A stretch of 64,000 nucleotides of DNA. Origin: Phyllobates terribilis. Taxonomy: Eukaryota. The notes under the pieces were generated by a model. The model did not search any database. It worked only from the letters and a program-made list of their open reading frames with translations, and had not been told where the DNA came from. Location of the stretch: NCBI RefSeq assembly GCF_046119375.1, contig NW_027362772.1, forward strand, positions 250,108,001 through 250,172,000. The letters run 5' to 3'. Positions 1 to 64,000 of this stretch are shown piece after piece. Position 1 is the first letter of the stretch. Each line of letters starts with the position of its first letter. Made by a program: the position numbers and the translations under genes.

Positions 1-870
1 TACAGTTGAATATCTACATTTTTTTTTCTGTTTTTAACAAAATTCAACCAACTTTCTAAAAGTGACATAATAAGAAATGCTAGGTAGGTTCACGTCCAAA
101 AAGCCAGCATCTACAACAGGGCGCTGCATTGGTGTAGTGTGCATGGGTGTAACATTTGACTAGTAAAACAGATGTGCAAAAAAATTTTTGCGACATGCAC
201 ACTTTGTGAGGTAAACAGTCTCAGTTAAATGCCTGGATTTTGAGGATTTTGTTTTGTATTTAAAAAAAATTATTCTCCCTTCAGAGAAAGGTTTGCTCAA
301 GAAATGTAAAAATGCCCTGCAGTTGCTTGTGACAAGTAATCACACTATCTTTGACTGACATTGATTTCAGTTTGTTAGTCTGTAAAAAAATATTGTGCTG
401 GCTTGCTGCTGTTTACTAGTGCATTAAGAATGAAAAAGGTGTGAAAATGTAATTGAAATGTAACAGGACAGATATCAGCTACACAATTTCACTGATCAAT
501 CACTTAGTCTGTTTCTTCTATAGGATTAGGCACCTTTCCTATCTCTCTCTTCCCCTATCAATTGAATCTCCCTATTATTTGTCAAATGCTTTATGGCTTT
601 CTCTTCCTATCTCTATTGTTCAATAGTGATGTCTGATGTCCTCTCATTATCCTAAATCATCCAAAAATAGCTGCTGCTTCCCTGCATAGGCTTTTATACA
701 GGCTTTGATAGTCCTTCCTAATTGGCTGTGATATACCATGTAATGTGATAGCTTCAAGGCATAATAAAGAAGTCCATGCAGTTGCGCCCGATGTCATGTA
801 AGCCTTCTGTGGCTAATATAATCTTCTGAAATGTGTAAAAGGGCCAAGGACATTTTTTTGGATGATTCAC

Positions 871-3418
871 TTCTGGCGACATATCTCCCAATCCTGGACC
901 CCCACAGGTTACGCCCTTCACTAACTCCCCCTCCTATCGCTTCAAACCAAATACAAACTACCGCAATCTCTCCTACATTAAACCTATGCCCTTGACGCCC
1001 ACCCCCTGCTCCCTCAATCTGGAGAACTCTGGAATGCCCGCTCTGTCTGCAATAAGCTACATGTTATTCACGACCTCTTTACCTATAGTAATCGCTCCTT
1101 TCTTGGCATCACCGAAACATGGCTGACACCCTCCGAAACTGCCTGCCCTGCTGTGCTGTGTTACGGTGGCTTGCACTTCACCCACACTCCTCACCCTGGT
1201 AACAGACATGGTGGAGGAGTGGGTCTTCTCCTTTCTACCAACTGCACCTTTAACCCTATTCCACCTCTACCTTCCCTCATCCTCCCTTCTTTTGAAGTCT
1301 ACTCTGTCCGCATCTACTCCCCCTTCAACCTCCAAGTGGCTGTCATATACAGACCTTCAGGCCCGGTCACTCTCTTTATTGACCAATTTCCCACCTGGCT
1401 TCTTCACTTTCTCTCTGCTGATATTCCCACCATCATCATGGGTGATTTCAACATCAACATCCCCACTGACACACACCAGTCAGCAGCCTCCAAACTCCTG
1501 TTGCTCACTTCATCTTTTGGACTTACTCAGTGGTCCTCTTCAGCCACTCACACAGGCGGACATACACTGGACTTTATCTTCACCCGACTCTTCATCCAAC
1601 CTCTCAATCTCCCCCCTCTCCCCATCTGACCACCATCTACTCACTCTCTTATCCCTGTCCTCCTCACCTGTCACCAATGTCCAACAACTAGCATGCCCAC
1701 GCAGGCACCTTGCACATCTAGAAACCTACAGACTCTCTGATTCCATTCTACCACTGACATCCATATCTTCACTCCACGACACAGACAGCGCCACTGCTTT
1801 CTACAATACCACTCTCACATCAGCTATTGACTTGGTCGCCCCTCTGGTGCATGGCAGAATGCAACGAATCAATAGACAACCCTGGCACAATAACCTCACT
1901 AAAAAGCTTCAGCAAGCCTCCAGGGTTGCAGAACGGTGCTGGAAGAAAACACATTCGCAAGAGTCTTCACTGCATTTAAACGAGCAACACTCGCATTCAA
2001 ATCAGCCCTCACCTCCGTTAAACAGGCCTACTTCACAACCCTCATAACTTCCTTATCCTAAAACCCCAAACAACTATTCAGTACTTTTAACTCCCTCCTC
2101 CGCCCTCCACTGCCCCCTCTGATCTCCCTCATCACTGCTGAGGACTTTGTCACACACTTCAAAAACAAGGGAAGCCTTCATTGTCCAACCAGCACAACCC
2201 CTTTGTTTTCCAGACCATTGCCCTTCCTCCATAATCTCCCTCTCCAACATCACTGAAGGAGAGCTTACTCGTCTCCTCTCCAAATCACACCTCTCCACTT
2301 TTGCACTCGACCCCATCCCATCCCACCTCCTCTCCAAGCTCACCCCCACACTCATCCCGTCTCTAACCCATCTCTTCAACCTATCACTAACTTCTGGTAC
2401 CTTCCCTCTGCCTTCAAACATGCCACAATCATGCCCATCCTCAAAAAGCCATCCCTCGACCCGACCGCTTTGACCAGCTATCGCCCCATATTGCTGCTCC
2501 CATTCGCCTCCAAACTCCTTGAGCAACATGTTCACGCTGAACTTTCCTCTCACCTCTTATCTAACTCTCTCTTCGACAACCAATAATCTGGCTTCCGTCC
2601 CTACCATTCCACCGAAATTGCCATTACCAAAATTACTAATGACCTACTTACAGCCAAAGCTAACAGACAATTCTCCATACTCCTTCTTCTAGACCTGTCC
2701 TCTGCCTTCGACACAGTTGACCATGGCCTCCTACTACAGATTCTCTCTTCCTTTGGTGTGAAAGACCTTGCCCTATTCTGGATCTTCTCATACCTTACCA
2801 ACCGCACATTTAGCGTCTCCAACTCCCACACTACCTCCTCATCCCGCCCTCTCTCTATTGGAGTCCCTCGAGGCTCCGTCCTAGAACCCCTACTCTTCTC
2901 CATCTATACCCTTGGCCTGGGACAGCTCATAAAGTACCATAGCTTCCAGTACCACCTGTACGCCGATGACACCCAGATTTATCTCTCTGGCCCAAACATC
3001 ACCTCTCTGCTGTCCAGTATCCCAGCATGTCTATCAGCCGTATCCTCCTTCTTCTCCTCTCGCTTCCTCAAACTCAATGTGGACAAATCTGAACTCATTA
3101 TCTTTCCTCCATCTCGCGTATCTTCCCCATCTGATCTATCTATCACAATAAATGACATTACTCTTTCCCCTGTACCAGAAATCCACTGCATCAGCGTAAC
3201 CCTCGACTCTGCTCTGTCCTTCAAACCACACATCCAAGCGCTCACCACCTCCTGTTGCCTCCAGCTCAAAAATATTTCCAGAATCTGTCCTTTCCTCAAC
3301 CTTCAATCTACTAAACTGCTTTTGCATGCCCTCATCATCTCTCGCCTCGGCTACTGCTGCATCCTCCTCTGTGGCCTACCTGCTAACACTCTTGCACATC
3401 TCCAGTCTGTCCTTAACT
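871..3418 (+). mobile_element. L2-clade LINE, ORF2 5' part (APE endonuclease + RT), frameshifted; interrupted by a CR1 insertion
   Basis: Begins at a GDISPNPGP motif. APE motifs follow (LWNARS, ITETWL, GGGVG, VIYRP, MGDFN, GHTLD), then RT motifs ([26 protein letters not shown]). C/T-rich L2-like composition. Reading frame resumes after the CR1 at 7056. Confidence 0.9.
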
Positions 3419-4056
3419 GGAGATGTGCAAGAACCATGAAGAACCATGAAGAAATACAGCAAAATAAGACTTTGCCAGCAATGAATAACCTTGTAAGCCC
3501 TCAGAATCCTCCTGGATGGAGAAAGAAGAATGTTGTGAAGAAAAAACGGAGAGTGGTGGTCATGGGGGATTCCCTGTTAAGAGGAACAGAGGCCGCTATC
3601 TGCAGACCAGACATAACCTCAAGAGAAATGTGCTGTCTTCCAGGAGCAAAAATTAAAGATGTGTCTGACAGGATATCAAGACTCTTCAGACCTACAGATC
3701 ACTACCCATTCCTGCTAATACATGTGGGGACAAATGACACCGCAAGAAAGGACCTGGAAACCATCTGCAGTGACTTTGAAGACTTAGGCAAGAAAGTGAA
3801 AGAATTGGGAGCGCAGGTGGTCTTCTCATCCATCCTCCCAGTGGATGGCCATGGAACAATGAGGTGGAATAAGATTCTACAGGTGAACAACTGGCTACGT
3901 CGATGGTGCCGTCAACAAGGATTTGGATTTCTGGATCACGGAATGAATTACCTATACGATGGACTACTTGCTAGAGATGGGATGCACCTTACGAAGACTG
4001 GAAAACATGTATTTGGAAGTCGCCTTGCTACACTCATCAGAAGAGCTTTAAACTAG
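3419..4056 (+). pseudogene. CR1 ORF1 C-terminal part, SGNH/GDSL esterase domain
   Basis: Motifs [17 protein letters not shown] and DGMHL; ends RRALN*. N-terminus lost by 5' truncation. Confidence 0.88.
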
Positions 4057-4178
4057 AACAATGTGGGAAGGGAAGCAAAAGGCCAGAAAAAGCCATACAG
4101 CTGACAAATACTATTGAGATCTCTGTTACTGGAAGTGGAAAAGAAGAACAAAGACAAAACAATTTAAATAATAAAAAT

Positions 4179-6968
4179 ATGGGAGGAAGAGAAACCAATC
4201 ACAAACTAAAATGTTTTTATACAAATGCACAAAGCATGGGCAACAAACAAGGAGAATTGGAACTACTAATGCAGGAAAAGGAATATGATGTCATTGGAAT
4301 CACTGAAACTTGGTGGGACGATACACATGATTGGAATAAAAGGCTAAAAGGATACAACTTATTTGCAAGAAACAGACTTGATAAACGAGGAGGAGGTGTT
4401 GCATTGTATGTTAGAAAAGCGTATATCTGCACAGAGATTGAAGCTTCAGAGACTGGGAGTTCTGTGGAAACTGTTTGGGTAAGAACACAAGGAGAGAACA
4501 ACGGAAAGGACACCATTGTAGGCATTTACTACAGGCCACCTGGGCAAGCTGAAGATATGGATGAACTCTTTATGTATCAAATGACCAAGTTCTCCAAAAA
4601 ATATGACGTAGTGGTCATGGGAGATTTCAACTATCCAGACATTTGTTGGGAATCTTTCTCAAGTAAAACTAACAGGTCAAGCAAATTCTTATCCTCTCTT
4701 GCTGACAACTTTATCTTCCAAAAGGTAGGGGAGAAAACAAGGGGATCTGCTACTTTGGATCTAATCCTTATAAACAGGGAGGAAATGGTTGAGGAGGTAA
4801 AGGTGGCTGGGACCCTAGGAGGCAGCGATCATGCTATTATAGAATTTTGGATAACTAGAGGAGGAAGACATGTGAAGACTCAAACTTCAAGGTTAGATTT
4901 TAGAAAGGCAGATTTTAAGAGACTCAGAAAGAGAATAGGAGGGATCCAATGGCTGGATGTCCTTAAGGACAAAAATGTCCAGGAAGGATGGGAAATTTTT
5001 AAAAATGAGATTCTCAAAGCACAATCGTTAACAATCCCGAAAAGTAGGAAGAATGGGAAGCATTTAAGGAAACCAGGATGGATGAACACAGAACTTAAAC
5101 ACATGCTAAAAAGAAAGAAAGAAATGTTTATTAAATGGAAAGAGGGAGGCATATCTAAAGAAGATTAAAATGCAGTCTGCAGATCCTGTAGGGCACGTAT
5201 CAGGTTAGCTAAAGCTGACAATGAATTAAGGCTTGCAAGAGATGTCAAAAGCAATAAAAAAGGATTTTGGGGGTATGTCAGAAGTAAAAGAAAAGTCAAA
5301 GATGCTATAGGATTTTTACAGGATGAAAATGGAGAAATGGTAAGAGAGGATGTTGAGAAGGCCGAACTTTTTAATTCCTATTTTGCATCTGTTTTCTCTC
5401 AGAAAGAAAATGTAACATCAACTGATCTTCACTGTCCTTTTAAAGGAATAGAGGAATCCAAGTTATCTGTAAACAGAAAGATTGTGAGGGAATATTTAGC
5501 TAACATAAATGAGTTCAAGTCTCCAGGTCCAGATGAATTACACCCCAGAGTACTGAAGGAGATCGTAGAAGAAATTTTAGAACCACTCTCCATAATCTTT
5601 GAAAATTCTTGGAGAACAGGAGAAGTCCCAGAAGACTGGAGAAGAGCAAATGTTGTTCCTATCTTCAAAAAGGGGAAGAAGGTGGACCCAGGGAACTATA
5701 GGCCGGTGAGTCTGACTTCTATACCAGGAAAGATCTTTGAACAAATTATTAAACAACATGTATGTAAGTACATGGATAAGAATGAAATGATTAACCAGAG
5801 TCAGCATGGGTTTGTAACTAACAAGTCATGTCAGACTAACTTAATTTCCTTCTATGACAGAATCACTGACTGGGTGGATCAGGGAAATGCTGTAGATATA
5901 GTATATCTTGACTTCAGCAAAGCATTTGACAAAGTATCTCACACCATCCTTATTGAAAAAATGACCAAGTATGCAATGGACCAGGCAACTGTTAGGTGGA
6001 TTCATAACTGGCTTAGTGATCGGACTCAAAGGGTGGTTGTAAATGGCTTCACATCCAGCTGGATGAATGTCTCAAGTGGGGTACCACAGGGCTCCGTCCT
6101 GGGACCTGTATTGTTCAACATCTTTATCAATGATTTAGATGAAGGAATTGAGGGTAAACTGATTAAATTTGCTGATGACACAAAGCTAGGAGGGATAGCT
6201 AATACTAGAGAAGAGAGAGAGAGGATTCAAAAAGACCTAAATAAACTGGAGCAGTGGGCAGCAACCAACAGAATGGTTTTTAACAGGGAAAAATGCAAAG
6301 TACTAGATCTGGGCAATAAAAATGAAAAAAACATATACAGAATGGGAGGAATAGAGCTAAGCAACAGTACATGTGAAAAAGACTTAGGTATACTAATAGA
6401 TCATAGACTGAACATGAGTCAATAGTGTGATGCAGCAGCAAAAAAGGCAAATACAATTCTGGGATGTATTAACAGAAGCATACAGTCTAGATCACGTGAA
6501 GTCATTATCGGTCTTTACTCCTCTTTGGTCAGACCTCATCTGGAATACTGTGTACAGTTTTGGGCACCACATTTTAAAAAAGACATAGACAAACTGGAGC
6601 AAGTTCAGAGAAGAGCGACCAGAATGGTGACTGGTCTGCAAACCATGTCCTATGAGGAACGGTTGCAGGATTTGGGAATGTTTAGCTTGCAAAAAAGAAG
6701 ACTGAGAGGAGACTTAATAGCTGTCTACAAATATGTCAAGGGCTGTCACATTGTAGAAGGATCATCTTTATTCTCATTTGTACAAGGAAAGACTAGAAGC
6801 AATGGGATGAAACTAAATGGGAGGAGACACAGATTAGATATTAGAAAAAACTTTTTGACAGTTAGGGTGATTAATGAGTGGAACAGGCTGCCACGAGAGG
6901 TGGTGAGTTCCCCTTCAATGGACGTCTTCAAACAGAGGCTGGACAGACATCTGTCTGAGATGATCTAG
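4179..6968 (+). pseudogene. CR1 ORF2 (APE endonuclease + reverse transcriptase), two in-frame nonsense codons
   Basis: ORF pieces 4179-5168, 5337-6425 and 6525-6968 are all in one frame, separated only by TAA 5166-5168 and TAG 6423-6425. Motifs YTNAQS, GITETWW, KSPGPD, YLDFSKAFD, GVPQGSVLGP, FADD. Confidence 0.93.
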
Positions 6969-7055
6969 TGAATCCTGCTTTGAGCAGGGGGTTGGACCAG
7001 ATGACCCAGGAGGTCCCTTCCAACTCTACCATTCTATGATTCTATGATTTTAACT

Positions 7056-7708
7056 CTGCCGCCCGACTAGTTCATCTCTCTCCTCACTACTCCTCTGCTA
7101 CCCCACTCTGCAAATCTCTTCACTGGCCCCCAATTGCCCAGCGTATCCAGTACAAACTATTAATACTGACCTACAAAGCCATCCATAACCTTTCTCCTCC
7201 GTACATCTCTGAACTAATCTCCCGATATATTCCCTTACATACTCTCTGGTCCTCCCAAGACCACCTCCTCTCCTCCACACTTATTCGTTCCTCACCCAAT
7301 CGCCTCCAAGACTTCTTCCGAATATCCCCCATCCTCTGGAATTCTGTGCCTCAACACGTCCAATGATCCGCCACATTCGGATCCTTCAGATGGAACCTGA
7401 AAACCCACCTCTTCAAGAAAGCTTACAACCTGCAATGACCACGCTGCCTCCTCAACACCACTGGAGCTGCTGCCTTACCAACACCAGACCTGTGCCTTAC
7501 CACAACCAGATCTCTGAAATCCCCCAACCCACTGTCTCCTTCCCCATCATCCTGTAGAATGTAAGCCCGCAAGGGCAGGGTCCTCTTCTCATCTTCTTAC
7601 TGTACTAGTCTATCATTGTTTATTTGTTACTGTAAGTGATATCTGTATTTTGTATGTAACCCCTTCTCATGTACAGCACCATGGAATCAAAATCCTAATA
7701 ATAATAAT
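7056..7708 (+). mobile_element. L2 LINE 3' part (end of ORF2 and 3' UTR)
   Basis: Continues the L2 frame after the TSD (SAARLVHLSPHYSSATPLCKSLHW...). L2-type 3' UTR ends in (AAT)n at about 7697-7708. Confidence 0.88.
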
Positions 7709-10700
7709 TCAACATGAATTCAAATTTTTATTCCATCAGTACACTCATTTCTGGTAAGAACATTTTTATTTATTTTTTAAATCAGTATCATAAAAATAGT
7801 ACAGACAAAAGTATAAACTTTGTTATATATCTTATTACAGAAAAATGTCACTTTACCCACTTATCAGTCACATTTTGTCTCCTGCACTGATCATTTACTC
7901 TCAACTGCTCAAATCTGTCTACAGATCTGTCTTCAGTGAAAGATCAAATTATACCTTCTGCCTATAGATATATATAGAGGAATGGGGGGGAGCGGCAGGG
8001 CACACACTTAGAAACTTCTGACGTTTCTAGTAACTAGAGTCCATAGCGGGGAAACCTGTTAAAAAAATGCAAGACATGAGTCACTCAGTATAATGGACAG
8101 AAATGGTGTAAAACAAACGTGACAGCTTATTTTGAAAAGTCTGAAAGTGCTCATTAAAGCTGTCATGTCATTGTTATGGGAGTTAAAAAAGAGGGAAAAG
8201 ACCCTTCTGTAAAATATATTTTTCGTGATGGGTAATAAAGACTGGAAAGGGACAGTCATTCCCAAGAACCATCATTTTTTGTTACTTTATGGGTACATTG
8301 AAATTGCTGATGGTCATCAATGTTTGATCACAGATGTCTGACCTCTGTCAATCGGCACCGTGAAGGGCTCTCTGCACATCCCTTCATTGTCCACAGTAAC
8401 CGTTCCTGGTACTGCAGCATATTTTATTTATTTGACCGACAATTTCACTTAAAAATGTATCAAAGAAGTAAAAATGAAAAAAAAATGTGCCAAAAACAGG
8501 CACAAACCAAATCACGCTGAATTTATCTTTTTTTTTTTGCATATGCCACCATTCTTGGCTCTGTCACACAAAAAAACACTATTAATAATTGACCCCCATT
8601 GTCCTAGCAGCAGCGTTCAAAGCTTCTTTGTCCACCTCCAGTAAAGGCAGGAAACAAGAGGCATTGCTACAATGTGCAAAAGTTATAAACCTCCAGGGTA
8701 AAACGTACGGCGTAAATGGACAGCTCAGGATGCACTTAGCTGCCCCATCCCAGCAGTAAAGGAGATTACTGTATCCATATATTGGCAGTTACACTTTAGT
8801 AGACCACAAGGGTCTAAGTAAAATGAGAGGTAATTGAGGATTGAGCAGAGGGAAAGATTATCTAAAGCTGAAAGGGATCTTCAGAGAAGATTAAAGTGAG
8901 TGCGAGATCTCAGAGGAAGCGACACTTGTGATTTAAGACAGAAAACAAGAGTTCCAGCAGTATTTCCTGGCAGCGCTCACCGGCATCCTGTTAAAAACTT
9001 TCTAAGCAATGAAATAAGTTTGTCATTTTTTACTAAAGACTCGGTGACCGCTATATTAAACAGAGAAATGAAATAAACACGAAACTTGTCGCTGCCGATT
9101 CCTGTTATCCCTGAGATGCCAAGAAAGAAGTAGAAGCAAAATTCAAAGACACAGATGAGCAGAAAGGCCAACTATTACAGAACAAACAGGCAACCACTGC
9201 ACCATAAATGGCTAGTGGTGTCTGTGCTGTCAGTCCATGCAAAAAGAGAAATATATAAAATATTATATTGCATGTATTATAAAATGTGTTACATATACAG
9301 TATATATCTATAATATAGATATATACACACATAAATATACAAAACATTCTATATACATTATATAATCACACCTAGACCCTGTTGCTGGACGGGGGATATT
9401 GGCCCCCTCCAGTCACAGGGTGTAGGTGTGACTGTTACCGCTGTAATTCCTCCAGCTATGCCAATGTTGTCTCATTATAATGTACAAGGTTAAAGAGGAC
9501 CTACCACCAGGTCAAATGTGTCTTGTTTTATTCCCACTGCTCCCCTGAGCATTCTACTTTTTTTATTTTTTTAAATCTGCTATAGGGCTCCAGAAATATA
9601 GGCCTTTTTTACTTAGTGTCATTTTTTTATTGTCTTTACAAGGGGTCGTGGCTCACAGGGTAAGAATGCAGAGGAACCTAAAGACACGCCCCCGAGGATC
9701 CATCAAGCCACGCCCCTTTTTTTAAAAAAAAACCCGCACTAAATAAAAAAAAATGCATATCTCTGGAACCGTGTGGTGGATTTTGAAAAAGAAAAAAGGG
9801 GAATACTCAGGGGAACAGTAGAAGTAAAAAAAAAAACAATAACTGGACAAATTTAACCTGGTCACAGGTTTTCCTTAATGGGGTTGTCTATTGCTTATAA
9901 CCATTACCTAATGGGCACGTGGTGGTGAAAAGGTAAAAAAATATATATATATATACTTACATACCGGCTAGTACCAGTATTAGTGACAGAACGGAGGAGT
10001 AGCACTAGTCCAGTAGGTAAGTGTACTTTCTTTTTAAACTTTTTTAGTTTTCCACCAACCCATTAAGCAATTGTTATAAAGTAAAGGGACAACCCCTTGA
10101 GCATTATTAATATCTAGCAACAATCATGAAATATTAACCTCTTCCTGCCCACGCCATGTAAGTTAATCTTCTGATGGCATGGTTCTTGCGCCAGATGTTT
10201 ATTAATGTGCTGGTTTTAATGGCACTATGAGCGGAATATGAAAGCATAGTTTCTGCATTCAGACGTTTGGTAGGGAGCCCCCTGACACCACTTATTACAT
10301 CAACGGTATTCTCTGTTTCGAGGGAGCTTGGAGACGTGTTTATTATAGAACTCTGTAGGCTGTTAATATTAGATCGCTGTTATCAGTGATCTATATATGG
10401 GGACAGCGAAAACGCATTGAAAATGTGCTAAAATATAAACTACATAATAAATACATGAATGTAGTATGTAATAAAATATGAAAAAAGCAATTTAATAAAT
10501 TCTTCCTCCCAACAAAATATTGCATAAAACTCTAATGCAGCACGGACCAGTGGTGCCGGAACAGCAGCAAGACAATCTAGTTGGTAAAATGGTAGTAAAT
10601 GTAGCAGAGCGGTAACAACAGCAACTGGAGTAGCTGAAGGGTGTCACAGCAATGCAGCAGAGCTGACTCAGCATTTAGGAACCGAGCTAAGTTTGCAACA

Positions 10701-11045
10701 GACACTCAATACAGCAGAACTGCAAAGTGATGTAGCAGAAAGGTGCAGCAGAACTTGATGTAGCAATGCTAGAACTAAGATGACCGGAACAGAGTTGAAT
10801 TTGCAGTGGTGGTGCAGTGTGCGACAAATACCTATATACTCAGGCGGTGTCATGCCGTGGCACAGGAGAAGAGACAAGTCCAGCTGGTTACACACAGTGC
10901 TGGAACCGGGACAGGTGAGTAACAAGTGACATCAAACATTTTCCAGTGCTCATTTATTTGACATTATTATGCACAGGAGTATTTTGAGGACTCTATTTCT
11001 TCAAATGTTTCCACTGTAATCTATGAAGAGCCAATGGAGGAAATG

Positions 11046-11413
11046 AAAGGGGTCGGCCGGGTCATCAATGTCTGATCGGTGGAGGTGCGATACTCGGCAT
11101 CCTCGTCGATCAGCTGCTCCCAGGGTCGGCGGCGGCCAGAACTGCTCAGTCGCAGAGCACAGCTCAATTGCATCAACAGAATATTTGTCGCGACCAGGTA
11201 CTGCACATCCGCCACCTATTCAAATCAATATGGGGTGGAAGTGCAATACCCATCCGTGTCCACTATTCCATCGACAGAGCTGTGCAGCTCCGCAACTGAG
11301 CAGTTCTGGCCGCCAATGCCACCAGGATCAGCCGGGTGTCACACCCCCATCGATCAGACATTGATGACCTAATGATAGACCATTAATGTTAAAGTCAAGG
11401 ACAACCCCTTTAA
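11046..11413. mobile_element. TTAA-type (T2/Kolobok-like) MITE
   Basis: Right end GGACAACCCCTTTAA, degenerate left end AAAGGGGTCGGCC. Perfect 18-bp subterminal inverted repeat at 11061-11078 / 11351-11368. Confidence 0.7.
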
Positions 11414-12586
11414 GGAAGCCCTATCTCCAAAAAGTGTCATAGTTGTGTGTTTCCGGCATGCTCGGCAGCTTCCACAGCCTCCTATAGAAACATATGACGT
11501 CAGTCATATTTCGAAGAATATTTTTTTGGGGTGAGGATTATATTTTGTTAAATAAAAAAGAGGCACTTTTTTAGTAACAGGTTTCCATTAAAGATCCCGA
11601 GATCTAATGCAAAATTTAAAATAAAGCCCCATACGTGGCACTAACAATGCCGGTCATCTTCTGAGCAGAGGGACTTTTGAGACCTCGGAAGCACCAGGAC
11701 TTGGCTACAGCTGCTACTTCTTCACCCCCTACAGCTCGGAGATATATTCCTGGGGGACATCTACTTCATGTCTGGATTTGCATCAGGTTGCAATGATATC
11801 GTTCACCTAGACTTTTCGAGGCAACATCCTGGACATTATGACAAGCTCACAGCTCTAAAAATACTTCCCAGCTGAGCCATAAACACTTTCATGACACACT
11901 TAGCCATAATATTACACCCAGACCACATCTGAAAATCTAATGATAGTGTTGCGTTTCTTCATTCTTTCATTGAACTCTGCAGAGTTTGTCATTTATTCTA
12001 GACGTGTAGATTCTGCTGATCTCAGGCAAATCACAGAGTTTTCAGCCAACAGCTTGGCTGCGGAGTAGAAAATCTGTCCCTGCTTGTCTATGAAGCAGAG
12101 TGAGAACAGGGCTCTGGGGATTCAGTAATAACTCTGGAGAACGGTAAATCCCCGGGTCCCATTTCTGACACTGAATCCTGGAATCCGGCCATAAACTACA
12201 GTAATATAAATACTGATCTATCAAATAAAACAGCGGACACAAGATACGCCGTCTCGATGTAGGAAATAAAGTCAAGAGTCATTGTCATGAGTGGTGAGAT
12301 ACGTCCCTACAGCCTGTGCCAATGTCTGTTCCATACATTATGTGCCCTATCAGTGGCACAGGATGAAGCTTATGGGCCCCAAATAAAGATCTCCAACAGG
12401 GCTCCAAACTATCGTATAGTATTGGTCATCTCATATGGGCTGAAGAGACCTATTAGGACCCTAGGCTCCAGGGCCTGGGTGCAACTGCAAAACCAGCACC
12501 CACCATAAATACACTCCTGTGCCCTAATAGAAAACTGATGAACATCACCCACATTGTGACTCATCGATGGTACTTGAAGTGCTGCT

Positions 12587-12895
12587 TACTGTTGATCGAG
12601 TAGGTTTCATTAACCCTTTCGGCGAGCACGCTCGGGTGCTCGCCGAGTATTTTGGCGTGCTCGGCATTTCTTTTACTGTCGCCGCGGTTGCAAGTGTCAC
12701 GGCTGTTAGACAGCTTTGACACATGCAGGGATTGCCTGTTCGACAGTCAATCTCTGCATGTGTCACAGCTGTCTCACAGTCATGACACTTGTAGCCGCGG
12801 CGACAGTAAAAGATATGCCGAGCACGCCAAAATACTCGGCGAGCACCTGAGCGTGATCGCCGAAAGGGTTAATGAAACTTACTCGCTAAACACTA
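12587..12895. mobile_element. Palindromic (fold-back) MITE, about 310 bp
   Basis: Arms are reverse complements along almost the whole length, e.g. TTTCATTAACCCTTTCGGCGA / TCGCCGAAAGGGTTAATGAAA. Confidence 0.85.
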
Positions 12896-13857
12896 ATGCT
12901 GCGTCTAGTCACCACAGTTGACTATTTTTGCAGTATCATAAAAAAATGTGAACCTGATTGACCCTATTATATGCCAATGGGATCCATCAGGATTCATTAG
13001 GATCTTCAGAAAAGATTCCTCAAAACTGTCACGGACGAGTCAAAGGGATACCCTGGAAGAATACATTGATGATCTATCCTTTCAATGTTTTTAGGTAGAG
13101 GTCACAATTTCTGAGTGATCAGAAGAATGAAGGGGTCGCTAGAGTTCAGTTTAATGGGATTGAGCTGTAGAACCAGACACAGATCAAGGAATGGATGCAA
13201 TGCAGGGTCTAGAAAAACAATAAGGGGCTGGAAAGTGTCACAGACCATTTATCCTACTGCTGTATAGTAGGGGTCCTAAAGATCAGCCCCAAACCAAAGA
13301 TTGATAGGTTATTCTAAAGCCCCCTATATTCCTTATGTGGCTGTTGACTGAACCGTCATTCGACCGGCAGCTATCTAGGCCACCTATCCCATACATCGGA
13401 GCGCTCTCTCTGCAGACCACTCCTATGTTCTGTATGAAAGGGCCAGACTTCTCTGGTGGTGGCTTATCTCCAGGGAGCGGAAAAAAATCGGAAGTCTGAA
13501 ATTGGACATGTCGGATCTTTATCTTCCCCAACATTATCTATCGAAGGCCCTATACATATTAGACTGTTGACCAAATCGATGATATTGGTGGGCTTGGTGG
13601 AGGTTAGTCTAATGTATTTGGGGGGGGGGGTAGCTTAAAAATAGGCTATGCTTGAAATCAGCTTTATTATAATAAGCAATTATGCATGGATATTGACAGC
13701 TGTTTTCCAGGGGAGTGGAGCCCAACGCGAACACCTGAATGTCCGGGCAATATTCCGAAAAGCATTATTAGTATTTCTGCCTGCAGTCACTTGGGGTTCA
13801 GGAGTTAGCTAGATACAATTTATACATTGGGACCAATAACAAAACAGTATGCAGGAA

Positions 13858-15174
13858 CAGGCTCGGACTGGCCCACTGGAGGACAGGAAAATTCTCCGGT
13901 AGGCCGCCCCTGTGAAGGAGTTATAATGAGTAGTGCTATTACACTTGATTCACAATTTGCAAAAAAAGTTATCATCTAATCATTTGACTCGCCCCCTGGT
14001 CCGTGGGGCACTCGGATCCGGGCAGTAGGGGAATGATGGGAGTAGTAGTGGCAACCCGGTTCCGTGGCTCAGGGTGGTCAGGCCAGTGGTAGTCCGTTAT
14101 GCGCTGATGATTATGTCAGACTACGCCACCCGTGGATTGCGGTCATTAGGAACCGCCGCTGCATGCAGACCGCTGGGGCTGATGAGGTATGCAGCTAGGG
14201 TAGTGTGACTCCCCACGGGAAGAGTGCGGCCCCAGGGCAGTATAATGGATGGTGGGAGTGATGGTAGTGAGAGTCCCAGTGCTGATAGTGCTGGAGGAGC
14301 AAAGGAGCACACAGACAACAGGTTGCAGTCCAGGGTCTTTACTAGAACAGGTAAATTGACCCACAAACAGTCCCAGCTAGGAGGGGACCTGGATGTCTGA
14401 GAGCAACGGGGAAATTGGCCCTGGTCAGGGTGAGGGTGTAGGCCTACCGTGCTTTCTGCGCTCCTTCTGGCTATCTCCTCGTTATAGGGTAACAGCCCAC
14501 GTTTCCGAGCTTTCCGTGTATTCTCGCCTGTATGGCCTGCGACGTGGGTTCCTTTCTGCTCCCAGCCTTGTACGGCTTTACTGGTCCCTTCGGTTGTGGC
14601 CGTGCCTCCAGGCTTCTTAGGCCAAGGAATATACAGTCCCTTGCGGACTGGTTATCTGCTGGAGGATGTAGAATCCTCCCAGCCTCAGACACCAAAGTCT
14701 GGTAAAGTAAGTCTTTTATCTGCCAAGACAGGCTCACTTCGCCTCTTGTCTCTGGCTTGTGGCTCTCCTCCTGCCACACTTCCTCTTAGGTGCAACACAA
14801 CTGTCTGTCCCTGCTCTGCTCTGGGACAAGTCTCAGTCCTGAGACAGGTCTTCAAGTTCTCCCTAACCCTGCCCCCAGCACCAGCTTTTATAGGGGCAGC
14901 CAGCTCCCCCTACTGGCCTGAGACAGGAGGCATTGCATGCTAATGTTCCCCTGACTAGAGAACTTCCCCTTGCTCTCAGACACAGCTTTAATTACATTTT
15001 GTGGCATCCAGGCCAGGGTGACACACATTCATTAAACAAGCTAGCCAAGCTAATATTACATGGAAGTAAAAGTAAATTTGTGTACTAGGGTCAGGTTATT
15101 TTTGCATGTAGCTGAACAGTGGGCCCCAAGAATCAATGTTCCTGGTGGGCCTTTGCCAACCCAGTCCGACACTG
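13858..15174. mobile_element. Non-autonomous hAT element (MITE), interrupted by a solo LTR
   Basis: TIRs CAGGCTCGGACTGG / CCAGTCCGACACTG; 8-bp TSD TGCAGGAA at 13850-13857 and 15175-15182. Confidence 0.88.
13985..15025 (-). mobile_element. Solo LTR (1041 bp) of the 4-bp-TSD Gypsy group
   Basis: TG...CA termini (element orientation TGTGTCACCCTGG ... GGACCAGGGGGCGAGTCA); TSD CATT at 13981-13984 and 15026-15029. Confidence 0.88.
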
Positions 15175-17632
15175 TGCAGGAAGCTCCTCAGCGCTCCCTA
15201 ATGGTGGCTGCATGCTGTCATAATATGGTTGTACATCTATACAGGGGATTCCGACTTTAAGAAATTAAGCTTCACCCCAATAAAGTTATATAGCATTAAG
15301 AAATGATTAATCTGAATCATGTATGGTCGGTTTATTATATAGTTAATTATCTAGAAAACGCAACACGAGAAAAGTCGTAAAAATTGGAGGTCGTCCAAGA
15401 CGGATGTCTGTGGCCGTGTTTGTCTGTTCATACAACTTGTACATACAACTTACTTTGGACCTTGAAGCTGACAGTGGGAATTAGTATTTAGCTACTTTTT
15501 TGCTTCACCAATTTGTCTGGTAAGAGCCACAAGAGAAAGCTGACATGTCCCTTTAAAGGGGCGGTGGGCGAAGGCATTTACTGTTTATTTAAATTACACT
15601 CGACCTTAAGAAAATGTTTATGGTTCGGTAGGAAGCAGGAACCACAGTTTAAACTCCTGCCACAGCTCTCTCCTAAATATTAGACCTCGGTTTAGAAAAA
15701 ATACCGTTCCGAAACACACGATGAAAGAACACACGCAGGTACTGACTCAGATATTTCTATGGGGGCCAAAAATAGCAAAGTCAATAATGAGTTTACCATC
15801 ATTATCATTATCGAAAAATTATTTTAAGGAAAGGGTCTACAGAGTAGAATTAATAGGTCTAGCCCCACATTTAGTCATATTTTTAGTTGTATGTTAATAT
15901 AGAATTTCAGGACTTGCCAAGGTCAAACCTCCATGGCTCAAATCCAACCTACCTAGAGACATAAAATGCTGAGACAGGCTCTCATGTTCTGCTTTCTATT
16001 GTGGTGTCCATGATCTGCCTTTTTATAACTATATTCATTAGTATATGGGTATGTGTCCTCTGCAGTCCATCGAAGAGCATAGTCTGTCCCTACTGAAGGG
16101 GACTCTGTTGGCCCAGATGGTCTAGGCACCCGAATCTTGCACCCTCCCAAGGAAGCAGCTCAGGATGTAGCTCGATTCCCGAGTTTATTGACTACACAGT
16201 GAACTTTGGTTGCCAGATGGCACCGTATCATTGTGTTATCTGGGCACTATATGGTGCACCACAAAAAGGGGTCAATAGAACCAATAGGGCACCAATAGGG
16301 GGTCAATAAAAGCCAACAGGGCACCAATAGAGGGTCAATAGAAGTCAACAGGTCACCAGTCAACCTGAGGTCCCCCTCTAGTTAAAGATAGTATGATTGA
16401 AAAAAGTTTAACCAGGGGAGGAGATGTAAATGAAAAGGAAGAGAGTAGGGGGTAAGTCATTGAATTTAGTTTGCCCTATTGACTCTGGGAAAGGTAAAAA
16501 AAAACACTCACCCTAAAGTATGAGCCAATCCACAGTCTGTAGATTGGCCCTTACCTTAGGGTTATTTTTTTCACCTTTCCCATAATGAATAGGAGCAAAT
16601 TATATATGATAAAATAAATCCTCAAACCTTATAGACCAGTAGGGGACTTGGTGACCAAAATATACATCCTCGCAAAGGTGAGATGTTTGACTGTGGTTAT
16701 AAGTTACATTCGGAAAGAAAGCACAAACTTCTGTTTTTTTCCCCCTATTTCTAGCCCTTTCCTAAATGATATCAGATCCTGGAATTGTTGAGTTAAATCA
16801 TAGATGCCATGGCCATGCTGTTCGGTATGTTGTAACATAGTGTGGGTGCTGGTTCTTTAAGCACCTGGGCACCTTGAGTGAATTGACTCACAGCCACCCT
16901 GGAAGGTACAATGGGCCAGGTCGCCCACATGATCCATATGTTCTATCACTTTTTAGGCGATGCATGTAAATATATTTGATGGGGGCTTTGTTCAGGCACA
17001 GCAAGGATTCTGGAAAACAGTACCCTATATTGTGCTCACAGTCAAAGAGCCGTCTTTTTTGCCCCACACAGTAATAATGCCAATCATTGCACGCCTTAAT
17101 ATTGTTCCCTTTGTGCCCACTGGACTGAAAAAATGCCCCCTAGAAAATAATAATGCCCTGTGTGTGCCCTGGAAATAAACATTTCCCCAAACCATGCTGC
17201 ACTCACATTCCCTAGGTCCTCCGCAAGTCTCCGCTGCTGCTCCCAGTGTCTCACATTGGCTGCGGAGCTGATGTCATGTTGCCAGCACGCCAGCCAATCA
17301 GTGAGCTCAGTGGTTCACGCCTTGGCGTTCCATCTACATTGGAATAAACTAACCAGAGCTGCGGAGCTGACTTATTGGCTGTCATGCGGTCAAGGTGACG
17401 TCATCACCACAGCCAATGCCACACAGGAGCAGCGGTGGAGACTCGCCGGTGTACCCGGGGAAGGCGAGTTCAGTGTGGTTTGTTTTTCCAAAACAAAATG
17501 CAGCAAGGGATGAGTTATATTTGAAATGAAACAACTCCTTTAAGTACCCCTTTAAAAAACGTATAATGCCCCTTAACAAGTAACACTGTCACGAGTGCAC
17601 ACTTAACAAATAATAATGCTACCTAACAAATA

Positions 17633-18014
17633 TTAAAGGGTTTGTCCTGTGAAAACAAGTTGTCACTTATCATTTATCACCAATCTGAAGAATTGGGAAC
17701 TTTTATCCTCGTTCGAATGGAGCAGTAGTGCACATGCTCGACCTGCAGTTCATTCATTCCCTATAGAGCTGCCACGAGCTAAGCTCAGGTACTGGTAGCC
17801 CCACATAGAATGAATGGAGTGGCTATCGGTCATTCAATGTATTTCTTCATTTTGTAAAGGGGATAAAAATTCCTTTTCGGGAATAAGAGTTTCCCAATCT
17901 GTTGATCAATGCAAGCTGTAGTTGTGGGACACCCACCACCGATCAGCAAGTTATCACCTATCTTTAGGATCCTTATGATAGGTGATAACTTGTTTTAATT
18001 GGAAAACCCCTTTA
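17633..18014. mobile_element. TTAA-type (T2/Kolobok-like) MITE
   Basis: TTAAAGGGTTTGTCC ... GGAAAACCCCTTTA ends; subterminal inverted AAAACAAGTTGTCACTTATCAT / ATGATAGGTGATAACTTGTTTT. Confidence 0.7.
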
Positions 18015-18517
18015 TTGTTTATTGATCTATGAGTGTCCCTTTAAATGGAGTATTCTCTAGTAGTCTCTTGAGCAGCTCAGAGATATACAATCTCCTTATA
18101 GTCTCCTTACTTCCTGATTTCTGGCAGGGCGGGCTCTCCTCCTTGAGTGACAGTTCTGGTGAGCAGCAGAGCTGTAGTATTAGTAGAACAATAAAGCTCA
18201 GCACAAGTTCTGCTGTAATACATTCAGCTATCAGTGATTTGTTCTGGAGTCTACATTGTTATCACTGTATTTACATTTAGAGATAACAGGGAATTTTAAC
18301 AAGCACACAGCTCCGGACAGTGAGAGCCATGATTAAGAGACTTTCTCTGGGAGAAGCTGATGCTGCGGCTGATGATTTTGCAAGATTTATAACAGCAGCT
18401 TCTTAGGAGCTGGGAAAGAGGAGGAGTGAAGTGAGCAGCTAACTGTTGTATTGAAATCAATCGGCTGAAGAGAGGTGGCTGGTAGATTAAGAGATTACCC
18501 CTCTCCTGAAATGTAAC

Positions 18518-19530
18518 TGTGGCACCCCAGGAGTCCGGTTGCCACATTGGCATTGCCTCCCTCACAGGGGGTGATGCCATGCCTAGAAGCAAGGAGGGCT
18601 CCCCTTATCAGATAACACCAGCATCCAACACTTTCCTGGCTCCAGACCAGAAGGGGGAGCTCTCCCCCTTGAAATTAGAACCTGGAGGCGGGGTTAGAAA
18701 AGTCAGTTGAAGGGAGTTGGAGACAGGAGAGCGACGAGGAAGAGCCTGGGGAAGGGAGCTGTGATGAAGCTCGCCCCAGAGGAAAAAGCAAAGAATCAGA
18801 CACTGGAGTCCGTGGTTGTGCGGACACTGAAGGCCCGGCAGCTAAATCCGGAGGGCAGGAGACTGCAGGTCTCCTGGCCCCACCAGATGACCGGCGGCTC
18901 AGCAGCATCCTAGGTCCCAGCGCCGCCACAAAGGAGTGACCCCTGAAGAAGGCTCGAGCTTCCTGCCATACGGGTAAGGAATAGACGTTTTGCTCAGGAA
19001 CCAGGGCCGGAGCATAGCTTTAAGCAGCAGGGCCAAAGAGGATAGCGCAGAGGGAAGGCCTACAAATCCACCTGGCGAGGTGGATCCCCAAACTGCTTCT
19101 AGGCCACCAGGATCTCCACCACCAGCTAGTAACAGTGCCCCGGTCTGCTCTGACAAACCACAAGTAAAGGTACAGGAAACCGCCATTAATTTGTTGACTG
19201 GTTATTATCTGCGCCCTCAGCCCTGCACTACACCGCACCAAAAATATCTACCTCCACAATTCATCATGTACTGCCCTGGAGCTTAACCCTGCCTGTGGAG
19301 AGCTGAACCAACTCTGCTGCGTCACCATCAGCTCCAGTAGATCTGCACCGCGGCGGCGGCCCCATATAGCCACATACCATGGGTGGCGTCATGAATATAT
19401 TCCCCAAAATTGACTTTCCCTTTTTTTTACTTGACCGCCCGGGGCCACGGATCGGGTCACTGCTACCGTGACCACCCCGAAAAGGACTGGCCCGGCTACC
19501 TAGTACCCCACGGCCCCAGGGGGCATGTCA
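18518..19530 (+). mobile_element. Solo LTR (1013 bp) of the 4-bp-TSD Gypsy group
   Basis: TGTGGCACCCCAGG ... GGCCCCAGGGGGCATGTCA; TSD TAAC at 18514-18517 and 19531-19534. Confidence 0.9.
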
Positions 19531-20670
19531 TAACGGGGTCTAAGCAGGCACTAGTGTAAAAAAGCTGTACACAATGTAAGATAAAAGCAGGATAATGATA
19601 GCAGATAAAAAAAGCAAGTCAATTGTAAACTTGCTTATTTTCATGCTGTGTAATTAAACCAATTCTATGCAGTTATTGCCCAAGCGAAAGTGAAGCAATG
19701 CAGTAAAGCCACTGGACGCGGATGTCCGGTGCATGACTTCACTTCTTGCATACAGCAACTTTCAATACAGAGAGTGGTATGGCCATGCTTATTGTTCCCT
19801 CCTTTACTGTAGGTTTTAACTGTATTAACGCCATGCTGCATGCTAATATCGATTAAACATGGCAGGCACACAGAATGCCCAGAGGGATTCATATGAGGAC
19901 AGGGGTCACATCCCCCCTGCTCCTCTAGCTTAGTATGCTACTGGTCCTTCCTTTATATTTCCTACTGGTTTATCTTTTTAATCCAATAACAAAAAAAACT
20001 ATACGAAAAACTTCTAAAAAAAATGTGTATGAAATCAGTGATACATAAATATTACAATGACTTGTGTGAAGAGACTCTGCTACATCTGTGCATATATCCG
20101 TACGTCAGCTCTCTGCAATGTATATCACTCCCTGAAATGTTAGCGTCCACTTGGGAATAAAAATGATATAAACTGACCTTATAAACAGAGGATTTTTCCT
20201 TTTAATGAGAAGGTGTCACCTCTAACTATATAGGCAGGAGAAGTGCTGTACACACTCGGCTTCCCTGGCAGGGAATTTAATAGGATGAGTATAATTTTAA
20301 TAGCTTTGGCAAAGTGACTGTATTCCGGCATGACAAATAAACTTAATAGACTAAATTGCATACCTGGAAGTTCGACAAGTTTAGTAGAATTTAAGGACAC
20401 AGAAAACACAGGAATTCACGAACATGTTATAAATGACAGAACGTAGCAACACGGAGCACATTCATATATACAATGCATAAATACATTGAGTTTCACATTC
20501 CTGTAAAAATTGTCAAATGATAACATTACAAGCCCGAGCGGAGATTATTCTCAATGGTTATTAGCACTTTTTTCTTAACATTTGTATATTATTGCAGCAT
20601 CACTTTTATTACATACTTAAAGGAACACTCCAGGCAAAAGAGGACACGAGAGGGGGGCGAGCATGCATAG

Positions 20671-21860
20671 TGTAGCGTCGGCGTCCCTGCCTCCTGCTAG
20701 GCAGGGACGCTGTTCCCCTCACCTCTCTGCTCCGTGCCCGGCGGCTTCCTCCCGCTCTGCTTGCAGCGCCCGCTCTCCCCCGGTCACTGTGCTTAGGGCG
20801 CGCGCGCGCGCTCCCCCTCTCTTAAAGGGGCCGCGCGCGTCGCCCTAAGGAGTCCCCGGCAAATGGCTGGAGGATCCCTCCATATATAAGGCACCTCCTC
20901 CAAAATGGAGGTGCCCGAGCAATGTTGTTGCACTGTTCACTACTCTGCTTCAGCCCTCAGGTCCTGTTTCCAGTTACCTGCCAGTTACCTGCCAGTTTCC
21001 TGCCAGTTTCCTGCCAGTTTGCTGTCTGATTCCTGCCTGTTATCCGCTTACCCGTTTGCTAGCCTGAGGTCCGACGGTCTGCCTTCCGACTCCTGTCAGT
21101 CTGTCTATGGACCAGCTTGCCCGCTCACCTGGGAGCGCTCATCTGCTACCTGCCTGTTAGCCTACCTGGAGGCTCCGCCGTCACGTGCTGTGACCACCTG
21201 CCAGCCCAGAGACTCTTGCCCGCTCACCTGGGAGCGCTCATCTGCTACCTGCCTGTTAGCCTACCTAGAGGCTCCGCCGTCACGTGCTGTGACCACCTGC
21301 CAGTCCAGAGACTCTTGCCCGCTCACCTGGGAGCGCTCATCTGCTACCTGCCTGTTAGCCTACCTGGAGGCTCCGCCGTCACGTGCCGTGACCACCTGTC
21401 AGTCCAGAGACTCTTGCCCGCTCACCTGGGAGCGCTCATCTGCTACCTGCCTGTTAGCCTACCTGGAGGCTCCGCCGTCACATGCTGTGACCACCTGCTT
21501 ATCCAGAGACTCTCGCCTGCTCACCTGGAGCACTCATCTACCATCTGCCTGCTAGCCTACCTGGAGGCTCAGCCGTCACAGGTCGTACCTGCCCGTTTAC
21601 CCAGAGACTGTCCCGGTCACTTGCTGTGACCTCCTGCCCGTTTACCCAGAGACTGTCCCGGTCACTTGCTGTGACCTCCTGCCCGTTTACCCAGAGACTG
21701 TCCCGGTCACTTGCCATGACCTCCTGCCCGTTTACCCAGAGACTGTCCCGGTCACCTGCTGTGACTGCCTGCCTGTCTTCCCTGGTCGCCACCTGCTTCC
21801 TTACAAGGACCGCCCCCTTGTATAAGTTGCTCAGAGGTTCCGCCTCCCAGACCCGTTACA
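20671..21860 (+). repeat. 5' LTR (1190 bp) containing 99-bp x4 and 45-bp x4 tandem units
   Basis: 99-bp units start at 21119, 21218, 21317 and 21416; 45-bp units span about 21588-21765. Near-identical to the 3' LTR. Confidence 0.95.
20883..20922 (+). promoter_or_regulatory. LTR TATA box and predicted transcript 5' end (self-primer GCCCGAGCAA)
   Basis: TATATAA at 20883; GCCCGAGCAA at 20913-20922 is the exact reverse complement of 21863-21872 just after the LTR. Confidence 0.75.
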
Positions 21861-21873
21861 GTTTGCTCGGGCC

Positions 21874-22824
21874 ATGGAACCCGGTGGCACCCAAGCTCCC
21901 TCGCTCTCGGACCTTTGTCATGAACTGTCCCGACAGAGGTCCCAACAGGAGTCCATCCTGGGTCACCTGCGGAATGTCAATACTCGCCTGGACACTTTGA
22001 CTGCCCCACCAGCAACCACCGCTAGTGTCATGACTCGCAGCCCAGCTGCTCCGCTGCCCACCAATACCATAGTATCCTGCTCTGGAATCCGGCTTTCTGC
22101 ACCTCCTCGCTTCGGAGGCGACTCCGCTCAAGCTCGGGGCTTCATTAACCAGTGCACCCTGCACTTTGAACACCAGTCCCACCAGTTTAATTCCGACCGG
22201 GCCAAAGTAGCCTTCATCATGTCCCATCTCATGGGAGAGGCACTGGCTTGGCTAAATCCTCTATGGGAGAGAGGAGACCCTCTGGTGTCCGACCTGCCAG
22301 CCTTTCTCACGGCTTTCCGGAAGGTCTTCGACGAACCCGGACGGAAGACCTCATCCGCCTCATCTCTGCTACGCCTCCGTCAAGGGAGTCTCACCGTGGG
22401 CCAATATGCCATACGGTTCCGTACCCTTGCTTCGGAGCTGGCCTGGGATAAAGACGCCCTGGTGTCCGTCTTCTGGGAGGGTCTGTCCGGCCGTATTAAA
22501 GATGAACTCGCCGGTCGGGACATTCCTACCACTCTCGACGACTTGATTACACTTGCCACCCGGATTGACATCCGGTTCCAGGAGCGCGCTAGGGAGGTCA
22601 CCCGTGAGAGGAGGATTCCACGTCTAGTCCCTACCTTCCAGAGACCCGTCACTCCCTCTGTTACTCCCCAGGCACACTCACCTGAGCCTATGCAGGTCGA
22701 CCAGACCAAGATGGTCAAGACCCGTCAAGACTTACGTCGTGCCGAGGGGAGCTGTTTCTACTGTGGCAGTAAGGAGCACCGGATCCGTTCCTGCCCTGAG
22801 AGGTCGGGAAACGCCTGTGTCTAG
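21874..22824 (+). CDS. gag: Gag (capsid + CCHC zinc knuckle) of the chromovirus
   Basis: 316 aa. Sushi-type capsid PPRFGGD...FINQCTLHF...KVAFIMSHL; knuckle CFYCGSKEHRIRSC. Confidence 0.95.
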   Translation: MEPGGTQAPSLSDLCHELSRQRSQQESILGHLRNVNTRLDTLTAPPATTASVMTRSPAAPLPTNTIVSCSGIRLSAPPRFGGDSAQARGFINQCTLHFEHQSHQFNSDRAKVAFIMSHLMGEALAWLNPLWERGDPLVSDLPAFLTAFRKVFDEPGRKTSSASSLLRLRQGSLTVGQYAIRFRTLASELAWDKDALVSVFWEGLSGRIKDELAGRDIPTTLDDLITLATRIDIRFQERAREVTRERRIPRLVPTFQRPVTPSVTPQAHSPEPMQVDQTKMVKTRQDLRRAEGSCFYCGSKEHRIRSCPERSGNACV

Positions 22825-22866
22825 GATCGCTCAGAGAGGTCGCCCTAGACAAAAGTAAACCCTCTC
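22806..22866 (+). promoter_or_regulatory. -1 ribosomal frameshift signal (GGGAAAC + predicted H-type pseudoknot)
   Basis: G GGA AAC at 22806-22812. Stem 1 GTCTAGG 22819-22825 / CCTAGAC 22844-22850; loop GAGAGG pairs with CCTCTC 22861-22866. The -1 frame is open into pol. Confidence 0.85.
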
Positions 22867-22874
22867 CATCCCTG

Positions 22875-25800
22875 ATGCTGTCTGTTTCTATCTTCTGCGG
22901 AGAGAACCGCTATTTTGAACTGGCTCAACTTGACTCTGGAGCTGCTGGAAATCTCATCTCTCAATCCCTGGTAGAAAAATACCACATTCCCACCAAACCT
23001 CTGGCCGTACCTTTATCTGTCGCCGCCGTGGATGGGGGCCTCTTACCACATCCCATCCAACTCATCACCGAATCTCTGACTCTACAGGTGGGAATGCTGC
23101 ATTCTGAGAGCATCTCCTTTCATGTTCTGCCTGGACTCTCTCACGCACTATTGCTTGGCCTGCCTTGGCTCCAGAAACATGCACCCGTGCTTGACTGGCA
23201 GACCGGAGAGGTCCTTCGCTGGGGACAGGACTGCCATAAGATTTGTCTAGTTCCCGTTCGTCCTGCCCGTCCTTCTCCTACCCCAGCCAATCTGCCCGGT
23301 CTTCCGGTTCCCTATTGGTCTTATGCGGATGTCTTCAATAAAAAAGAGGCAGAGACTTTACCTCCTCATAGACCATACGACTGCCCAATCGACCTGATGC
23401 CCGGCTCTACTCCTCCCCGTGGGCGAATCTACCCTTTGTCCACTGCTGAAACCCGGTCCATGTCTGAATATATTGAGGAGAACCTGGCCCGGGGATTTAT
23501 CCGGAAATCTACCTCCCCGGCGGGAGCAGGCTTCTTCTTTGTCAAAAAGAAGGACGGCTCACTCCGTCCATGTATAGACTATAGAGGCCTAAACCAGATT
23601 ACTGTGAAGAATAAATCCCCCCTTCCGCTTATTCCTGAATTATTTGACCGTCTGAGGGGGGCTAGAATCTTCACCAAACTGGATCTCCGTGGGGCGTATA
23701 ACCTGGTCCGTATCCGTCAGGGGGATGAGTGGAAGACGGCATTCAATACCCGGGACGGCCACTATGAGTACCTTGTGATGCCCTTCGGTCTCTGTAACAC
23801 TCCTGCCGTCTTTCAAGAGTTGGTCAATGACATCTTCCGTGATCTTCTCTACTCCTGCGTGGTGGTGTACCTGGAAGATATCTTGGTCTTCTCTCCGGAT
23901 CTTCCTACTCACCGGAGGGACGTTCGTCAGGTCCTGCTCAGGCTCAGGCAGAACCACCTCTACGCTAAATATGAGAAGTGCATCTTTGAGCACACCTCTC
24001 TTCCATTTCTGTGCTACATAATCTCTCAGACAGGTCTACAAATGGATCCTGAGAAACTGTCTGCCATCCAGAAGTGGCCCCGACCAAAGGGGTTGAAGGC
24101 TATTCAGCGGTTCCTGGGCTTCGCCAACTATTACCGCCTGTTCATACCGCACTTCTCTTCCCGGACCGCCCCTATCTCTGCTCTCACCCGTAAAGGTACG
24201 AACCCCAGAGAATGGCCGCCCGAAGCAGAGGAGGCATTTCTTTCCTTAAAACAGGCCTTCCTCTCCGCCTCGGTGCTGCATCGTCCGGACGGCAACAAAC
24301 AATTCTTCCTAGAAGTTGACGCCTCCTCCTCCGGAGCTGGGGCGGTACTTACCCAAAAATCTTCTTCCGGAAGAAAGGTAACCTGCGGCTTTTTCTCCAA
24401 ACTTTTCTCCTCTTCTGAGCGCAATTATTCTATAGGAGACCGAGAATTGTTGGCCATTAAGATGGCACTGGAGGAGTGGCGTTACCTGCTCGAGGGGGCT
24501 CTCCACCCGGTAATAATTTACACTGATCACAAGAACTTGGCATATCTCCAGAGCGCCCAGAGACTTAACCCGCGCCAAGCCCGGTGGTCTTTGTTTTTTG
24601 CCCGCTTTGATTTCATTCTTCATTTTCGTCCGGCTGACAAAAAGATCAAAGCTGACGCCCTGTCCCAATCCTTTCTGGTGTCTGATCTTGAGGAGGAGCC
24701 TAAACACATCATCGATCCCGCCAGAGTAATGCAGGTAGCCCCCGTGGGCCTAAATCGTCTCCCTCCCGGTAAGACGTTCGTAACAGAGTCCGATCGGGAG
24801 AAGATTCTACACTGGGGTCACTCGTCTAAGCTAGCTGGGCATGCCGGTCAGAAAAAGACCCTCCAGCTTATTACCCGGCACTACTGGTGGCCTACCCTGC
24901 ACAAGGATGTAATTGACTTTGTTTCTGCCTGTGTGTCCTGCGCCCGCAACAAAGTTCCGAGACACCTGCCTGCCGGCCGCCTTCTTCCTCTGCCTGTGCC
25001 TGCTGCCCCGTGGCAACATATAGCTATGGACTTCATAACAGATCTCCCTGTCTCTGCCGGTTGTACGGTCATTTGGGTGGTCGCTGACCGCTTTTCCAAA
25101 ATGGCTCATTTTATTCCCCTGCCAGGCCTCCCGTCTGCTCCCGAGCTAGCTAAAGACTTTATCCGCCACATCTTCCGTCTCCATGGTCTGCCTCTCCACA
25201 TCGTGTCGGATCGTGGGGTTCAGTTCACCTCACGCTTCTGGAGAGCCACATGTAAACTGCTCGACGTCACCTTGGACTTCTCCTCCGCTTACCACCCACA
25301 GTCCAATGGTCAAGTGGAGCGGATCAATCAGAATTTGACCAGTTACCTCCGGCACTTCGTTAATGCCCACCATTCAGACTGGGTGGATCTCCTACCATGG
25401 GCCGAGTTCTCTTACAACAATCACGAGAGCGAATCTTCTTCTAAATCCCCGTTTTTTGTAGTCTTCGGTCAGCATCCTCGGATCCCTTTTCCTGTCTCCA
25501 CCTCTGTGGACAACCCGGCCGCGGAATCTCTCGTTAGCAAATTTTCCTCCATTTGGGAGAGTACCCGTTCCGCACTCCTTCAGTCGTCCGAGCGGATGAA
25601 GAGACACGCCGACAAAAAACGCCTGGATTCCCCACAATTTCGTCCCGGAGATAAAGTCTGGCTCTCATCCAAATATGTCCGGCTCAAGATTCCTTCCTAT
25701 AAGTTAGGGCCTCGGTTCATCGGCCCACTGGAGGTTATCAAACAGATCAACCCGGTGGCCTATAAATTGAAACTCCTGGCCAACTTACGGATCCCTAACT

Positions 25801-26291
25801 CCTTCCATGTATCTCTTCTCAAACCCGTGGTACTTAACTCCTTTTCCAAGTCTACAGGTACGCCTCCTGCTCCGGTTTCTGCTGAAGACGAGTTTGAGGT
25901 AGAGAACATTCTGGCCACCAAAAGGGTAAGAGGAAAGACCTTTTTTCTAGTGGATTGGAAGGGGTTTGGTCCTGAGGAGAGAACATGGGAGCCCCGGGAG
26001 AACATCCATGCCCCTCTCATCCTTGCTAAATTTCTGTCTGGCCTAAAAAAGGGGGGGCCTAAAGGGGGGGGTACTGTAGCGTCGGCGTCCCTGCCTCCTG
26101 CTAGGCAGGGACGCTGTTCCCCTCACCTCTCTGCTCCGTGCCCGGCGGCTTCCTCCCGCTCTGCTTGCAGCGCCCGCTCTCCCCCGGTCACTGTGCTTAG
26201 GGCGCGCGCGCGCTACCCCTCTCTTAGAGGGGCCGCACGCGTCGCCCTAAGGAGTCCCCGGCCAATGGCCGGAGGATCCCTCCATATATAA
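22875..26291 (+). CDS. pol: Pol (protease, RT, RNase H, integrase, chromodomain); reached from gag by -1 frameshift at about 22806
   Basis: LDSGA protease; RT with YLED in place of YLDD; VDASSSG RNase H; HHCC and DDE integrase; chromodomain EFEVENIL...FLVDWKGFGPEERTWEP. The frame runs into the 3' LTR. Confidence 0.95.
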   Translation: MLSVSIFCGENRYFELAQLDSGAAGNLISQSLVEKYHIPTKPLAVPLSVAAVDGGLLPHPIQLITESLTLQVGMLHSESISFHVLPGLSHALLLGLPWLQKHAPVLDWQTGEVLRWGQDCHKICLVPVRPARPSPTPANLPGLPVPYWSYADVFNKKEAETLPPHRPYDCPIDLMPGSTPPRGRIYPLSTAETRSMSEYIEENLARGFIRKSTSPAGAGFFFVKKKDGSLRPCIDYRGLNQITVKNKSPLPLIPELFDRLRGARIFTKLDLRGAYNLVRIRQGDEWKTAFNTRDGHYEYLVMPFGLCNTPAVFQELVNDIFRDLLYSCVVVYLEDILVFSPDLPTHRRDVRQVLLRLRQNHLYAKYEKCIFEHTSLPFLCYIISQTGLQMDPEKLSAIQKWPRPKGLKAIQRFLGFANYYRLFIPHFSSRTAPISALTRKGTNPREWPPEAEEAFLSLKQAFLSASVLHRPDGNKQFFLEVDASSSGAGAVLTQKSSSGRKVTCGFFSKLFSSSERNYSIGDRELLAIKMALEEWRYLLEGALHPVIIYTDHKNLAYLQSAQRLNPRQARWSLFFARFDFILHFRPADKKIKADALSQSFLVSDLEEEPKHIIDPARVMQVAPVGLNRLPPGKTFVTESDREKILHWGHSSKLAGHAGQKKTLQLITRHYWWPTLHKDVIDFVSACVSCARNKVPRHLPAGRLLPLPVPAAPWQHIAMDFITDLPVSAGCTVIWVVADRFSKMAHFIPLPGLPSAPELAKDFIRHIFRLHGLPLHIVSDRGVQFTSRFWRATCKLLDVTLDFSSAYHPQSNGQVERINQNLTSYLRHFVNAHHSDWVDLLPWAEFSYNNHESESSSKSPFFVVFGQHPRIPFPVSTSVDNPAAESLVSKFSSIWESTRSALLQSSERMKRHADKKRLDSPQFRPGDKVWLSSKYVRLKIPSYKLGPRFIGPLEVIKQINPVAYKLKLLANLRIPNSFHVSLLKPVVLNSFSKSTGTPPAPVSAEDEFEVENILATKRVRGKTFFLVDWKGFGPEERTWEPRENIHAPLILAKFLSGLKKGGPKGGGTVASASLPPARQGRCSPHLSAPCPAASSRSACSARSPPVTVLRARARYPSLRGAARVALRSPRPMAGGSLHI

Positions 26292-27119
26292 GGCACCTCC
26301 TCCAAAATGGAGGTGCCCGAGCAATGTTGTTGCACTGTTCACTACTCTGCTTCAGCCCTCAGGTCCTGTTTCCAGTTACCTGCCAGTTACCTGCCAGTTA
26401 CCGGCCAGTTTCCTGCCAGTTTGCTGTCTGATTCCTGCCTGTTATCCGCTTACCCGTTTGCTAGCCTGAGGTCCGACGGTCTGCCTTCCGACTCCTGTCA
26501 GTCTGTCTATGGACCAGCTTGCCCGCTCACCTGGGAGCGCTCATCTGCTACCTGCCTGTTAGCCTACCTGGAGGCTCCGCCGTCACGTGCTGTGACCACC
26601 TGCCAGCCCAGAGACTCTTGCCCGCTCACCTGGGAGCGCTCATCTGCTACCTGCCTGTTAGCCTACCTGGAGGCTCCGCCGTCACGTGCCGTGACCACCT
26701 GCCAGTCCAGAGACTCTTGCCCGCTCACCTGGGAGCGCTCATCTGCTACCTGCCTGTTAGCCTACCTGGAGGCTCCGCCGTCACATGCTGTGACCACCTG
26801 CTTATCCAGAGACTCTCGCCTGCTCACCTGGGAGCTCTCATCTGCCATCTGCCTGCTAGCCTACCTGGAGGCTCAGCCGTCACAGGTCGTACCTGCCCGT
26901 TTACCCAGAGACTGTCCCGGTCACTTGCTGTGACCTCCTGCCCGTTTACCCAGAGACTGTCCCGGTCACTTGCCGTGACCTCCTGCCCGTTTACCCAGAG
27001 ACTGTCCCGGTCACCTGCTGTGACTGCCTGCCTGTCTTCCCTGGTCGCCACCCGCTTCCTTACAAGGACCGCCCCCTTGTATAAGTTGCTCAGAGGTTCC
27101 GCCTCCCAGACCCGTTACA
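26075..27119 (+). repeat. 3' LTR (1045 bp) containing 99-bp x3 and 45-bp x3 units
   Basis: Follows the PPT AAAAAAGGGGGGG...GGGGGGGG; one unit fewer of each array than the 5' LTR. Confidence 0.95.
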
Positions 27120-27862
27120 CATAGTCTCTTTTGGGTTCTTTAGAACCTCTCCCCCTCATACTCTGCACTTGGTATAAAACCCACCCGCATCTTCATTATT
27201 TCCCAAAAAAATTCAGATTCTGGCTAAACTGAAATATTTGGGATTCGATTTGCACAAATTTTCATACTGGGATAACCAAAGCCTCATTAGGAGGATTGAG
27301 GAGTTACAGTGGAGGCGACGTAAGGAGTCAGGTGAGGAGCTAAAACAGGTGAGTATCATGTGTTTTTTTAAACCATTTTTTCCCCTCCTTTAATTATGCT
27401 CTGGGGTCAGGAAGGACCTGAGAACATAATAAATGTATTTTCATGTGCATCAGGGCACTCTCTATCAAGTCCGATATTGACTCAGACCGAATTAAATCTT
27501 ACCGAAACGAATTTGGTAAATTCGCCCATTTCTACATCTAATACTAAGTCTTTTAAAGCCAAACACATTCGCCATCACAAAATCTGATGAGAAGAGATTT
27601 TCATAGTCTCACGCTCTTACAGTAAAGATTCCTTACTTTCTAGATGTACTAGTTTTCCTCTGGTTATAGTTGCAGTCCTGGGTACAAAAAGAATACTAAT
27701 ACCAAATAATTGAAACAGGTTTCCTAGGATCAGGCAATATTTGCCCAAAAGGAGGAATGGACTAAAATAGTAAAAGACCAAGTACCCACCTGTTTTATGT
27801 CCTTGCAGTTGCAGTGTTGCTGCCAATCTAGTCTTAGTTTTGCACCACTCTCTGTTTCTTAA

Positions 27863-28446
27863 AGCAAACCTGTCACCAGGTTTGACCGATATGGGTCTAT
27901 ACATTATCTACACAGTCTTCTGACAAGGGCAGAGCAAAGTACTGCAGTGTGCAGGCGCCAGGAAAGGTTAAAGTACTGCAGTGTGCAGGCGCCGGGAAAG
28001 GTCAAAGTACTGCAGTGTGCAGGCGCGGGGAGAGGTCAAAGTACTGCAGTGCGCAGGCACCGGGAAAGGTCAAAGTACTGCAGTGCGCAGGCGCCGGGAA
28101 AGGTCAAACAGCCACGGCGCCTGCGCACTACAGTACTTTAGAAATGCCCTTGTCAAGGCAGAGAAATACGTCTGTGCAGAAGCGCTATGGCGGGGAACAC
28201 TATGTGTACGACGTTATTCACATGAAGCAAGAAGGAGATCGGCATTAATAGAAGAAGGGAGGCACCGGAGCAGGACAAGCGACACCCATCAGACCGGACC
28301 GCCCACCAGGTGAGTATAACTGTAGCTCTTTTCTTGTCTTTCAGGCCAGATCGGGGGCATATATACAGCATTATAGAATACTGTATATGAGGGCTGAAAG
28401 GTGGTGGCCGTATCTCATATCAGTCAAACCTGGTGACAGGTTCCCT
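27863..28446. mobile_element. TTAA-type MITE with an internal 34-bp x5 tandem array
   Basis: TTAA-AGCAAACCTGTCACCAGGTTTGAC ... GTCAAACCTGGTGACAGGTTCCCT-TTAA; array units start at 27936, 27970, 28004, 28038 and 28072. Confidence 0.85.
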
Positions 28447-28898
28447 TTAAATGTAATTTTCTGATGTGAAGCTGTTCACAGTGAGTCTCTCTGCTGCGAT
28501 CTCCAACTTTTACTTCTAATCTGCAAGGGAAATTAGCAGAATGTGTTCAATTTTTCTGCTGCGCCACCCCAGGGGAAACTAAGAATTACACGATCGATAC
28601 CCACTGATATTACGGCTTCCCGACATCTGCCATAGCTTTCCAGCATTGAAGCCAGACAAATGGTCTTTGGCCTCCTTGACACGTCCGTGTTTCCAGGATG
28701 TGTGGTATCTGTTTTTTTTTACGGATACCACGTGTACCCATGATAACCTGTGGTGATCTTCACATGTCCGTGTTTTTACACAGACCGTGTGTCCATGCAA
28801 AACACATGGAGAAATGTCTGGTTTTTTTTCGTCAGTCCGGATGACAAGAGCCAATGCAAGTCTATGGATTCATGAAAAACACGTACAGCACATGGATG

Positions 28899-30114
28899 TG
28901 ACGCGCCCCCTGGGCCATGTTCAAGAGACACCCGGAGCCGGATCTGGATAGGGGTAGTAGTCCGTGTGGCGGTGACCCGGTCCGTGCCCAGGGTGGTCAA
29001 ACTAAGTGTGTGGCAGTCTTTGTAGATGTTGTTTGAGTGCCGACTACGCCACCCGTTGATTGCGGCTAGGAGGCCGCCGCTGCAGAGCAGACCGCTGAGG
29101 CCGGTGGTAGGTTTGTGCAGCAAGGATGGTATAACCCCCAACGGGAGGGGTATGGCCTCAGGGCAGCAGATGTGGAAGTTGGTGGTAGTGATGGTGCAGC
29201 AAGGAAGCTCAGAGACAGGTGATGCAGTTTCAGGGTTTTTACTCACAGGTGTTGCTCCGGTCACTCCGGCCTTGAGTGACCACCCGAGCCGTGCTGCGTC
29301 CACCAGGTGTGGGACTCGGCCAACTCCCAGGCAATCCAGAGCGTGGTCCTGAGCTCCCTTCTCTCTCTCTCTCTGCTGGCCGTTCCCACCAGGGATCCAC
29401 CTTTGTCCGGCTCCCTCGGGCCTCTTGGTGGTAAAACCTTCTCTGGCTTTCCTGACCATATTCGTGGTGTGCCTTCCTGGTGGATGTGGTGAGGGTCGTG
29501 GCAAAACTTAACCACGACCTCCGGTTCCTGGCTAAGGATCATTAGCCTCTGCCAGTTAGGGTTCCGGTACCCGTTTCTGCCAACCCTTCACCCTTCTGGT
29601 TTACTTCTGGGATCTTAGGGTTCCCTCTTGTCTTGTGTCTCTGGGCCTTTCTTCCTCCTTCTCTCCACTACAGGCCTGGCCCTGGAGCTGGGCCCAGCCG
29701 GAGCCACAGCTCCCTGTCAGCCCTCCTGGCTGAGCTCCTCTGCTCTGCTCCTCCTCAGTCTGACTGACCCTGTCCTAAGATGGTGCCCACCATATATACT
29801 CCCTCTATGTGTGAGCCCAGGTGACTAGCACCCAATGGGCTCCTACCTCTATGCCCAGAGTCCCTCCCCTATCTGCCCCTACACTACTGGGATGTTCCCC
29901 CCCCCCTCCCACTCCAGCCAGGGACAGACGCTGTCGTACCTGCACATCTAACTGGTGGGAGTACCGTAGTTCTGTCCCCCGGAAATGGGATGAGTGTAGT
30001 GCATGCAGCTGTCTGAGCTCAGTCCCACACTCCATCCTTACCCGGGAGTGGAATACCACACCTCTGGAGTGAGGTGCAATACCCCTGTAGCAGCCGAGTC
30101 CTCAGGGTGCTACA
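28899..30114 (-). repeat. 3' LTR of the CSD element
   Basis: Direct repeat of 32565-33780; preceded in element orientation by the PPT CCAGGGGGGAA. Confidence 0.95.
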
Positions 30115-30700
30115 TTCCCCCCTGGTAAATCACAGCACGTCCTCGGGCTGTAAAAGAATAAAAACATACCAAAACATACAAACTTTTTAAAACATACACT
30201 AACATATAAAACATTATAAACACATATAATATGACAGGTAACTTCTCATATATTATTTTAGCAATATAACTTTTGATATAAAACTTTTCATATAAAATGT
30301 TCTTAAGCTTCTGGCCACTGTGCAAATTGTGACCAGGTAAAGGGCCACAGTCACTAGAAGAAAACAGCAGTTTTCCTATAAAACCGGTAGGGGGCGCCTT
30401 GGGAAGCGCAACTATGTACAGGTTATGGCCGCTCTCAGTCCTCGGCCAGGTAGAGGGAAAGAACGACCGCTCTCAGTCCTCGGTCAGTGGGGATAAGGGA
30501 TGGCTGCTCACAGTCCTCAGCCTGTGGGGAAAAAGGGATGGCTGCTCACAGTCCTCAGCCTGTGGGGAAAAGGGGCACACAGGTAACAGTTCACACTAGT
30601 CCCAACGGGGACCACACTTCACTTAGCAGCAATTCACATAACAGTTCTTGTAACAGTTCTCATACCCCGACGGGTAACTTTATACAGTTCTCTTTACCGT

Positions 30701-32590
30701 TCAGTGGTAACGATGCCCTCCTGCTCCTTCCTGAAGGTAATTTTCAGACCCGTCCGGGTCCTCTTGATCTCCCTCGTACCGCAGCTCTTCTTCCGTCAAT
30801 CGGTGCACATGAAGGGCGTATGCTCCTTTGGCACACTGATGCCGGGTGAAGGTGACCTCGTCACCCAGGTAAAGGTCACGACCACGGTGTCCCTCCGGCA
30901 GATGAGACTCGACATCCCTGCGGGTGACAAAGACGTCGCCGGGGGTTCTGTGATCCCTGATAAAGCCCCAACCGTGCTCCAGTTGGAACTTGATTACAGT
31001 CCCGGTGGCGCGGGGACCGTGGGCTGCACGGGGGTTTCGCCGGGTCCGGCTTTTCTGCTCCGCACTTTGGACCTGCAGCCGCTCCTCGCGGATCCGCCTC
31101 TCTCGCCGTTCCCTCTGAAAGACCTCCAGCTGCTGACGGCAGCACTCCGCACGCTGGGCTGCGGCCGCCCGGGTCTCTTGGGTGAACCCCATGAGGTTTT
31201 CGCCGGTGGGGTCCCATTCGAACTGCGCCTCCTCCAACGGGAGTGGGGTTATCTTGGCGGGCGCCGGAGCCGGGATCAGGGGCTCACATAGGGGTCTTTC
31301 CTTCCGGAGTCGGAGATTGAGGTACTCCGGTGGCCACTCAAAGGGCTGCCCATCCGGGCAAGTATGTTGCGTGAACAGGTCTTCACCCAAGGGTAGCACA
31401 GTGGAGGTTGAGGGCGCGGTGGTGGTAGCGGCGCCCGGATGCACCAGGCCTTGCGACCAGGCCGGTGGCACCCTAAAGGTGAAGGGCACTGTGGAGACGG
31501 CGGCGCCCGGGGGTACTCGGCCTTGCGACCAGGCCGGTGGCGTTTCCTGCTTGGCCGCGCTCAGGGTCAAGGCGTGTGACGTCACAGGGGGCGTGGCCGC
31601 GGCTCCTGCCGCTTGAGGCCTAGTTTGGAGCGGTGGCGGTGTAGCAACAGGAACGATCAGTGGGACTTCGGGCTCTGCGACGGGGAGCTGGGGCAGGCTT
31701 ACGGCTTCTGGGCTCGGGGTGATGACGTCCCCTTTACCTGCTTCCATCTCTTCAGCTCCTTCCACGGCGTCGTCTCCGGCCTTCGTCCCTCCTGCACCAT
31801 CCTCAGAGGCAGGCGTGCTCCTCGTTGTGGGTGGCGTCCTATGCTGGCGGGTTCCAGCCTGCAGGGCCATTTCTCTGCTCCACTCGGCCAGTACTTCTTG
31901 CTGCACTCGGGCCATCTTCCGAGCCAAGCCCTCCAGCGCGGTCTGTGCATGCTCCCGATCTTTGGGGAGCTGTGCCAGGATCTCCACCAGGCCTTCTGGG
32001 GTGGCGGCCTGCAGCAGGCTCCTGACCATCGGGTCGGTGCTGCCTGACTCTCCCTCCATCTCCGGGTGCGTTCTCTCCAGACTCCTCCAGGCTGCACCCA
32101 TCCTCTCTCTTTTGTTCTTGATCCGCCCATACTGAGGGCGGTCCTGGGGCAACTTGGTGATTGTCAGTTCCAGGGGCAGCCCTCTCACGCTGATGGACAT
32201 TTCTACCATTGCAGTCTCTGCTGGTGGGGGCGGTTTCCGCTTTTGGCGCCATTCCTGGACCTGGCCCACGATGGGAGGTGGCCTCTTGCCACCCTCTGGC
32301 ACGCCCATAATGGCGTCCGCTCTGCCAGGGCGGGAAATCGTCTCAGATGGCGGGAATTGTCTCTTTATGGCGGGAAACTCCGTGGATGGCGGGAAAAGGC
32401 TGCAGATGGCGGGCAAACGACGGGAAACGACCCGAGATGGCGTCCGATGGCGGGGACCCTCCGGAATTGGCGGGAGACTCCTTTTTACGGTAAATGTGAA
32501 CTTTTCTTCAGGCACGCAGTACCCGGTGGTTGCGGGCACGTAATCCTGCCGACTACGCCAAAGTTGACGCGCCCCCTGGGCCATGTTCAA
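30701..32590 (-). CDS. Retroelement accessory protein with a C-terminal cold-shock (CSD/OB-fold) RNA-binding domain and acidic tail
   Basis: 629-codon open frame; the first ATG lies in the LTR, and the internal Met at 32308 gives 535 aa. CSD at 30797-31012: TGTVIKF..EHGWGFI (RNP1-like) ..GDVFVT (RNP2-like) ..L.LGDEVTF...KGAYALHV. Preceded by an R/E-rich helix. Confidence 0.8.
   Translation of the reverse strand: MNMAQGARQLWRSRQDYVPATTGYCVPEEKFTFTVKRSLPPIPEGPRHRTPSRVVSRRLPAICSLFPPSTEFPAIKRQFPPSETISRPGRADAIMGVPEGGKRPPPIVGQVQEWRQKRKPPPPAETAMVEMSISVRGLPLELTITKLPQDRPQYGRIKNKRERMGAAWRSLERTHPEMEGESGSTDPMVRSLLQAATPEGLVEILAQLPKDREHAQTALEGLARKMARVQQEVLAEWSREMALQAGTRQHRTPPTTRSTPASEDGAGGTKAGDDAVEGAEEMEAGKGDVITPSPEAVSLPQLPVAEPEVPLIVPVATPPPLQTRPQAAGAAATPPVTSHALTLSAAKQETPPAWSQGRVPPGAAVSTVPFTFRVPPAWSQGLVHPGAATTTAPSTSTVLPLGEDLFTQHTCPDGQPFEWPPEYLNLRLRKERPLCEPLIPAPAPAKITPLPLEEAQFEWDPTGENLMGFTQETRAAAAQRAECCRQQLEVFQRERRERRIREERLQVQSAEQKSRTRRNPRAAHGPRATGTVIKFQLEHGWGFIRDHRTPGDVFVTRRDVESHLPEGHRGRDLYLGDEVTFTRHQCAKGAYALHVHRLTEEELRYEGDQEDPDGSENYLQEGAGGHRYH
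32542..32560 (-). promoter_or_regulatory. Primer-binding site complementary to the tRNA-Ser 3' end
   Basis: TGGCGTAGTCGGCAGGATT (19 nt) matches vertebrate tRNA-Ser(AGA/TGA) ...AATCCTGCCGACTACG-CCA; 4 nt downstream of the 5' LTR. Confidence 0.88.
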
Positions 32591-33780
32591 GAGACACCCG
32601 GAGCCGGATCTGGATAGGGGTAGTAGTCCGTGTGGCGGTGACCCTGTCCGTGCCCAGGGTGGTCAAACTAAGTGTGTGGCAGTCTTTGTAGATGTTGTTT
32701 GAGTGCCGACTACGCCACCCGTTGATTGCGGCTAGGAGGCCGCCGCTGCAGAGCAGACCGCTGAGGCCGGTGGTAGGTTTGTGCAGCAAGGATGGTATAA
32801 CCCCCAACGGGAGGGGTATGGCCTCAGGGCAGCAGATGTGGAAGTTGGTGGTAGTGATGGTGCAGCAAGGAAGCTCAGAGACAGGTGATGCAGTTTCAGG
32901 GTTTTTACTCACAGGTGTTGCTCCGGTCACTCCGGCCTTGAGTGACCACCCGAGCCATGCTGCGTCCACCAGGTGTGGGACTCGGCCAACTCCCAGGCAA
33001 TCCAGAGCGTGGTCCTGAGCTCCCTTCTCTCTCTCTCTCTGCTGGCCGTTCCCACCAGGGATCCACCTTTGTCCGGCTCCCTCGGGCCTCTTGGTGGTAA
33101 AACCTTCTCTGGCTTTCCTGACCCTATTCGTGGTGTGCCTTCCTGGTGGATGTGGTGAGGGTCGTGGCAAAACTTAACCACGACCTCCGGTTCCTGGCTA
33201 AGGATCATTAGCCTCTGCCAGTTAGGGTTCCGGTACCCGTTTCTGCCAACCCTTCACCCTTCTGGTTTACTTCTGGGATCTTAGGGTTCCCTCTTGTCTT
33301 GTGTCTCTGGGCCTTTCTTCCTCCTTCTCTCCACTACAGGCCTGGCCCTGGAGCTGGGCCCAGCCGGAGCCACAGCTCCCTGTCAGCCCTCCTGGCTGAG
33401 CTCCTCTGCTCTGCTCCTCCTCAGTCTGACTGACCCTGTCCTAAGATGGTGCCCACCATATATACTCCCTCTATGTGTGAGCCCAGGTGACTAGCACCCA
33501 ATGGGCTCCTACCTCTATGCCCAGAGTCCCTCCCCTATCTGCCCCTACACTACTGGGATGTTCCTCCCCCCCTCCCACTCCAGCCAGGGACAGACGCTGT
33601 CGTACCTGCACATCTAACTGGTGGGAGTACCGTAGTTCTGTCCCCCGGAAATGGGATGAGTGTAGTGCATGCAGCTGTCTGAGCTCAGTCCCACACTCCA
33701 TCCTTACCCGGGAGTGGAATACCACACCTCTGGAGTGAGGTGCAATACCCCTGTAGCAGCCGAGTCCTCAGGGTGCTACA
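32565..33780 (-). repeat. 5' LTR of the CSD element
   Basis: TGTAGCACCCTGAG ... GGCCCAGGGGGCGCGTCA in element orientation. Confidence 0.95.
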
Positions 33781-34238
33781 GATGCCATCCATGTGCCATC
33801 CGTGTGTTGTCCGTGTGCCGTTCGAGTTTAGCATTGCAAATTGTAGGAGAAGCTTTGTAATTCATTTCTTTCTTAATCCATATCGGAAAAACACTGATGA
33901 CACTGATGGTAAAAAACGGACACACGGATGACTCACTGACGAAAAACACTGATGGCACCGGTACTGGTATGTCATGTAAATGTGTGAAAAGTGAAAAAAA
34001 AATAATACAATGGTAAAAAAAAACACAAAAGATTATTTCGCCTATTAAATTTTTTTTTTAGAGGTCTAAAAGTAAATAATTGCCATTAGCGTGTCTGCAA
34101 TAATACAAACTATAAAATGATCATTTTATTTATCCAGCATGGTGAAAGTCATAAAAACCAACTAAATAACAATGCCACCGTTGCTTCATTTTTTTCATCC
34201 CACCTCTCAAAAAAAAAAATTCAAAAAAAACAAAATAA

Positions 34239-34730
34239 GGCTATGTGCAGACTAAGTTTATTTCAAAATGTTAAAATTGATGAATTTTCGAGTGGAAACT
34301 GCTTCAAGAAAAGCTCCTTTATTGGGGGTGTTTTTGGAGAAGTTTTTCTTTTCCTGAAGCATTTCCTGAATCAGTTCTGGGGTGCAACATGATATTTTTA
34401 ATCCAACGGTGAAGCCACGAGACTTTACTGTCATAAAGCTGTTTCAGAAAAAAGTCAATGTCTTTTTTCTTAAAGCGGCTCTGCCGGTGGTTTAGAGGTC
34501 ATTTCATGGCGGTGCCGGCATCTTTTTCCTTCCAAACAAAGCCGTCCAAAGAATAAACATATTACTTATATTAACTTTTTACTTTTTTTTCAGGGTTTCC
34601 GAACCCTGAGAAGTGACATAAGTCGAAACATGTGCACAGCAATGTCACTTTTTGTGACAGTTTCGCTGCGCTTTTTCAGGTGGATTCGAGGTGGTATCCA
34701 CCTGAAAAAGACATTTTGTGCACAAAGCAT
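34239..34730. mobile_element. Degenerate MITE (PIF/Harbinger-like termini)
   Basis: TAA-GGCTATGTGCAGAC left end, GTGCACAAAGCA-TTAA right end; partial internal inverted blocks. Confidence 0.45.
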
Positions 34731-37561
34731 TAAGGTGTTATGAAGAGTTTTGGAAACGTTTTCATGCAGCCTTTTGATTAAACAGTGCGTAGTTTGGAGT
34801 GGATTCCATCAGGAGATACTTCAAAGTAGTGACATCAGCTTTAATTTTTTCCAACAATAGTTTTTCAAAATCGGAAATGGAAAAAAAAAGCTCTATGTAT
34901 GAACAGACAAGAGGATTAATATTAAACTCTATGGGAAGAATCTTTCAAACAACTTTTCAGGTGATTTTGTGTGGCGTCTTGTGGAACCGATCCGCCCAAA
35001 AAACTCTATCTAGCCAAAAAATAAATCAAAAAGTCATATATACCCCAAAATGCTACCAATGAAAATACCAACTCATTCCGCAAACAGCAAACTCTTCACA
35101 GCTCAACGGGAAAATCAAAAAAATGATATCTCAGAATTTGAGGAAACAAAACTAAATATCTTTTATGCTGTAAATCTATTTTTTTCTGTACCCGTCCAAA
35201 AAAACTAATAAAGATTTTTCAGTATACATACCCCAACATGGTGCCCTGAAAAACATCCTGTCCCAGGATAAAAACCATGTGCCTACATCAAGAGAAAAAT
35301 AAAATAAAGCTATGGCTCTCAGAAAGGTTTTGTGAACGTTGTTGACTAATGATGTGGAATTACAACGGTAAATCTTGTCATATTGGATGGGACTCTACAG
35401 ACCTTCAGGTTCCTATCCTATAATGACCATATTGGGTGCTGTAAGATATGATCTTCTGGAGGAAACCTGTTTTGTGGAGCTGTAAATCATCTGTCGTAAC
35501 AAAATTTACTAAATCATTACGAGGAACATTTCCAATAAAACTGAAGATTCACAATAACTTGTAGGTAAAATAAACTGTCGGAAACCCAACGTATGGACGT
35601 CCAATCTAAGTGTTGGAGAGCTTCAGGTCTTAGCTTTGGATAATGAAGGTTCTTAAATGAAGCCTCCATAACACGTGGAACTACTGTAATAAAAGTACTT
35701 GTCACCCTATTCAGAATCCCAGGAAAGGTCACCGATTTAGCTGACTCCTGAAAGAGTAGACAAATCTCCCGGATCCCACCGAATCATACAGAAAACAGTT
35801 CTACCGTATGGTTTCTTCCATGAATGGAATGAGATGATAGTTGCTGCTCATAAAATTTTATGAAGAAGGGAGGGAAGAGGAGAAACAGACATTATACTGC
35901 AGGTTCCATGGAATATTACGACCCACAACTGTCATCTCCTATCTCAACAATGGAAAAATCTATATTCAGAAAAGACAGATTTTCCCATTACTGAAATAGG
36001 AGATGGCAGACAGTGCTTAAAAGATTTTATGGAGGAGCTAAAGGTAGACACAAACATTCTGCTGCAAGTTCTCCTAAAACCACAGCTACAGTTCTCCATT
36101 GAACTTTATGAGCGCCAACTGTCATCTCCTATCTCAGTAATGGGAAAATTTGTATTTACGGGAGACACATTTTACCTATGAATTGAGTATTTTGAGAATG
36201 AATGATCAATCCAGGAAGAGTAAGAAGCAGATTTCTCTGATAGGATGTGTTACAAAGTTTCTTATTCTTACATGTACTATTGATTTATGAAAACAAATAA
36301 AACAATGGCTACCCTTCAAGCATCGGTTTTAGAGGGTGTGTCTGGTTTAGAAACCTCATTCTGAAAAGTCCTATAAAAAGTTTGATTTCTGAGTGGTTCC
36401 CTATTCAGGACACTTATATATTAGCTAGAGTGGACAATAACTAGAAAAAGTACCTTTTCTGTGCCCATGTTTGACACACAGCTCATTTGTGGCACCCCAG
36501 GGGTCTGGTTTCCACAGTAACAGCAATGTTATGTCTGAGAGCAGGTGGGAGGTCTCTTGGTCAGGAATCCTATGCATGCCACACCTCCTGCCCAGTCCTG
36601 GGAGGGGAAGAACTTCCCCTATATAAACCTGGGGCTGAGGCAGGGTTAGGAAGTTCAGAGGGAGAGTTCAGCCAGGAGGGCTGACAGGGAGCTGTGGCTC
36701 CGGCTGGGCCCAGCTCCTGGGCCATGCCAGAAGTAGAGACAGAGAAGAGAAGCAGCTATGGGAAGAAGCAACAGGAGCTCTGTGGGAGCAGTGTTACAAG
36801 GAGTCAGGGGCTGGCAGCTGCAGAGCTCGCCCTGACTGAGAAGATTTCTTACCGGACCCGGAGTCCGAGGCTGTGGGGACTAACTCCTACCCAGCAGCAG
36901 AATCCGTCAGGCAGGGGATTTCAGGTCCTCTGGCCAAGAAACCCGAAGGCACGGTCACACGCATGGGACCAGCACCGCCGTCGTGGAGCGGAAGCTACTA
37001 GAAGGCCCCGAGTCACCGGCCATACGGGTGAGCACCACACGGTACACTCAGGGACGTGGGCTACTTTTACCCGCCTCTAGCAAGGTAGCCAGAAGAGTAC
37101 AGTTAGCTGGGAAGGCCTACAACTCCACCTGGCCAGGGGAGATCCCATCTGCTCAAGGACTGACCAGGCCCCGATCGCTAGCAAGTACTCCGGGAGGGTC
37201 TATCTTTGTCACCAGTAAAGACCCTGAACTACACGCATCGTCTCTGAGTGGTTCCTGCTACCCCCATCATCCACGTCGGCTGCCCTGAGGCCATACCCCT
37301 CCCGTTGGGGGTTATACCATCCCCGCTGCACCATCTTTCCACCGGCCTCAGCGGTCTGCCCTGCAGCGGCAGCTCCAAAGCTGCATTCAACGGGTGGCGT
37401 AGTCATCCAACATCTACTGCTAGTAGACTCGCCACTTAGTTTGACTCCCTGGGCACGGACCGGGTCACCGCCACGAGACTACTACCCCCATCTGATCCGG
37501 CTCCGGGTAAGCCCCCGTGCACGCGATGCCGCACGACACAGACCCAGGGGTGCGTCAACTT

Positions 37562-37580
37562 TTGGCGTAGTCGGCAGGAT
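37562..37580 (+). promoter_or_regulatory. tRNA-Ser primer-binding site
   Basis: TGGCGTAGTCGGCAGGATT, 4 nt after the LTR; identical to the PBS of the 28899-33780 element. Confidence 0.88.
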
Positions 37581-38017
37581 TTCGTGCCCGCAACCACCGG
37601 GTACTGCGTGCCTGAAAAAGACTGTTCAAACTTACCAGTGGTGAAGATTCCCGCCATTCGTGAAGATTCCCGCCATCCGGCGCCATCTTTTGCCTCCTTC
37701 CCGCCATCGGTGGAGTTTTCCCGCCATCCGGCGCCATCTTCTGCCTTCTTCCCGCCATCCGTGGAGTTTTCCCGCCGTTGGACGCCATCTTGAAGACGCC
37801 GCGCGGGAAGAAGAGGGGCGTGGACTCCGAAGGCGCGCGAGAACTGAAGCCCCGCCTCACGTCCGGACGTTGCGTAAGGTCCTGGAAGGAGCCCAGCAGA
37901 CGCCGACGTCACAGGAGCGCGACGGAAGGTCCTCAACCCTGACGATCCACTGCGGAGCCGCGGCCTACGGAAGAGGATCATCGCAAGGTAGGCCACAGTC
38001 CACTAGGGGGGAGGAAG

Positions 38018-38419
38018 ATGTCGGATACGGAGGAGAGCTTCACTGCCTCAACCCCCGCCAGCGCCAGCGCTGCTGCAGTCATGCCTTTTACCATGCCCTA
38101 TATCCCGGGAGCAGCCTGGCTACCCCAATACTCAGGGGAGTCACATACCCTGAATGACTTTAGTGAAAAGCTGGATAGCCTCTTCCAGGTGTACCCCCTC
38201 ATAGAAGAGCAAAAAGTGAGCATCCTGGTGGCCCAATTAACCGGGGCAGCCCAAAGGGAGGTAAAGTCCTGGCCACCTGGGAGGAGGACTGTCGCAGAGA
38301 TACTAACCCAGCTAACCGAGGAGGAGCTGCAGTACTACCAATACGAGGAAAGCCAAGAGGACCCGGACGGGTCTGAGGACTACCCTCAGGAGGGAGCACA
38401 AAGAGGACATAGCTACTGA
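38018..38419 (+). CDS. Truncated Gag N-terminus (PNMA-like) fused in frame to the acidic tail of the CSD protein
   Basis: WLPQYSGE...FSEKLDSLF...QKVSILVAQLTGAAQREV resembles the start of a Gypsy capsid. It ends LTEEELQYYQYEESQEDPDGSEDYPQEGAQRGHSY*, versus LTEEELRYEGDQEDPDGSENYLQEGAGGHRYH* in the CSD ORF. Confidence 0.7.
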   Translation: MSDTEESFTASTPASASAAAVMPFTMPYIPGAAWLPQYSGESHTLNDFSEKLDSLFQVYPLIEEQKVSILVAQLTGAAQREVKSWPPGRRTVAEILTQLTEEELQYYQYEESQEDPDGSEDYPQEGAQRGHSY

Positions 38420-40022
38420 AGGGAAGTAGCGTGAATAAAGAGCTGTAAATAGTTACCCGTAAGGGTACAAGGACTGCTGCTAATTAAAATATGGTCCCCG
38501 TTGGGATTAGTGAATTGTTCCCCATGTGCCCCTATCTTAAACCAGGCTGAGGACTGTGAGCAGCCATTCCTTATCCCCACTGGCCGAGGTCTGAGAGCGG
38601 CCATATCCTGTAAATAATTATGTGTTTCTAGTAATTTATGGGAGTCTTTGGTGGATTTACCGGAAATCCTTTGTACATGGTTGGAGCGTAACCCAGGAAT
38701 GGACTAAAGACTGTTAAGGACTCGGGGCAGGACAGACCCCTACCTGGTTACCTCTCCCTGTTTTGGTGAAATGGACACCTTGCTTTTCTTCAAAACTGCA
38801 CCCGGTTGCGGACACGCCGTAACCATCTTTATGTGTTTTTCTTATTGTATTATTATTGTTTATACCTTGTTATGTTTTTCTAAAAATATGTTTAGTCCCG
38901 GAGTACTAAATTTCACTAGGGGGGAATGTGGCACCCCAGGGGTCTGGTTTCCACAGTAACAGCAATGTTATGTCTGAGAGCAGGTGGGAGGTCTCTTGGT
39001 CAGGAATCCTATGCATGCCACACCTCCTGCCCAGTCCTGGGAGGGGAAGAACTTCCCCTATATAAACCTGGGGCTGAGGCAGGGTTAGGAAGTTCAGAGG
39101 GAGAGTTCAGCCAGGAGGGCTGACAGGGAGCTGTGGCTCCGGCTGGGCCCAGCTCCTGGGCCATGCCAGAAGTAGAGACAGAGAAGAGAAGCAGCTATGG
39201 GAAGAAACAACAGGAGCTCTGTGGGAGCAGTGTTACAAGGAGTCAGGGGCTGGCAGCTGCAGAGCTCGCCCTGACTGAGAAGATTTCTTACCGGACCCGG
39301 AGTCCGAGGCTGTGGGGACTAACTCCTACCCAGCAGCAGAATCCGTCAGGCAGGGGATTTCAGGTCCTCTGGCCAAGAAACCCGAAGGCACGGTCACACG
39401 CATGGGACCAGCACCGCCGTCGTGGAGCGGAAGCTACTAGAAGGCCCCGAGTCACCGGCCATACGGGTGAGCACCACACGGTACACTCAGGGACGTGGGC
39501 TACTTTTACCCGCCTCTAGCAAGGTAGCCAGAAGAGTACAGTTAGCTGGGAAGGCCTACAACTCCGCCTGGCCAGGGGAGATCCCATCTGCTCAAGGACT
39601 GACCAGGCCCCGATCGCTAGCAAGTACTCCGGGAGGGTCTATCTTTGTCACCAGTAAAGACCCTGAACTACACGCATCGTCTCTGAGTGGTTCCTGCTAC
39701 CCCCATCATCCACGTCGGCTGCCCTGAGGCCATACCCCTCCCGTTGGGGGTTATACCATCCCCGCTGCACCATCCTTCCACCGGCCTCAGCGGTCTGCCC
39801 TGCAGCGGCAGCTCCAAAGCTGCATTCAATGGGTGGCGTAGTCATCCAACATCTACTGCTAGTAGACTCGCCACTTAGTTTGACTCCCTGGGCACGGACC
39901 GGGTCACCGCCACGAGACTACTACCCCCATCTGATCCGGCTCCGGGTAAGCCCCCGTGCACGCGATGCCGCACGACACAGACCCAGGGGTGCGTCACATT
40001 CATTTCCATAGGCACTGCTTTT

Positions 40023-40294
40023 AGGGTACGTGCGCACGTTTAGTAATTGCAGCAGATTTTCTGGGGGGGGGGATTTTGGCAGGAAAAATGCTGCATTTTG
40101 CTTACGTTTTTGATATATTTTTACTTGCACTTTTTTTCCCCCATTCATTTAAATGGGTGAAAAATGCTGCAAAAATACTGACATGATGCAGCTTCAAATC
40201 TGCAAGGAAATAATAAACAGCAAGTTTTGTAAAATGCTGCATCTGTTTCCATGGCAAAAATGCCGCAACAAAATACAACATGTGAACAAGCCCT
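40023..40294. mobile_element. Small MITE (PIF/Harbinger-like termini)
   Basis: TTAGGGTACGTGCGCACG ... CATGTGAACAAGCCCTTA imperfect inverted ends. Confidence 0.45.
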
Positions 40295-41172
40295 TATATA
40301 GTTTTTCTTGTAGTGGCCCTGAAGAGGAATTGAACATTTGTTACCAAGTTCTTGCATAGATTACATCTGATCGCTGCAGGACCAAGTAGCAGCAAACCCT
40401 TCTAACAAAAACAGGTTTGCACGATGTGGTCAACCACTTTGAGCCATGCCCCTCATTATATTTGCTGACTCTCCACCTTACTTTCATGCAGGCTATGTAT
40501 ATTTTACTGTGACATTCCAAAAAAAGAGAAAAATTCCAAATCACATTCTCGACATGCCTTGTCAAGACGAGGAGCATTGTTGAGGTTACTGTCACTCTTA
40601 ATTATTTTCAGGTAGAGCAATCACTCCAGATAATTGCCTAATTGTGCAATATGTTTTCACTCTTGTTTCACTGCAAATTAGTTGCAGGGCATATCAATGT
40701 GCAATTTATCATCTAAATAACCAGCACTCATCACACTCCAAGTGAGTTGCTTTAAATATATTGTTATCTTTGTTGTGTAAATGAGTGACAGCCCGGGCAG
40801 TGGAGTGTATATATTATGTAGCTATCATTACAAGATTGCATGATGTTTTCCAAGTCAAGTCTTATACTTTACCTAAAGGGCAAAAAAACATTCAAAAATG
40901 AAGTTGCTGTTTCCAACTTTTGGTTCCGCACCAAGTCCTACAATACAGCAAACACAAGCTCCTTATGGGCTGTTATTGGACTTTTTTAAAATAGGAGACC
41001 CATATCCTTACTTCTGATGAACACAACCCCAGGCCACAAGTGCAAAAGCACAGAAATGTTAGAACACAGAGTGAACAGTCCTGACATTTGAGGCTCATAT
41101 GGAACTTATATTCTTGGGATAGGAAAGGGATGAGCAAGTTCCAGATTGTTTTTCCCAACATCAGGTTGGCAT

Positions 41173-41344
41173 TAGTGATGCGCAAATGTGTTATCCGAGC
41201 ACACTTGGGTGCTGAGTGTCTTCGGCGTGCTCGAAAACTATGTTCGAGTCGCATCGGCTGCATGTCTCTCGACTGTTACACAGCTGCAACACATGCAGGG
41301 ATTTCCTAACAAACAGGCAATCCCTGCACGTTCGCGCATCACTA
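41173..41344. mobile_element. Internally deleted MITE related to 12587-12895
   Basis: 11-bp TIR TAGTGATGCGC / GCGCATCACTA; interior (CCGAGCAC...ACACATGCAGGGATT...AATCCCTGCA) matches the 12.6-kb MITE. Confidence 0.7.
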
Positions 41345-41410
41345 GTGGACACTTTTTATTTTCGGTATATATCCACAAGGGGCAATGAGAAGATATACAA
41401 GGTCCACTTG

Positions 41411-41872
41411 TTAAAGGGGTTGTCCACAACTTCCTGATCTAAATGTTCGGCCCCGATAATATAAAAAAGCCTATACTCACCTCCCATGCCGGCGCCGTTC
41501 CAGCGGTGTCGGCACTCGCGGTCCTGGGGCTCTCGTGCAGTTGCCGTGATATGTGAGCCAGGTGCCAGATCAGCACTGACATCACTGTCCGCGCCTTCTA
41601 TCGAATTGAAAATGGAGAGGAAGTCCGGGCTGCAGCTGATCTCTGACTTCCTCTTCATGTTCAATTTGTCCAAAGGCGGAGACAGTGACCCCAGCGCTGA
41701 TTGGTTGCAGGGCTCAAGTGTCACAAGAACCACACGACAACCCCAGGACCGCGAGTGAAGACACCTCTGGAACACAGCACCATCACGGGAGGTGAGTAAA
41801 AGCTTTTTCATTTTATCGGGGTCAAACATGGGGTATGAGAAGGAGTTGTCCAAGTAATGGATAGCTTCTTTA
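41411..41872. mobile_element. TTAA-type (T2/Kolobok-like) MITE
   Basis: TTAAAGGGGTTGTCCA left end; inner inverted TACTCACCTCCC / GGGAGGTGAGTA; palindromic core. Confidence 0.7.
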
Positions 41873-43699
41873 AGGCTCACTAGGTGAGGTGGATCTCCTA
41901 AGCCTTAGGTCCGGATGGGCACATGGACCCCGAGTGTCGATTTAGTAATCAGGAAGGCACGTGAGCAGCAAGGACTGTAAAGTCTCACCTGGAATCTCAG
42001 GATCAGCAGGACAGATGAAGTGGAATCAAGCAGTGATGAAAGCATGCACAAACAGCACAGATGGTGGAGAACACCTAACATAGGACTAGGAGTCTTAATC
42101 CCAAGACACAGGTGTGTGTCAATGGGCCTTAAATAGGTCTAGTGAGATGATGTCATTGATCCACACCGAGAATCTTACAAAACCCAACGTGGAGCACAGC
42201 AGAGGGCAGCAGACCCAGGGGAAGGAAGGGGAGATGGGAAAACCGGTGTGTAAGACCACTATTCCAAATCAAATTTTCCAAAGAGTACTAACCTAAAAGG
42301 TTACATTGAACCTATCTTCTCTGACACAGGTCCTCATCCTCATGACCCAGCGGGTGGTAACACCAAGAGGATACATTTAAATTTTGATCTATGTATACCT
42401 ATTGTAGTCTAGTTTTAGGGAGTGGCTAACCAACAGACTTTACCAGAATAAGTTACAGAGATGTTATCTCGCCATCTGTGACAAAGTATTAAAAAGGTAG
42501 AAAAAAAAGTGCTGAATATTTTATCTTTTGACTTTGGATTTATTGGTATTTTAGCTTGTGATTGCAGCATTTTTTCTTACAGCCTGTCTTAGAGCACATT
42601 CAGATGTCCGAGCACGAACTGCCAAAGCACGGACTGGCCATGGCTCTCCCGACCCGAGCGTGATAGCTTCACATATTTCTATGAGACCCACAGCCAGTCC
42701 GTGCATTATGGTCTGATCTCAAATCGATTTGCAGAGACATCTGAATGAACCCAAACTCTGATCTCACTACTGAAGGCTAAAGTGGTTCTCTACCTGCAAC
42801 GCCCAAGTCCCATCCATTGTTTTCAAATAAGGAACGCATAGGTTCCACCAGGCAGATGCAGTATATCTAGGGAAGTCTGTGAATGATGCCTTAAAGAGGT
42901 TCTCCCATTTTGACAACCCTTTTTAATTTCCGAACAGGTTTGTCTTGAATGTATAGCCCCTTCTTTGATGGACTCCACATAACCATGAATTGCTTGATAG
43001 CCAGTGGCTTCAGGAGCTGAAGTGGCTTTTAAAGGAGGACTTTTTCCAGATGCGACCCATTTTAACCTTTCCACCATTGCTCTATAGATCACCATAGAAT
43101 ATTATTGACCTATTTTTTTTGTTCCAGTTTTCGATTTCTGTTTGTTGGAGGCATCAAAACTCTGATATCTAAGTGGACAACATAAAAATGTTTATCCCTT
43201 TACTATCTGCTGAGACCAGAGACATTCCCTGCCTCATATCTCAAAGATGTCACCATAATGTTCCTATCACAAATTTATTTTCCAACTTTTTGCATGCCCC
43301 CTTCATAATCGAAGACATGGCTTGTGACTTGTAGATGTATTCCTTCAGGTGAGGCTTGCGCTGGCATGACCGGCAGCTGTAGAGGCTCTGTCATCCTGGA
43401 ACCTGTTGTAACGATGTTAACTTTTGCAGGAAATAAACCACTTATATCAATTAACACATGCCTGCGGTGCTGGAAACCGTTCCAAATTTTATATAGACTC
43501 TGCGCTACTCTGTAAATCTGCTTGTGTATATATGTATGTATATAATTGCTATAGGTTTCACTTATGTTACAGGTACACTGCCAGAATTTAGCATTTAGTT
43601 GCTTTGAGCAGTATTACATACACAAATATGGGCTAGATTGTTTCTATAAAAATGTAATAACCAATATGTTTGACATATTTTTATTTTTCCATTGGATAG

Positions 43700-44810
43700 T
43701 GTGACGCAGTGATGGGTATGGTGCTGGATGGGAGATATATTCCTTCCAGCAAGGGACTTTCGCACTGATAAACAGCAGGGATCGAGGTCAAGACCAGGCC
43801 CTACTCTCTCACGATGAGGCAGGTGAGAGGTTTTCTGGAGTTAGTTGGGTATTACAGGAGATTTATTCCCAATTTTGCCACACTGTCATCTCCATTGACG
43901 AACTGCTTGAAAGGGAGGAAGTCCGTAATGGTCCGCTGGGATGCTCGGACCAAGGAGGCTTTCATGACATTGGAAATGGTTTTGTGTGGGATAACTTTCC
44001 TGATCACGTCCGATTTCAAAAGAAAGTTTACAGTACAGACAGATGCCTCAGACGTAGGTCTAGGTCCCAGGAAAGGAATGGGGAAGAGCACCCCGTGGGT
44101 TACCTGAGCCGAAAGCCACCCCAGCAGAAACCAGGTACAGTATAGTGGAGAGGTAGTGCCTCGCAATTAAGTGGACACTCGAGTCTCTCCGCTATTATTC
44201 GCTGGGAGGACAATCCGCCTGGTCACCGATCATTCCTCTCTTAGTTGGATGAGTCAAGTCAAGGAGGGGAATGTTCGGGTTACCTGGTGGTTCCTGTCCC
44301 TAAAAAATTTCAAGTTTACAGTGGAATACAGGTGCCCTATGCAGAGTCCAGTGTATGGCGTTTGTCAACTACTTCCGTGTTGAACAATGGGGGAGGTATG
44401 TGATGGAGTGAGGGGTATGGTGCTGGATGGGAGATATATTCCTTCCAGCCAGCAAGTGCCTTTCGCACTGGTAAACAGCAGGGAAGAAGGTCAAGACCTG
44501 GCCTGGACCTTCTCTGCTATTCCGGGTTTTGGGGGCTTGCACAGCATAAATAGACAGCCAGAACTCCTTAGTGTGTGTTGGTGGGTGGGAAAGAGATGAG
44601 GGAGGTTTTGTGGCAACATCAGACCTGAACGGGCTGGCACGTCCGGGCCCTAACCTATGTTGCGGAAACAAGCTGGACTTTTGCTTTGTCTGATGTATGA
44701 CTGTGTTTTTTTCTGCTGCCAGTGTGACTAAAACATCGAGCTTGAACTGAAAACTTGCGTGTGCATCTTTACTGCATCCCTGCCATTGCCTACCGGAGCG
44801 AATCCCCACA
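43700..44810 (+). mobile_element. Deleted Gypsy (Gmr1-like) remnant: partial 5' LTR, RT-connection/RNase H fragment, PPT, 3' LTR 44399-44810
   Basis: TSD ATAG on both sides. VRGFLELVGYYRRFIPNFA...VQTDASDVGLG. RNase H runs directly to the PPT/LTR with no integrase after it, which is the Gmr1 domain order. Confidence 0.8.
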
Positions 44811-45899
44811 ATAGATACAAAATCATTGCTTTCACTCTAGAGTTTAGCCTTTTTTCCTGCCTTGTTTAGTCTTTAACAACAACTTGGAGACAAGTCCTCT
44901 CTTTAGGTCTGAATGAAGTCTTCTTCCACTTTTAACTAATGGTTTACCCAACTCTTCCTCATCTAACGTCTTTAATAATCTCCTACTTGAACAGTAAATT
45001 CTCCTGAAATTCGTTAATGGAATTTAGATCAAGGCCAAACATTTGATTTCTCCTGCCAATTTTGGATGCTTTTTGGAGTATATTATACTACTGGAGGATC
45101 CATGTGTTGAGGTCTTTCTGATACTACATCTGTGCTTCATTCCAAAATGTCTCCATAATCTTCTGTTATCATCATGAGCACATAGAATTAAGATCAGTGG
45201 TTTTTAACCTGGAGCTCCCCAACTGTTTCAAAACTGCAACTCACGTCATGGAGCTCATTTCTATTCCGACTTTCATCTATCTCAAGATTTTCCTTAGTTC
45301 TTTCTTCACCATCTGAATGATCTTTCCCATCACTCTTCTTGCAGCAATGTCTAGGAATGTTGGTTGTAGTTTCATGAGCTTTGTCTTAATAATATGGCTT
45401 TTTCCCAAAGTTCCTTGGTCTCAAGGTGGAGGTAGAGTTGGACAGTCCCTTCAGATTACTAGAGAATTATCTGTAGGTCCAGGTTGTGGCTCAATAATGG
45501 GACCCAACGATGCAACAGGAGACAAACTAATTTAAAGCTCATTTGGACCCTTTCATATGATTTTAGAGTAATTCTTATGGGTTCATTTGTAGACAACTTA
45601 TCAGAATAACTTAACGAGATGATCTGTGTGTGCAATGAGAGCAGCATAATATAATGTGAGTATGCTCCTCTTCTGGATAGATTTATGATAGGTCCTCAGA
45701 ATTGTTTTCGCTGGTGAGCTAAAGATACGCATCTATAGGGATCTGTATTCAATTCTGAAGATATTCCCTCATCCCCAGTATGATTTGATATGTTATATGC
45801 TTACTTTACACACCAGTCACTTTAGTCACACACATTCCAGAGATAAGCACCATACACCATGAGAAAGTTTTAGACAGAGGAGAACATATGCTGCAAACT

Positions 45900-46672
45900 T
45901 TCAAAAATAGAAGCGTTAATAGTTTACTTTTGGCAGTTAACAAAATTCAAAGTCAATGAACAAAAAGAAATCTAAATTGAATCAATTTTTTGATGTAACC
46001 ACTCTTTGCCTTCAAAACACCATTAATTCTTCTCAGTACTTGGCACTTGCACGCAGTTTTTGATGAAACTCTACAGGGAGGTTGCTCCAAACATCTTGGA
46101 GAACTAACCACAGATCTTCTCTGGATGTCGCCGGTGCAAATCCTTCTGTCTCTTCATGTAATTCTAGACAGACTCCATGATGTTGAGATCAGCATTCTGT
46201 GGGGGCTATATTATCATTTCCGTGACTCCTTGTTCTTCTTTACTCTGAAACTAGTTCTTAATGACATTGGCTGGATGTTTGGGGTTGTTGTCCTGGTGCA
46301 GAATAAATTTGCAGCCAATTAGAAACCTCTCTGATGATATTGTGGAGCAACGAGAATCTGACATCGGCCAAGAATGGGACAACATTTCTTGCCCAAAACT
46401 CCAACAACTGGTCTCACTTCCCAGACTGTTTTAAAAGGAAGAATGGATGCTACACAATGGCCCTGTCCCAACTTTTTTTTAGATGTTTTGCTGCCACCAA
46501 TTTCTAAATGAGTTAATTTTTTCAAATGAAATGGAAAAATGTCCAACGTTCAACTTCTGATCTGCGTCCAATGTTCTACTGTAAATAAAATATGGCTGTA
46601 AGACAATTCCAAATCATTGCATTCTTGTTTTCTTTACATTTTACACAGCGGCCCAACTTTTTTGGAATTGGG
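45900..46672 (-). mobile_element. Degraded Tc1/mariner-like terminal fragments
   Basis: Tc1-type terminus ...ACACAGCGGCCCAACTTTTTTGGAATTGGG-TC-TA plus transposase-flanking-like sequence; no intact ORF. Confidence 0.5.
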
Positions 46673-46686
46673 TCTATATATATATA

Positions 46687-48078
46687 CACTGCTTAAAAAA
46701 TAAAGGGAACACTCAAATAACACATCCTAGATCTGAATGAATAAAATATTCTCATTGAATACTTTGTTCTGTACAAAGTTGAATGTGCTGACAACAAAAT
46801 CACACAAAAATCATCAATGGAAATCAAACTTATTAACCAATGGAGGCCTGGATTTGGAGTCACCCCCAAAATTCAAGTGGAAAAACACACTACAGGCTGA
46901 TCCAACTTTGATGTAATGTCCTTAAAACAAGTCAAAATGAGGCTCAGTATTGTGTGTGGCCTCCACGTGCCTGTATGCCCTCCCTACAATGCCTAGGCAT
47001 GCTCCTGATGAGGTTGCGGATGGTCTCCTGTGGGATCTCCTCCCAGACCTGGAGTAAAGCATCCGCCAACTCCTGGACAGTCTGTGGTGCAACGTGACGT
47101 TGGTGGATGGAGCGAGACATGATGTCCTAGATGTGCTCAATCGGATTCAGGTCTGGGGAACGGGCGGGTCAGTCCATAGCTTCAATGCCTTCATCTTGCA
47201 GGAACTGCTGACACACTCCAGCCACATGAGGTCTGGCATTGTCCTGCATTAGGAGGAACTCAGGGCCAACCGCCTCCAAGGAGTCTCCAGACTCTGTCAC
47301 GTCTGTCACATGTGCTCAGTGTGAACCTGCTTTCATCTGTGAAGAGCACAGGGCGCCAGTGGCGACTTTGCCAATCCTGGTGTCCTGTGGCAAATGCCAA
47401 GCGTCCTGCATGGTGTTGGGCTGTGAGCACAACCCCCATCTGTGGACGTCGGGCCCTCATACCACCCTCATGGAGTCGGTTTCTAACCGCTTGTGCAGAC
47501 ACATGCACATTTGTGGCCTGCTGGAGGTCATTTTGCAGGGCTCTGGTAGTGCTCCTCCTCTTCCTCCTTGCACAGAGGAGGAGGTAACAGTCCTGCTGCT
47601 GGGTTGTTGCCCTCCTATGGCTCCCTCCACATCTCCTGGTATCCGCTCCATGCTCTGGACACTGTGCTGACAGACAGCTACCCTTCTTGCTACAGCTCTC
47701 ATTGATGTGCCATCCTGGATGAACTGCACTACCTGAGCAACTTCTGTGGGTTGTACTGTAGACACCGCCTCATGCTACTGTACCTCTAGGGGTGAGAGCA
47801 ATGGCAAAATGAAAAAGTGATCAAAACAACAGCTAAAAAGAATGAGAACAGAGAAATGGTCTGTGGTCACCACCTGCAGAACCACTCCTTTATAGGGGGT
47901 ATCTTGCTAATTGCCTATCATTTCTACCAGTTGTCTGTTCCATTTGCACAACAGCAGGAGAAATTGATTCACAATCAGTGTTGCTTCATAATCGGACAAG
48001 TAGATTTCACAGAAGTGTTATTGACTTACAGAGTTACATTGTGTTGTTTAAGTGTTCCCTTTATTTTTTTGAGCAGTG
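46687..48078 (-). mobile_element. Tc1 (DD34E) transposon copy A, internally deleted
   Basis: TIR CACTGC(T/C)(T/C)AAAAAA(A)TAAAGGGAACACT at both ends with TA flanks; transposase fragments ([27 protein letters not shown]) on the minus strand. Confidence 0.92.
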
Positions 48079-48559
48079 TATATTGCAAGGCGGCGTTGTT
48101 CACACCGTGCAGTAAGTGAGGCAGTGACCCAAGCAAGTCCAATATAAACAGCTTTTATTTCAGCAACTCACGGGTTAACAGAAAGTCCTCCGGTTCGCAG
48201 TCGGGTTAACAGAAAGTCTATACACAATGGTTGCCGAGGGCAATGGCCGTGCCGGCCGCTCAGAGCCTGACAGGTGCAGAGCCTTCCCAGGCGTGGGTTC
48301 AGCCACCCTCAGTACTGCTGAGGTTTCCTGCTGTGCTCCTAGCAGGTTCCAACACAGAAAACAACACTAATCCTTAGTGCAGGGTTTTTAAAGGACTTGT
48401 GGCAAGAGCCACTGGAAAACCCAGGTTGGAGGGAGGAGGCCGCCCCACTGCCTCCTGTGACCTCCTCCAAGAAATGAAGGCCCTGCCGGGTTTTACTAAT
48501 CTGCCTTAGCCAGATAGCCTGACCAGGTGAATGCTCACCTTCATTCCTGCATTGCAGCC

Positions 48560-51500
48560 TGTAACATACCTGGCGGCGTCCTTGCATGGTGGTCCATCTC
48601 CCACTGTGCAAGAGCGCGCACTTGATCTCCTGTCCAGAATGTCTCTCTGGCTTCCCTCCATGCTGTCTGTTTGTGTCTGTTTCTGCTGCTTAAGGGCGGC
48701 GCCCGATCACTTCCTGCTTTTTGTACCTGCTGTGGGTCACACCCCTTGTGCGTCCTCAGCCTATTGCTGTCTGTCACTTGGTATATAGCTCAGCAGCTCC
48801 CTTCTATCCCTGCCTGAGCATAGTGTTTCCTTCAGTGTGTGCTTGCACTCTGAAGGTGCCAGGTCCCGTTCTTTGTTTCCTTGTCTGCCTTTCCTGGAGG
48901 CTGTATTTCCAGGCCTGTCTGAACTGAGTCCTGTATGTCTTCTGCTTTGCGGTATCAGCTCCCGTGTCTGAACTGAGTCCTTTCTGTGTTCTCTTGTCTG
49001 TCCTGTCTGAACACGCTCCTAGCCTGTTCCTCCTGCCTTCTAGGGGCCGATTACCTAGACCCGTTCCTGTATCTTGTCTGACCTGTCTGAACACGCTCCT
49101 AGCCTATTCCTCTCGCCTTCTAGTGGCCGATTTCCTAGACCCGCTCCTGTGTCTGGTCTGTCCTGTCTGAACACGCTCCTTGCCTGTTCGCTCCGCCTTC
49201 TAGTGGCCGATTTCCTAGACCCGCTCCTGTGTCTGGTCTGTCCTGTCTGAACACGCTCCTTGCCTGTTCGTTCCGTCTCTCTGGGGGCCGTATTCCCAGA
49301 CCCGCTCCTGTATCCCTCTGCAGTGTCGGTCTCCTCCGTACACTCAGTTCCAGTCTGAACTCTCTCCTGTCCTTTACCTGTTTTGCCTCTATGTCCGTTC
49401 CCTTCCTTTTTCTGCAGAGTCTGAACTCGTACCTAACTCCTGCTTGTTGTCTCTGCAAGTACTGTGTGAGTATCTGGCTCTGTCTTTCCCTTCCTGTCTG
49501 TTCCGTGTGAACAGAGCCCTGTCCTCCCTGCTCAGCCTTGTCTGCACTCTAGCTGTGCTTGCCTGTAACCCTCTGCCTGTATTGTTCCTGAGTCCCGGTG
49601 TGTACTGGGTCCTATCCCGCCTGTGTTCCTACCTGCTAGTGCCTCCCTGTTTGCACTCTAGCTGTGCTTGCCTTTACCCCCCTGCCTGCATACCCGCCTG
49701 CCTGCATACCAGTCGTGCCTGCCTATACCCTCCAGTCTGTGTGCCAGCCTACCAGCCTGTTCCTGTATTCCCCTGTGTGGGTCAACAGCCGTGTCCGGGG
49801 TCTGTCCTGGAGTAGCACCTGGTCCCTCTGCTCGGTTCCTCCTTGGTGCACTGGCGTCGTATGCCGTCGTGCGACCCTGGTCGGATCGGGTGAATACTTA
49901 GTCACGCCCCTCCAGGCATTCACTCTCCGGCACGGTCCAGTGGAATCACTACCAATCACACGCACACGCCGCTTAGCCCGGGCGTGTGCATAACAGCATG
50001 CTCAGGCCATGGTTCCCGTTGAGCCCCACGGCCTTCGCTCTTTGAGAAGTTTTTCCAGCGAATACATGCATTAAAATAAAATAAATAAATTTTTTTCCCC
50101 CTTTAGCTGAGTTCCAGGCGAATTACGCACCCGTCCAGATGGATCTATCAGCCCTCGTTCCTGCGGATCCGCCACGTTACTATGGGGATCCAAGACAGTG
50201 TCGTGCATTTGTGGAGCAATGCATGCTACACTTTAAGGCCTACCCTCTCTATTTTCCTTCCGATTGGGCTAAAGTGGCCTTTATGATTGACTACCTAGCG
50301 GGTGATGCCTTGAAATGGGTCACCCCCCTATGGGAAGCATGGGATCCTGTCATCCTTGACCTGCAGGCCTTCCTGGTGGCCTTTCGTATGGTCTTCGAGG
50401 ACCCTAACTCTGAAGCCCCTGCTGAAGCTTCACTTCCCAATATCCCGGAGCAGCCCCGACGGGTAATGTGTGTGGGTAGCGCAATAGTCCTCCAGCCCAA
50501 TGAGACTACTGCCCACCCAGAATCCTCACAGGGTGACTACGCTTTCCGGAATACTTCTCTCAACCTCAAGAGGCAGTCCAGACGTGCTAGACTTAGAGGC
50601 AAGCCGTCACGCCAGGGTCTGTCCTCCCTGAGACCTCCTGACCCCAACCTTGAAGTCCCTACTGAAGCTTCATCTCCCTGTATCCCGGAGAAACCCCAAT
50701 GGGTAATGTGCGTGGGTAGTGCACCAGTTCTCCTGGCCGAAGAGACTTCTGCCCATCCAGACTCCACACAGGAGAACTTCCTGCACCCGGCATCAGATGC
50801 TTCTTTCTCTTTAACCGGTGTGCATGTCCAAGGATGCTCCAAAGCTGTGGTTACCTCAGAGTCTGTGCACCTCTACTACCTGGCGGAGGATCCCCTGTTG
50901 CCTCCTGAACCCTCCGGGATACCACTCGATGACAAATGGAGAGAGACTTCTCTACACCCGGTACTCAATACTTTGTCCGCTTCGTCCTGTGAGCCTGACA
51001 ATGGGTACCCCAAAGTGGTAGTTACCTCCGAGTCTCTACACCCCTCCGACCAGGCGGAGGATCTCCAGTTGTCTCCTGAACCCTTCGGGGTGCTACCTGG
51101 TAGCGAAAGGACAGAGACTCTCCTATACTCTGTACCTGATACCTCGCTCGCTTCGTCCAGTGAGTCCAACTTAGTGTACTCCGAAGCAGAGGTTACTCCT
51201 GAGTCTCTACACCCCTCCGACCAGGCGGAGGACCTCCAGTTGTGTTCAGAATCCTTCGGGGTGCCACCTGGTGGTGAATGGACAGAGACTTTCCTATATC
51301 CTGGATCTGATACCTCGCTTGCTTCGTCCAGTGAGTCCGACCTAGTGTACTCTGAAGCAGAGGTTACCCGTGAGTCTCTACACCCCTCTGACCAGGCGGA
51401 GGACCGCCAGCTGTCTCCAGAACCCTTCGGGGTGCCACCTGGTGGTGAATGGACAGAGATTTTCCTATACTCGGTACCCGATACCTCGCCTGCTTCCTCC

Positions 51501-53421
51501 AGTGAGTCCGACCTAGTGTACTCTGAAGCAGAGGTTACCCGTGAGTCTCTACACCCCTCTGACCAGGCGGAGGTCCGCCAGCTGTCTCCAGAACCCTTCG
51601 GGGTGCCACCTGGTGGTGAATGGACAGAGACTTTCCTATACTCGGTACCCGATACCTCGCCTGCTTCCTCCAGTGAGTCCGACCTAGTGTACTCTGAAGC
51701 AGTTGTTTTCTCTGAGCCTCTGCACTCTTCTGACCCGGCGGAGGACCTCCAGTTGTTTCCTGAATCCTCCGGGATACCACCAGATAACAAAGAGACAGTG
51801 ACTTTTCCTCATTATGTACCTGATAACCCGTCTATTTCTTCCTGTGAGCTTGACAAGATGTACCTCGAAGCAGAGATTACCCTTAAGTCTCTGTCCCCCT
51901 CCAACCCAGTGAACGACTGGTCCTCGAATTCCCTGCGGAAGATTCTGGCAGGCCTGAAGAAGAGGGGGCGTAAGGGGGGAGGTACTGTAACATACCTGGC
52001 GGCGTCCTTGCATGGTGGTCCATCTCCCACTGTGCAAGAGCGCGCACTTGATCTCCTGTCCAGAATGTCTCTCTGGCTTCCCTCCATGCTGTCTGTTTGT
52101 GTCTGTTTCTGCTGCTTAAGGGCGGCGCCCGATCACTTCCTGCTTTTTGTACCTGCTGTGGGTCACACCCCTTGTGCGTCCTCAGCCTATTGCTGTCTGT
52201 CACTTGGTATATAGCTCAGCAGCTCCCTTCTATCCCTGCCTGAGCATAGTGTTTCCTTCAGTGTGTGCTTGCACTCTGAAGGTGCCAGGTCCCGTTCTTT
52301 GTTTCCTTGTCTGCCTTTCCTGGAGGCTGTATTTCCAGGCCTGTCTGAACTGAGTCCTGTATGTCTTCTGCTTTGCGGTATCAGCTCCCGTGTCTGAACT
52401 GAGTCCTTTCTGTGTTCTCTTGTCTGTCCTGTCTGAACACGCTCCTAGCCTGTTCCTCCTGCCTTCTAGGGGCCGATTACCTAGACCCGTTCCTGTATCT
52501 TGTCTGACCTGTCTGAACACGCTCCTAGCCTGTTCCTCTCGCCTTCTAGTGGCCGATTTCCTAGACCCGTTCCTGTGTCTGGTCTGTCCTGTCTGAACAC
52601 GCTCCTTGCCTGTTCGCTCCGCCTTCTAGTGGCCGATTTCCTAGACCCGCTCCTGTGTCTGGTCTGTCCTGTCTGAACACGCTCCTTGCCTGTTCGTTCC
52701 GTCTCTCTGGGGGCCGTATTCCCAGACCCGCTCCTGTATCCCTCTGCAGTGTCGGTCTCCTCCGTACACTCAGTTCCAGTCTGAACTCTCTCCTGTCCTT
52801 TACCTGTTTTGCCTCTATGTCCGTTCCCTTCCTTTTTCTGCAGAGTCTGAACTCGTACCTAACTCCTGCTTGTTGTCTCTGCAAGTACTGTGTGAGTATC
52901 TGGCTCTGTCTTTCCCTTCCTGTCTGTTCCGTGTGAACAGAGCCCTGTCCTCCCTGCTCAGCCTTGTCTGCACTCTAGCTGTGCTTGCCTGTAACCCTCT
53001 GCCTGTATTGTTCCTGAGTCCCGGTGTGTACTGGGTCCTATCCCGCCTGTGTTCCTACCTGCTAGTGCCTCCCTGTTTGCACTCTAGCTGTGCTTGCCTT
53101 TACCCCCCTGCCTGCATACCCGCCTGCCTGCATACCAGTCGTGCCTGCCTATACCCTCCAGTCTGTGTGCCAGCCTACCAGCCTGTTCCTGTATTCCCCT
53201 GTGTGGGTCAACAGCCGTGTCCGGGGTCTGTCCTGGAGTAGCACCTGGTCCCTCTGCTCGGTTCCTCCTTGGTGCACTGGCGTCGTATGCCGTCGTGCGA
53301 CCCTGGTCGGATCGGGTGAATACTTAGTCACGCCCCTCCAGGCATTCACTCTCCGGCACGGTCCAGTGGAATCACTACCAATCACACGCACACGCCGCTT
53401 AGCCCGGGCGTGTGCATAACA
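48560..53421 (+). mobile_element. Pol-less chromovirus (sushi-group) derivative
   Basis: 1436-bp LTRs (48560-49995, 51986-53421), almost identical; 5-bp TSD CAGCC at 48555-48559 and 53422-53426; self-priming-type PBS; PPT; LTRs hold an 80-bp x4 array. Confidence 0.93.
50139..52214 (+). CDS. Gag capsid N-terminal domain followed by acidic 57-aa tandem repeats
   Basis: PPRYYGDPRQCRAFVEQCMLHF...KVAFMIDYLAGDALKW aligns by eye with gag at 21874. 171-bp repeat period (50859, 51030, 51201, 51372, 51543, 51714, 51885). Ends KILAGLKKRGRKGGGTV, like the pol C-terminus, and reads into the LTR. Confidence 0.82.
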   Translation: MDLSALVPADPPRYYGDPRQCRAFVEQCMLHFKAYPLYFPSDWAKVAFMIDYLAGDALKWVTPLWEAWDPVILDLQAFLVAFRMVFEDPNSEAPAEASLPNIPEQPRRVMCVGSAIVLQPNETTAHPESSQGDYAFRNTSLNLKRQSRRARLRGKPSRQGLSSLRPPDPNLEVPTEASSPCIPEKPQWVMCVGSAPVLLAEETSAHPDSTQENFLHPASDASFSLTGVHVQGCSKAVVTSESVHLYYLAEDPLLPPEPSGIPLDDKWRETSLHPVLNTLSASSCEPDNGYPKVVVTSESLHPSDQAEDLQLSPEPFGVLPGSERTETLLYSVPDTSLASSSESNLVYSEAEVTPESLHPSDQAEDLQLCSESFGVPPGGEWTETFLYPGSDTSLASSSESDLVYSEAEVTRESLHPSDQAEDRQLSPEPFGVPPGGEWTEIFLYSVPDTSPASSSESDLVYSEAEVTRESLHPSDQAEVRQLSPEPFGVPPGGEWTETFLYSVPDTSPASSSESDLVYSEAVVFSEPLHSSDPAEDLQLFPESSGIPPDNKETVTFPHYVPDNPSISSCELDKMYLEAEITLKSLSPSNPVNDWSSNSLRKILAGLKKRGRKGGGTVTYLAASLHGGPSPTVQERALDLLSRMSLWLPSMLSVCVCFCCLRAAPDHFLLFVPAVGHTPCASSAYCCLSLGI

Positions 53422-53530
53422 CAGCCGCAGCTGTGTCTGTGACTGCAATACACTCCAATGGATTTAATAGGTCTCTGTACACATTCTGGGGGAGATATAA
53501 CGTCCCTCGTATACGATCCCGGTCACTGCC

Positions 53531-53560
<30 letters not shown>

Positions 53561-53561
<1 letters not shown>

Positions 53562-54634
53562 GTGACACCCCAGGGGTCTGGTTGCCACAGTGATAGAGAT
53601 ATTACGTCTGAGAGCAGGTGGGGGGTCTCTTGGTCAGGAATCCTATGCATGCCACACCTCCTGCCCAGTCCTGGGAGGGGAAGAACTTCCCCTATATAAA
53701 CCTGGGGCTGAGGCAGGGTTAGGGAGTTCAGAGGGAGAGTTCAGCCAGGAGGGCTGACAGGGAGCTGTGGCTCCGGCTGGGCCCAGCTCCTGGGCCATGC
53801 CAGAAGTAGAGACAGAGAAGAGAAGCAACTATGGGAAGAAACAACAGGAGCTCTGTGGGAGCAGTGTTACAAGGAGTCAGGGGCTGGCAGCTGCAGAGCT
53901 CGCCCTGACTGAGAAGATTTCTTACCGGACCCGGAGTCCGAGGCTGTGGGGACTAACTCCTACCCAGCAGCAGAATCCGTCAGGCAGGGGATTTCAGGTC
54001 CTCTGGCCAAGAAACCCGAAGGCACTGTCACACGCATGGGACCAGCACCGCCGTCGTGGAGCGGAAGCTACTAGAAGGCCCCGAGTCACCGGCCATACGG
54101 GTGAGCACCACACGGTACACTCAGGGACGTGGGCTACTTATACCCGCCTCTAGCAAGGTAGCCAGAAGAGTACAGTCAGTTTGGGAGGCCTACAACTCCG
54201 CCTGGCCAGGGGAGATCCCATCTGCTCAAGGACTGACCAGGCCCCGATCGCTAGCCAGTACTCCGGGAGGGTCTATCTTTATCACCAGTAAAGACCCTGA
54301 ATTACACCGCATCGTCTCTGAGTGATTCCTGCTACCCCCATCATCCACTTCGGCTGCCCTGAGGCCATACCCCTCCCGTTGGGGGTTATACCATCCCCGC
54401 TGCACCATCCTTCCACCGGCCTCAGCGGTCTGCCCTGCAGCGGCAGCTCCAAAGCTGCATTCAACGGGTGGCGTAGTCATCCAACATCTACTGCTAATAG
54501 ACTCGCCACTTAGTTTGACTCTCTGGGCACGGACCGGGTCACCGCCACGAGACTACTACCCCTATCTGATCCGGCTCCGGGTAAGCCCCCGTGCACGCGA
54601 TGCCGCACGACACAGAAGGCCCAGGGGCGCATCA
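53561..54634 (+). mobile_element. Solo LTR (1074 bp), same family as the 36488 element LTRs, inserted in (TA)n
   Basis: High similarity to 36488-37557; TG...CA; flanked by TATA repeats. Confidence 0.92.
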
Positions 54635-54679
<45 letters not shown>

Positions 54680-54680
<1 letters not shown>

Positions 54681-56267
54681 TGCTCAAAAAAATAAAGGGA
54701 ACACTCAAATAACACATCCTAGATCTGAATGAATGATATATTCTCATTGAATACTTTGTTCTTTACAAAGTTGAATGTGCTAACAACAAAATCACACAAA
54801 AATCATCAATGGAAATCAAACTTATTAACCAATGGAGGCCTGGATTTGGAGTCACCCCCAAAATTAAAGTGGAAAACACACTACAGGCTGATCCAACTTT
54901 GATGTAATGTCCTTGTGACTTGTTTTAATGAGGCTCAGTATTGTGTGTGGCCTCCACGTGCCTGTATGACCTCCCTACAATGCCTGGGCATGCTCCTGAT
55001 GAGGTTGCGGATGGTCTCCTGTGGGATCTCCTTCCAGACCTGGACTAAAGCATCCGCCAACTCCTGGACAGTCTGTGGTGCAATGTGACGTTGGTGGATG
55101 GAGCGAGACATGATGTCCCAGATGTGCTCAATTGGATTCAGGTCTGGGGAAAGGGAGGGCCAGTCCATAGCTTCAATACCTTCATCTTGCAGGAACTGCT
55201 GACACACTCCAGCCACATGAGGTCTGGCATTGTCCTGCATTAGGAGGAACCCAGGGCCAACCGCACCTGCATATGGTCTCACAAGGGGTCTGAGGATCTC
55301 ATCTCGGTACCTAATGGCAGTCAGGCTACCTCTGGCAAGCACATGGAGGGCTGTGCGGCCCTCCAAAGAAATGCCACCCCACACCATTACTGACCCACTG
55401 CCAAACCGGTCATGCTGAAGGATGTTGCAGGCAGCAGATCGCTATCCATGGCATCTCCAGACTCTGTCACGTCTGTCACATGTGCTCAGTGTGAACCTGC
55501 TTTCATCTGTGAAGAGCACAGGGCGCCAGTGGCGACTTTGCTAATCCTGGTGTTCTGTGGCAAATGCCAAGCGTCCTGCACGGTGTTGGGCTGTGAGCAC
55601 AACCCCCATCTGTGGACGTCGGGCGCTCATACCACCCTCATGGAGTCGGTTTCTAACCGTTTGTGCAGACACATGCACATTTGTGGCCTGCTGGAGGTCA
55701 TTTTGCAGGGCTCTGGCAGTGCTTCTCCTGTTCCTCCTTGAACAAAGGCAGAGGTAGCGGTCCTGCTGCTGGATTGTTGCCCTCCTACGGCCCCCTCCAC
55801 GTCTCCTGGTGTACTGGCCTGTCTCCTGGTAGCGCCTCCAGCCCCTGGACACTACTCTGACAGACACAGCAAACATTCTTGCCACAGCTCGCATTGATGT
55901 GCCATCTTGGAGGAGATCCCACAGGAGACCATCCGCAACCTCATCAGGAGCATGCCTAGGTGTTGTAGGGAGGTCATACAGGCACGTGGAGGCCACACAC
56001 AATACTGAGCCTCATTTTGACTTGTTTTAAGGACATTACATCAAAGTTGGATCAGCCTGTAGTGTGTTTTTCCACTTTAATTTTGGGGGTGACTCCAAAT
56101 CCAGGTTCTCCATTGGTTAATAAATTTGATTTCCATTGATGATTTTTGTGTGATTTTGTTGTCAGCACATTCAACTTTGTACAGAACAAAGTATTCCATG
56201 AGAATATTTAATTCATTTAGATCTAGGATGTGTTATTTGAGTGTTCCCTTTATTTTTTTGAGCAATG
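54680..56267 (-). mobile_element. Tc1 (DD34E) copy B with a rearranged right end (about 355-bp inverted arms)
   Basis: Same TIR as copy A. Transposase 54935-55903 has two TAG stops and lacks its N-terminus. 55912-56267 is an inverted copy of 54680-55031. Confidence 0.88.
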
Positions 56268-56271
56268 TATA

Positions 56272-59200
56272 TGACGCGCCCCCTGGGCCGTGGGAGTACT
56301 CGGCAGCCGGGCCTCTGCGTATGCCGGTGGGGGATATCACGGTGGCTGGCCCGGTCCGTGACCCAGCGCGGTCAGTAAAAAGGGGAATTTATAGGGGATT
56401 TGGAAAGTTCGTGATGCCACCTGTGGAATGCGGCAAAAGGGGTGCCGCCACTGCGGAGCAGTCCTCTGGAGCGGGTGTTACGGCAGCAGGGATGGTGTGG
56501 CTCTCCACAGGTAGAGCTAGCTCCAGGGCAGCGTGGGGTGTAATGGACGATGCTGGGGAGAGACGGCAGGATGGTCCCGGAGGAAAGGCGGACACTCACA
56601 TGGGGGTAAGCTTCAGTACTTTTACTGGTGATGGTGCAGGCACGGTCCAGGGTACTCTGGGTGAAGGGTGCACTTTTGGACTCTCCCCAGTGAGCGGGTA
56701 TAGGGCCTCCTGATCGGTGGCTTTTCTCGCTAAGCTTCTGGCCTGCCTGGAACTAGGCCTAGCTTGGTTACTGTCTCTCTCTCCCTTGCACCTGCTGACT
56801 TGGTGGTAGGGCCTTCTCTTTGGAGATCACTCTCCCTGGACACTGGGGCCTCCGTGACTCCTAGCCCTGGTACTGTAGTCAGCGTTTGGCAAACCTGGGA
56901 CCTGTAGTTCTCCAGGGGTTCCGGTAGTCCCTACTGGGTGTAAAGAGTCCCTGTAGGCGCGGACGCGGTGTCCGGTATATATCTCGGGGTGAGCCTGGTA
57001 TGCTCCTCTGCCCCCCTTGTTACTTCTTCCTTCTCTTCTCGCCTTCGGCCACACTTAAGGCCCTCACTAGACTTAACCTCGTGCTGTAGGCTTTGGCTCG
57101 CCTCTTCACTGCTCTCTGAGCATCAGCATGCTCTCAGCTCACTCTGAGCTCTGTTCCTCTCTGAACACTAAACTGAAACTAACTGAGCTGCCTGGCTCCA
57201 CCCTCCCTATATATATCCCTAACGGGCTCCCTCTGCTGGTCTGAGGTGGTAGGGTGGAGGTGTGTGAATGTGTGAGGGCCTCTTGTGGAGAAGTCCATCC
57301 ACGCACCCTTCTGGGTTCTGTGGCACCAGTGCGTAGCAGGGCGCCACATTCCCCCCTAGTAAAACTCAGTACTCCTGGATTGAAGCATTTTTCTCAAAAC
57401 AGGTTAAACAATAACATCTTTTCTTCCCTTTATGGGAGGCACTTTGCTTGAACGTTACAGGTAACAACAATAACAAGTATAATAATTATAATAACATTAA
57501 AGTTACAGCAAGTCCCATAACCTGGTGTCCATTTCACCGATGAAGGAACATGAGGGACCCACCTGAAAACCCTCAACCTAGGCCCTGGGCGTGGCTACAG
57601 GGCATAGGTGATCCAGGTGCTGGACCACGTCTTCTGCCACGCCAAATGGGTTTTTGTTCCGTGGTCACTTAAGGGGCACTCCAGGGAGTGCAACTATGTA
57701 CATGAACAGTTTTTGGGCTGCTCACAGTCCTCAGCCACCGAGTCCTTTATATATACCCTTACGGGTTGCTAAATAAACACATATATTTCAGTTTATGCAA
57801 TAAACATTATGCAATACCCTACTGGGTAACTATTTATACTGCAGGTATTTTTTTTTTAACTTACTCGTTATACCTGACAGGGGTCTGGCCTTTCGTGCTA
57901 CTCGATGACCTACGCAGTACAGGGATGCATGTAGTGTGGATGCTTGCGCTATTTTCCGCTCTATGTGTTGGTGGACTGCAAGACTGCCTTAACCTCTCTA
58001 CGGGATTGGCAAGTACACTGGTTACTGGGCCTACTGGCTCTGCTTCTACCGGTGATCCTTCTTCCGGGGATTCTTCATGAGCAGGCTCTTCCGGGGCACT
58101 TTCAGGTCTTACTTGCAGTGGAGAGTCTTCTGGCTGTTGGTAGAACTGTAGCACAGGTATTATTACCGCTCCATCCAGTTGAGACCAATCTACCGGGAAA
58201 TCTCCTAAGTCAGTATGGAGTACTTCTTTAGGCTCCTCCGGTACGGTGAGAGGCACTTCCTCCTGGGGCTTAAGCGGACTTGGGCACAACTTCAGATGGT
58301 CTCTTGATACCGTTGCAGTTGTTCTTCCTCCGCCTTTGCTAATTAGACAGGTTTTCCTATTATCAAATCTGGAATTCAACACAGTGTAAGGTTCTCTTTC
58401 CCACTGGTCGTCAAGTTTATGGCTTCTTCTCTTTCATTTCAGCACAACTTCTCCAGGTGTCAAGGGTTCGGCTGGTGCACTCTTGTTGTACTGTGCTTCC
58501 TGCTTATCTCTCACCCTACTTAGACTGTCTTCGACACAGGCCTGTACTTTCTTGTACTGCTCCTGTCGAGTCGTATCCCAGTCTTCAGTGGACATATCTG
58601 CTTCTGGCTCTACCACTCCAAGCTCCAGGTCCATGGGCAACTTTCCGGGTCTTGCTCTCATGAGGTACTCTGGAGTACAATTGGTGGAACTCACAGGTAT
58701 GTGATTGTACAGATCTACCAGGTCAGGTAGTTTGTCTGGCCACTGGTTTCTTCCTTCTAGAGGTAAGGTCTTCAACAGGTCGATGACTATGTTATTCATC
58801 TTTTCACATAACCCATTGGTTTGGGGGTGGTACCTTGTAGTCCGGATCTTCTTACACCCGTACAGATGGCAAAACTCCTTGAACAGCTCGGCTTCAAAGG
58901 CAGGGTCTTGATCCGTCAGCACCTCTTCCGGGTATCCATGGGGCCTGCAGAAGTACGCTTGAAACGTCTTTGCTACAGTTTCTGCCATCAGATCCTTGAC
59001 GGGGGCTACCACCAGGAACCGGGAGTAGTGATCCACCATGGTCAGGGCATACAAGTAGCCTGACCTGCTGGGTGACAGCTTGATGTGATCCAGAGCGACG
59101 ATCTCCAGGGGCTGGGTTGTCTTGATGGACTGCAGGGGTGCCTTCTGGATGCTGTAGTCTTTTCTTCTGAGGCTACAGGGTCCACAATCCCGGCACCACC

Positions 59201-61590
59201 TCTCTATGGAACTCCGCATTCCAACACAATAAAACCGATTCTTCAGGAGGGTTTCCAGCTTCTTCCAGCCAAAGTGCCCTGCTTGATCATGGTAGGCCTC
59301 CAACACCATCTGGATGTCTGTCCTTGGCACTACGATCTGCCATACCATCTCATGGGTCTTAGGGTTGACATACCTTCCGCACAGCTTCTCTCTATAGATG
59401 AACAGCCGGCTTCTCTCATTCCATAGTTGCTTGGCTTGGGGAGGAGCGTCCTTCTCAAGGGAGGAACCTTCCTGGGTTATCAGTTCTTTGATACGGCTGA
59501 TAACTGGGTCGCTGTCCTGGGTCTCCTTCCAACTGTGATGAGGTAAAGGGTTTAGCGTCTTACCACGATACCTCCGGGAGGTGCGCTGCTCGTGGACCAT
59601 CCCATTTCTGTGGAAGGCAGGTAGCTCAATCTCCTCCAGGTCATTCACTTCTTCTTCAGTAGCCGACTGGTGCGGCATTCTGGATAGGGCATCGACGTTG
59701 GCGTTCTAGTGGCCTGCCCAGTACTTGATGGTGAACTGATAGTTTGACAGCCGGGCCATCCAACGCTGTTCAATGGCTCCCAACTTGGCTGTCTCTAGAT
59801 GTGTCAAGGGGTTGTTGTCAGTGTAAGCCGTGAACTTACTGGAGGCCAAGTAGTGCTTGAATCGTTCAGTGATGGCCCAGACCAAGGCCAGGAACTCCAA
59901 CTTGAAGGAGTTATAGTTTTCCGGATTCCTCTCGGTCGGACGAAGCTTCCTGCTAGCATAGGCAATCACCTTCTCCTTGCCATTCTGCTTCTGACTCAAC
60001 ACAGCTCCTAGTCCCTCATTGCTGGCATCAGTGTACAGCAGGAAAGGTTGGCTGTAGTCAGGGTAGGCCAGGATTTCTTTGCCAGTCAGGATCTCTTTCA
60101 TCACTGCAAAGGACTCAGCCTGCTCTTTACCCCACTGGAAGGGGGGGGGGTTGCCTCTGTTGGACTGTCCTACCAGGAGATCTTGCAAAGGCTCTGCCTT
60201 CTTGGTGTAGTCCTTTACAAATCTCGGGTAATACCCGACCAGTCCCAAGAACTGACGTACCTCCTTGAGATCCTTCGGTTTCTTCCATTTCTGGATGGCA
60301 GTGACCTTCTCCGGGTCTGGTGCTACTCCTTCTGGATTAACGATGTGCCACAGGTACTGAACCTTCTGTTTGAGCAGGTGGCACTTGGAAGGCTTCAACT
60401 TCATCCCATACCGGGACAACGACTCAAATACCTCCGCTAGGTGCTTCAAATGGTCCTCATACGTCTTGGAGTACACTATCACGTCATCCAGGTATAGCAG
60501 CACGGTCTCGAAGTTACGGTGTCCCAAACAGCACTCTATCAATCTCTGGAACGTTCCAGGGGCGTTGCAGAGTCCGAACGGCATACTGTTGAACTCGCAG
60601 AGTCCCATCGGGGTAGTGAAGGCCGTCTTCTCCCAGTCCTCCTCAGCAACTGCTACTTGCCAGTACCCACTAGTGAGGTCAAGGGTAGAGAAGTAATTTG
60701 CGACTTTAGTGCAGCCAGGGATTCCTCGATACGGGGCAAAGGGTATGCATCTTTATGTGTTATGCGATTAATCTGTCTGTAATCTACACACTTCCTCATG
60801 CTTCCATCCTTTTTCCTGACCAGGACCAGGGGAGCTGCCCAGGTGCTACAGCTATCTCTTATTACCCCTGCCTTCCTCATGTTATGCAGCATTTCCTTCG
60901 CTTTCTGGTAGTGTGCTAGTGGTATGGGCCTGTAACGTTCTTTGATGGGTGGATGGTCACCTGTGGGTATATGGTGTTGTACCCCTTTAATCCTCCCGAA
61001 ATCAAGTGGGTGTTTGCTGAATACCTGTTCGTATTCCTGAACCACCCTGTATACACCTTGTTTCTGATGGACAGGAGTGGCGTCAGTCCCAACATAAAGC
61101 TGTTGGCAAACCTGGGACCTGTAGTTCTCCAGGGGTTTCGGTAGTCCCTACTGGGTGTAAAGAGTCCCTGTAGGCGCGGACCCGGTGTCCGGTATATATC
61201 TCGGGGTGAGCCTGGTATGCTCCTCTGCCCCCCTTGCTACTTCTTCCTTCTCCTCTCACCTTCGGCCACACTTAAGGCCCTCACTAGACTTAACCTCGTG
61301 CTGTAGGCCTTGGCTCGCCTAAGTACCGCAGCCAGTGTGCTGCCTCTTCGCTGCTCTCTGAGCATCAGCACGCTCTCAGCTCACTCTGAGCTCTGTTCCT
61401 CTCTGAACACTAAACTGAAACTAACTGAGCTGCCTGGCTCCACCCTCTCTATATATATCCCTAACGGGCTCCCTCTGCTGGTCTGAGGTGGTAGGGTGGA
61501 GGTGTGTGAGTGTGTGAGGGCCTCTTGTGGAGAAGTCCATCCATGCACCCTTCTGGGTTCTGTGGCACCAGTGCGTAGCAGGGCGCCACA
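56272..61590 (-). mobile_element. Gypsy LTR retrotransposon (pol-encoding type), defective: gag, protease, PBS and half of the 5' LTR deleted
   Basis: 3' LTR 56272-57348; truncated 5' LTR about 61103-61590; TSD TATA; PPT at 57349-57360; RT-RNase H-integrase order. Confidence 0.92.
57861..61101 (-). pseudogene. pol: Frameshifted pol: RT (YLDD), RNase H, integrase
   Basis: WAAPLVLVRKKDGSMRKCVDYR; MPFGLCNAPGTFQRL..YLDD; YTDASNEGLGAVL; HDQAGH..CGPC; LDHI...TDQ...TNGLCE. Split over ORFs 60653-61045, 59706-60608, 58434-59678 and 57861-58382. Confidence 0.92.
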
Positions 61591-61614
61591 TATATATATA
61601 TATATATATATACA

Positions 61615-63235
<1,621 letters not shown>

Positions 63236-63276
<41 letters not shown>
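63236..63276. repeat. (TA)n microsatellite; similar tracts at 53536-53560, 54635-54679 and 61591-61612
   Basis: Directly visible runs flanking Tc1 and LTR insertions. Confidence 0.95.
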
Positions 63277-63279
<3 letters not shown>

Positions 63280-64000
63280 CTTTCAGTTGGTAGGAATGTC
63301 TTGCAGTGAAAATACTTCTATGGGGTTTTCCAGCATCAATCTGAAAGGTGAAACAAGATATAACATGATAAAAAATACCAGTGAAAGTGTTTTACACAGC
63401 AGACACCTGGGCTGGGATCTTCTAAACTGGTGCTTTAAAATGAGTGTTATTCCAACACAATGTTATGGAATATAAGATTTTAGGCTCATTGACTTTACAG
63501 AGAGCCTATTTTGTTAGCATTTTTTAGCACTGTATGTTGGCATTATTTGGGAAATGAAGGACAGTGTTTTTTGGGGTGCTGCATAGTATTTTAGTTTTGT
63601 ATCGCCATGTTTTAGTGTACTACAAACGAGTACCATTCACATAACTCATAATGGTCATCCATCCTGTAATCCAGCATGGTAAAAAAAATAGTCTCATCCT
63701 AAATTATTTGGAAAATAGACTGAAAGATTGCCACTAGTTTATATGGCACTGGAAGTTATAAGTCTTCAGACATCAATTTTTAGAATCTAAAACCTACTTT
63801 TCCTAGTCCTGGGGTCTGCACTGTTAAGACGCATACACATTAGATAGTAGTCGGCTGGACTCATGGCGGGATTGGCTGACTATCTAATGTATAAGGTGGC
63901 CTCCAAACTCTCCCGAAAGATGATCTTGGGAAAGAAAATGATCCATCCATTAGACCTTTAATTTCTGATACTTTGGATCATGCGGAGTTAGGCCACTGCT

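Follow-up and report, generated by a model that had tools for sequence, protein, structure and literature searches.

We analyzed a repeat-rich 64,000-nucleotide stretch of the Phyllobates terribilis genome (NCBI RefSeq assembly GCF_046119375.1, contig NW_027362772.1, positions 250,108,001 to 250,172,000, forward strand; hereafter the window), which revealed six LTR insertions (E1 to E6) that all belong to one Ty3/Gypsy lineage with several diverged, recombining LTR subfamilies. Two of the six, E3 and E4, lack pol and were very probably mobilized in trans. E3 carries an intact, conserved frame that encodes a predicted cold-shock domain (CSD) protein, and E4 retains the tail of the same gene.

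The insertions were all found where the original prediction had placed them (Table 1). Each has LTRs of the TG...CA form and a target duplication of 4 bp, with the length ambiguous for E5 (2, 4 or 6 bp) and E6 (2 or 4 bp) because both sit in TA runs. The LTRs measure 1013–1216 bp, in agreement with the predicted 1.0–1.2 kb. A division into helper-like and satellite-like members had also been proposed; it can be followed in E3, E4 and E6, which have interiors, and it does not extend to E1, E2 and E5, solo LTRs with nothing inside to classify. The window also holds two unrelated two-LTR elements (20671-27119 and 48560-53421) with other ends and 5-bp duplications, and their LTRs served as controls for the LTR comparison.

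Table 1. Positions of the six insertions and their parts within the window.
Feature	Positions	Strand	Details
E1, solo LTR	13985-15025	-	1041 bp; target duplication CATT; aligns with the other five LTRs (z 8.8-24)
E2, solo LTR	18518-19530	+	1013 bp; target duplication TAAC; nearest LTR to E6
E3, pol-less element with CSD gene	28899-33780	-	Target duplication GATG
E3 LTRs	32565-33780 (5'), 28899-30114 (3')	-	1216 bp each, 4 differences
E3 primer-binding site	32542-32560	-	Identical to that of E4
E3 frame	30701-32662	-	Stop-free, 653 codons
E3 in-frame ATGs	32584, 32308, 31915	-	In U5, at the leader end and at the start of homolog P0001, respectively
E3 cold-shock domain	30803-31006	-	Residues 553-620; most like YBX1/YBX2
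3'-UTR motif, two exact copies in E3	30502-30560	-	Also in E4 (38545) and E6 (57736)
E4, pol-less element	36488-39996	+	Target duplication CATT
E4 LTRs	36488-37557, 38927-39996	+	1070 bp each, 4 differences
E4 primer site	at 37563	+	
E4 gag start, PNMA-type	38018-38313	+	Cut after about 99 codons; 85% to P0002
E4 tail of CSD gene	38314-38419	+	Post-domain part, in frame with the gag piece
E5, solo LTR of E4 type (97%)	53561-54634	+	Inside a TA run; target duplication TATA
E6, pol element, 5' deleted	56272-61590	-	Target duplication TATA
E6 LTRs	56272-57348 (3'), 61103-61590 (truncated 5')	-	The latter abuts pol directly
E6 pol remnant, RT-RNase H-integrase	57861-61102	-	Four pieces (two stops, one frame change); Pfam

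The common ends claimed for these insertions stand out at the 5' side, where 11 matches to the start pattern TGTRDCRCCC compare with 1.4 expected, a count reached by none of 100 shuffles, and nine of them are LTR starts. Matches at 10639 and 11334 were rejected as LTRs, with no LTR lying behind either. The end pattern, in the version tried, was likewise enriched (five occurrences against 0.4 expected) but missed the ends of E4 and E5, which are one base shorter. The terminal 18-mer at the 3' end is indeed identical in E3 and E6, and the two LTRs differ internally as had been stated; the cause is divergence and not separate origin, since all 15 pairs of the six LTRs align after trimming of 25 bases per end (z 8.8–104 versus shuffles). 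The 12 pairings with control LTRs reached z 2.9 at most. Because the six LTRs are homologous along their length, the 18-mer represents the common end of the lineage and carries no sign of a specific pairing. It is close to the majority end (16 of 18 bases match in E1 and 15 of 18 in E2), at the 5' end E3 and E6 share only 10 of 18 bases, and the LTR nearest to that of E6, an older and dead copy, is E2 (72% over 272 columns). The proposed link between E3 and E6 in particular is therefore not borne out.

The LTRs of E3 and E4 are mosaics, as had been noticed earlier: similarity is found in a 76-bp block (92%; z 16) and across the 3' third (z 33), and it is lost in the U3-like part, with z about 0, and in the middle, with z 2. 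The same alternation continues in the interiors, where z reaches 15 in the primer region and 30 in the CSD tail plus proximal UTR; the non-matching parts taken together (U3-like part, LTR middle and distal UTR) range from z -0.7 to 2. The distal UTR of E4 matches that of E6 (z 5.7) but shows no alignment to E3 (z 0.5), and the U3-like part of E4 aligns with E1 (z 11) and E2 (z 7). These alternating blocks, together with the affinities of E4 to E6, E1 and E2, indicate recombination between subfamilies, which would most simply have occurred by template switching within shared particles; uneven constraint may contribute.

Signals needed in cis are well preserved in the pol-less members. Both a primer-binding site, which we take to match the 3' end of tRNA-Ser, and a polypurine tract are present in E3 and E4, E6 retains the tract only, and the tracts of lineage members end alike. 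Primer site and leader are identical at 52 of 54 bases between E3 and E4, and an ATG of the E3 frame stands where this leader homology stops. A 21-nt motif in the 3' UTR is exact in E3 (twice), E4 and E6 amid otherwise poorly aligned UTRs. A shared UTR motif also lies within about 40 nt after the stop of the integrase in E6 and of the CSD gene in E4. The position of this motif after both stops and the ATG at the leader end indicate that the CSD gene occupies the place of gag-pol. The earlier proposal that pol-less members are mobilized in trans is well supported by these signals (primer site, polypurine tract and 21-nt motif) together with perfect target duplications and young LTR pairs, which differ at four of 1216 positions in E3 and four of 1070 in E4.

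The E3 frame is stop-free over 620 interior codons, which was matched by none of 500 local shuffles, and its product consists of a helical part, a Pro/Ala-rich linker, a long helix, the CSD and an acidic tail. The domain is recognized by Pfam CSD (PF00313) with 29.6 bits (cut-off 27) and its model (pLDDT 86) shows a five-stranded barrel preceded by a long helix. A profile of eight CSD family members ranked YBX1/YBX2 first in a PDB search (E 4e-12), followed by bacterial CspA (2e-9) and LIN28 (5e-5); a fold search with the model matched cold-shock folds in which YBX and bacterial Csp were not separated, Csp ranking equally high. On the profile and the five-stranded fold, the product is a predicted cold-shock protein with putative nucleic-acid binding. 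The CSD of vertebrate Y-box orthologs is near-invariant, and at about 31–32% identity to YBX1/2 the window's domain would not be counted among them. Although YBX1/YBX2 give the best profile match and the same fold, the protein here is fast-evolving, has different flanks and has two contact residues changed: the phenylalanines of RNP1 and RNP2 are retained, and the Trp that precedes RNP1 and the RNP2 His, which we take to be Y-box RNA contacts, are replaced. Among the listed variants in the CSD frame 12 of 22 are synonymous against 34% expected (p 0.04), a weak signal from a selected list. Matches returned by the Atlas for the CSD part at 0.85 serve as leads only.

The N-terminal part of the frame gave an unusable single-sequence model (pLDDT 45) and no usable match in an Atlas search. 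A degenerate gag at the frame start, suggested by a pairwise match with E 0.84, was rejected after profile and shuffle tests: the profile score was reached by 293 of 1000 shuffles, and the DNA alignment did not rise above shuffles. No remnant of gag or pol was found in E3 before the CSD frame, which begins where the leader ends.

A search of representative proteins with the CSD protein yielded 36 matches, and the sources of 10 were checked: six carry frog names, two are unnamed, and the other two are a dinoflagellate multi-CSD protein and an unrelated repeat protein. A profile search added one further frog relative, P0044 (five matches among 7999 candidates scored), whose precomputed domains are presumably those of a DNA-transposon nuclease. 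The seven frog relatives come from four species and are 245–556 aa long, and no gag, RT or integrase domain was detected in them (six were scanned; P0044 was judged from its precomputed domains). One relative, P0001, shares 61% identity with the E3 frame over 433 columns and 76% around the CSD, and the family as a whole is diverged, with 26–76% around the domain across several frog species. All named close relatives of the element proteins are from poison frogs (Phyllobates, Ranitomeya, Dendrobates and Anomaloglossus). The comparison covers these relatives as stand-alone protein models; because a separately translated third gene of a complete element would also be annotated stand-alone, protein searches would look the same for such a gene and for the gene of a satellite.

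Contigs from four runs cover the E3–E4 stretch, tens of thousands of them in the two large runs, and single CSD sites are covered by dozens of distinct contigs. The CSD element belongs to a many-copy family, contig depth itself not being a copy number. No RNA data set was listed as containing the sequence, which has no bearing on expression. Contigs of a second organism span most of the CSD frame at about 85–89%. In one contig the primer-site leader is joined straight to the start of the CSD frame, which is weak evidence as the short side has 37 letters. Depth differs among the gag piece, the CSD tail and the distal UTR of E4, and it cannot rank these parts. A 223-nt segment of E4 has one difference in organism B, whose study also includes organism A, so that cross-contamination is possible. 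No related loci were detected in viral contigs (CSD region, RT and two DNA motifs) or in metagenome contigs (CSD region); two metagenome contigs containing the 3'-UTR motif had no further similarity and were read as chance.

Different from E3, the frame of E4 begins as gag and passes, without a change of frame, into roughly the final 35 codons of the CSD gene, so that E4 resembles the CSD type in having the gene tail and departs from it in missing the cold-shock domain. The gag type is known through P0002, a 327-aa gag with PNMA (26.6 bits, cut-off 25) and zinc-knuckle matches and no CSD, the search with which gave six matches among 523 candidates; Pfam found no match in the gag fragment of E4 itself. 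Judged through P0002 (85% to the E4 gag piece), the lineage appears to encode a PNMA-domain gag. The loose end of a contig runs on beyond 38313 as P0002-like gag, which fixes the junction in E4; none of the contigs listed bridges it. Such a fusion implies that gag and the CSD gene shared one RNA or two co-packaged RNAs, and the two may once have stood in one parent element of E4, with pol possibly between them. Gag-pol and CSD together in one element had been named beforehand as speaking against a satellite system; E4 goes half of that way by joining gag to the tail of the CSD gene.

The pol remnant of E6 has the order RT-RNase H-integrase that defines Ty3/Gypsy (Metaviridae), with the protease in the deleted part. 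This order presumably fits the Cer type rather than Gmr1. E6, the pol-encoding insertion of the original prediction, is a damaged copy: of its 5' LTR only half remains, neither primer site nor gag nor protease is present, pol is broken, and the LTRs differ at 11 of 463 positions plus one 25-bp indel, an age read from the one copy that represents the pol type and that cannot date the family. Being older than E3 and E4, 5'-deleted and broken, E6 is not itself the helper of E3. The 5' part was lost after insertion at a short sequence common to both sides. No CSD was found downstream of the integrase. A Ranitomeya imitator gene model, P0007, encodes a gag 54% like that of E4 followed by an RT 70% like that of E6 (an unrelated RT earlier in the model is 56–64% like the E6-type RT), and this places E4-type gag and E6-type pol in one lineage.

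To the reading that we prefer we give close to an even chance: E3-like elements would be satellites that carry the CSD gene, are copied by the Gag-Pol of relatives and benefit from a CSD protein acting on their own RNA. An anuran Ty3/Gypsy lineage with PNMA-type gag and 4-bp duplication would at some point have gained a Y-box-like cold-shock gene, which pol-less members bear instead of gag-pol (E3) or bore beside gag (the parent of E4). They would retain the features read by a helper (LTR ends, primer site, 3'-UTR motif and polypurine tract) and be packaged, copied and integrated by the Gag-Pol of complete members elsewhere in the genome, E6 not being one of these, with template switches among co-packaged RNAs producing the mosaic LTRs and the gag-to-tail join of E4. 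The putative CSD protein would most likely bind, stabilize or escort the RNA that encodes it, and this selfish gain would keep the frame under selection. That pol-less CSD elements form a long-lived lineage is a part of this reading towards which we lean slightly. Against the whole stand the structure of E4, most simply one deletion from an element with gag upstream of the CSD gene, the replaced Trp and His, and the fact that the sole pol copy predates E3 and E4 and has lost its primer site.

The first of these objections leads to the main alternative, which we consider rather unlikely. Here autonomous elements with gag-pol-CSD would form a subfamily in which the CSD gene is an accessory third gene; E3 and E4 would have arisen from them by deletion and would still be copied in trans, and E6 would represent a sister subfamily that lacks the gene. 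A single deletion would then suffice for E4, whose distal UTR and polypurine region are closer to those of the pol element than E3's are; an element that supplies its own enzymes offers the easiest account of selection on the frame, and E6 shows that large internal losses happen in the lineage. However, E6 has no CSD after its integrase, the E3 frame begins at the leader end without a gag or pol remnant, and integrase is present in none of the seven frog CSD models, although this last point is weak.

The original prediction proposed that pol-less members may supply the CSD protein in return. CSD-only satellites would then give gag-pol helpers an RNA chaperone that these lack and need, or gain from, and we regard this as improbable. 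The host possesses its own Y-box proteins, and cheats could exploit a protein that is shared freely; E4, without the domain and yet recently inserted, would be one of them. The conserved CSD frame, the pol copy without CSD and the shared 3'-UTR motif, which is a putative common binding site, agree with such an exchange, and cooperative complexes have been proposed in wheat (PMC9744471). Host YB-1 aids HIV replication, both in the metabolism of viral RNA and in early steps (PMC6040738), which by analogy makes an RNA-chaperone role of the element CSD plausible. That E3 and E4 were inserted complete and lost their interiors later, the short forms never having been mobilized, is highly improbable: E6 did shed its 5' part in this manner and no listed contig bridges the E4 junction, but E3 and E4 are very young (four differences per LTR pair), have kept every cis signal, and one contig, weakly with its 37-letter short side, joins the leader directly to the CSD frame.

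Partnerships of helper and satellite elements and the capture of CSDs are already known, and the literature searched yielded no CSD cargo in a vertebrate Ty3/Gypsy element. The wheat Gypsy partners RLG_Wilma, Sabrina and WHAM share termini and primer site, with co-evolution demonstrated on populations, and similar to the elements here, some short variants hold unique coding segments in place of gag-protease (PMC9744471). The sharing in wheat concerns few motifs, whereas the LTRs here are homologous throughout and the cargo is a recognizable CSD. Conserved LTR termini, one of five marks of partners in that study, are found here as well and are also expected from common descent. The partnership linking RLG_Cereba with RLG_Quinta (PMC11302176) was, like ours, deduced from LTR ends together with the primer site and the polypurine tract, and in both cases the non-autonomous member encodes a protein; Quinta provides gag and is centromeric, whereas no gag homology could be detected in the CSD protein here. 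Gypsy partnerships of the helper–satellite kind have also been surveyed in sugar beet (PMC13570524).

Among birds, CSD (PF00313) occurs in 46 endogenous retroviruses and was captured several times (PMC12287698). Those carriers are Retroviridae, different from the Ty3/Gypsy lineage and the diverged CSD family over several frog species described here. Similar to E3 and E4, LTR elements without pol homology exist in Xenopus, for which no CSD is described in the accessible text (PMC4585706). The Gypsy12_DR-like lineage (PMC3789554) and the Silurana 'Cer'/'Gmr' elements (PMC4131045) have a PNMA-domain gag with zinc knuckle, as found here. No cold-shock domain is mentioned in the accessible text of two frog LTR surveys (PMC4131045, PMC12822217; 'cold' 0 matches), and the open-access literature searched contained no CSD in a vertebrate Ty3/Gypsy element or amphibian retrotransposon, the bird paper being the only one on such a capture.

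The interest of the system rests on the conserved Y-box-like cargo gene more than on the shared ends. If true, it would be a clean case of a retrotransposon retaining a captured host RNA-binding domain, independent of bird retroviruses, and it makes testable whether cargo on a non-autonomous element serves itself or its helper. Poison frogs have large genomes with an abundance of recently active Ty3 elements (PMC6278860, PMC12822217). Surveys count pol-bearing copies, so that a high-copy pol-less CSD class, if true, would be a missed part of the Ty3 expansion. It would be a long step further to suppose a division of labor in which gag-pol helpers are partnered by long-lived satellites with a single gene, a captured RNA chaperone of Y-box type; the chaperone would bind the common 3'-UTR motif and shield or package the RNA of both partners in the germ line, and the partnership would help to drive the poison-frog Ty3 expansion. 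We regard this as improbable.

Within the LTRs and UTRs, no consistent RNA structure was found in the shared LTR block and the 3'-UTR motif (z +0.5 to -2.2, five segments), and an Rfam scan of the elements gave no match. A TATA-like box was looked for in all LTRs; none was found in E2, and it is located at 133–134 in E1, E4, E5 and E6 and at 317 in E3. The shared LTR block contains a 12-bp palindrome in E3, E4 and E5.

Besides E1 to E6, the six insertions of one Ty3/Gypsy lineage, the window possibly holds a second helper/satellite pair, in which a chromodomain Gypsy element would supply enzymes to a pol-less element mobilised in trans. The two LTRs of the latter differ at 2 of 1436 sites, and its interior carries a 709-codon frame, whose gag start is 48% like the gag of the chromodomain element and is followed by 171-bp tandem repeats.

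Coordinates of features in the window
Feature	Position (strand)	Details
Chromodomain Gypsy element with gag-pol	20671-27119	5-bp target duplication CATAG
Very young pol-less LTR element	48560-53421	Target duplication CAGCC
Decayed LTR-element remnant	43700-44800	RT/RNase H similarity, 105-bp direct repeat
CR1-like LINE and older L2-like LINE	982-7700	Long open pieces of the CR1-like LINE at 3975-6968
Short repeat	12623-12859	Inverted structure inside
Short repeat	35875-36270	Inverted structure inside; all Rfam matches below threshold
E3 open frame	32584-32308 (-)	Open onward from an ATG within U5
CCGCCAT repeats, E3 leader	32353-32453 (-)	At least five
CCGCCAT repeats, E4 leader	37651-37790 (+)	At least five
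E3/E4 LTR block	29662-29737; 36664-36739	92% identical
Insertions into TA runs	53535-63276	TA run, E5, TA run, Tc1-like element, E6, TA run, second Tc1-like element, TA run

The LTR block shared by the pol-less elements E3 and E4 lies directly 3′ of a TATA-like box and contains a perfect 12-bp palindrome, which is also present in the solo LTR E5, is absent from E1, E2 and E6, and might act as an RNA dimer contact. The open frame of E3 runs across the terminal 18-mer, primer site and leader, and the matching place for its ATG in the pol element E6 reads ACG. The CCGCCAT repeats in both leaders resemble YY1 sites. The proteins P0024 and P0045 correspond to a member of the cold-shock domain (CSD) family, to which the gene of E3 belongs, that is more remotely related (32% in the region of the domain), and the family may extend past poison frogs.

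AT occupies the centre of the target duplication in five of the six E1 to E6 insertions. Among the other repeats, the CR1-like LINE appears to be nested within an older L2-like LINE, both names being our presumptive assignments from the translations, and the two short repeats are probably miniature DNA transposons.

Follow-up and report, generated by a model that had tools for sequence, protein, structure and literature searches.

The window analysed here, a 64,000-nucleotide stretch of the Phyllobates terribilis genome, contains a young LTR retroelement inserted on the minus strand (28899-33780; all features of the element given below lie on this strand). It is bounded by a 5′ LTR (32565..33780) and a 3′ LTR (28899..30114) of 1216 bp each, with TG...CA ends, which differ by 4 substitutions and 0 gaps over 1216 bp. 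The 4-bp target site duplication (TSD) GATG is found on both the right (33781..33784) and the left (28895..28898). An 18-nt primer binding site (PBS, 32543..32560) begins 4 nt after the 5′ LTR, and a polypurine tract (PPT, 30115..30123) precedes the 3′ LTR. Paired LTRs, PBS, PPT and a short TSD identify the insertion as an LTR retrotransposon. A first-pass annotation, made from the sequence alone, had already described near-identical 1216-bp LTRs, a perfect TSD, a PPT and a tRNA-Ser PBS; all were recovered, the PBS being probably of the tRNA-Ser type.

The element carries a single ORF (30701..32308; stop codon 30701-30703), encoding 535 aa from the first conserved ATG (32308) or 452 aa from the second (32059). 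It had been annotated as a 629-codon ORF filling the interior. This reading was not retained, since the stop-to-stop frame comprises 653 codons (30704-32662), opens inside the 5′ LTR and leaves ~590 bp of non-coding DNA downstream of the ORF, and the conserved ATGs set the two shorter protein lengths. The likelier start is ATG 32059. Coding constraint begins near this position, whereas codon positions are unbiased in the first 70 codons of the open frame 32308-32060, which is therefore more probably a cis signal. It falls within the 5′ leader (32060..32542), whose initial ~180 nt are 77% identical to the leader of an autonomous family described below; a homology test of codons 1-83 against that leader gave local scores of 29 and 39, with shuffle maxima of 39 and 37.

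The protein comprises a conserved long helix (residues 118-155, 31844..31957), a linker of variable length (residues 156-305, 31394..31843) composed of 61% Pro/Ala/Thr/Ser/Gly, a charged 45-residue helix (31037..31171) running into a cold-shock domain (CSD), and an acidic C-terminal tail (30704..30799). Constraint follows this layout, with dN/dS of 0.10-0.56 for residues 90-150, 0.40-0.86 for the linker and 0.14-0.28 for residues 306-430. The CSD is the only Pfam family matched; no gag, pol or env domain was detected in the ORF, nor does any part of it resemble a transmembrane segment (19-residue hydropathy peaks at 1.02), in line with the annotated absence of capsid, protease, RT, integrase and env-like hydrophobic segments. 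The element thus has neither the gag with capsid nor the PR-RT-RH-IN pol of an autonomous Ty3/Gypsy element. No capsid fold was found by Pfam, by profile comparison or in structure models of the two ORF regions outside residues 161-350 (a stretch overlapping the linker), which yielded single helices and an OB barrel. The ESM Atlas gave no usable match for the N-terminus and best scores below 0.9 for the C-terminus, and a short-protein search returned no homologue among 23 candidates. The N-terminal helix, which by eye suggested a Gag relic, was rejected as such: hhalign to the Gag of the autonomous family gave probabilities of 0.1% and 0.5%, and a local profile placed that Gag below zero, beneath an unrelated control (4.8 bits). 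A modelled complex of this Gag with the ORF protein scored 0.01, which is uninformative either way.

The CSD (30803..31006; frame residues 553-620) is a five-stranded OB barrel with RNP1 W-G-F-I and RNP2 F-V-T. Pfam PF00313 matched the full frame with 29.6 bits (E 6.5e-7) and the C-terminal part with 33.6 bits, with a gathering cut-off of 27 bits; the AlphaFold model is an OB barrel with a TM of 0.87 to CspA, and a fold search agrees. The annotated cold-shock ending of the ORF is therefore borne out. The best PDB sequence matches are Csp and YBX1/2 domains, with near-equal YBX and CspA scores (39.8 and 40.1 bits). With YBX1/YBX2 (FRGY2) and CspA the domain shares the fold (TM 0.77-0.89 to small domains, ~30% identity) and an RNP1 of the form aromatic-G-F-I, together with a long loop as in YBX. 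In contrast to the Y-box proteins, which have an N-terminal CSD and a charged C-terminal tail, the element has its CSD at the C-terminus, and unlike both YBX and CspA the domain is preceded by the 45-residue helix and falls in a clade of its own. In a 34-row CSD tree the element CSDs group together (90/94), in a topology with 18 of 31 inner branches open, only three YBX-like rows and no supported sister to the element group. A search of host YBX exons for a CSD donor gave two weak matches.

CSDs are characterized by RNP1 [YF]-G-F-I, an RNP2 containing H and an exposed W/F/H surface, as outlined in PMC7825780. Element-type CSDs have W-G-F-I at RNP1 (Y in 1 of 12), and all 12 have other amino acids in place of two conserved RNA-stacking residues, the strand-1 W and the RNP2 H, while retaining the F-V of RNP2. 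The domain may therefore depart from Csp and YBX in its affinity or its ligand.

The element occurs many times over in a large poison-frog genome, where its subfamilies reach down to ~45% protein identity, and close protein relatives were found in poison frogs only. None of 76 fetched CSD loci has gag or pol between the PBS and the CSD, and in 65 of them a Ser-type PBS lies 352-2421 nt upstream of the CSD. Both ends were found in 31 of 47 copies examined, 27 of which have a 4-bp TSD. Two loci resembling a CSD-only mini element (L073, L075) were set aside as probably damaged copies of the longer ORF, because the upstream helices are retained in P0153 and at further loci with the same type of PBS. 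The CSD family is large and active, and the genome that hosts it is known to have undergone a recent expansion of Gypsy elements.

The sole protein of the element is under purifying selection, which is strong in the CSD. CSD dN/dS is 0.07-0.18 in all ten pairs among five younger groups, and 0.08 (95% CI 0.04-0.20) between the window copy and L110. Two effects bear on these values: copies were selected for protein similarity and an open frame, a choice that lowers dN within families, and CpG decay may raise dS. Stop codons are present in 62 of 84 older copies and in 2 of 97 copies of one young subfamily. Old copies decay and subfamilies are constrained, which points to selection on the element during propagation rather than on host copies. 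LTR pairs are 99-100% identical in most young copies. The outcomes named in advance as counting against the first-pass reading, namely no CSD or OB-fold hit, or mostly disrupted copies with dN/dS near 1, did not occur: the domain is present, many copies are intact and dN/dS is far below 1.

A likely helper, judged by sequence, is a young autonomous Ty3/Gypsy family of ~7.9-kb elements encoding a PNMA-like Gag-CCHC and PR-RT-RH-IN, without a CSD. All 150 scored matches to its gag were 99-100% identical, and its LTR pairs, too, are 99-100% identical in most young copies. It has the same termini, the same PBS, a PPT with the same final 9 nt and a 4-bp TSD (6 of 7), and it is 77% identical to the CSD element across U5, PBS and leader. 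Such common cis signals mark the CSD element as a non-autonomous Ty3/Gypsy derivative. On the U5 side, positions 872-1185 of the 5′ LTR are ~80% identical to the autonomous LTR; since the LTR match covers just ~300 of 1216 bp, another family may be the nearer helper, or the element may not be strict in its choice of helper. An LTR search for a closer helper gave 40 scored places, and all pairs seen were ~3.6-3.7 kb apart. At one locus, a second autonomous element with another PBS type has its best CSD-subfamily match among those with that PBS type. The CSD ORF was absent from the 11 helper-family loci examined, and these 11, the 76 CSD loci and 8 longer-protein matches (7999 candidates scored) yielded neither a CSD-pol fusion nor an autonomous element with a CSD.

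A neighbouring short element (36488..39996, plus strand) is a separate insertion, taken here only as support. It derives from the autonomous family by deletion, carries a ~300-bp patch of the CSD lineage and contains a tail related to the acidic C-terminus. Short elements of this chimeric kind are present in high copy, and such a mixture would be predicted if the two RNAs came together in reverse transcription. CSD-less short derivatives are abundant and young, which indicates that mobilisation can proceed without the protein.

The element thus belongs to a non-autonomous (satellite) Ty3/Gypsy-type lineage of poison frogs that is copied via the LTR pathway without Gag, protease, RT or integrase of its own. 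For its protein we favour, at a probability of about 0.45, a coating of its own RNA in cis that improves survival or packaging. The 5′ LTR would drive transcription in the germ line, and the Gag-Pol of an autonomous family would package, reverse-transcribe and integrate the RNA. Contigs from four of nine listed sequencing runs covered the flanks as well as the element and offered no usable splice junction, a result that speaks neither for nor against expression. The protein made from the satellite RNA may then bind back to the same RNA through its CSD with a cis preference, the least certain step, while the two helices could act as oligomerisation or docking arms. RNAs encoding an intact protein would be better shielded from decay or piRNA attack and gain more places in helper particles, the protein being in effect a private Y-box-like coat. 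A non-essential product acting in trans would be open to cheaters, and a cis preference would account for selection on the ORF. Host CSD proteins offer a precedent for an effect on retroelement RNA: YB-1 is reported to sustain both the RNA levels and the virion output of HIV-1 (PMC6040738), and FRGY2 is described as masking frog oocyte mRNA (PMC7825780). The earlier proposal that a satellite had kept an accessory RNA chaperone stands as regards a satellite with a constrained ORF and a plausible helper. The word "kept" lacks a CSD-bearing parent; as no autonomous CSD element was found among the loci and longer-protein matches examined, capture of the ORF by an already non-autonomous element is equally likely. 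The chaperone role itself is putative, given the substitution of both conserved residues, W and H, on the binding face.

Selection could also act through a trans factor that counters silencing or stabilises RNA, shielding all related Ser-primed Gypsy RNAs including those of the helper and driving joint genome expansion. We regard this as unlikely, although CSD lineages follow autonomous families in PBS and U5 type, satellite and helper share the current burst, CSD-less derivatives thrive, accessory proteins of transposable elements that counter silencing are on record, such as VANC (PMC13547354), and Oophaga ova are reported to be rich in Gypsy RNA (PMC6278860). A pure public good would be hard to hold at a dN/dS of ~0.1 across many subfamilies, and the helper loci examined lack the ORF. 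A nucleic-acid chaperone carried in helper particles, where it would assist tRNA annealing or strand transfer alongside the zinc knuckle of Gag, would suit the CSD, a fold that binds and melts single strands, and the basic segment ahead of it; however, helper Gag already has a CCHC knuckle, ORF and Gag show no sequence link and short derivatives replicate without the protein, and we consider this role improbable.

Slightly more doubtful is an action at the DNA level, with the protein binding its own LTR or single-stranded cDNA and raising transcription or integration. FRGY1/2 are described as binding CCAAT Y-boxes (PMC7825780), the LTR has ATTGG ~40 nt ahead of a TATATA box, and basic clusters could serve as nuclear signals, but CCAAT boxes are common in promoters and U3 diverges widely among subfamilies and helper, whereas the CSD surface is conserved. 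Co-opted copies under host selection, for which the zebrafish Bik Gags offer a precedent (PMC12067270) and host gene models contain element-derived CSD pieces, are a very improbable source of the conservation, since constraint lies between mobile subfamilies, old copies decay and no one locus was found to hold an old copy that is both fixed and intact.

We also advance, tentatively, a broader scenario. A satellite lineage would have existed in poison frogs for tens of millions of years, having shed all its replication genes and coding instead for a cold-shock protein that coats RNA or counters silencing. It would work with different autonomous Gypsy helpers, promote the retrotransposon burst that underlies 10-Gb frog genomes and carry the first transposon-borne CSD. 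Our search of the published literature found no description of such an element. If true, this would amount to a satellite-helper system in which, as in satellite viruses, the satellite has a protein of its own, and a selected host-type RNA-binding domain would give a parasite of a parasite a new way to gain an edge. The element provides a concrete protein for experiments and makes testable both the escape of LTR elements from germ-line silencing in giant amphibian genomes and the selection of an accessory gene in an element unable to move alone.

Non-autonomous LTR elements are usually non-coding or Gag-only. A similar logic is that of hepatitis delta, a satellite virus with its own RNA-binding protein, the delta antigen; both are helper-dependent replicons with one protein for their own nucleic acid, without homology, and the CSD element resides in the genome as an LTR retroelement. 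LARDs and other non-autonomous LTR elements, as described in PMC6431247, have two LTRs, a PBS and a PPT, lack mobility genes, are moved in trans and hold foreign DNA between their LTRs, as the CSD element does; their cargo is not necessarily coding, whereas the CSD element keeps one selected protein across many subfamilies. Zebrafish BHIKHARI (Bik-1/Bik-2) and chicken ENS-1 (PMC12067270) and Xenopus 1a11 (PMC4585706) are likewise reported as young and multi-copy, with one long ORF and no pol or env, but their ORFs are Gags with a capsid fold, and that of the CSD element lacks a capsid and ends in a CSD. A host-type domain acting on nucleic acids has also become fixed in the lineages of the ATLANTYS ASY2-derived protein and VANC, according to PMC13547354, and in a Phalaenopsis Gypsy element with an AlkB RNA demethylase (PMC9289625). 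The AlkB is described there as an additional ORF of a large Gypsy, whereas the CSD belongs to the sole ORF of a helper-dependent element.

The element at 28899–33780, on the minus strand, is bounded by paired long terminal repeats (LTRs; 28899–30114 and 32565–33780, minus strand) of 1216 bp each, with four substitutions and no gaps between them, and the target site duplication (TSD) GATG lies on either side as a direct repeat of the target. On the same strand, the 5′ LTR is followed by an 18-nt primer binding site (PBS), whose primer is presumably tRNA-Ser, and the 3′ LTR is preceded by a purine tract (PPT). These results confirm the near-identical LTRs, TSD, PBS and PPT described in the first-pass annotation. 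Within a stop-free frame of 653 codons (30704–32662, minus strand), the sole Pfam family detected was the cold-shock domain (CSD; PF00313, 30803–31006, minus strand; 29.6 bits, E = 6.5e-7, cut-off 27). No Pfam family match to capsid, protease, RT or integrase was found in this frame, as had been claimed, and no membrane segment was found in the protein.

For the last 170 conserved residues, AlphaFold (18 sequences, mean pLDDT 78.7) predicts a helix of 45 residues and a barrel of five strands, and the top Foldseek matches of this model are cold-shock domains (CspA 1mjc, TM 0.87, rmsd 1.8; YBX1, TM 0.77–0.80). Together with the Pfam score, this establishes the CSD proposed from the sequence. According to the available sections of PMC7825780, the conserved exposed side chains of CSDs are W, F and H, among them the tryptophan of strand 1 and the histidine of RNP2. 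The element CSD carries W-G-F-I as RNP1 and retains F-V in RNP2; the strand-1 tryptophan and RNP2 histidine are substituted in 12 of 12 element-type CSDs, which instead conserve an R-D-V/I-E-x-H-L-x-x-G-H loop and an aromatic residue near the last strand. This loop spans 20 residues, versus 17 in YBX-like and 13–16 in bacterial-type sequences, a weak hint of a Y-box donor. Neither the CSD tree nor the YBX1 versus CspA profile scores (39.8 and 40.1 bits; LIN28, 16) singled out a donor.

We searched a large poison-frog genome (G000, 10.6 billion bases), in which all counts are lower bounds and the 41,659 candidates are not a copy number. All 150 candidates scored with the C-terminal 132 residues were 91–100% identical, with frames of at least 535 codons in 104 of 149 tabulated matches and a stop in seven. 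A second subfamily gave at least 97 matches, 97–100% identical to the protein P0002, with frames of 709–828 codons and LTR pairs 99.8–100% identical in 8 of 8 copies, and an older one at least 84. Subfamily identity to the window protein ranges from about 45% to 79%, and the more distant subfamilies carry a second PBS type. A Pfam CSD search of the same genome recovered CSDE1 sequences best, followed mostly by element copies (30 of 150 matches fetched). We examined 76 loci of 6.5–10 kb, all selected as CSD matches and 40 on account of their open frames. In 65 loci a PBS of either type lies 352–2421 nt upstream of the CSD, and none of the 76 has gag or pol between PBS and CSD; same-strand gag/pol matches in eight loci all fall beyond the LTR pair or flank an insertion. 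A 4-bp TSD was present in 27 of the 31 copies with both ends located (47 examined).

Other CSD sequences were also encountered. An intron-less CSDE1/UNR-like sequence in several pieces (G000:C1:734437889-734449260, L043–L048; open frames of 358–508 codons) seems to be a duplicated retrocopy; the CSDE1 exons separated by introns are at C2:702.79–702.81 Mb, and L063 (G000:C11:349412859) is a decayed YBX-like processed pseudogene fragment.

The 629-codon ORF of the first-pass annotation is longer than the protein. An ATG at 32308 (context GCCATTATG), kept across subfamilies, would yield 535 aa, and a second conserved ATG at 32059 gives 452 aa. Both are candidate starts. The first 70 codons diverge equally at the three codon positions (for example 0.36/0.34/0.36 in codons 31–50), unlike codons 111–130 (0.39/0.24/0.54), and the second ATG, the likelier start, precedes the constrained part. 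Codons 1–83 show a dN/dS of 0.40–0.76 with low dS, and the pattern upstream of the 32059 ATG reads as a probable RNA-level constraint within the leader.

Nei-Gojobori dN/dS was calculated for 33 intact copies grouped by subfamily. For the CSD it was 0.07–0.18 in 10 of 10 pairs among five younger groups (dS 0.5–1.5), values to be read knowing that selecting copies by similarity depresses within-family dN and that CpG decay may inflate dS; the linker (0.40–0.86) serves as internal control for these biases. The window copy gave 0.08 against L110 (bootstrap 95% 0.04–0.20) and 0.18 against the old copy L089 (0.09–0.43); comparisons between groups were saturated for 4 of 5 pairs involving the old subfamily. 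The pre-CSD region gave 0.14–0.28 and the N-terminal helix 0.10–0.56. Copy integrity, proposed as a check alongside dN/dS in the first-pass annotation, differs with age: stops occur in 2 of the 97 young copies and 62 of the 84 older ones. The decay of old copies indicates that the constraint acted during propagation of the lineages. The CSD element is a real, active and selected arrangement.

A related short element of 3.5 kb (36488–39996, plus strand; LTRs 99.6% identical) recurs in many near-identical copies. Its 158-codon frame fuses a truncated, Gag-like N-terminus in frame to the acidic tail of the CSD element. The gag of this short element pointed to complete elements, about 7.9 kb long, that encode a PNMA-like Gag carrying a zinc knuckle as well as PR-RT-RNase H-IN. 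These are the putative helper (hereafter the helper), and 150 of 150 scored gag matches were 99–100% identical. Internal positions 1–756 (96%) and 1057–1369 (88%) of the short element are helper sequence, and about 754–1062 matches the CSD lineage (69–73% identity to 5 of 6 copies tried); judged by these alignments, it derives from the autonomous family by deletion and carries a CSD-lineage patch. Mosaics in LTR elements usually arise by template switching between co-packaged RNAs, although DNA-level recombination is another possible route here.

The CSD was absent from 11 of 11 helper-family loci. Helper and CSD element have in common their termini, PBS, PPT and 4-bp TSD (6 of 7 resolved helper loci, 10 examined), with about 80% identity over LTR positions 872–1185 and 77% over the U5-PBS-leader. 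One further autonomous-type locus has the second PBS type, and its best matches among the CSD subfamilies are those carrying that PBS (74%). CSD elements favour TG-NNNN-CA as insertion target: 16 of 27 copies have TG preceding the TSD and 15 of 27 have CA following it. Similar flanks occur at some helper insertions. The window also holds a helper-type LTR (53560–54637), a related older Gypsy with broken pol (57900–61200, minus strand; 66–76% identical to helper pol) and a full-length-looking Gypsy with tandem repeats within its LTRs (20668–27041, plus strand; Ty3 capsid and CCHC Gag at 21826–22821, 1163-codon pol frame at 22800–26288). A young, pol-less-looking element (48559–53421; 1437-bp LTRs, 99.9% identical) has a 709-codon ORF (50085–52211) with a Gag-like DUF4939 start, under cut-off, followed by tandem repeats of about 171 bp.

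A profile search of 1.84 billion protein representatives (E 0.001) gave 2929 matches, mostly multi-CSD proteins. Among 10 of 150 listed matches examined, single-domain proteins extending beyond the CSD core came from Phyllobates terribilis (P0002), Ranitomeya variabilis (P0003), R. imitator (P0019) and Anomaloglossus baeobatrachus (P0005, P0026). The lineage spans at least Dendrobatidae and Aromobatidae, which split some tens of millions of years ago; repeats are under-represented in protein libraries, so copies in other amphibians may have been missed. NCBI/UniRef entries for some copies are uncharacterised or 'CSD domain-containing' proteins carrying no transposable element (TE) context. Three host gene models (P0153, R3HCC1; P0155, UVS.2-like; P0152, Harbinger-type nuclease) start with element-derived helix/CSD sequence and may be either annotation chimeras or real exonisation.

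CSD elements insert through the LTR pathway, lack replication genes, have cis signals in common with the helper and encode a selected protein. Helper Gag-Pol would mobilise them, and the CSD protein would coat its own RNA with a preference in cis, improving stability or packaging. We favour such coating, at a probability of roughly 0.45, because it accounts best for the purifying selection seen although the element is unable to move alone; against it stand the altered binding face and the CSD-less derivatives, which are young and abundant. That the protein acts in trans against silencing seems unlikely, a role as chaperone inside the particles is more doubtful still, and that of an LTR-binding activator ranks lower again. 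Least plausible is host co-option of the copies.

Among host CSD proteins, YB-1 is reported to support HIV-1 replication in the available text of PMC6040738. No TE-encoded cold-shock domain was described in the portions of PMC and bioRxiv covered, nor mentioned in the available sections of PMC11152451, PMC6278860, PMC6431247, PMC9289625, PMC13547354 and PMC12477816; PMC13583293, in the part available, concerns the co-expression of a host gene and an LTR. The family may already be present as sequence in Dfam, Repbase or poison-frog genome repeat libraries. A helper-dependent Gypsy satellite whose sole protein ends in a divergent CSD is apparently undescribed. Domain capture is known from orchid Gypsy elements with an AlkB domain, as the available part of PMC9289625 reports. 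Single-ORF pol-less elements have likewise been described (PMC12067270, PMC4585706, in the sections available); in those the ORF is Gag, whereas that of the CSD element ends in a cold-shock domain.

Follow-up and report, generated by a model that had tools for sequence, protein, structure and literature searches.

Why do a satellite that encodes a cold-shock domain (CSD), a minimal element and a pol element all carry the same 21-nt hairpin in their 3′ untranslated regions (UTRs), and what could such a structure do for their RNA? The question is raised by a 64,000-nt stretch of the Phyllobates terribilis genome (hereafter the window, to which all coordinates refer), in which three LTR elements, termed here E30, E38 and E57, bear the feature. 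E30, the CSD satellite, occupies 28899..33780 on the minus strand; its LTRs (33780-32565 and 30114-28899) are 99.7% identical and are accompanied by the 4-bp target duplication GATG, and it is a young pol-less element with one ORF (30701..32662, minus; 653 aa stop-to-stop), which holds the CSD at about 30803-31006. Its primer-binding site (PBS; 32543..32560, minus) has 69,769 exact matches in the 10.57-Gb assembly of the source genome, the scope of all genome-wide motif counts given here, and we take the primer of this PBS type to be tRNA-Ser. E38 (36488..39996, plus) is a minimal element of 3.5 kb with LTRs at 36488-37557 and 38927-39996 (99.6% identity; target duplication CATT). E57 (56886..61591, minus) is the pol element, derived from an autonomous family by internal deletion: an upstream LTR piece is fused to mid-pol, leaving no PBS, gag, protease or dUTPase, and RT-RH-IN is split over separate, broken stop-bounded frames.

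Other mobile DNA surrounds these elements. An intact-looking Gypsy chromovirus with gag and PR-RT-RH-IN-chromodomain lies at about 20668-27100 (plus), and as a control it contained neither the hairpin nor a Pumilio response element (PRE). An apparently pol-less LTR element at 48559-55441, with repeats 3,426 bp apart, includes an ORF (50085-52214, plus) that has a Gag-like match to DUF4939 and contains six coding repeats of 171 bp. At 2587-6425 (plus) a GDSL/SGNH hydrolase is joined to an RT frame and abuts an EN-RT LINE; we presume the joined frame to be Ngaro-like. An E38-family solo LTR within TA repeats and several Tc1/mariner copies were found at 53558-54634, 46675-48083, 54666-56272 and 61590-63260.

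All seven copies of the hairpin were located where the original prediction had placed them, and its copy number of four, two and one in the CSD, minimal and pol elements was confirmed. In E30 (all minus) the coordinate check and the covariance model gave copy 1 (GGCTG/CAGCC, 30540..30560), copy 2 (the same stem, 30502..30522), copy 3 (GACCG/CGGTC, 30465..30485) and copy 4 (GGCCG/CGGCC, 30427..30447); both likewise gave two in E38 (38545-38565 and 38582-38602, spanning 38545..38602, plus), and E57 has a single copy at 57716-57736 (minus). The covariance model, which was built partly from these seven copies, returned exactly these seven at E<=5e-5 within the window, and the next-best match stood at E 0.65. 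The three ACCC..GGGT hairpins (30663..30676, minus; within 38444..38467, plus; 57755-57766 within 57716..57766, minus) and both TGTACATAGTTGC tails were also present as claimed, and a GTCCC/GGGAC hairpin lies between the ACCC..GGGT structure and the 21-nt copies in E30 (30599..30612, minus) and again in E38 (38494-38507). Across the genome the strict 21-nt pattern has 47,534 exact matches and its reversed control none. A looser pattern, which left the stems almost free and required GGAC 14-33 nt 5′ of the tail motif, gave 47,795 matches against 2 in the control; judged by eye, 7 of the first 100 listed are no hairpins but a GGAC that precedes the first tail-like motif. The hairpin thus occurs far more often than chance would allow. 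The stems of the window are three abundant genome types, GACCG/CGGTC making up 92 of the first 100 listed (by eye) among the 8,777 matches without G as the second base; wider sampling added the stems GGTTA/TAACC and GGTCA/TGGCC and many loops, and in a rare family (L208, L215, L223) the stem is bulged and extended. Rfam gave no match for 30000-30800 at E<=10, and neither this interval nor 57300-57900 reached the gathering threshold of any family, ribozymes included.

The distribution of the hairpin among related elements was examined at 60 of the first 67 PBS sites listed, the other seven being hairpin-bearing satellites that had already been sampled; 54 of the 60 loci had a resolvable 3′ end and six were dropped. 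Among these listed sites the non-autonomous elements carry the hairpin in 22 of 23 cases and in two to four copies in 20 of 23 (pattern matches in the pre-PPT hairpin and in coding sequence were discarded from the satellite counts), whereas none of the 31 autonomous elements has more than one: 14 have one GGAC copy, three a variant loop and 14 no hairpin. The predicted amplification in pol-less elements is supported by these counts. The 14 hairpin-less elements form a single abundant family, in which no covariance-model match below E 1.5 was obtained in the 12 members examined; in most of its copies a PRE is retained, 3′ of which come a long stem containing several GGAC/AGAC motifs and another type of GGAC-loop hairpin. 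E38 retains this alternative hairpin, typical of the autonomous family without the 21-nt hairpin, at 38724..38740 (plus). The corresponding region of E38 (38650-38770, plus) represents an L142-type UTR module, in which a PRE precedes a long stem around several GGAC/AGAC motifs, together with a GGGG/CCCC hairpin whose loop shows GGAC; the module substitutes for both hairpin and pseudoknot in one autonomous family.

E38 proved to be a recombinant. Its segments 36488-38313 and 38615-39996 derive from the hairpin-less autonomous family (90-96% identity), whereas a CSD element, 83% identical across some 280 nt, contributed 38339-38616 and with it the hairpin copies. The junction at 38297-38339 (plus) joins gag and the CSD tail in frame and founded a subfamily of about 2,000 copies; its motif has 2,011 copies in the genome. 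The UTRs around the hairpins, said in the original prediction to differ, do so only in part: those of the CSD and minimal elements are 81% identical (30500-30631 versus 38475-38604) because of the recombinant origin of E38, so that the number of independent lineages in the window is two and not three. Full-length relatives encode a PNMA-type Gag with a CCHC knuckle, protease, dUTPase, RT, RNase H and integrase (Pfam: PNMA E 9e-6; dUTPase E 3e-4, just under the cut-off), and the PNMA-type capsid, CCHC knuckle, dUTPase and PR-RT-RH-IN order expected of a PNMA-ancestor metavirus were all found. The hosts of the hairpin are Gypsy elements of the PNMA-Gag/dUTPase kind, primed presumably by tRNA-Ser, and their satellites. 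The same architecture is reported for the metavirus ancestor of PNMA genes by Henriques et al. (PMC11011659). A protein search with the Gag query gave no match; in a metagenome scan the integrase had a single weak match of 43 aa, with no usable UTR, and a scan of viral contigs gave none. Another hairpin lies just 3′ of the PBS in 54 of the 60 loci by pattern, five of the six misses being near-variants. It is conserved in autonomous and satellite families (37581-37615, plus, in E38; 32508-32542, minus, in E30), occurs also in families with a second PBS type (L059, L062, L040), and is a better candidate than the 21-nt hairpin for a general packaging or priming signal.

That the hairpin is a selected RNA structure was supported by covariation, by RNAalifold, which recovered the same stem unaided, and by conservation above synonymous sites and spacers. 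For covariation we aligned 27 distinct haplotypes from loci fetched without a stem constraint, some of them represented by a window copy or another locus and five added through a stem-shaped pattern, leaving out L036 (a 2-nt loop deletion) and two non-hairpin position picks. In this alignment 97.8% of stem cells pair, compared with 84.4+/-1.6% after shuffling (0 of 500 shuffles as high) and only 10-51% in slid registers, and double changes occur in four of the five stem pairs; with the stems unconstrained, pairing is full in 63 of 68 position-picked instances. Covariation in a larger alignment thus held for the cell-based measures, but not for event counts, which were reached by 56 of 500 shuffles for double-change pairs and by 80 of 500 for further pair types. 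The stem-type network contains four full compensatory swaps (pairs 2-5), joined mostly through G-U intermediates, where a random substitution preserves pairing only one time in three; there are about four independent swaps, every one of them transition-type, and that of pair 4 may come from CpG decay on both arms. Constraint is the stronger argument. Over the CSD region of 21 copies the mean dN is 0.086 and the mean dS 0.92 (171 of 210 pairs, those with dS<=0.15 or saturated being excluded), and still 13 of 14 CSD elements share an identical last hairpin, the remaining one having a wobble change; the chance that 21 unconstrained bases remain unchanged at a dS of about 0.9 is about 2e-7 per pair. 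Pairwise identity in the 14 elements is 97% for hairpins and 66% for spacers, the former somewhat inflated by the labelling of features by pattern. The stem itself is weak, each hairpin having a predicted energy of -3 to -7 kcal/mol. Shuffled sequences fold as well as the E30 UTR (z +0.98), copies 1 and 2 misfold in the predicted minimum-energy structure of this UTR, and nothing can be learned from the folding energies of whole UTRs (z +0.98 and -1.97). We conclude that the hairpin is real and under selection, with one genome as evidence.

A second component, overlooked in the original prediction, accompanies it. The tail TGTACATA is, judged by the consensus UGUANAUA, a Pumilio response element, for which Bohn et al. 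give this same consensus with a flexible position 5 (PMC5758885). Anchored on the hairpin and the next stem only, the tail 8-mers are exactly TGTANATA in 69 of 77 instances, with position 5 free (T38/A26/G7/C6), while each of positions 1-4 and 6-8 keeps its base in 73-76 of 77, a count that leaves aside 20 further instances without the downstream anchor. A second site of this type lies 5′ of the ACCC..GGGT hairpin: its pattern TGTANATAGTTRCCC has 32,284 genome matches against 29 in the control, 3,146 of them (9.7%) with G at position 5. The PRE therefore usually occurs twice per element, and both sites are intact in 14 of 14 aligned sister satellites, in which position 5 switches independently. 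In E30 the first position, TGTATAAA (30679..30686, minus), has one mismatch and stands directly before the ACCC..GGGT hairpin, and the second, UGUACAUA (30413..30420, minus), precedes another hairpin (30394..30412, minus) with the stem variants GCGC/GCGC versus GCAC/GTGC. E38 has UGUAAAUA both at 38444-38451 and at 38609..38616 (plus), the latter bearing the tail 8-mer TGTAAATA. E57 has TATAAATA with one mismatch (57831..57838, minus) before an ACCC..GGGT hairpin, and UGUACAUA (57695-57702) with a GCACTC/GAGTGC hairpin (57676..57702, minus). An exact PRE was missing from the last 800 nt in three of 31 intact-looking autonomous copies. Two alternative identities were dropped: a forkhead DNA motif for TGTAAATA, since position 5 is free, and a Smaug element for the ACCC..GGGT loop, which is variable. 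Further short conserved UTR motifs were noted at 30313-30334 (minus), 57425-57437 (minus), 30133-30150 (minus) and 38897-38928 (plus), and comprise the pre-PPT hairpin, a TCCCATAAAGGGA hairpin and a GGTYRC..GTRRCC hairpin after a ATGGACAC motif; in E30 the pre-PPT hairpin, which includes GAGGAC, and the polypurine tract (PPT) together occupy 30115..30150 (minus).

The loop had been described as near-invariant, but the E38 copy at 38582-38602 has the loop AGGTCTGAGAG with a private GGAC>GGTC change (its sister copy L186 keeps GGAC), and in wider samples only G-R-A-C, mostly GGAC, at positions 2-5 is fixed, with mostly G at position 9. GGAC is present in 67 of 68 position-picked instances, for which it was also the preferred anchor, and in 24 of 27 haplotypes; it is predicted to be unpaired in the loop, which would give the single-stranded presentation expected of a KH4 site. 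GAAC replaces it in two subfamilies (L143, L178). The 3′ neighbour of GGAC may be U, A or G, the last in several recurrent subfamilies, so that DRACH is not maintained; since GGACG is common, the m6A consensus, once suggested for this loop, is not its conserved feature, even if the GGACU copies in the window could be methylated. In 14 UTRs, which are homologous and not independent, the PRE occurs 24 times in sense against 0.9 expected (antisense 0), GGAC 68 times against 21 (antisense GTCC 29 against 22, not enriched), CPE-like UUUUAU/UUUUAAU 23 times in sense against 7 and RRACT 72 times against 35, while DRACH stands at 180 against 168 with 26 of 300 shuffles as high. We also dropped a hammerhead core, since GAAA does not follow the second stem and CUGA is not preserved, a K-loop, whose register breaks the stem, and an obligatory GGAC-GUCC pseudoknot, since L045 is without a conserved partner.

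Just 3′ of the hairpin, E57 and many other families have a further domain of about 100 nt (57551-57651, minus), which is absent from E30 and E38 and found in none (0/23) of the non-autonomous elements; it, too, had escaped the original prediction. Its five helices are predicted to make up a pair of interlocked pseudoknots. Over 33 natural copies pairing holds in 90.9% of cells, versus 87.8% after shuffling (0 of 500), and both crossing helices show C-G to U-A double changes (13 and 5 rows), in a model drawn by hand from the same sequences with a weak helix 3 (81%). The core motif of the domain occurs 17,210 times in the genome and not once in the control. Rfam returned five matches for 57300-57900, far below gathering and all on the opposite strand, and an HDV topology was dropped, the helix order being different. 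The domain is possibly an export element or a nuclease-resistant RNA, and it may be the more novel structure of the two; we found no earlier description of it.

The protein encoded by E30 is likewise under constraint. Its ORF matches the Pfam CSD (E 6.5e-7) and YB-1/CspA in the PDB, the aromatic RNP-like motifs are retained, and a dN/dS of about 0.09 shows strong purifying selection on the domain. The close homologues of the protein were named only from the poison frogs Phyllobates, Ranitomeya and Anomaloglossus; a search with the C-terminal part found no longer relative (at least 525 aa), which is weak evidence, the ESM Atlas yielded CSD leads only, below 0.9, and no earlier description of a CSD-encoding satellite was found. 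The pol-less CSD family makes up about a third of the sampled Ser-primed elements. Its ORF has the first ATG at the end of the 5′ LTR, with the frame crossing the PBS (32578-32543, minus, in E30), a start common to L054, L063, L064, L067 and L068.

Our preferred reading, to which we give a probability of about 0.45, is that hairpin and PREs would together form a docking cassette for host RNA-binding proteins that control the stability and translation timing of the element RNA. Directly after the stop codon, a 5-bp stem would display the GGAC loop beside the UGUANAUA motifs; PUM1/2 on the 8-mers would keep the RNA quiet or mark it for deadenylation, and a GGAC reader on the single-stranded loop would protect or carry it, KH4 of IGF2BP/Vg1RBP being the best candidate. 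With both bound, the RNA would last in the manner of a maternal mRNA until it is reverse-transcribed in the germ line, the site of control being probably oocytes and early embryos. Hairpin-less families retain a PRE and GGAC in another stem-loop, so that the function would be conserved and the scaffold exchangeable. It is reported that IMP1 KH4 recognises GGAC (PMC10484666), that Igf2bp3 stabilises maternal mRNAs (PMC7054421) and that Gypsy RNA is abundant in poison-frog ova (PMC6278860). A 4-nt loop core is compatible with many proteins, which counts against this reading, as do the two subfamilies with GAAC in place of GGAC. A more far-reaching version, in which paired PREs, an IGF2BP/Vg1RBP-bound GGAC hairpin, CPE-like UUUUAU runs and the double pseudoknot would make up a maternal-mRNA address label within a two-component system, is speculative and in our judgement unlikely.

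Several other functions deserve comparison with the docking cassette. A packaging or dimerisation signal for the zinc knuckle of the autonomous partner's Gag, multiplied in satellites that compete for capsids, would account for the contrast between two to four copies in satellites and at most one in their partners, for the spread of the chimera that captured the cassette (about 2,011 copies) and for the CCHC knuckle of Gag. It is not an obligatory signal, since 14 of the 31 autonomous Ser-primed elements are without the hairpin; the same family gave E38 its LTR, leader and gag, from which we infer that CSD RNA would be co-packaged by a machinery whose own RNA lacks the hairpin, and nearly all families share the post-PBS leader hairpin. 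We consider packaging improbable. The idea that the loop binds the satellite-encoded cold-shock protein, which would chaperone satellite and helper RNAs, is weakened in that 17 of 31 autonomous elements without a CSD carry the hairpin, with loops more diverged, although binding in trans is still conceivable. Purifying selection on the CSD, its aromatic motifs and YB-1/CspA likeness, and the multiplied hairpins in CSD elements speak for this idea, but purine-rich GGAC is not the known target of the YB-1 or Lin28 CSD, and we hold it to be quite improbable. A dedicated m6A display site draws on GGACU in six of seven window copies, on the RRACT enrichment and on GAACU variants that retain DRACH; against the non-DRACH GGACG of several recurrent subfamilies and a DRACH class that is not enriched, it has very little chance of being correct.

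Nuclear export of the MusD MTE or IAP RTE type, with the pseudoknot as main body and the hairpin as one domain, agrees with the position of the hairpin, which lies between pol and the PPT and in many families beside a covarying double pseudoknot, and the MusD MTE includes a pseudoknot and a kissing loop (PMC5767303). E30-type satellites, however, have the hairpin without the pseudoknot and the Pumilio elements suggest cytoplasmic control, which leaves export a doubtful explanation. Protection of a long 3′ UTR from nonsense-mediated decay, in the manner of the Rous sarcoma virus stability element, would fit the start of the cassette, at most about 30 nt from the stop codon, and the C/U-rich spacers between satellite hairpins, given that PTBP1 near a stop codon is reported to block UPF1 (PMC4764554); these spacers, though, are the least conserved segments (66%) and are missing from single-hairpin autonomous families, and the prospect is slim. 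The reading without any function, in which common descent, tandem duplication and recombination spread the hairpin and a few transitions mimic covariation, can point to only about four independent swaps, to the recombinant E38 and to one family that does without the hairpin. It is largely refuted already, and so has hardly any probability left, by a hairpin that stays unchanged over a dS of about 0.9 (about 2e-7 per pair for 21 identical unconstrained bases) while the adjacent spacers drift.

Among known systems, MTE and RTE are located in the 3′ part of their LTR elements and, with the MPMV CTE, offer a structured cis element in such a position, but they measure several hundred nt and are Retroviridae-type, whereas the present hairpin has 21 nt and belongs to a Metaviridae lineage. 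The beta-actin zipcode, the IMP1/ZBP1 KH4 site, also has a GGAC core within a 3′ UTR, yet it is bipartite and not the loop of a 5-bp hairpin. Mouse VL30 and Xenopus 1A11/Xretpos are pol-less LTR satellites that resemble the CSD satellite in paired LTRs, PBS, PPT, lack of pol and mobilisation in trans, although the sole ORF here encodes a selected cold-shock domain instead of Gag. The MusD MTE shares a pseudoknot with our neighbouring domain of about 100 nt, a resemblance in kind only (PMC5767303). In NORAD, whose architecture is similar, PREs are interleaved with short conserved stem-loops of unknown ligand (PMC4947167); it is a single mammalian lncRNA with 12 units, whereas the present cassette sits on a mobile element in tens of thousands of copies. 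The sites themselves agree with the Pumilio response element of PUM1/2 in the exact UGUANAUA, the free position 5, the sense-only occurrence in 3′ UTRs and the usual two per RNA, but here they occupy fixed positions in the genomic RNA of a retrotransposon, with GUU and then a hairpin 3′ of each one. The autonomous partners match the Gag/CCHC/protease/dUTPase/RT/RH/IN set of the PNMA-ancestor metaviruses (Gypsy-30_Ami-like), for which neither CSD satellites nor 3′-UTR structures are described in the available text (PMC11011659). The accessible text of Grau et al. on frog LTR elements mentions neither cold shock nor non-autonomous elements (PMC4131045), and searches of a mostly open-access literature listed no such cassette in a Gypsy or other LTR element, although supplementary Repbase or TE-library tables could list the families. 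The hairpin is a 3′-UTR cis element of an LTR retroelement, and as far as we searched this cassette has not been described before.

As far as the literature was searched, the cis-acting RNA signals of vertebrate Gypsy elements are uncharacterised, even though these elements drive the gigantism of frog genomes. A cassette of 100-300 nt with position-fixed Pumilio sites offers a direct test of whether retrotransposons exploit the mRNA-control code of the oocyte, and about 50,000 transcribed cassettes could, speculatively, titrate Pumilio. If the maternal address label were true, Gypsy RNA would resemble a dormant mRNA of the oocyte that is directed to the germ line, and its satellites, which multiply the hairpin and supply a cold-shock RNA-binding protein of their own, would have helped to inflate a 10-Gb genome.

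What the first reader, a model, noticed from the sequence alone, without database searches (positions are those of the whole stretch)
48560..53421. Pol-less chromovirus derivative encoding half a capsid plus an expanded acidic 57-aa repeat
Seen: an intact 691-codon ORF with a roughly 90-aa sushi capsid N-terminal domain, two roughly 240-bp-spaced repeats (50398, 50638), about seven 171-bp in-frame repeats rich in S/E/P/D, and the last residues of pol. LTRs are nearly identical. All repeat periods are multiples of three. Established: mammalian sushi-derived RTL/Mart genes such as RTL8 and LDOC1 also retain mainly this capsid half. Inference: a still-mobile satellite making a capsid-decoy or co-assembling protein, which could be a parasite tool, a dominant-negative regulator or a precursor to domestication.
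Basis: partly seen in the sequence, partly recalled or inferred. Interest (0 to 1): 0.7.

Follow-up and report, generated by a model that had tools for sequence, protein, structure and literature searches.

The report
Mobile half-capsid retrotransposon satellite
A young, highly repeated jumping element, probably from a frog, has lost its copying enzymes but keeps one long reading frame for half a capsid protein plus an acidic repeat tail, so it may show how half-capsid genes like those of mammals can arise inside a still-mobile parasite.

Summary
48560-53421 is a young, pol-less Tf1/sushi chromovirus derivative. It has 1436-bp LTRs that differ at 2 sites, a 5-bp target duplication, an intact self-priming site and a PPT. 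One public DNA run gave 31,029 contigs on it. The 691-codon ORF encodes a capsid N-lobe, a 133-bp duplication 240 bp apart, 6.7 acidic 57-aa repeats, the last 19 pol residues, and 75 codons of U3 that end in the TATA box.

Selection is split. The N-lobe keeps its fold-defining residues, well above neutral-decay controls. The repeats drift at the amino-acid level (omega 1.10) but carry no stop and no net frameshift, where about 21 frameshifts are expected. So the frame and the N-lobe are maintained; the repeat sequence is not.

Most likely (inferred): translation benefits each copy in cis. The nascent N-lobe would dock its own mRNA onto helper capsids, and read-through to U3 would avoid nonsense-mediated decay. 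A trans-acting decoy fits a multi-copy family less well. Expression is only hinted at.

Pol-less Gag elements (TR-GAG, Xenopus 1a11) and half-capsid host genes (RTL8, LDOC1) are known; I found no report of this combination. New variant; interest 0.5.

The parts
48555..48559 (+). 5-bp target-site duplication, left copy
   Evidence: CAGCC on both flanks
48560..49995 (+). 5' LTR, 1436 bp, TG...CA, A-poor, with an 80-bp x4 array at 48992-49314
48782..48788 (+). TATA box of the 5' LTR (inferred promoter)
   Evidence: TATATA at 48782, 30 nt before the self-priming segment; same spacing in the intact neighbour
48812..48821 (+). Inferred transcript 5' end; self-primer complementary to the PBS
   Evidence: 10-nt exact reverse complement of 49998-50007
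49998..50007 (+). Self-priming primer-binding site (Tf1/sushi type)
   Evidence: same arrangement in the intact element
50009..50074 (+). Ancestral gag start codon, heading a 21-codon upstream ORF in this copy
   Evidence: aligns with the gag start of the intact element; translation
50070..50106 (+). A/T tract and splice-acceptor-like site; poorly matched by sibling contigs
   Evidence: sequence; DNA-run depth 9,000-33,000 at 50078-50099 against 202,000 at 50042 and 471,000 at 50130; crude acceptor ranking
50139..52214 (+). 691-codon ORF (75 kDa, pI 4.5)
50139..50435 (+). Capsid N-lobe (about aa 7-99); no C-lobe or zinc knuckle follows
   Evidence: PF16297 E 5.6e-8; Gag profile matches positions 67-174 of 317 only; AlphaFold pLDDT 86.6; aligns to N-lobes of dArc1 (Z 9.3) and Ty3 (Z 8.2)
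50400..50772 (+). 133-bp duplication spaced 240 bp, starting in the Gag inter-lobe linker; basic patch between the copies
50772..51920 (+). 6.7 in-frame 171-bp (57-aa) acidic S/E/P/D repeats, disordered by composition
51100..51909 (+). Possible in-frame intron (810 nt, GT..AG) that would remove most repeats
   Evidence: one contig in run X12 (RNA by guess), none in the DNA run in that row; weak donor, good acceptor by a crude ranking
51933..51985 (+). Remnant of the pol 3' end, including the polypurine tract
   Evidence: 83% nt identity over 47 bp to the intact element
51986..53421 (+). 3' LTR; the ORF reads 75 codons into U3 and stops in the TATA box at 52208-52214
53422..53426 (+). Target-site duplication, right copy

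Best explanation
A non-autonomous Tf1/sushi chromovirus that is copied in trans by the Gag and Pol of an intact relative. SHOWN: young LTRs, intact cis-signals, no pol, many diverged siblings, a conserved capsid N-lobe, and a frame kept free of stops and net frameshifts while the repeat residues drift. INFERRED: such a frame survives in a multi-copy parasite only if translating it helps the copy that carries it. The N-lobe leaves the ribosome first and binds helper Gag, as RTL8 binds PEG10. The roughly 600 downstream codons keep it tethered to its own mRNA and so deliver that RNA to assembling particles. The acidic disordered spacer needs length, solubility and perhaps charge, but no exact sequence. 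Reading through to the U3 TATA box also leaves a short 3' UTR, which should spare the genomic RNA from nonsense-mediated decay. I put the descriptive part (satellite, selected frame, constrained N-lobe) at about 0.8 and the cis-docking mechanism at about 0.4.
For: Mobility: 2 differences in 1436 bp, TSD, PBS, PPT; 31,029 contigs laid from one DNA run, with holders in two organisms. N-lobe: all 9 near-invariant residues kept; 111.6 bits equals the median of 74 held-out Gag lobes; 1000 neutral-decay controls at the same identity reach at most 71.2 bits and 1 of 1000 keeps all 9 residues; at 0.115 substitutions per site, half the in-element duplication distance, 0.5% of 400 controls reach its score. 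Frame: P(no stop in the repeats) 0.02-0.07; every whole unit is exactly 171 bp, against about 21 frameshifts expected from control pairs; 8 of 12 listed sibling indels lie before the ORF, and of the 4 inside it two cancel. Repeat residues are free: omega 1.10. Acidity is weakly kept: P 0.001-0.08 by root. Precedent: N-lobe-only RTL8 binds the PEG10 N-lobe and enters its particles (PMC11684626, abstract and discussion); long retroviral 3' UTRs are NMD-prone (PMC2925335, abstract).
Against: No protein or RNA of this copy is shown. Six upstream AUGs precede the ORF, including the ancestral gag AUG in a good context, so this copy may translate the ORF poorly. The N-lobe has a long branch (1.02 against a median tip of 0.26), which means relaxed constraint or an unsampled parent. 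Part of its conservation may date from its time as an autonomous Gag, or from recombination with a helper. The scoring profile came from hits to this very sequence, which inflates its score. In-frame joints among siblings (7 of 8 in the ORF) are not clearly above the LTR control (4 of 8). The indel controls are mostly genomic decay, not reverse-transcription errors. RTL8 lowers particle yield, which would hurt a satellite that depends on those particles.
Confidence: 0.45

Rival explanations
1. RNA-level only: the frame is kept open so that the genomic RNA escapes nonsense-mediated decay. The protein is a by-product and the N-lobe is a slowly decaying relic.
For: Repeats are neutral in sequence but stop-free; the stop lies in the U3 TATA box, as in the intact neighbour; long N-lobe branch.
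Against: N-lobe changes avoid the conserved sites; acidity seems weakly kept; a 21-codon upstream ORF already precedes the frame; deleting the middle would be a simpler way to shorten the 3' UTR than growing repeats (inference).
Confidence: 0.2
2. Trans-acting decoy: the protein poisons or throttles helper capsids like RTL8 or Ty1 p22, limiting copy number or handicapping competing families.
For: Same lobe as RTL8, no C-lobe or zinc knuckle; RTL8 and Ty1 p22 precedents (PMC11684626 discussion); a bulky acidic tail could block lattice closure (inference).
Against: A trans effect gives no advantage to the copy that encodes it, so broken copies should spread; the family is abundant and young, which fits exploitation better than restraint.
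Confidence: 0.15
3. No function: an in-frame gag-to-pol deletion was filled by tandem duplication of a stop-free unit, and the frame is open by inheritance.
For: omega 1.10; sibling substitutions match neutral expectation; a stop-free unit stays stop-free when duplicated; the stop test alone is marginal (0.02-0.07); U3 is open by chance in 14% of shuffles.
Against: Units differ by up to 60 of 171 nt yet show no net frameshift, where controls give 45 non-triplet indels per 305 substitutions; N-lobe tests.
Confidence: 0.12
4. Host-selected, incipient domesticated gene of the RTL8/LDOC1 kind.
For: The architecture resembles mammalian half-capsid genes with disordered flanks (PMC10516033 section 8).
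Against: This copy is a very recent insertion with all cis-signals in a high-copy family; nothing points to a fixed orthologous locus.
Confidence: 0.05

Closest known systems
Tf1/sushi (vertebrate chromovirus) LTR retrotransposons, e.g. the intact element at 20671-27118 and Ranitomeya/Mixophyes Gag proteins
   Same: TG...CA LTRs, 5-bp TSD, self-priming PBS, PPT, sushi-type N-lobe (51% identity), pol tail, frame running through U3 to the TATA box
   Different: No C-lobe, zinc knuckle, protease, RT, RNase H, integrase or chromodomain; LTRs not alignable with the neighbour, so the neighbour is probably not the helper
Xenopus laevis 1a11 (and xretpos)
   Same: Frog, LTR-bounded, no pol; 1a11 encodes a 71-kDa protein with Gag similarity and is expressed in embryos (PMC4585706 discussion; PMC3337140 passages); this ORF is 75 kDa
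   Different: 1a11 is described there as likely non-transposing with 20-30 ORF copies; I could not see its sequence or original paper, so a shared architecture is neither shown nor excluded
Plant TR-GAG elements and wheat RLG_Sabrina/WHAM
   Same: Active pol-less LTR elements with one Gag-derived ORF; some Sabrina variants swap Gag for unrelated short ORFs (PMC4350172 abstract; PMC9744471 passages)
   Different: They keep a Gag precursor (with or without protease), thought to supply particles; this one keeps only the N-lobe, which should not build a particle alone (RTL8 cannot), plus an acidic repeat
Mammalian RTL8/LDOC1 half-capsid genes; yeast Ty1 p22
   Same: A single capsid lobe from a retrotransposon; RTL8 is the same N-lobe and binds the full capsid (PMC11684626; PMC10516033 section 8)
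   Different: RTL8 and LDOC1 are fixed host genes whose truncation is dated to soon after gene birth; p22 is the C-lobe made from inside an intact gag; this is a mobile multi-copy element

Membership tests
Tf1/sushi chromovirus | TG...CA LTRs, 5-bp TSD, PPT | tested here: met
Tf1/sushi chromovirus | Self-priming PBS complementary to the transcript 5' end (PMC6317226 passages) | tested here: met
   10-nt complement 30 nt after TATA, as in the intact neighbour
Tf1/sushi chromovirus | Sushi-type Gag sequence | tested here: met
   PF16297; best hits are frog Gags; groups weakly (83/69) with them
Tf1/sushi chromovirus (autonomous) | pol with PR-RT-RH-IN and chromodomain | tested here: not met
   only the last 19 residues remain; it is a non-autonomous derivative
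TR-GAG / Gag-only non-autonomous LTR elements | LTR element with one ORF and no pol | tested here: met
TR-GAG / Gag-only non-autonomous LTR elements | ORF encodes a whole Gag precursor | tested here: not met
   Gag profile matches positions 67-174 of 317 only, in six frames
RTL8/LDOC1 half-capsid genes | Capsid N-lobe only, fold intact | tested here: met
RTL8/LDOC1 half-capsid genes | Fixed host gene, no longer mobile | tested here: not met
   near-identical LTRs and TSD; 31,029 contigs in one DNA run
RTL8/LDOC1 half-capsid genes | Binds the N-lobe of a full-length capsid | not tested
Xenopus 1a11 family | Pol-less frog LTR element with a Gag-like ORF of about 70 kDa | tested here: met
   75.2 kDa against 71 kDa; the host being a frog is inferred
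Xenopus 1a11 family | Sequence homology to 1a11 | not testable with these tools
   original paper not held; no 1a11 sequence was returned by any search

The most novel reading that the evidence does not exclude
A class of satellite retrotransposon that uses a half capsid as a cis-acting boarding pass: the nascent N-lobe, on a long acidic leash, docks its own mRNA into helper particles. If so, the half-capsid-plus-disordered-tail design of RTL8/LDOC1-type genes can evolve and be selected in mobile parasites before any host domestication.
Probability: 0.3. Interest if true: 0.8.

Novelty: new variant of a known kind. Interest (0 to 1): 0.5.

Why it matters
Mammalian half-capsid genes are thought to have been truncated soon after domestication (PMC10516033, section 8). 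A living, high-copy vertebrate element that already carries only this lobe offers another route: truncation first, in a parasite, and capture later. Its many copies make that testable by population genetics. It is also a clear case of selection on a reading frame without selection on most of its residues, which bears on how non-autonomous LTR elements win packaging and survive RNA surveillance.

Tried and rejected
No whole genome is held, so copy number and per-copy ORF integrity were not counted; contig depth is not a copy number. No RNA holder listed on record; the three small runs laid are one guessed RNA and two of unknown kind. Complex prediction of the N-lobe with a Gag capsid was not available, so there is no verdict. 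Relatives of the repeats: none in three word-based protein searches (one search also missed known Gag relatives, so these blanks are weak), none among the best 150 of 1170 HMMER hits, whose best stretches all fall within query residues 2-144, none in metagenome contigs or the protein atlas. A scan of those hits for N-lobe-only proteins printed 18 rows without a long acidic tail and then stopped on an error after P0148. No Rfam match. No PDB sequence match; the Foldseek E-values were all above 0.5. The single-sequence fold of the whole ORF was uninformative (mean pLDDT 36). Rejected: pairwise dN/dS below 1 among repeats as a sign of constraint, because the five control frames gave 0.65-0.83 against 0.68 and a codon model gave omega 1.10. 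Rejected: C-lobe remnants after the N-lobe (no profile match). Not shown: descent of the 171-bp unit from the 240-bp duplication (best E 0.63). The splice-site ranking used recalled, approximate frequencies and is only a rough guide. No earlier scan findings.
Full report
OBSERVATION. The element spans 48560-53421. Its LTRs are 1436 bp, end TG...CA, differ at 2 sites (0.14%) and are flanked by CAGCC on both sides. A 10-nt stretch just after the 5' LTR (49998-50007) is the exact reverse complement of 48812-48821, which lies 30 nt after a TATA box. The intact chromovirus at 20671-27118 has the same arrangement. Self-priming is the described mode of Tf1/sushi elements (PMC6317226, passages seen). 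A purine tract precedes the 3' LTR. The ORF 50139-52214 has 691 codons; over its 616 internal codons the six frames hold 0, 16, 50, 27, 21 and 10 stops.

ANATOMY. Residues 11-99 match the neighbour's Gag at 51% and residues 599-617 match its pol end. A profile of 100 Gag proteins matches only positions 67-174 of 317 in any frame, so the C-lobe and zinc knuckle are gone; Pfam finds only DUF4939 in the ORF, against a full gag-pol set in the neighbour. AlphaFold with 60 sequences gives a confident helical lobe (pLDDT 86.6). It aligns with the N-lobes of dArc1 (Z 9.3, rmsd 2.4 over 75 residues), Ty3 (8.2) and PNMA2 (7.5), and about as well with Ty1 C-lobes (8.1-8.7); position in Gag, not fold, makes it the N-lobe. 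Then come a 133-bp duplication spaced 240 bp that starts in the Gag linker, and 6.7 units of 171 bp, 46% S/E/P/D, net charge -57, on the disordered side of the charge-hydropathy line. The frame runs 75 codons into U3 and stops in the TATA box; the neighbour's pol does the same. Shuffled U3 is open 14% and 35% of the time, so this may be chance. The ATG homologous to the gag start (50009) heads 21 codons only, and six AUGs precede the ORF in the inferred transcript. The named best Gag hits are amphibian (Ranitomeya, Mixophyes, caecilians; 10 of 150 looked up), so the host is inferred to be a frog.

FAMILY. No genome is held. Twenty of 24 listed runs, from 5 studies and two organisms, hold at least half of the internal words. 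I laid four of them on 48789-52214. DNA run X2 gave 31,029 contigs, and all four runs cover all 30 bins. This shows a large, diversified family but gives no copy number. Of 31 indels, 12 are listed: 8 lie before the ORF; of the 4 inside it, two cancel and two are single contigs of X12, one of them in the U3 tail. Of 271 substitutions, 40 are listed and 29 fall in the ORF: 9 synonymous, 20 non-synonymous, 0 stops, against 29% and 3% expected at random. Among listed joints (15 of 56 in one table, 12 of 35 in the other), 7 of 8 inside the ORF keep the frame and 4 of 8 in the LTR are multiples of three. I dropped two repeat rows of one LTR joint and the wrap-around joints; two ORF rows may be one event and several have unknown inserted letters, so this contrast is weak. 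One X12 contig skips 51100-51909 with GT..AG ends, in frame, and the DNA run shows none in that row. That is a hint of transcription and of splicing that removes most repeats; X12 is RNA only by guess.

SELECTION. Repeats: a codon model gives omega 1.10, no better than omega 1, and control frames give the same pN/pS. Yet neutral simulation along the unit tree leaves all units stop-free in only 2-7% of runs. All six whole units are exactly 171 bp although they differ by up to 60 nt. Thirteen control pairs in the window give 45 non-triplet indels per 305 substitutions; the nine low-divergence pairs I kept give 13 per 154, or about 21 expected here. The aligner did place four cancelling 1-nt gaps between units 1 and 2 and one gap between 6 and 7, but the amino-acid register holds through unit 7. 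Most controls reflect genomic decay; the element's own 80-bp LTR array gives 3 gaps per 19 substitutions. Net acidity is higher than neutral drift predicts (P 0.001-0.08 by root), a test biased by rooting on tips. N-lobe: all 9 near-invariant residues are kept; its 111.6 bits equal the median of 74 held-out Gag lobes; neutral decay to the same identity (43 of 79) gives a median of 39 and a maximum of 71 in 1000 runs; decay for half the duplication distance reaches it in 0.5% of 400 runs. Against this: its branch is long (1.02 against a median tip of 0.26), its real parent is unsampled, and the profile was built from hits to this sequence.

MECHANISM. Shown: mobile satellite, conserved N-lobe, open frame, free residues. 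Inferred: in a multi-copy family selection sees what helps a copy's own replication, so the benefit should be in cis. I favour a boarding-pass model. The N-lobe emerges first, binds helper Gag while still tied to its mRNA by some 600 codons of spacer, and brings that RNA to the particle; read-through to U3 also avoids a long NMD-prone 3' UTR (PMC2925335, abstract seen). N-lobe-only RTL8 binds the PEG10 N-lobe and is built into its particles but lowers their yield (PMC11684626, abstract and discussion seen), which supports docking and also feeds the decoy rival. Rivals: NMD avoidance alone (0.2), trans decoy (0.15), no function (0.12), domestication (0.05).

KNOWN SYSTEMS. Pol-less Gag-only LTR elements are known in plants (TR-GAG, PMC4350172 abstract; wheat Sabrina/WHAM, PMC9744471 passages) and frogs (Xenopus 1a11, a 71-kDa Gag-like ORF, PMC4585706 discussion; PMC3337140 passages). 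Half-capsid host genes are known in mammals, with truncation placed soon after gene birth (PMC10516033 section 8 and passages). It fails membership of TR-GAG (no whole Gag) and of RTL8/LDOC1 (still mobile). Ten paper searches (listings and abstract starts seen) showed no mobile N-lobe-only element with an acidic repeat. The library lacks most subscription papers and Repbase, and 1a11 could not be compared, so prior description is not excluded. The repeats have no relative in any protein search.

VERDICT. Real and more than chance; a new variant of non-autonomous LTR retrotransposon. The frame and the N-lobe look selected, the repeat residues do not, and function is untested. Interest 0.5; 0.8 if the cis-docking model holds (probability 0.3).

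Noticed in passing
window 20671-27118 (+): Intact chromovirus with gag, overlapping pol (PR, RT, RNase H, IN, SH3, chromodomain), self-priming PBS and LTR arrays of 99, 45 and 11 bp; its 3' LTR is shorter than the 5' one; its pol frame runs through U3 and stops in the TATA box.
   Followed up: partly
window 28899-33780 (-): Another young pol-less LTR element (1216-bp LTRs, 99.7% identical, GATG-type flank repeat). It holds one 653-codon stop-free frame (30701-32662) that is Pro/Ala-rich and ends in a cold-shock nucleic-acid-binding domain (PF00313, E 6.5e-7). A non-autonomous element with a CSD protein deserves its own look.
   Followed up: partly
window 36488-39996 (+), with a related solo LTR at 53560-54637: Young pol-less LTR element (1070-bp LTRs, 99.6%) related to the 28899 element (71-77% nt). 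Its 158-codon frame 37943-38419 looks by eye like a short Gag-like piece joined to the same acidic tail as the CSD ORF; no Pfam match. Possibly a second truncated-capsid satellite; untested.
   Followed up: partly
window 48812-49995: If transcription starts at 48812, R/U5 is about 1.18 kb, strongly A-poor (AT skew about -0.4 to -0.5) and holds only three AUGs; summed contig depth on the LTR is far above that on the ORF in the three small runs, much more than in the DNA run.
   Followed up: partly
window 52060-52150 (ORF aa 642-671): The U3-derived tail holds a Cys-rich, moderately hydrophobic stretch (19-residue hydropathy up to 1.75); it could anchor the protein to membranes or be incidental.
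   Followed up: no
window 982-6968, 46675-48100, 54666-56272, 57861-61147, 62093-63019: Neighbouring repeats recognised by eye from translations: two LINE-like RT elements, several Tc1-like transposase fragments, and a broken Gypsy pol on the minus strand.
   Followed up: no
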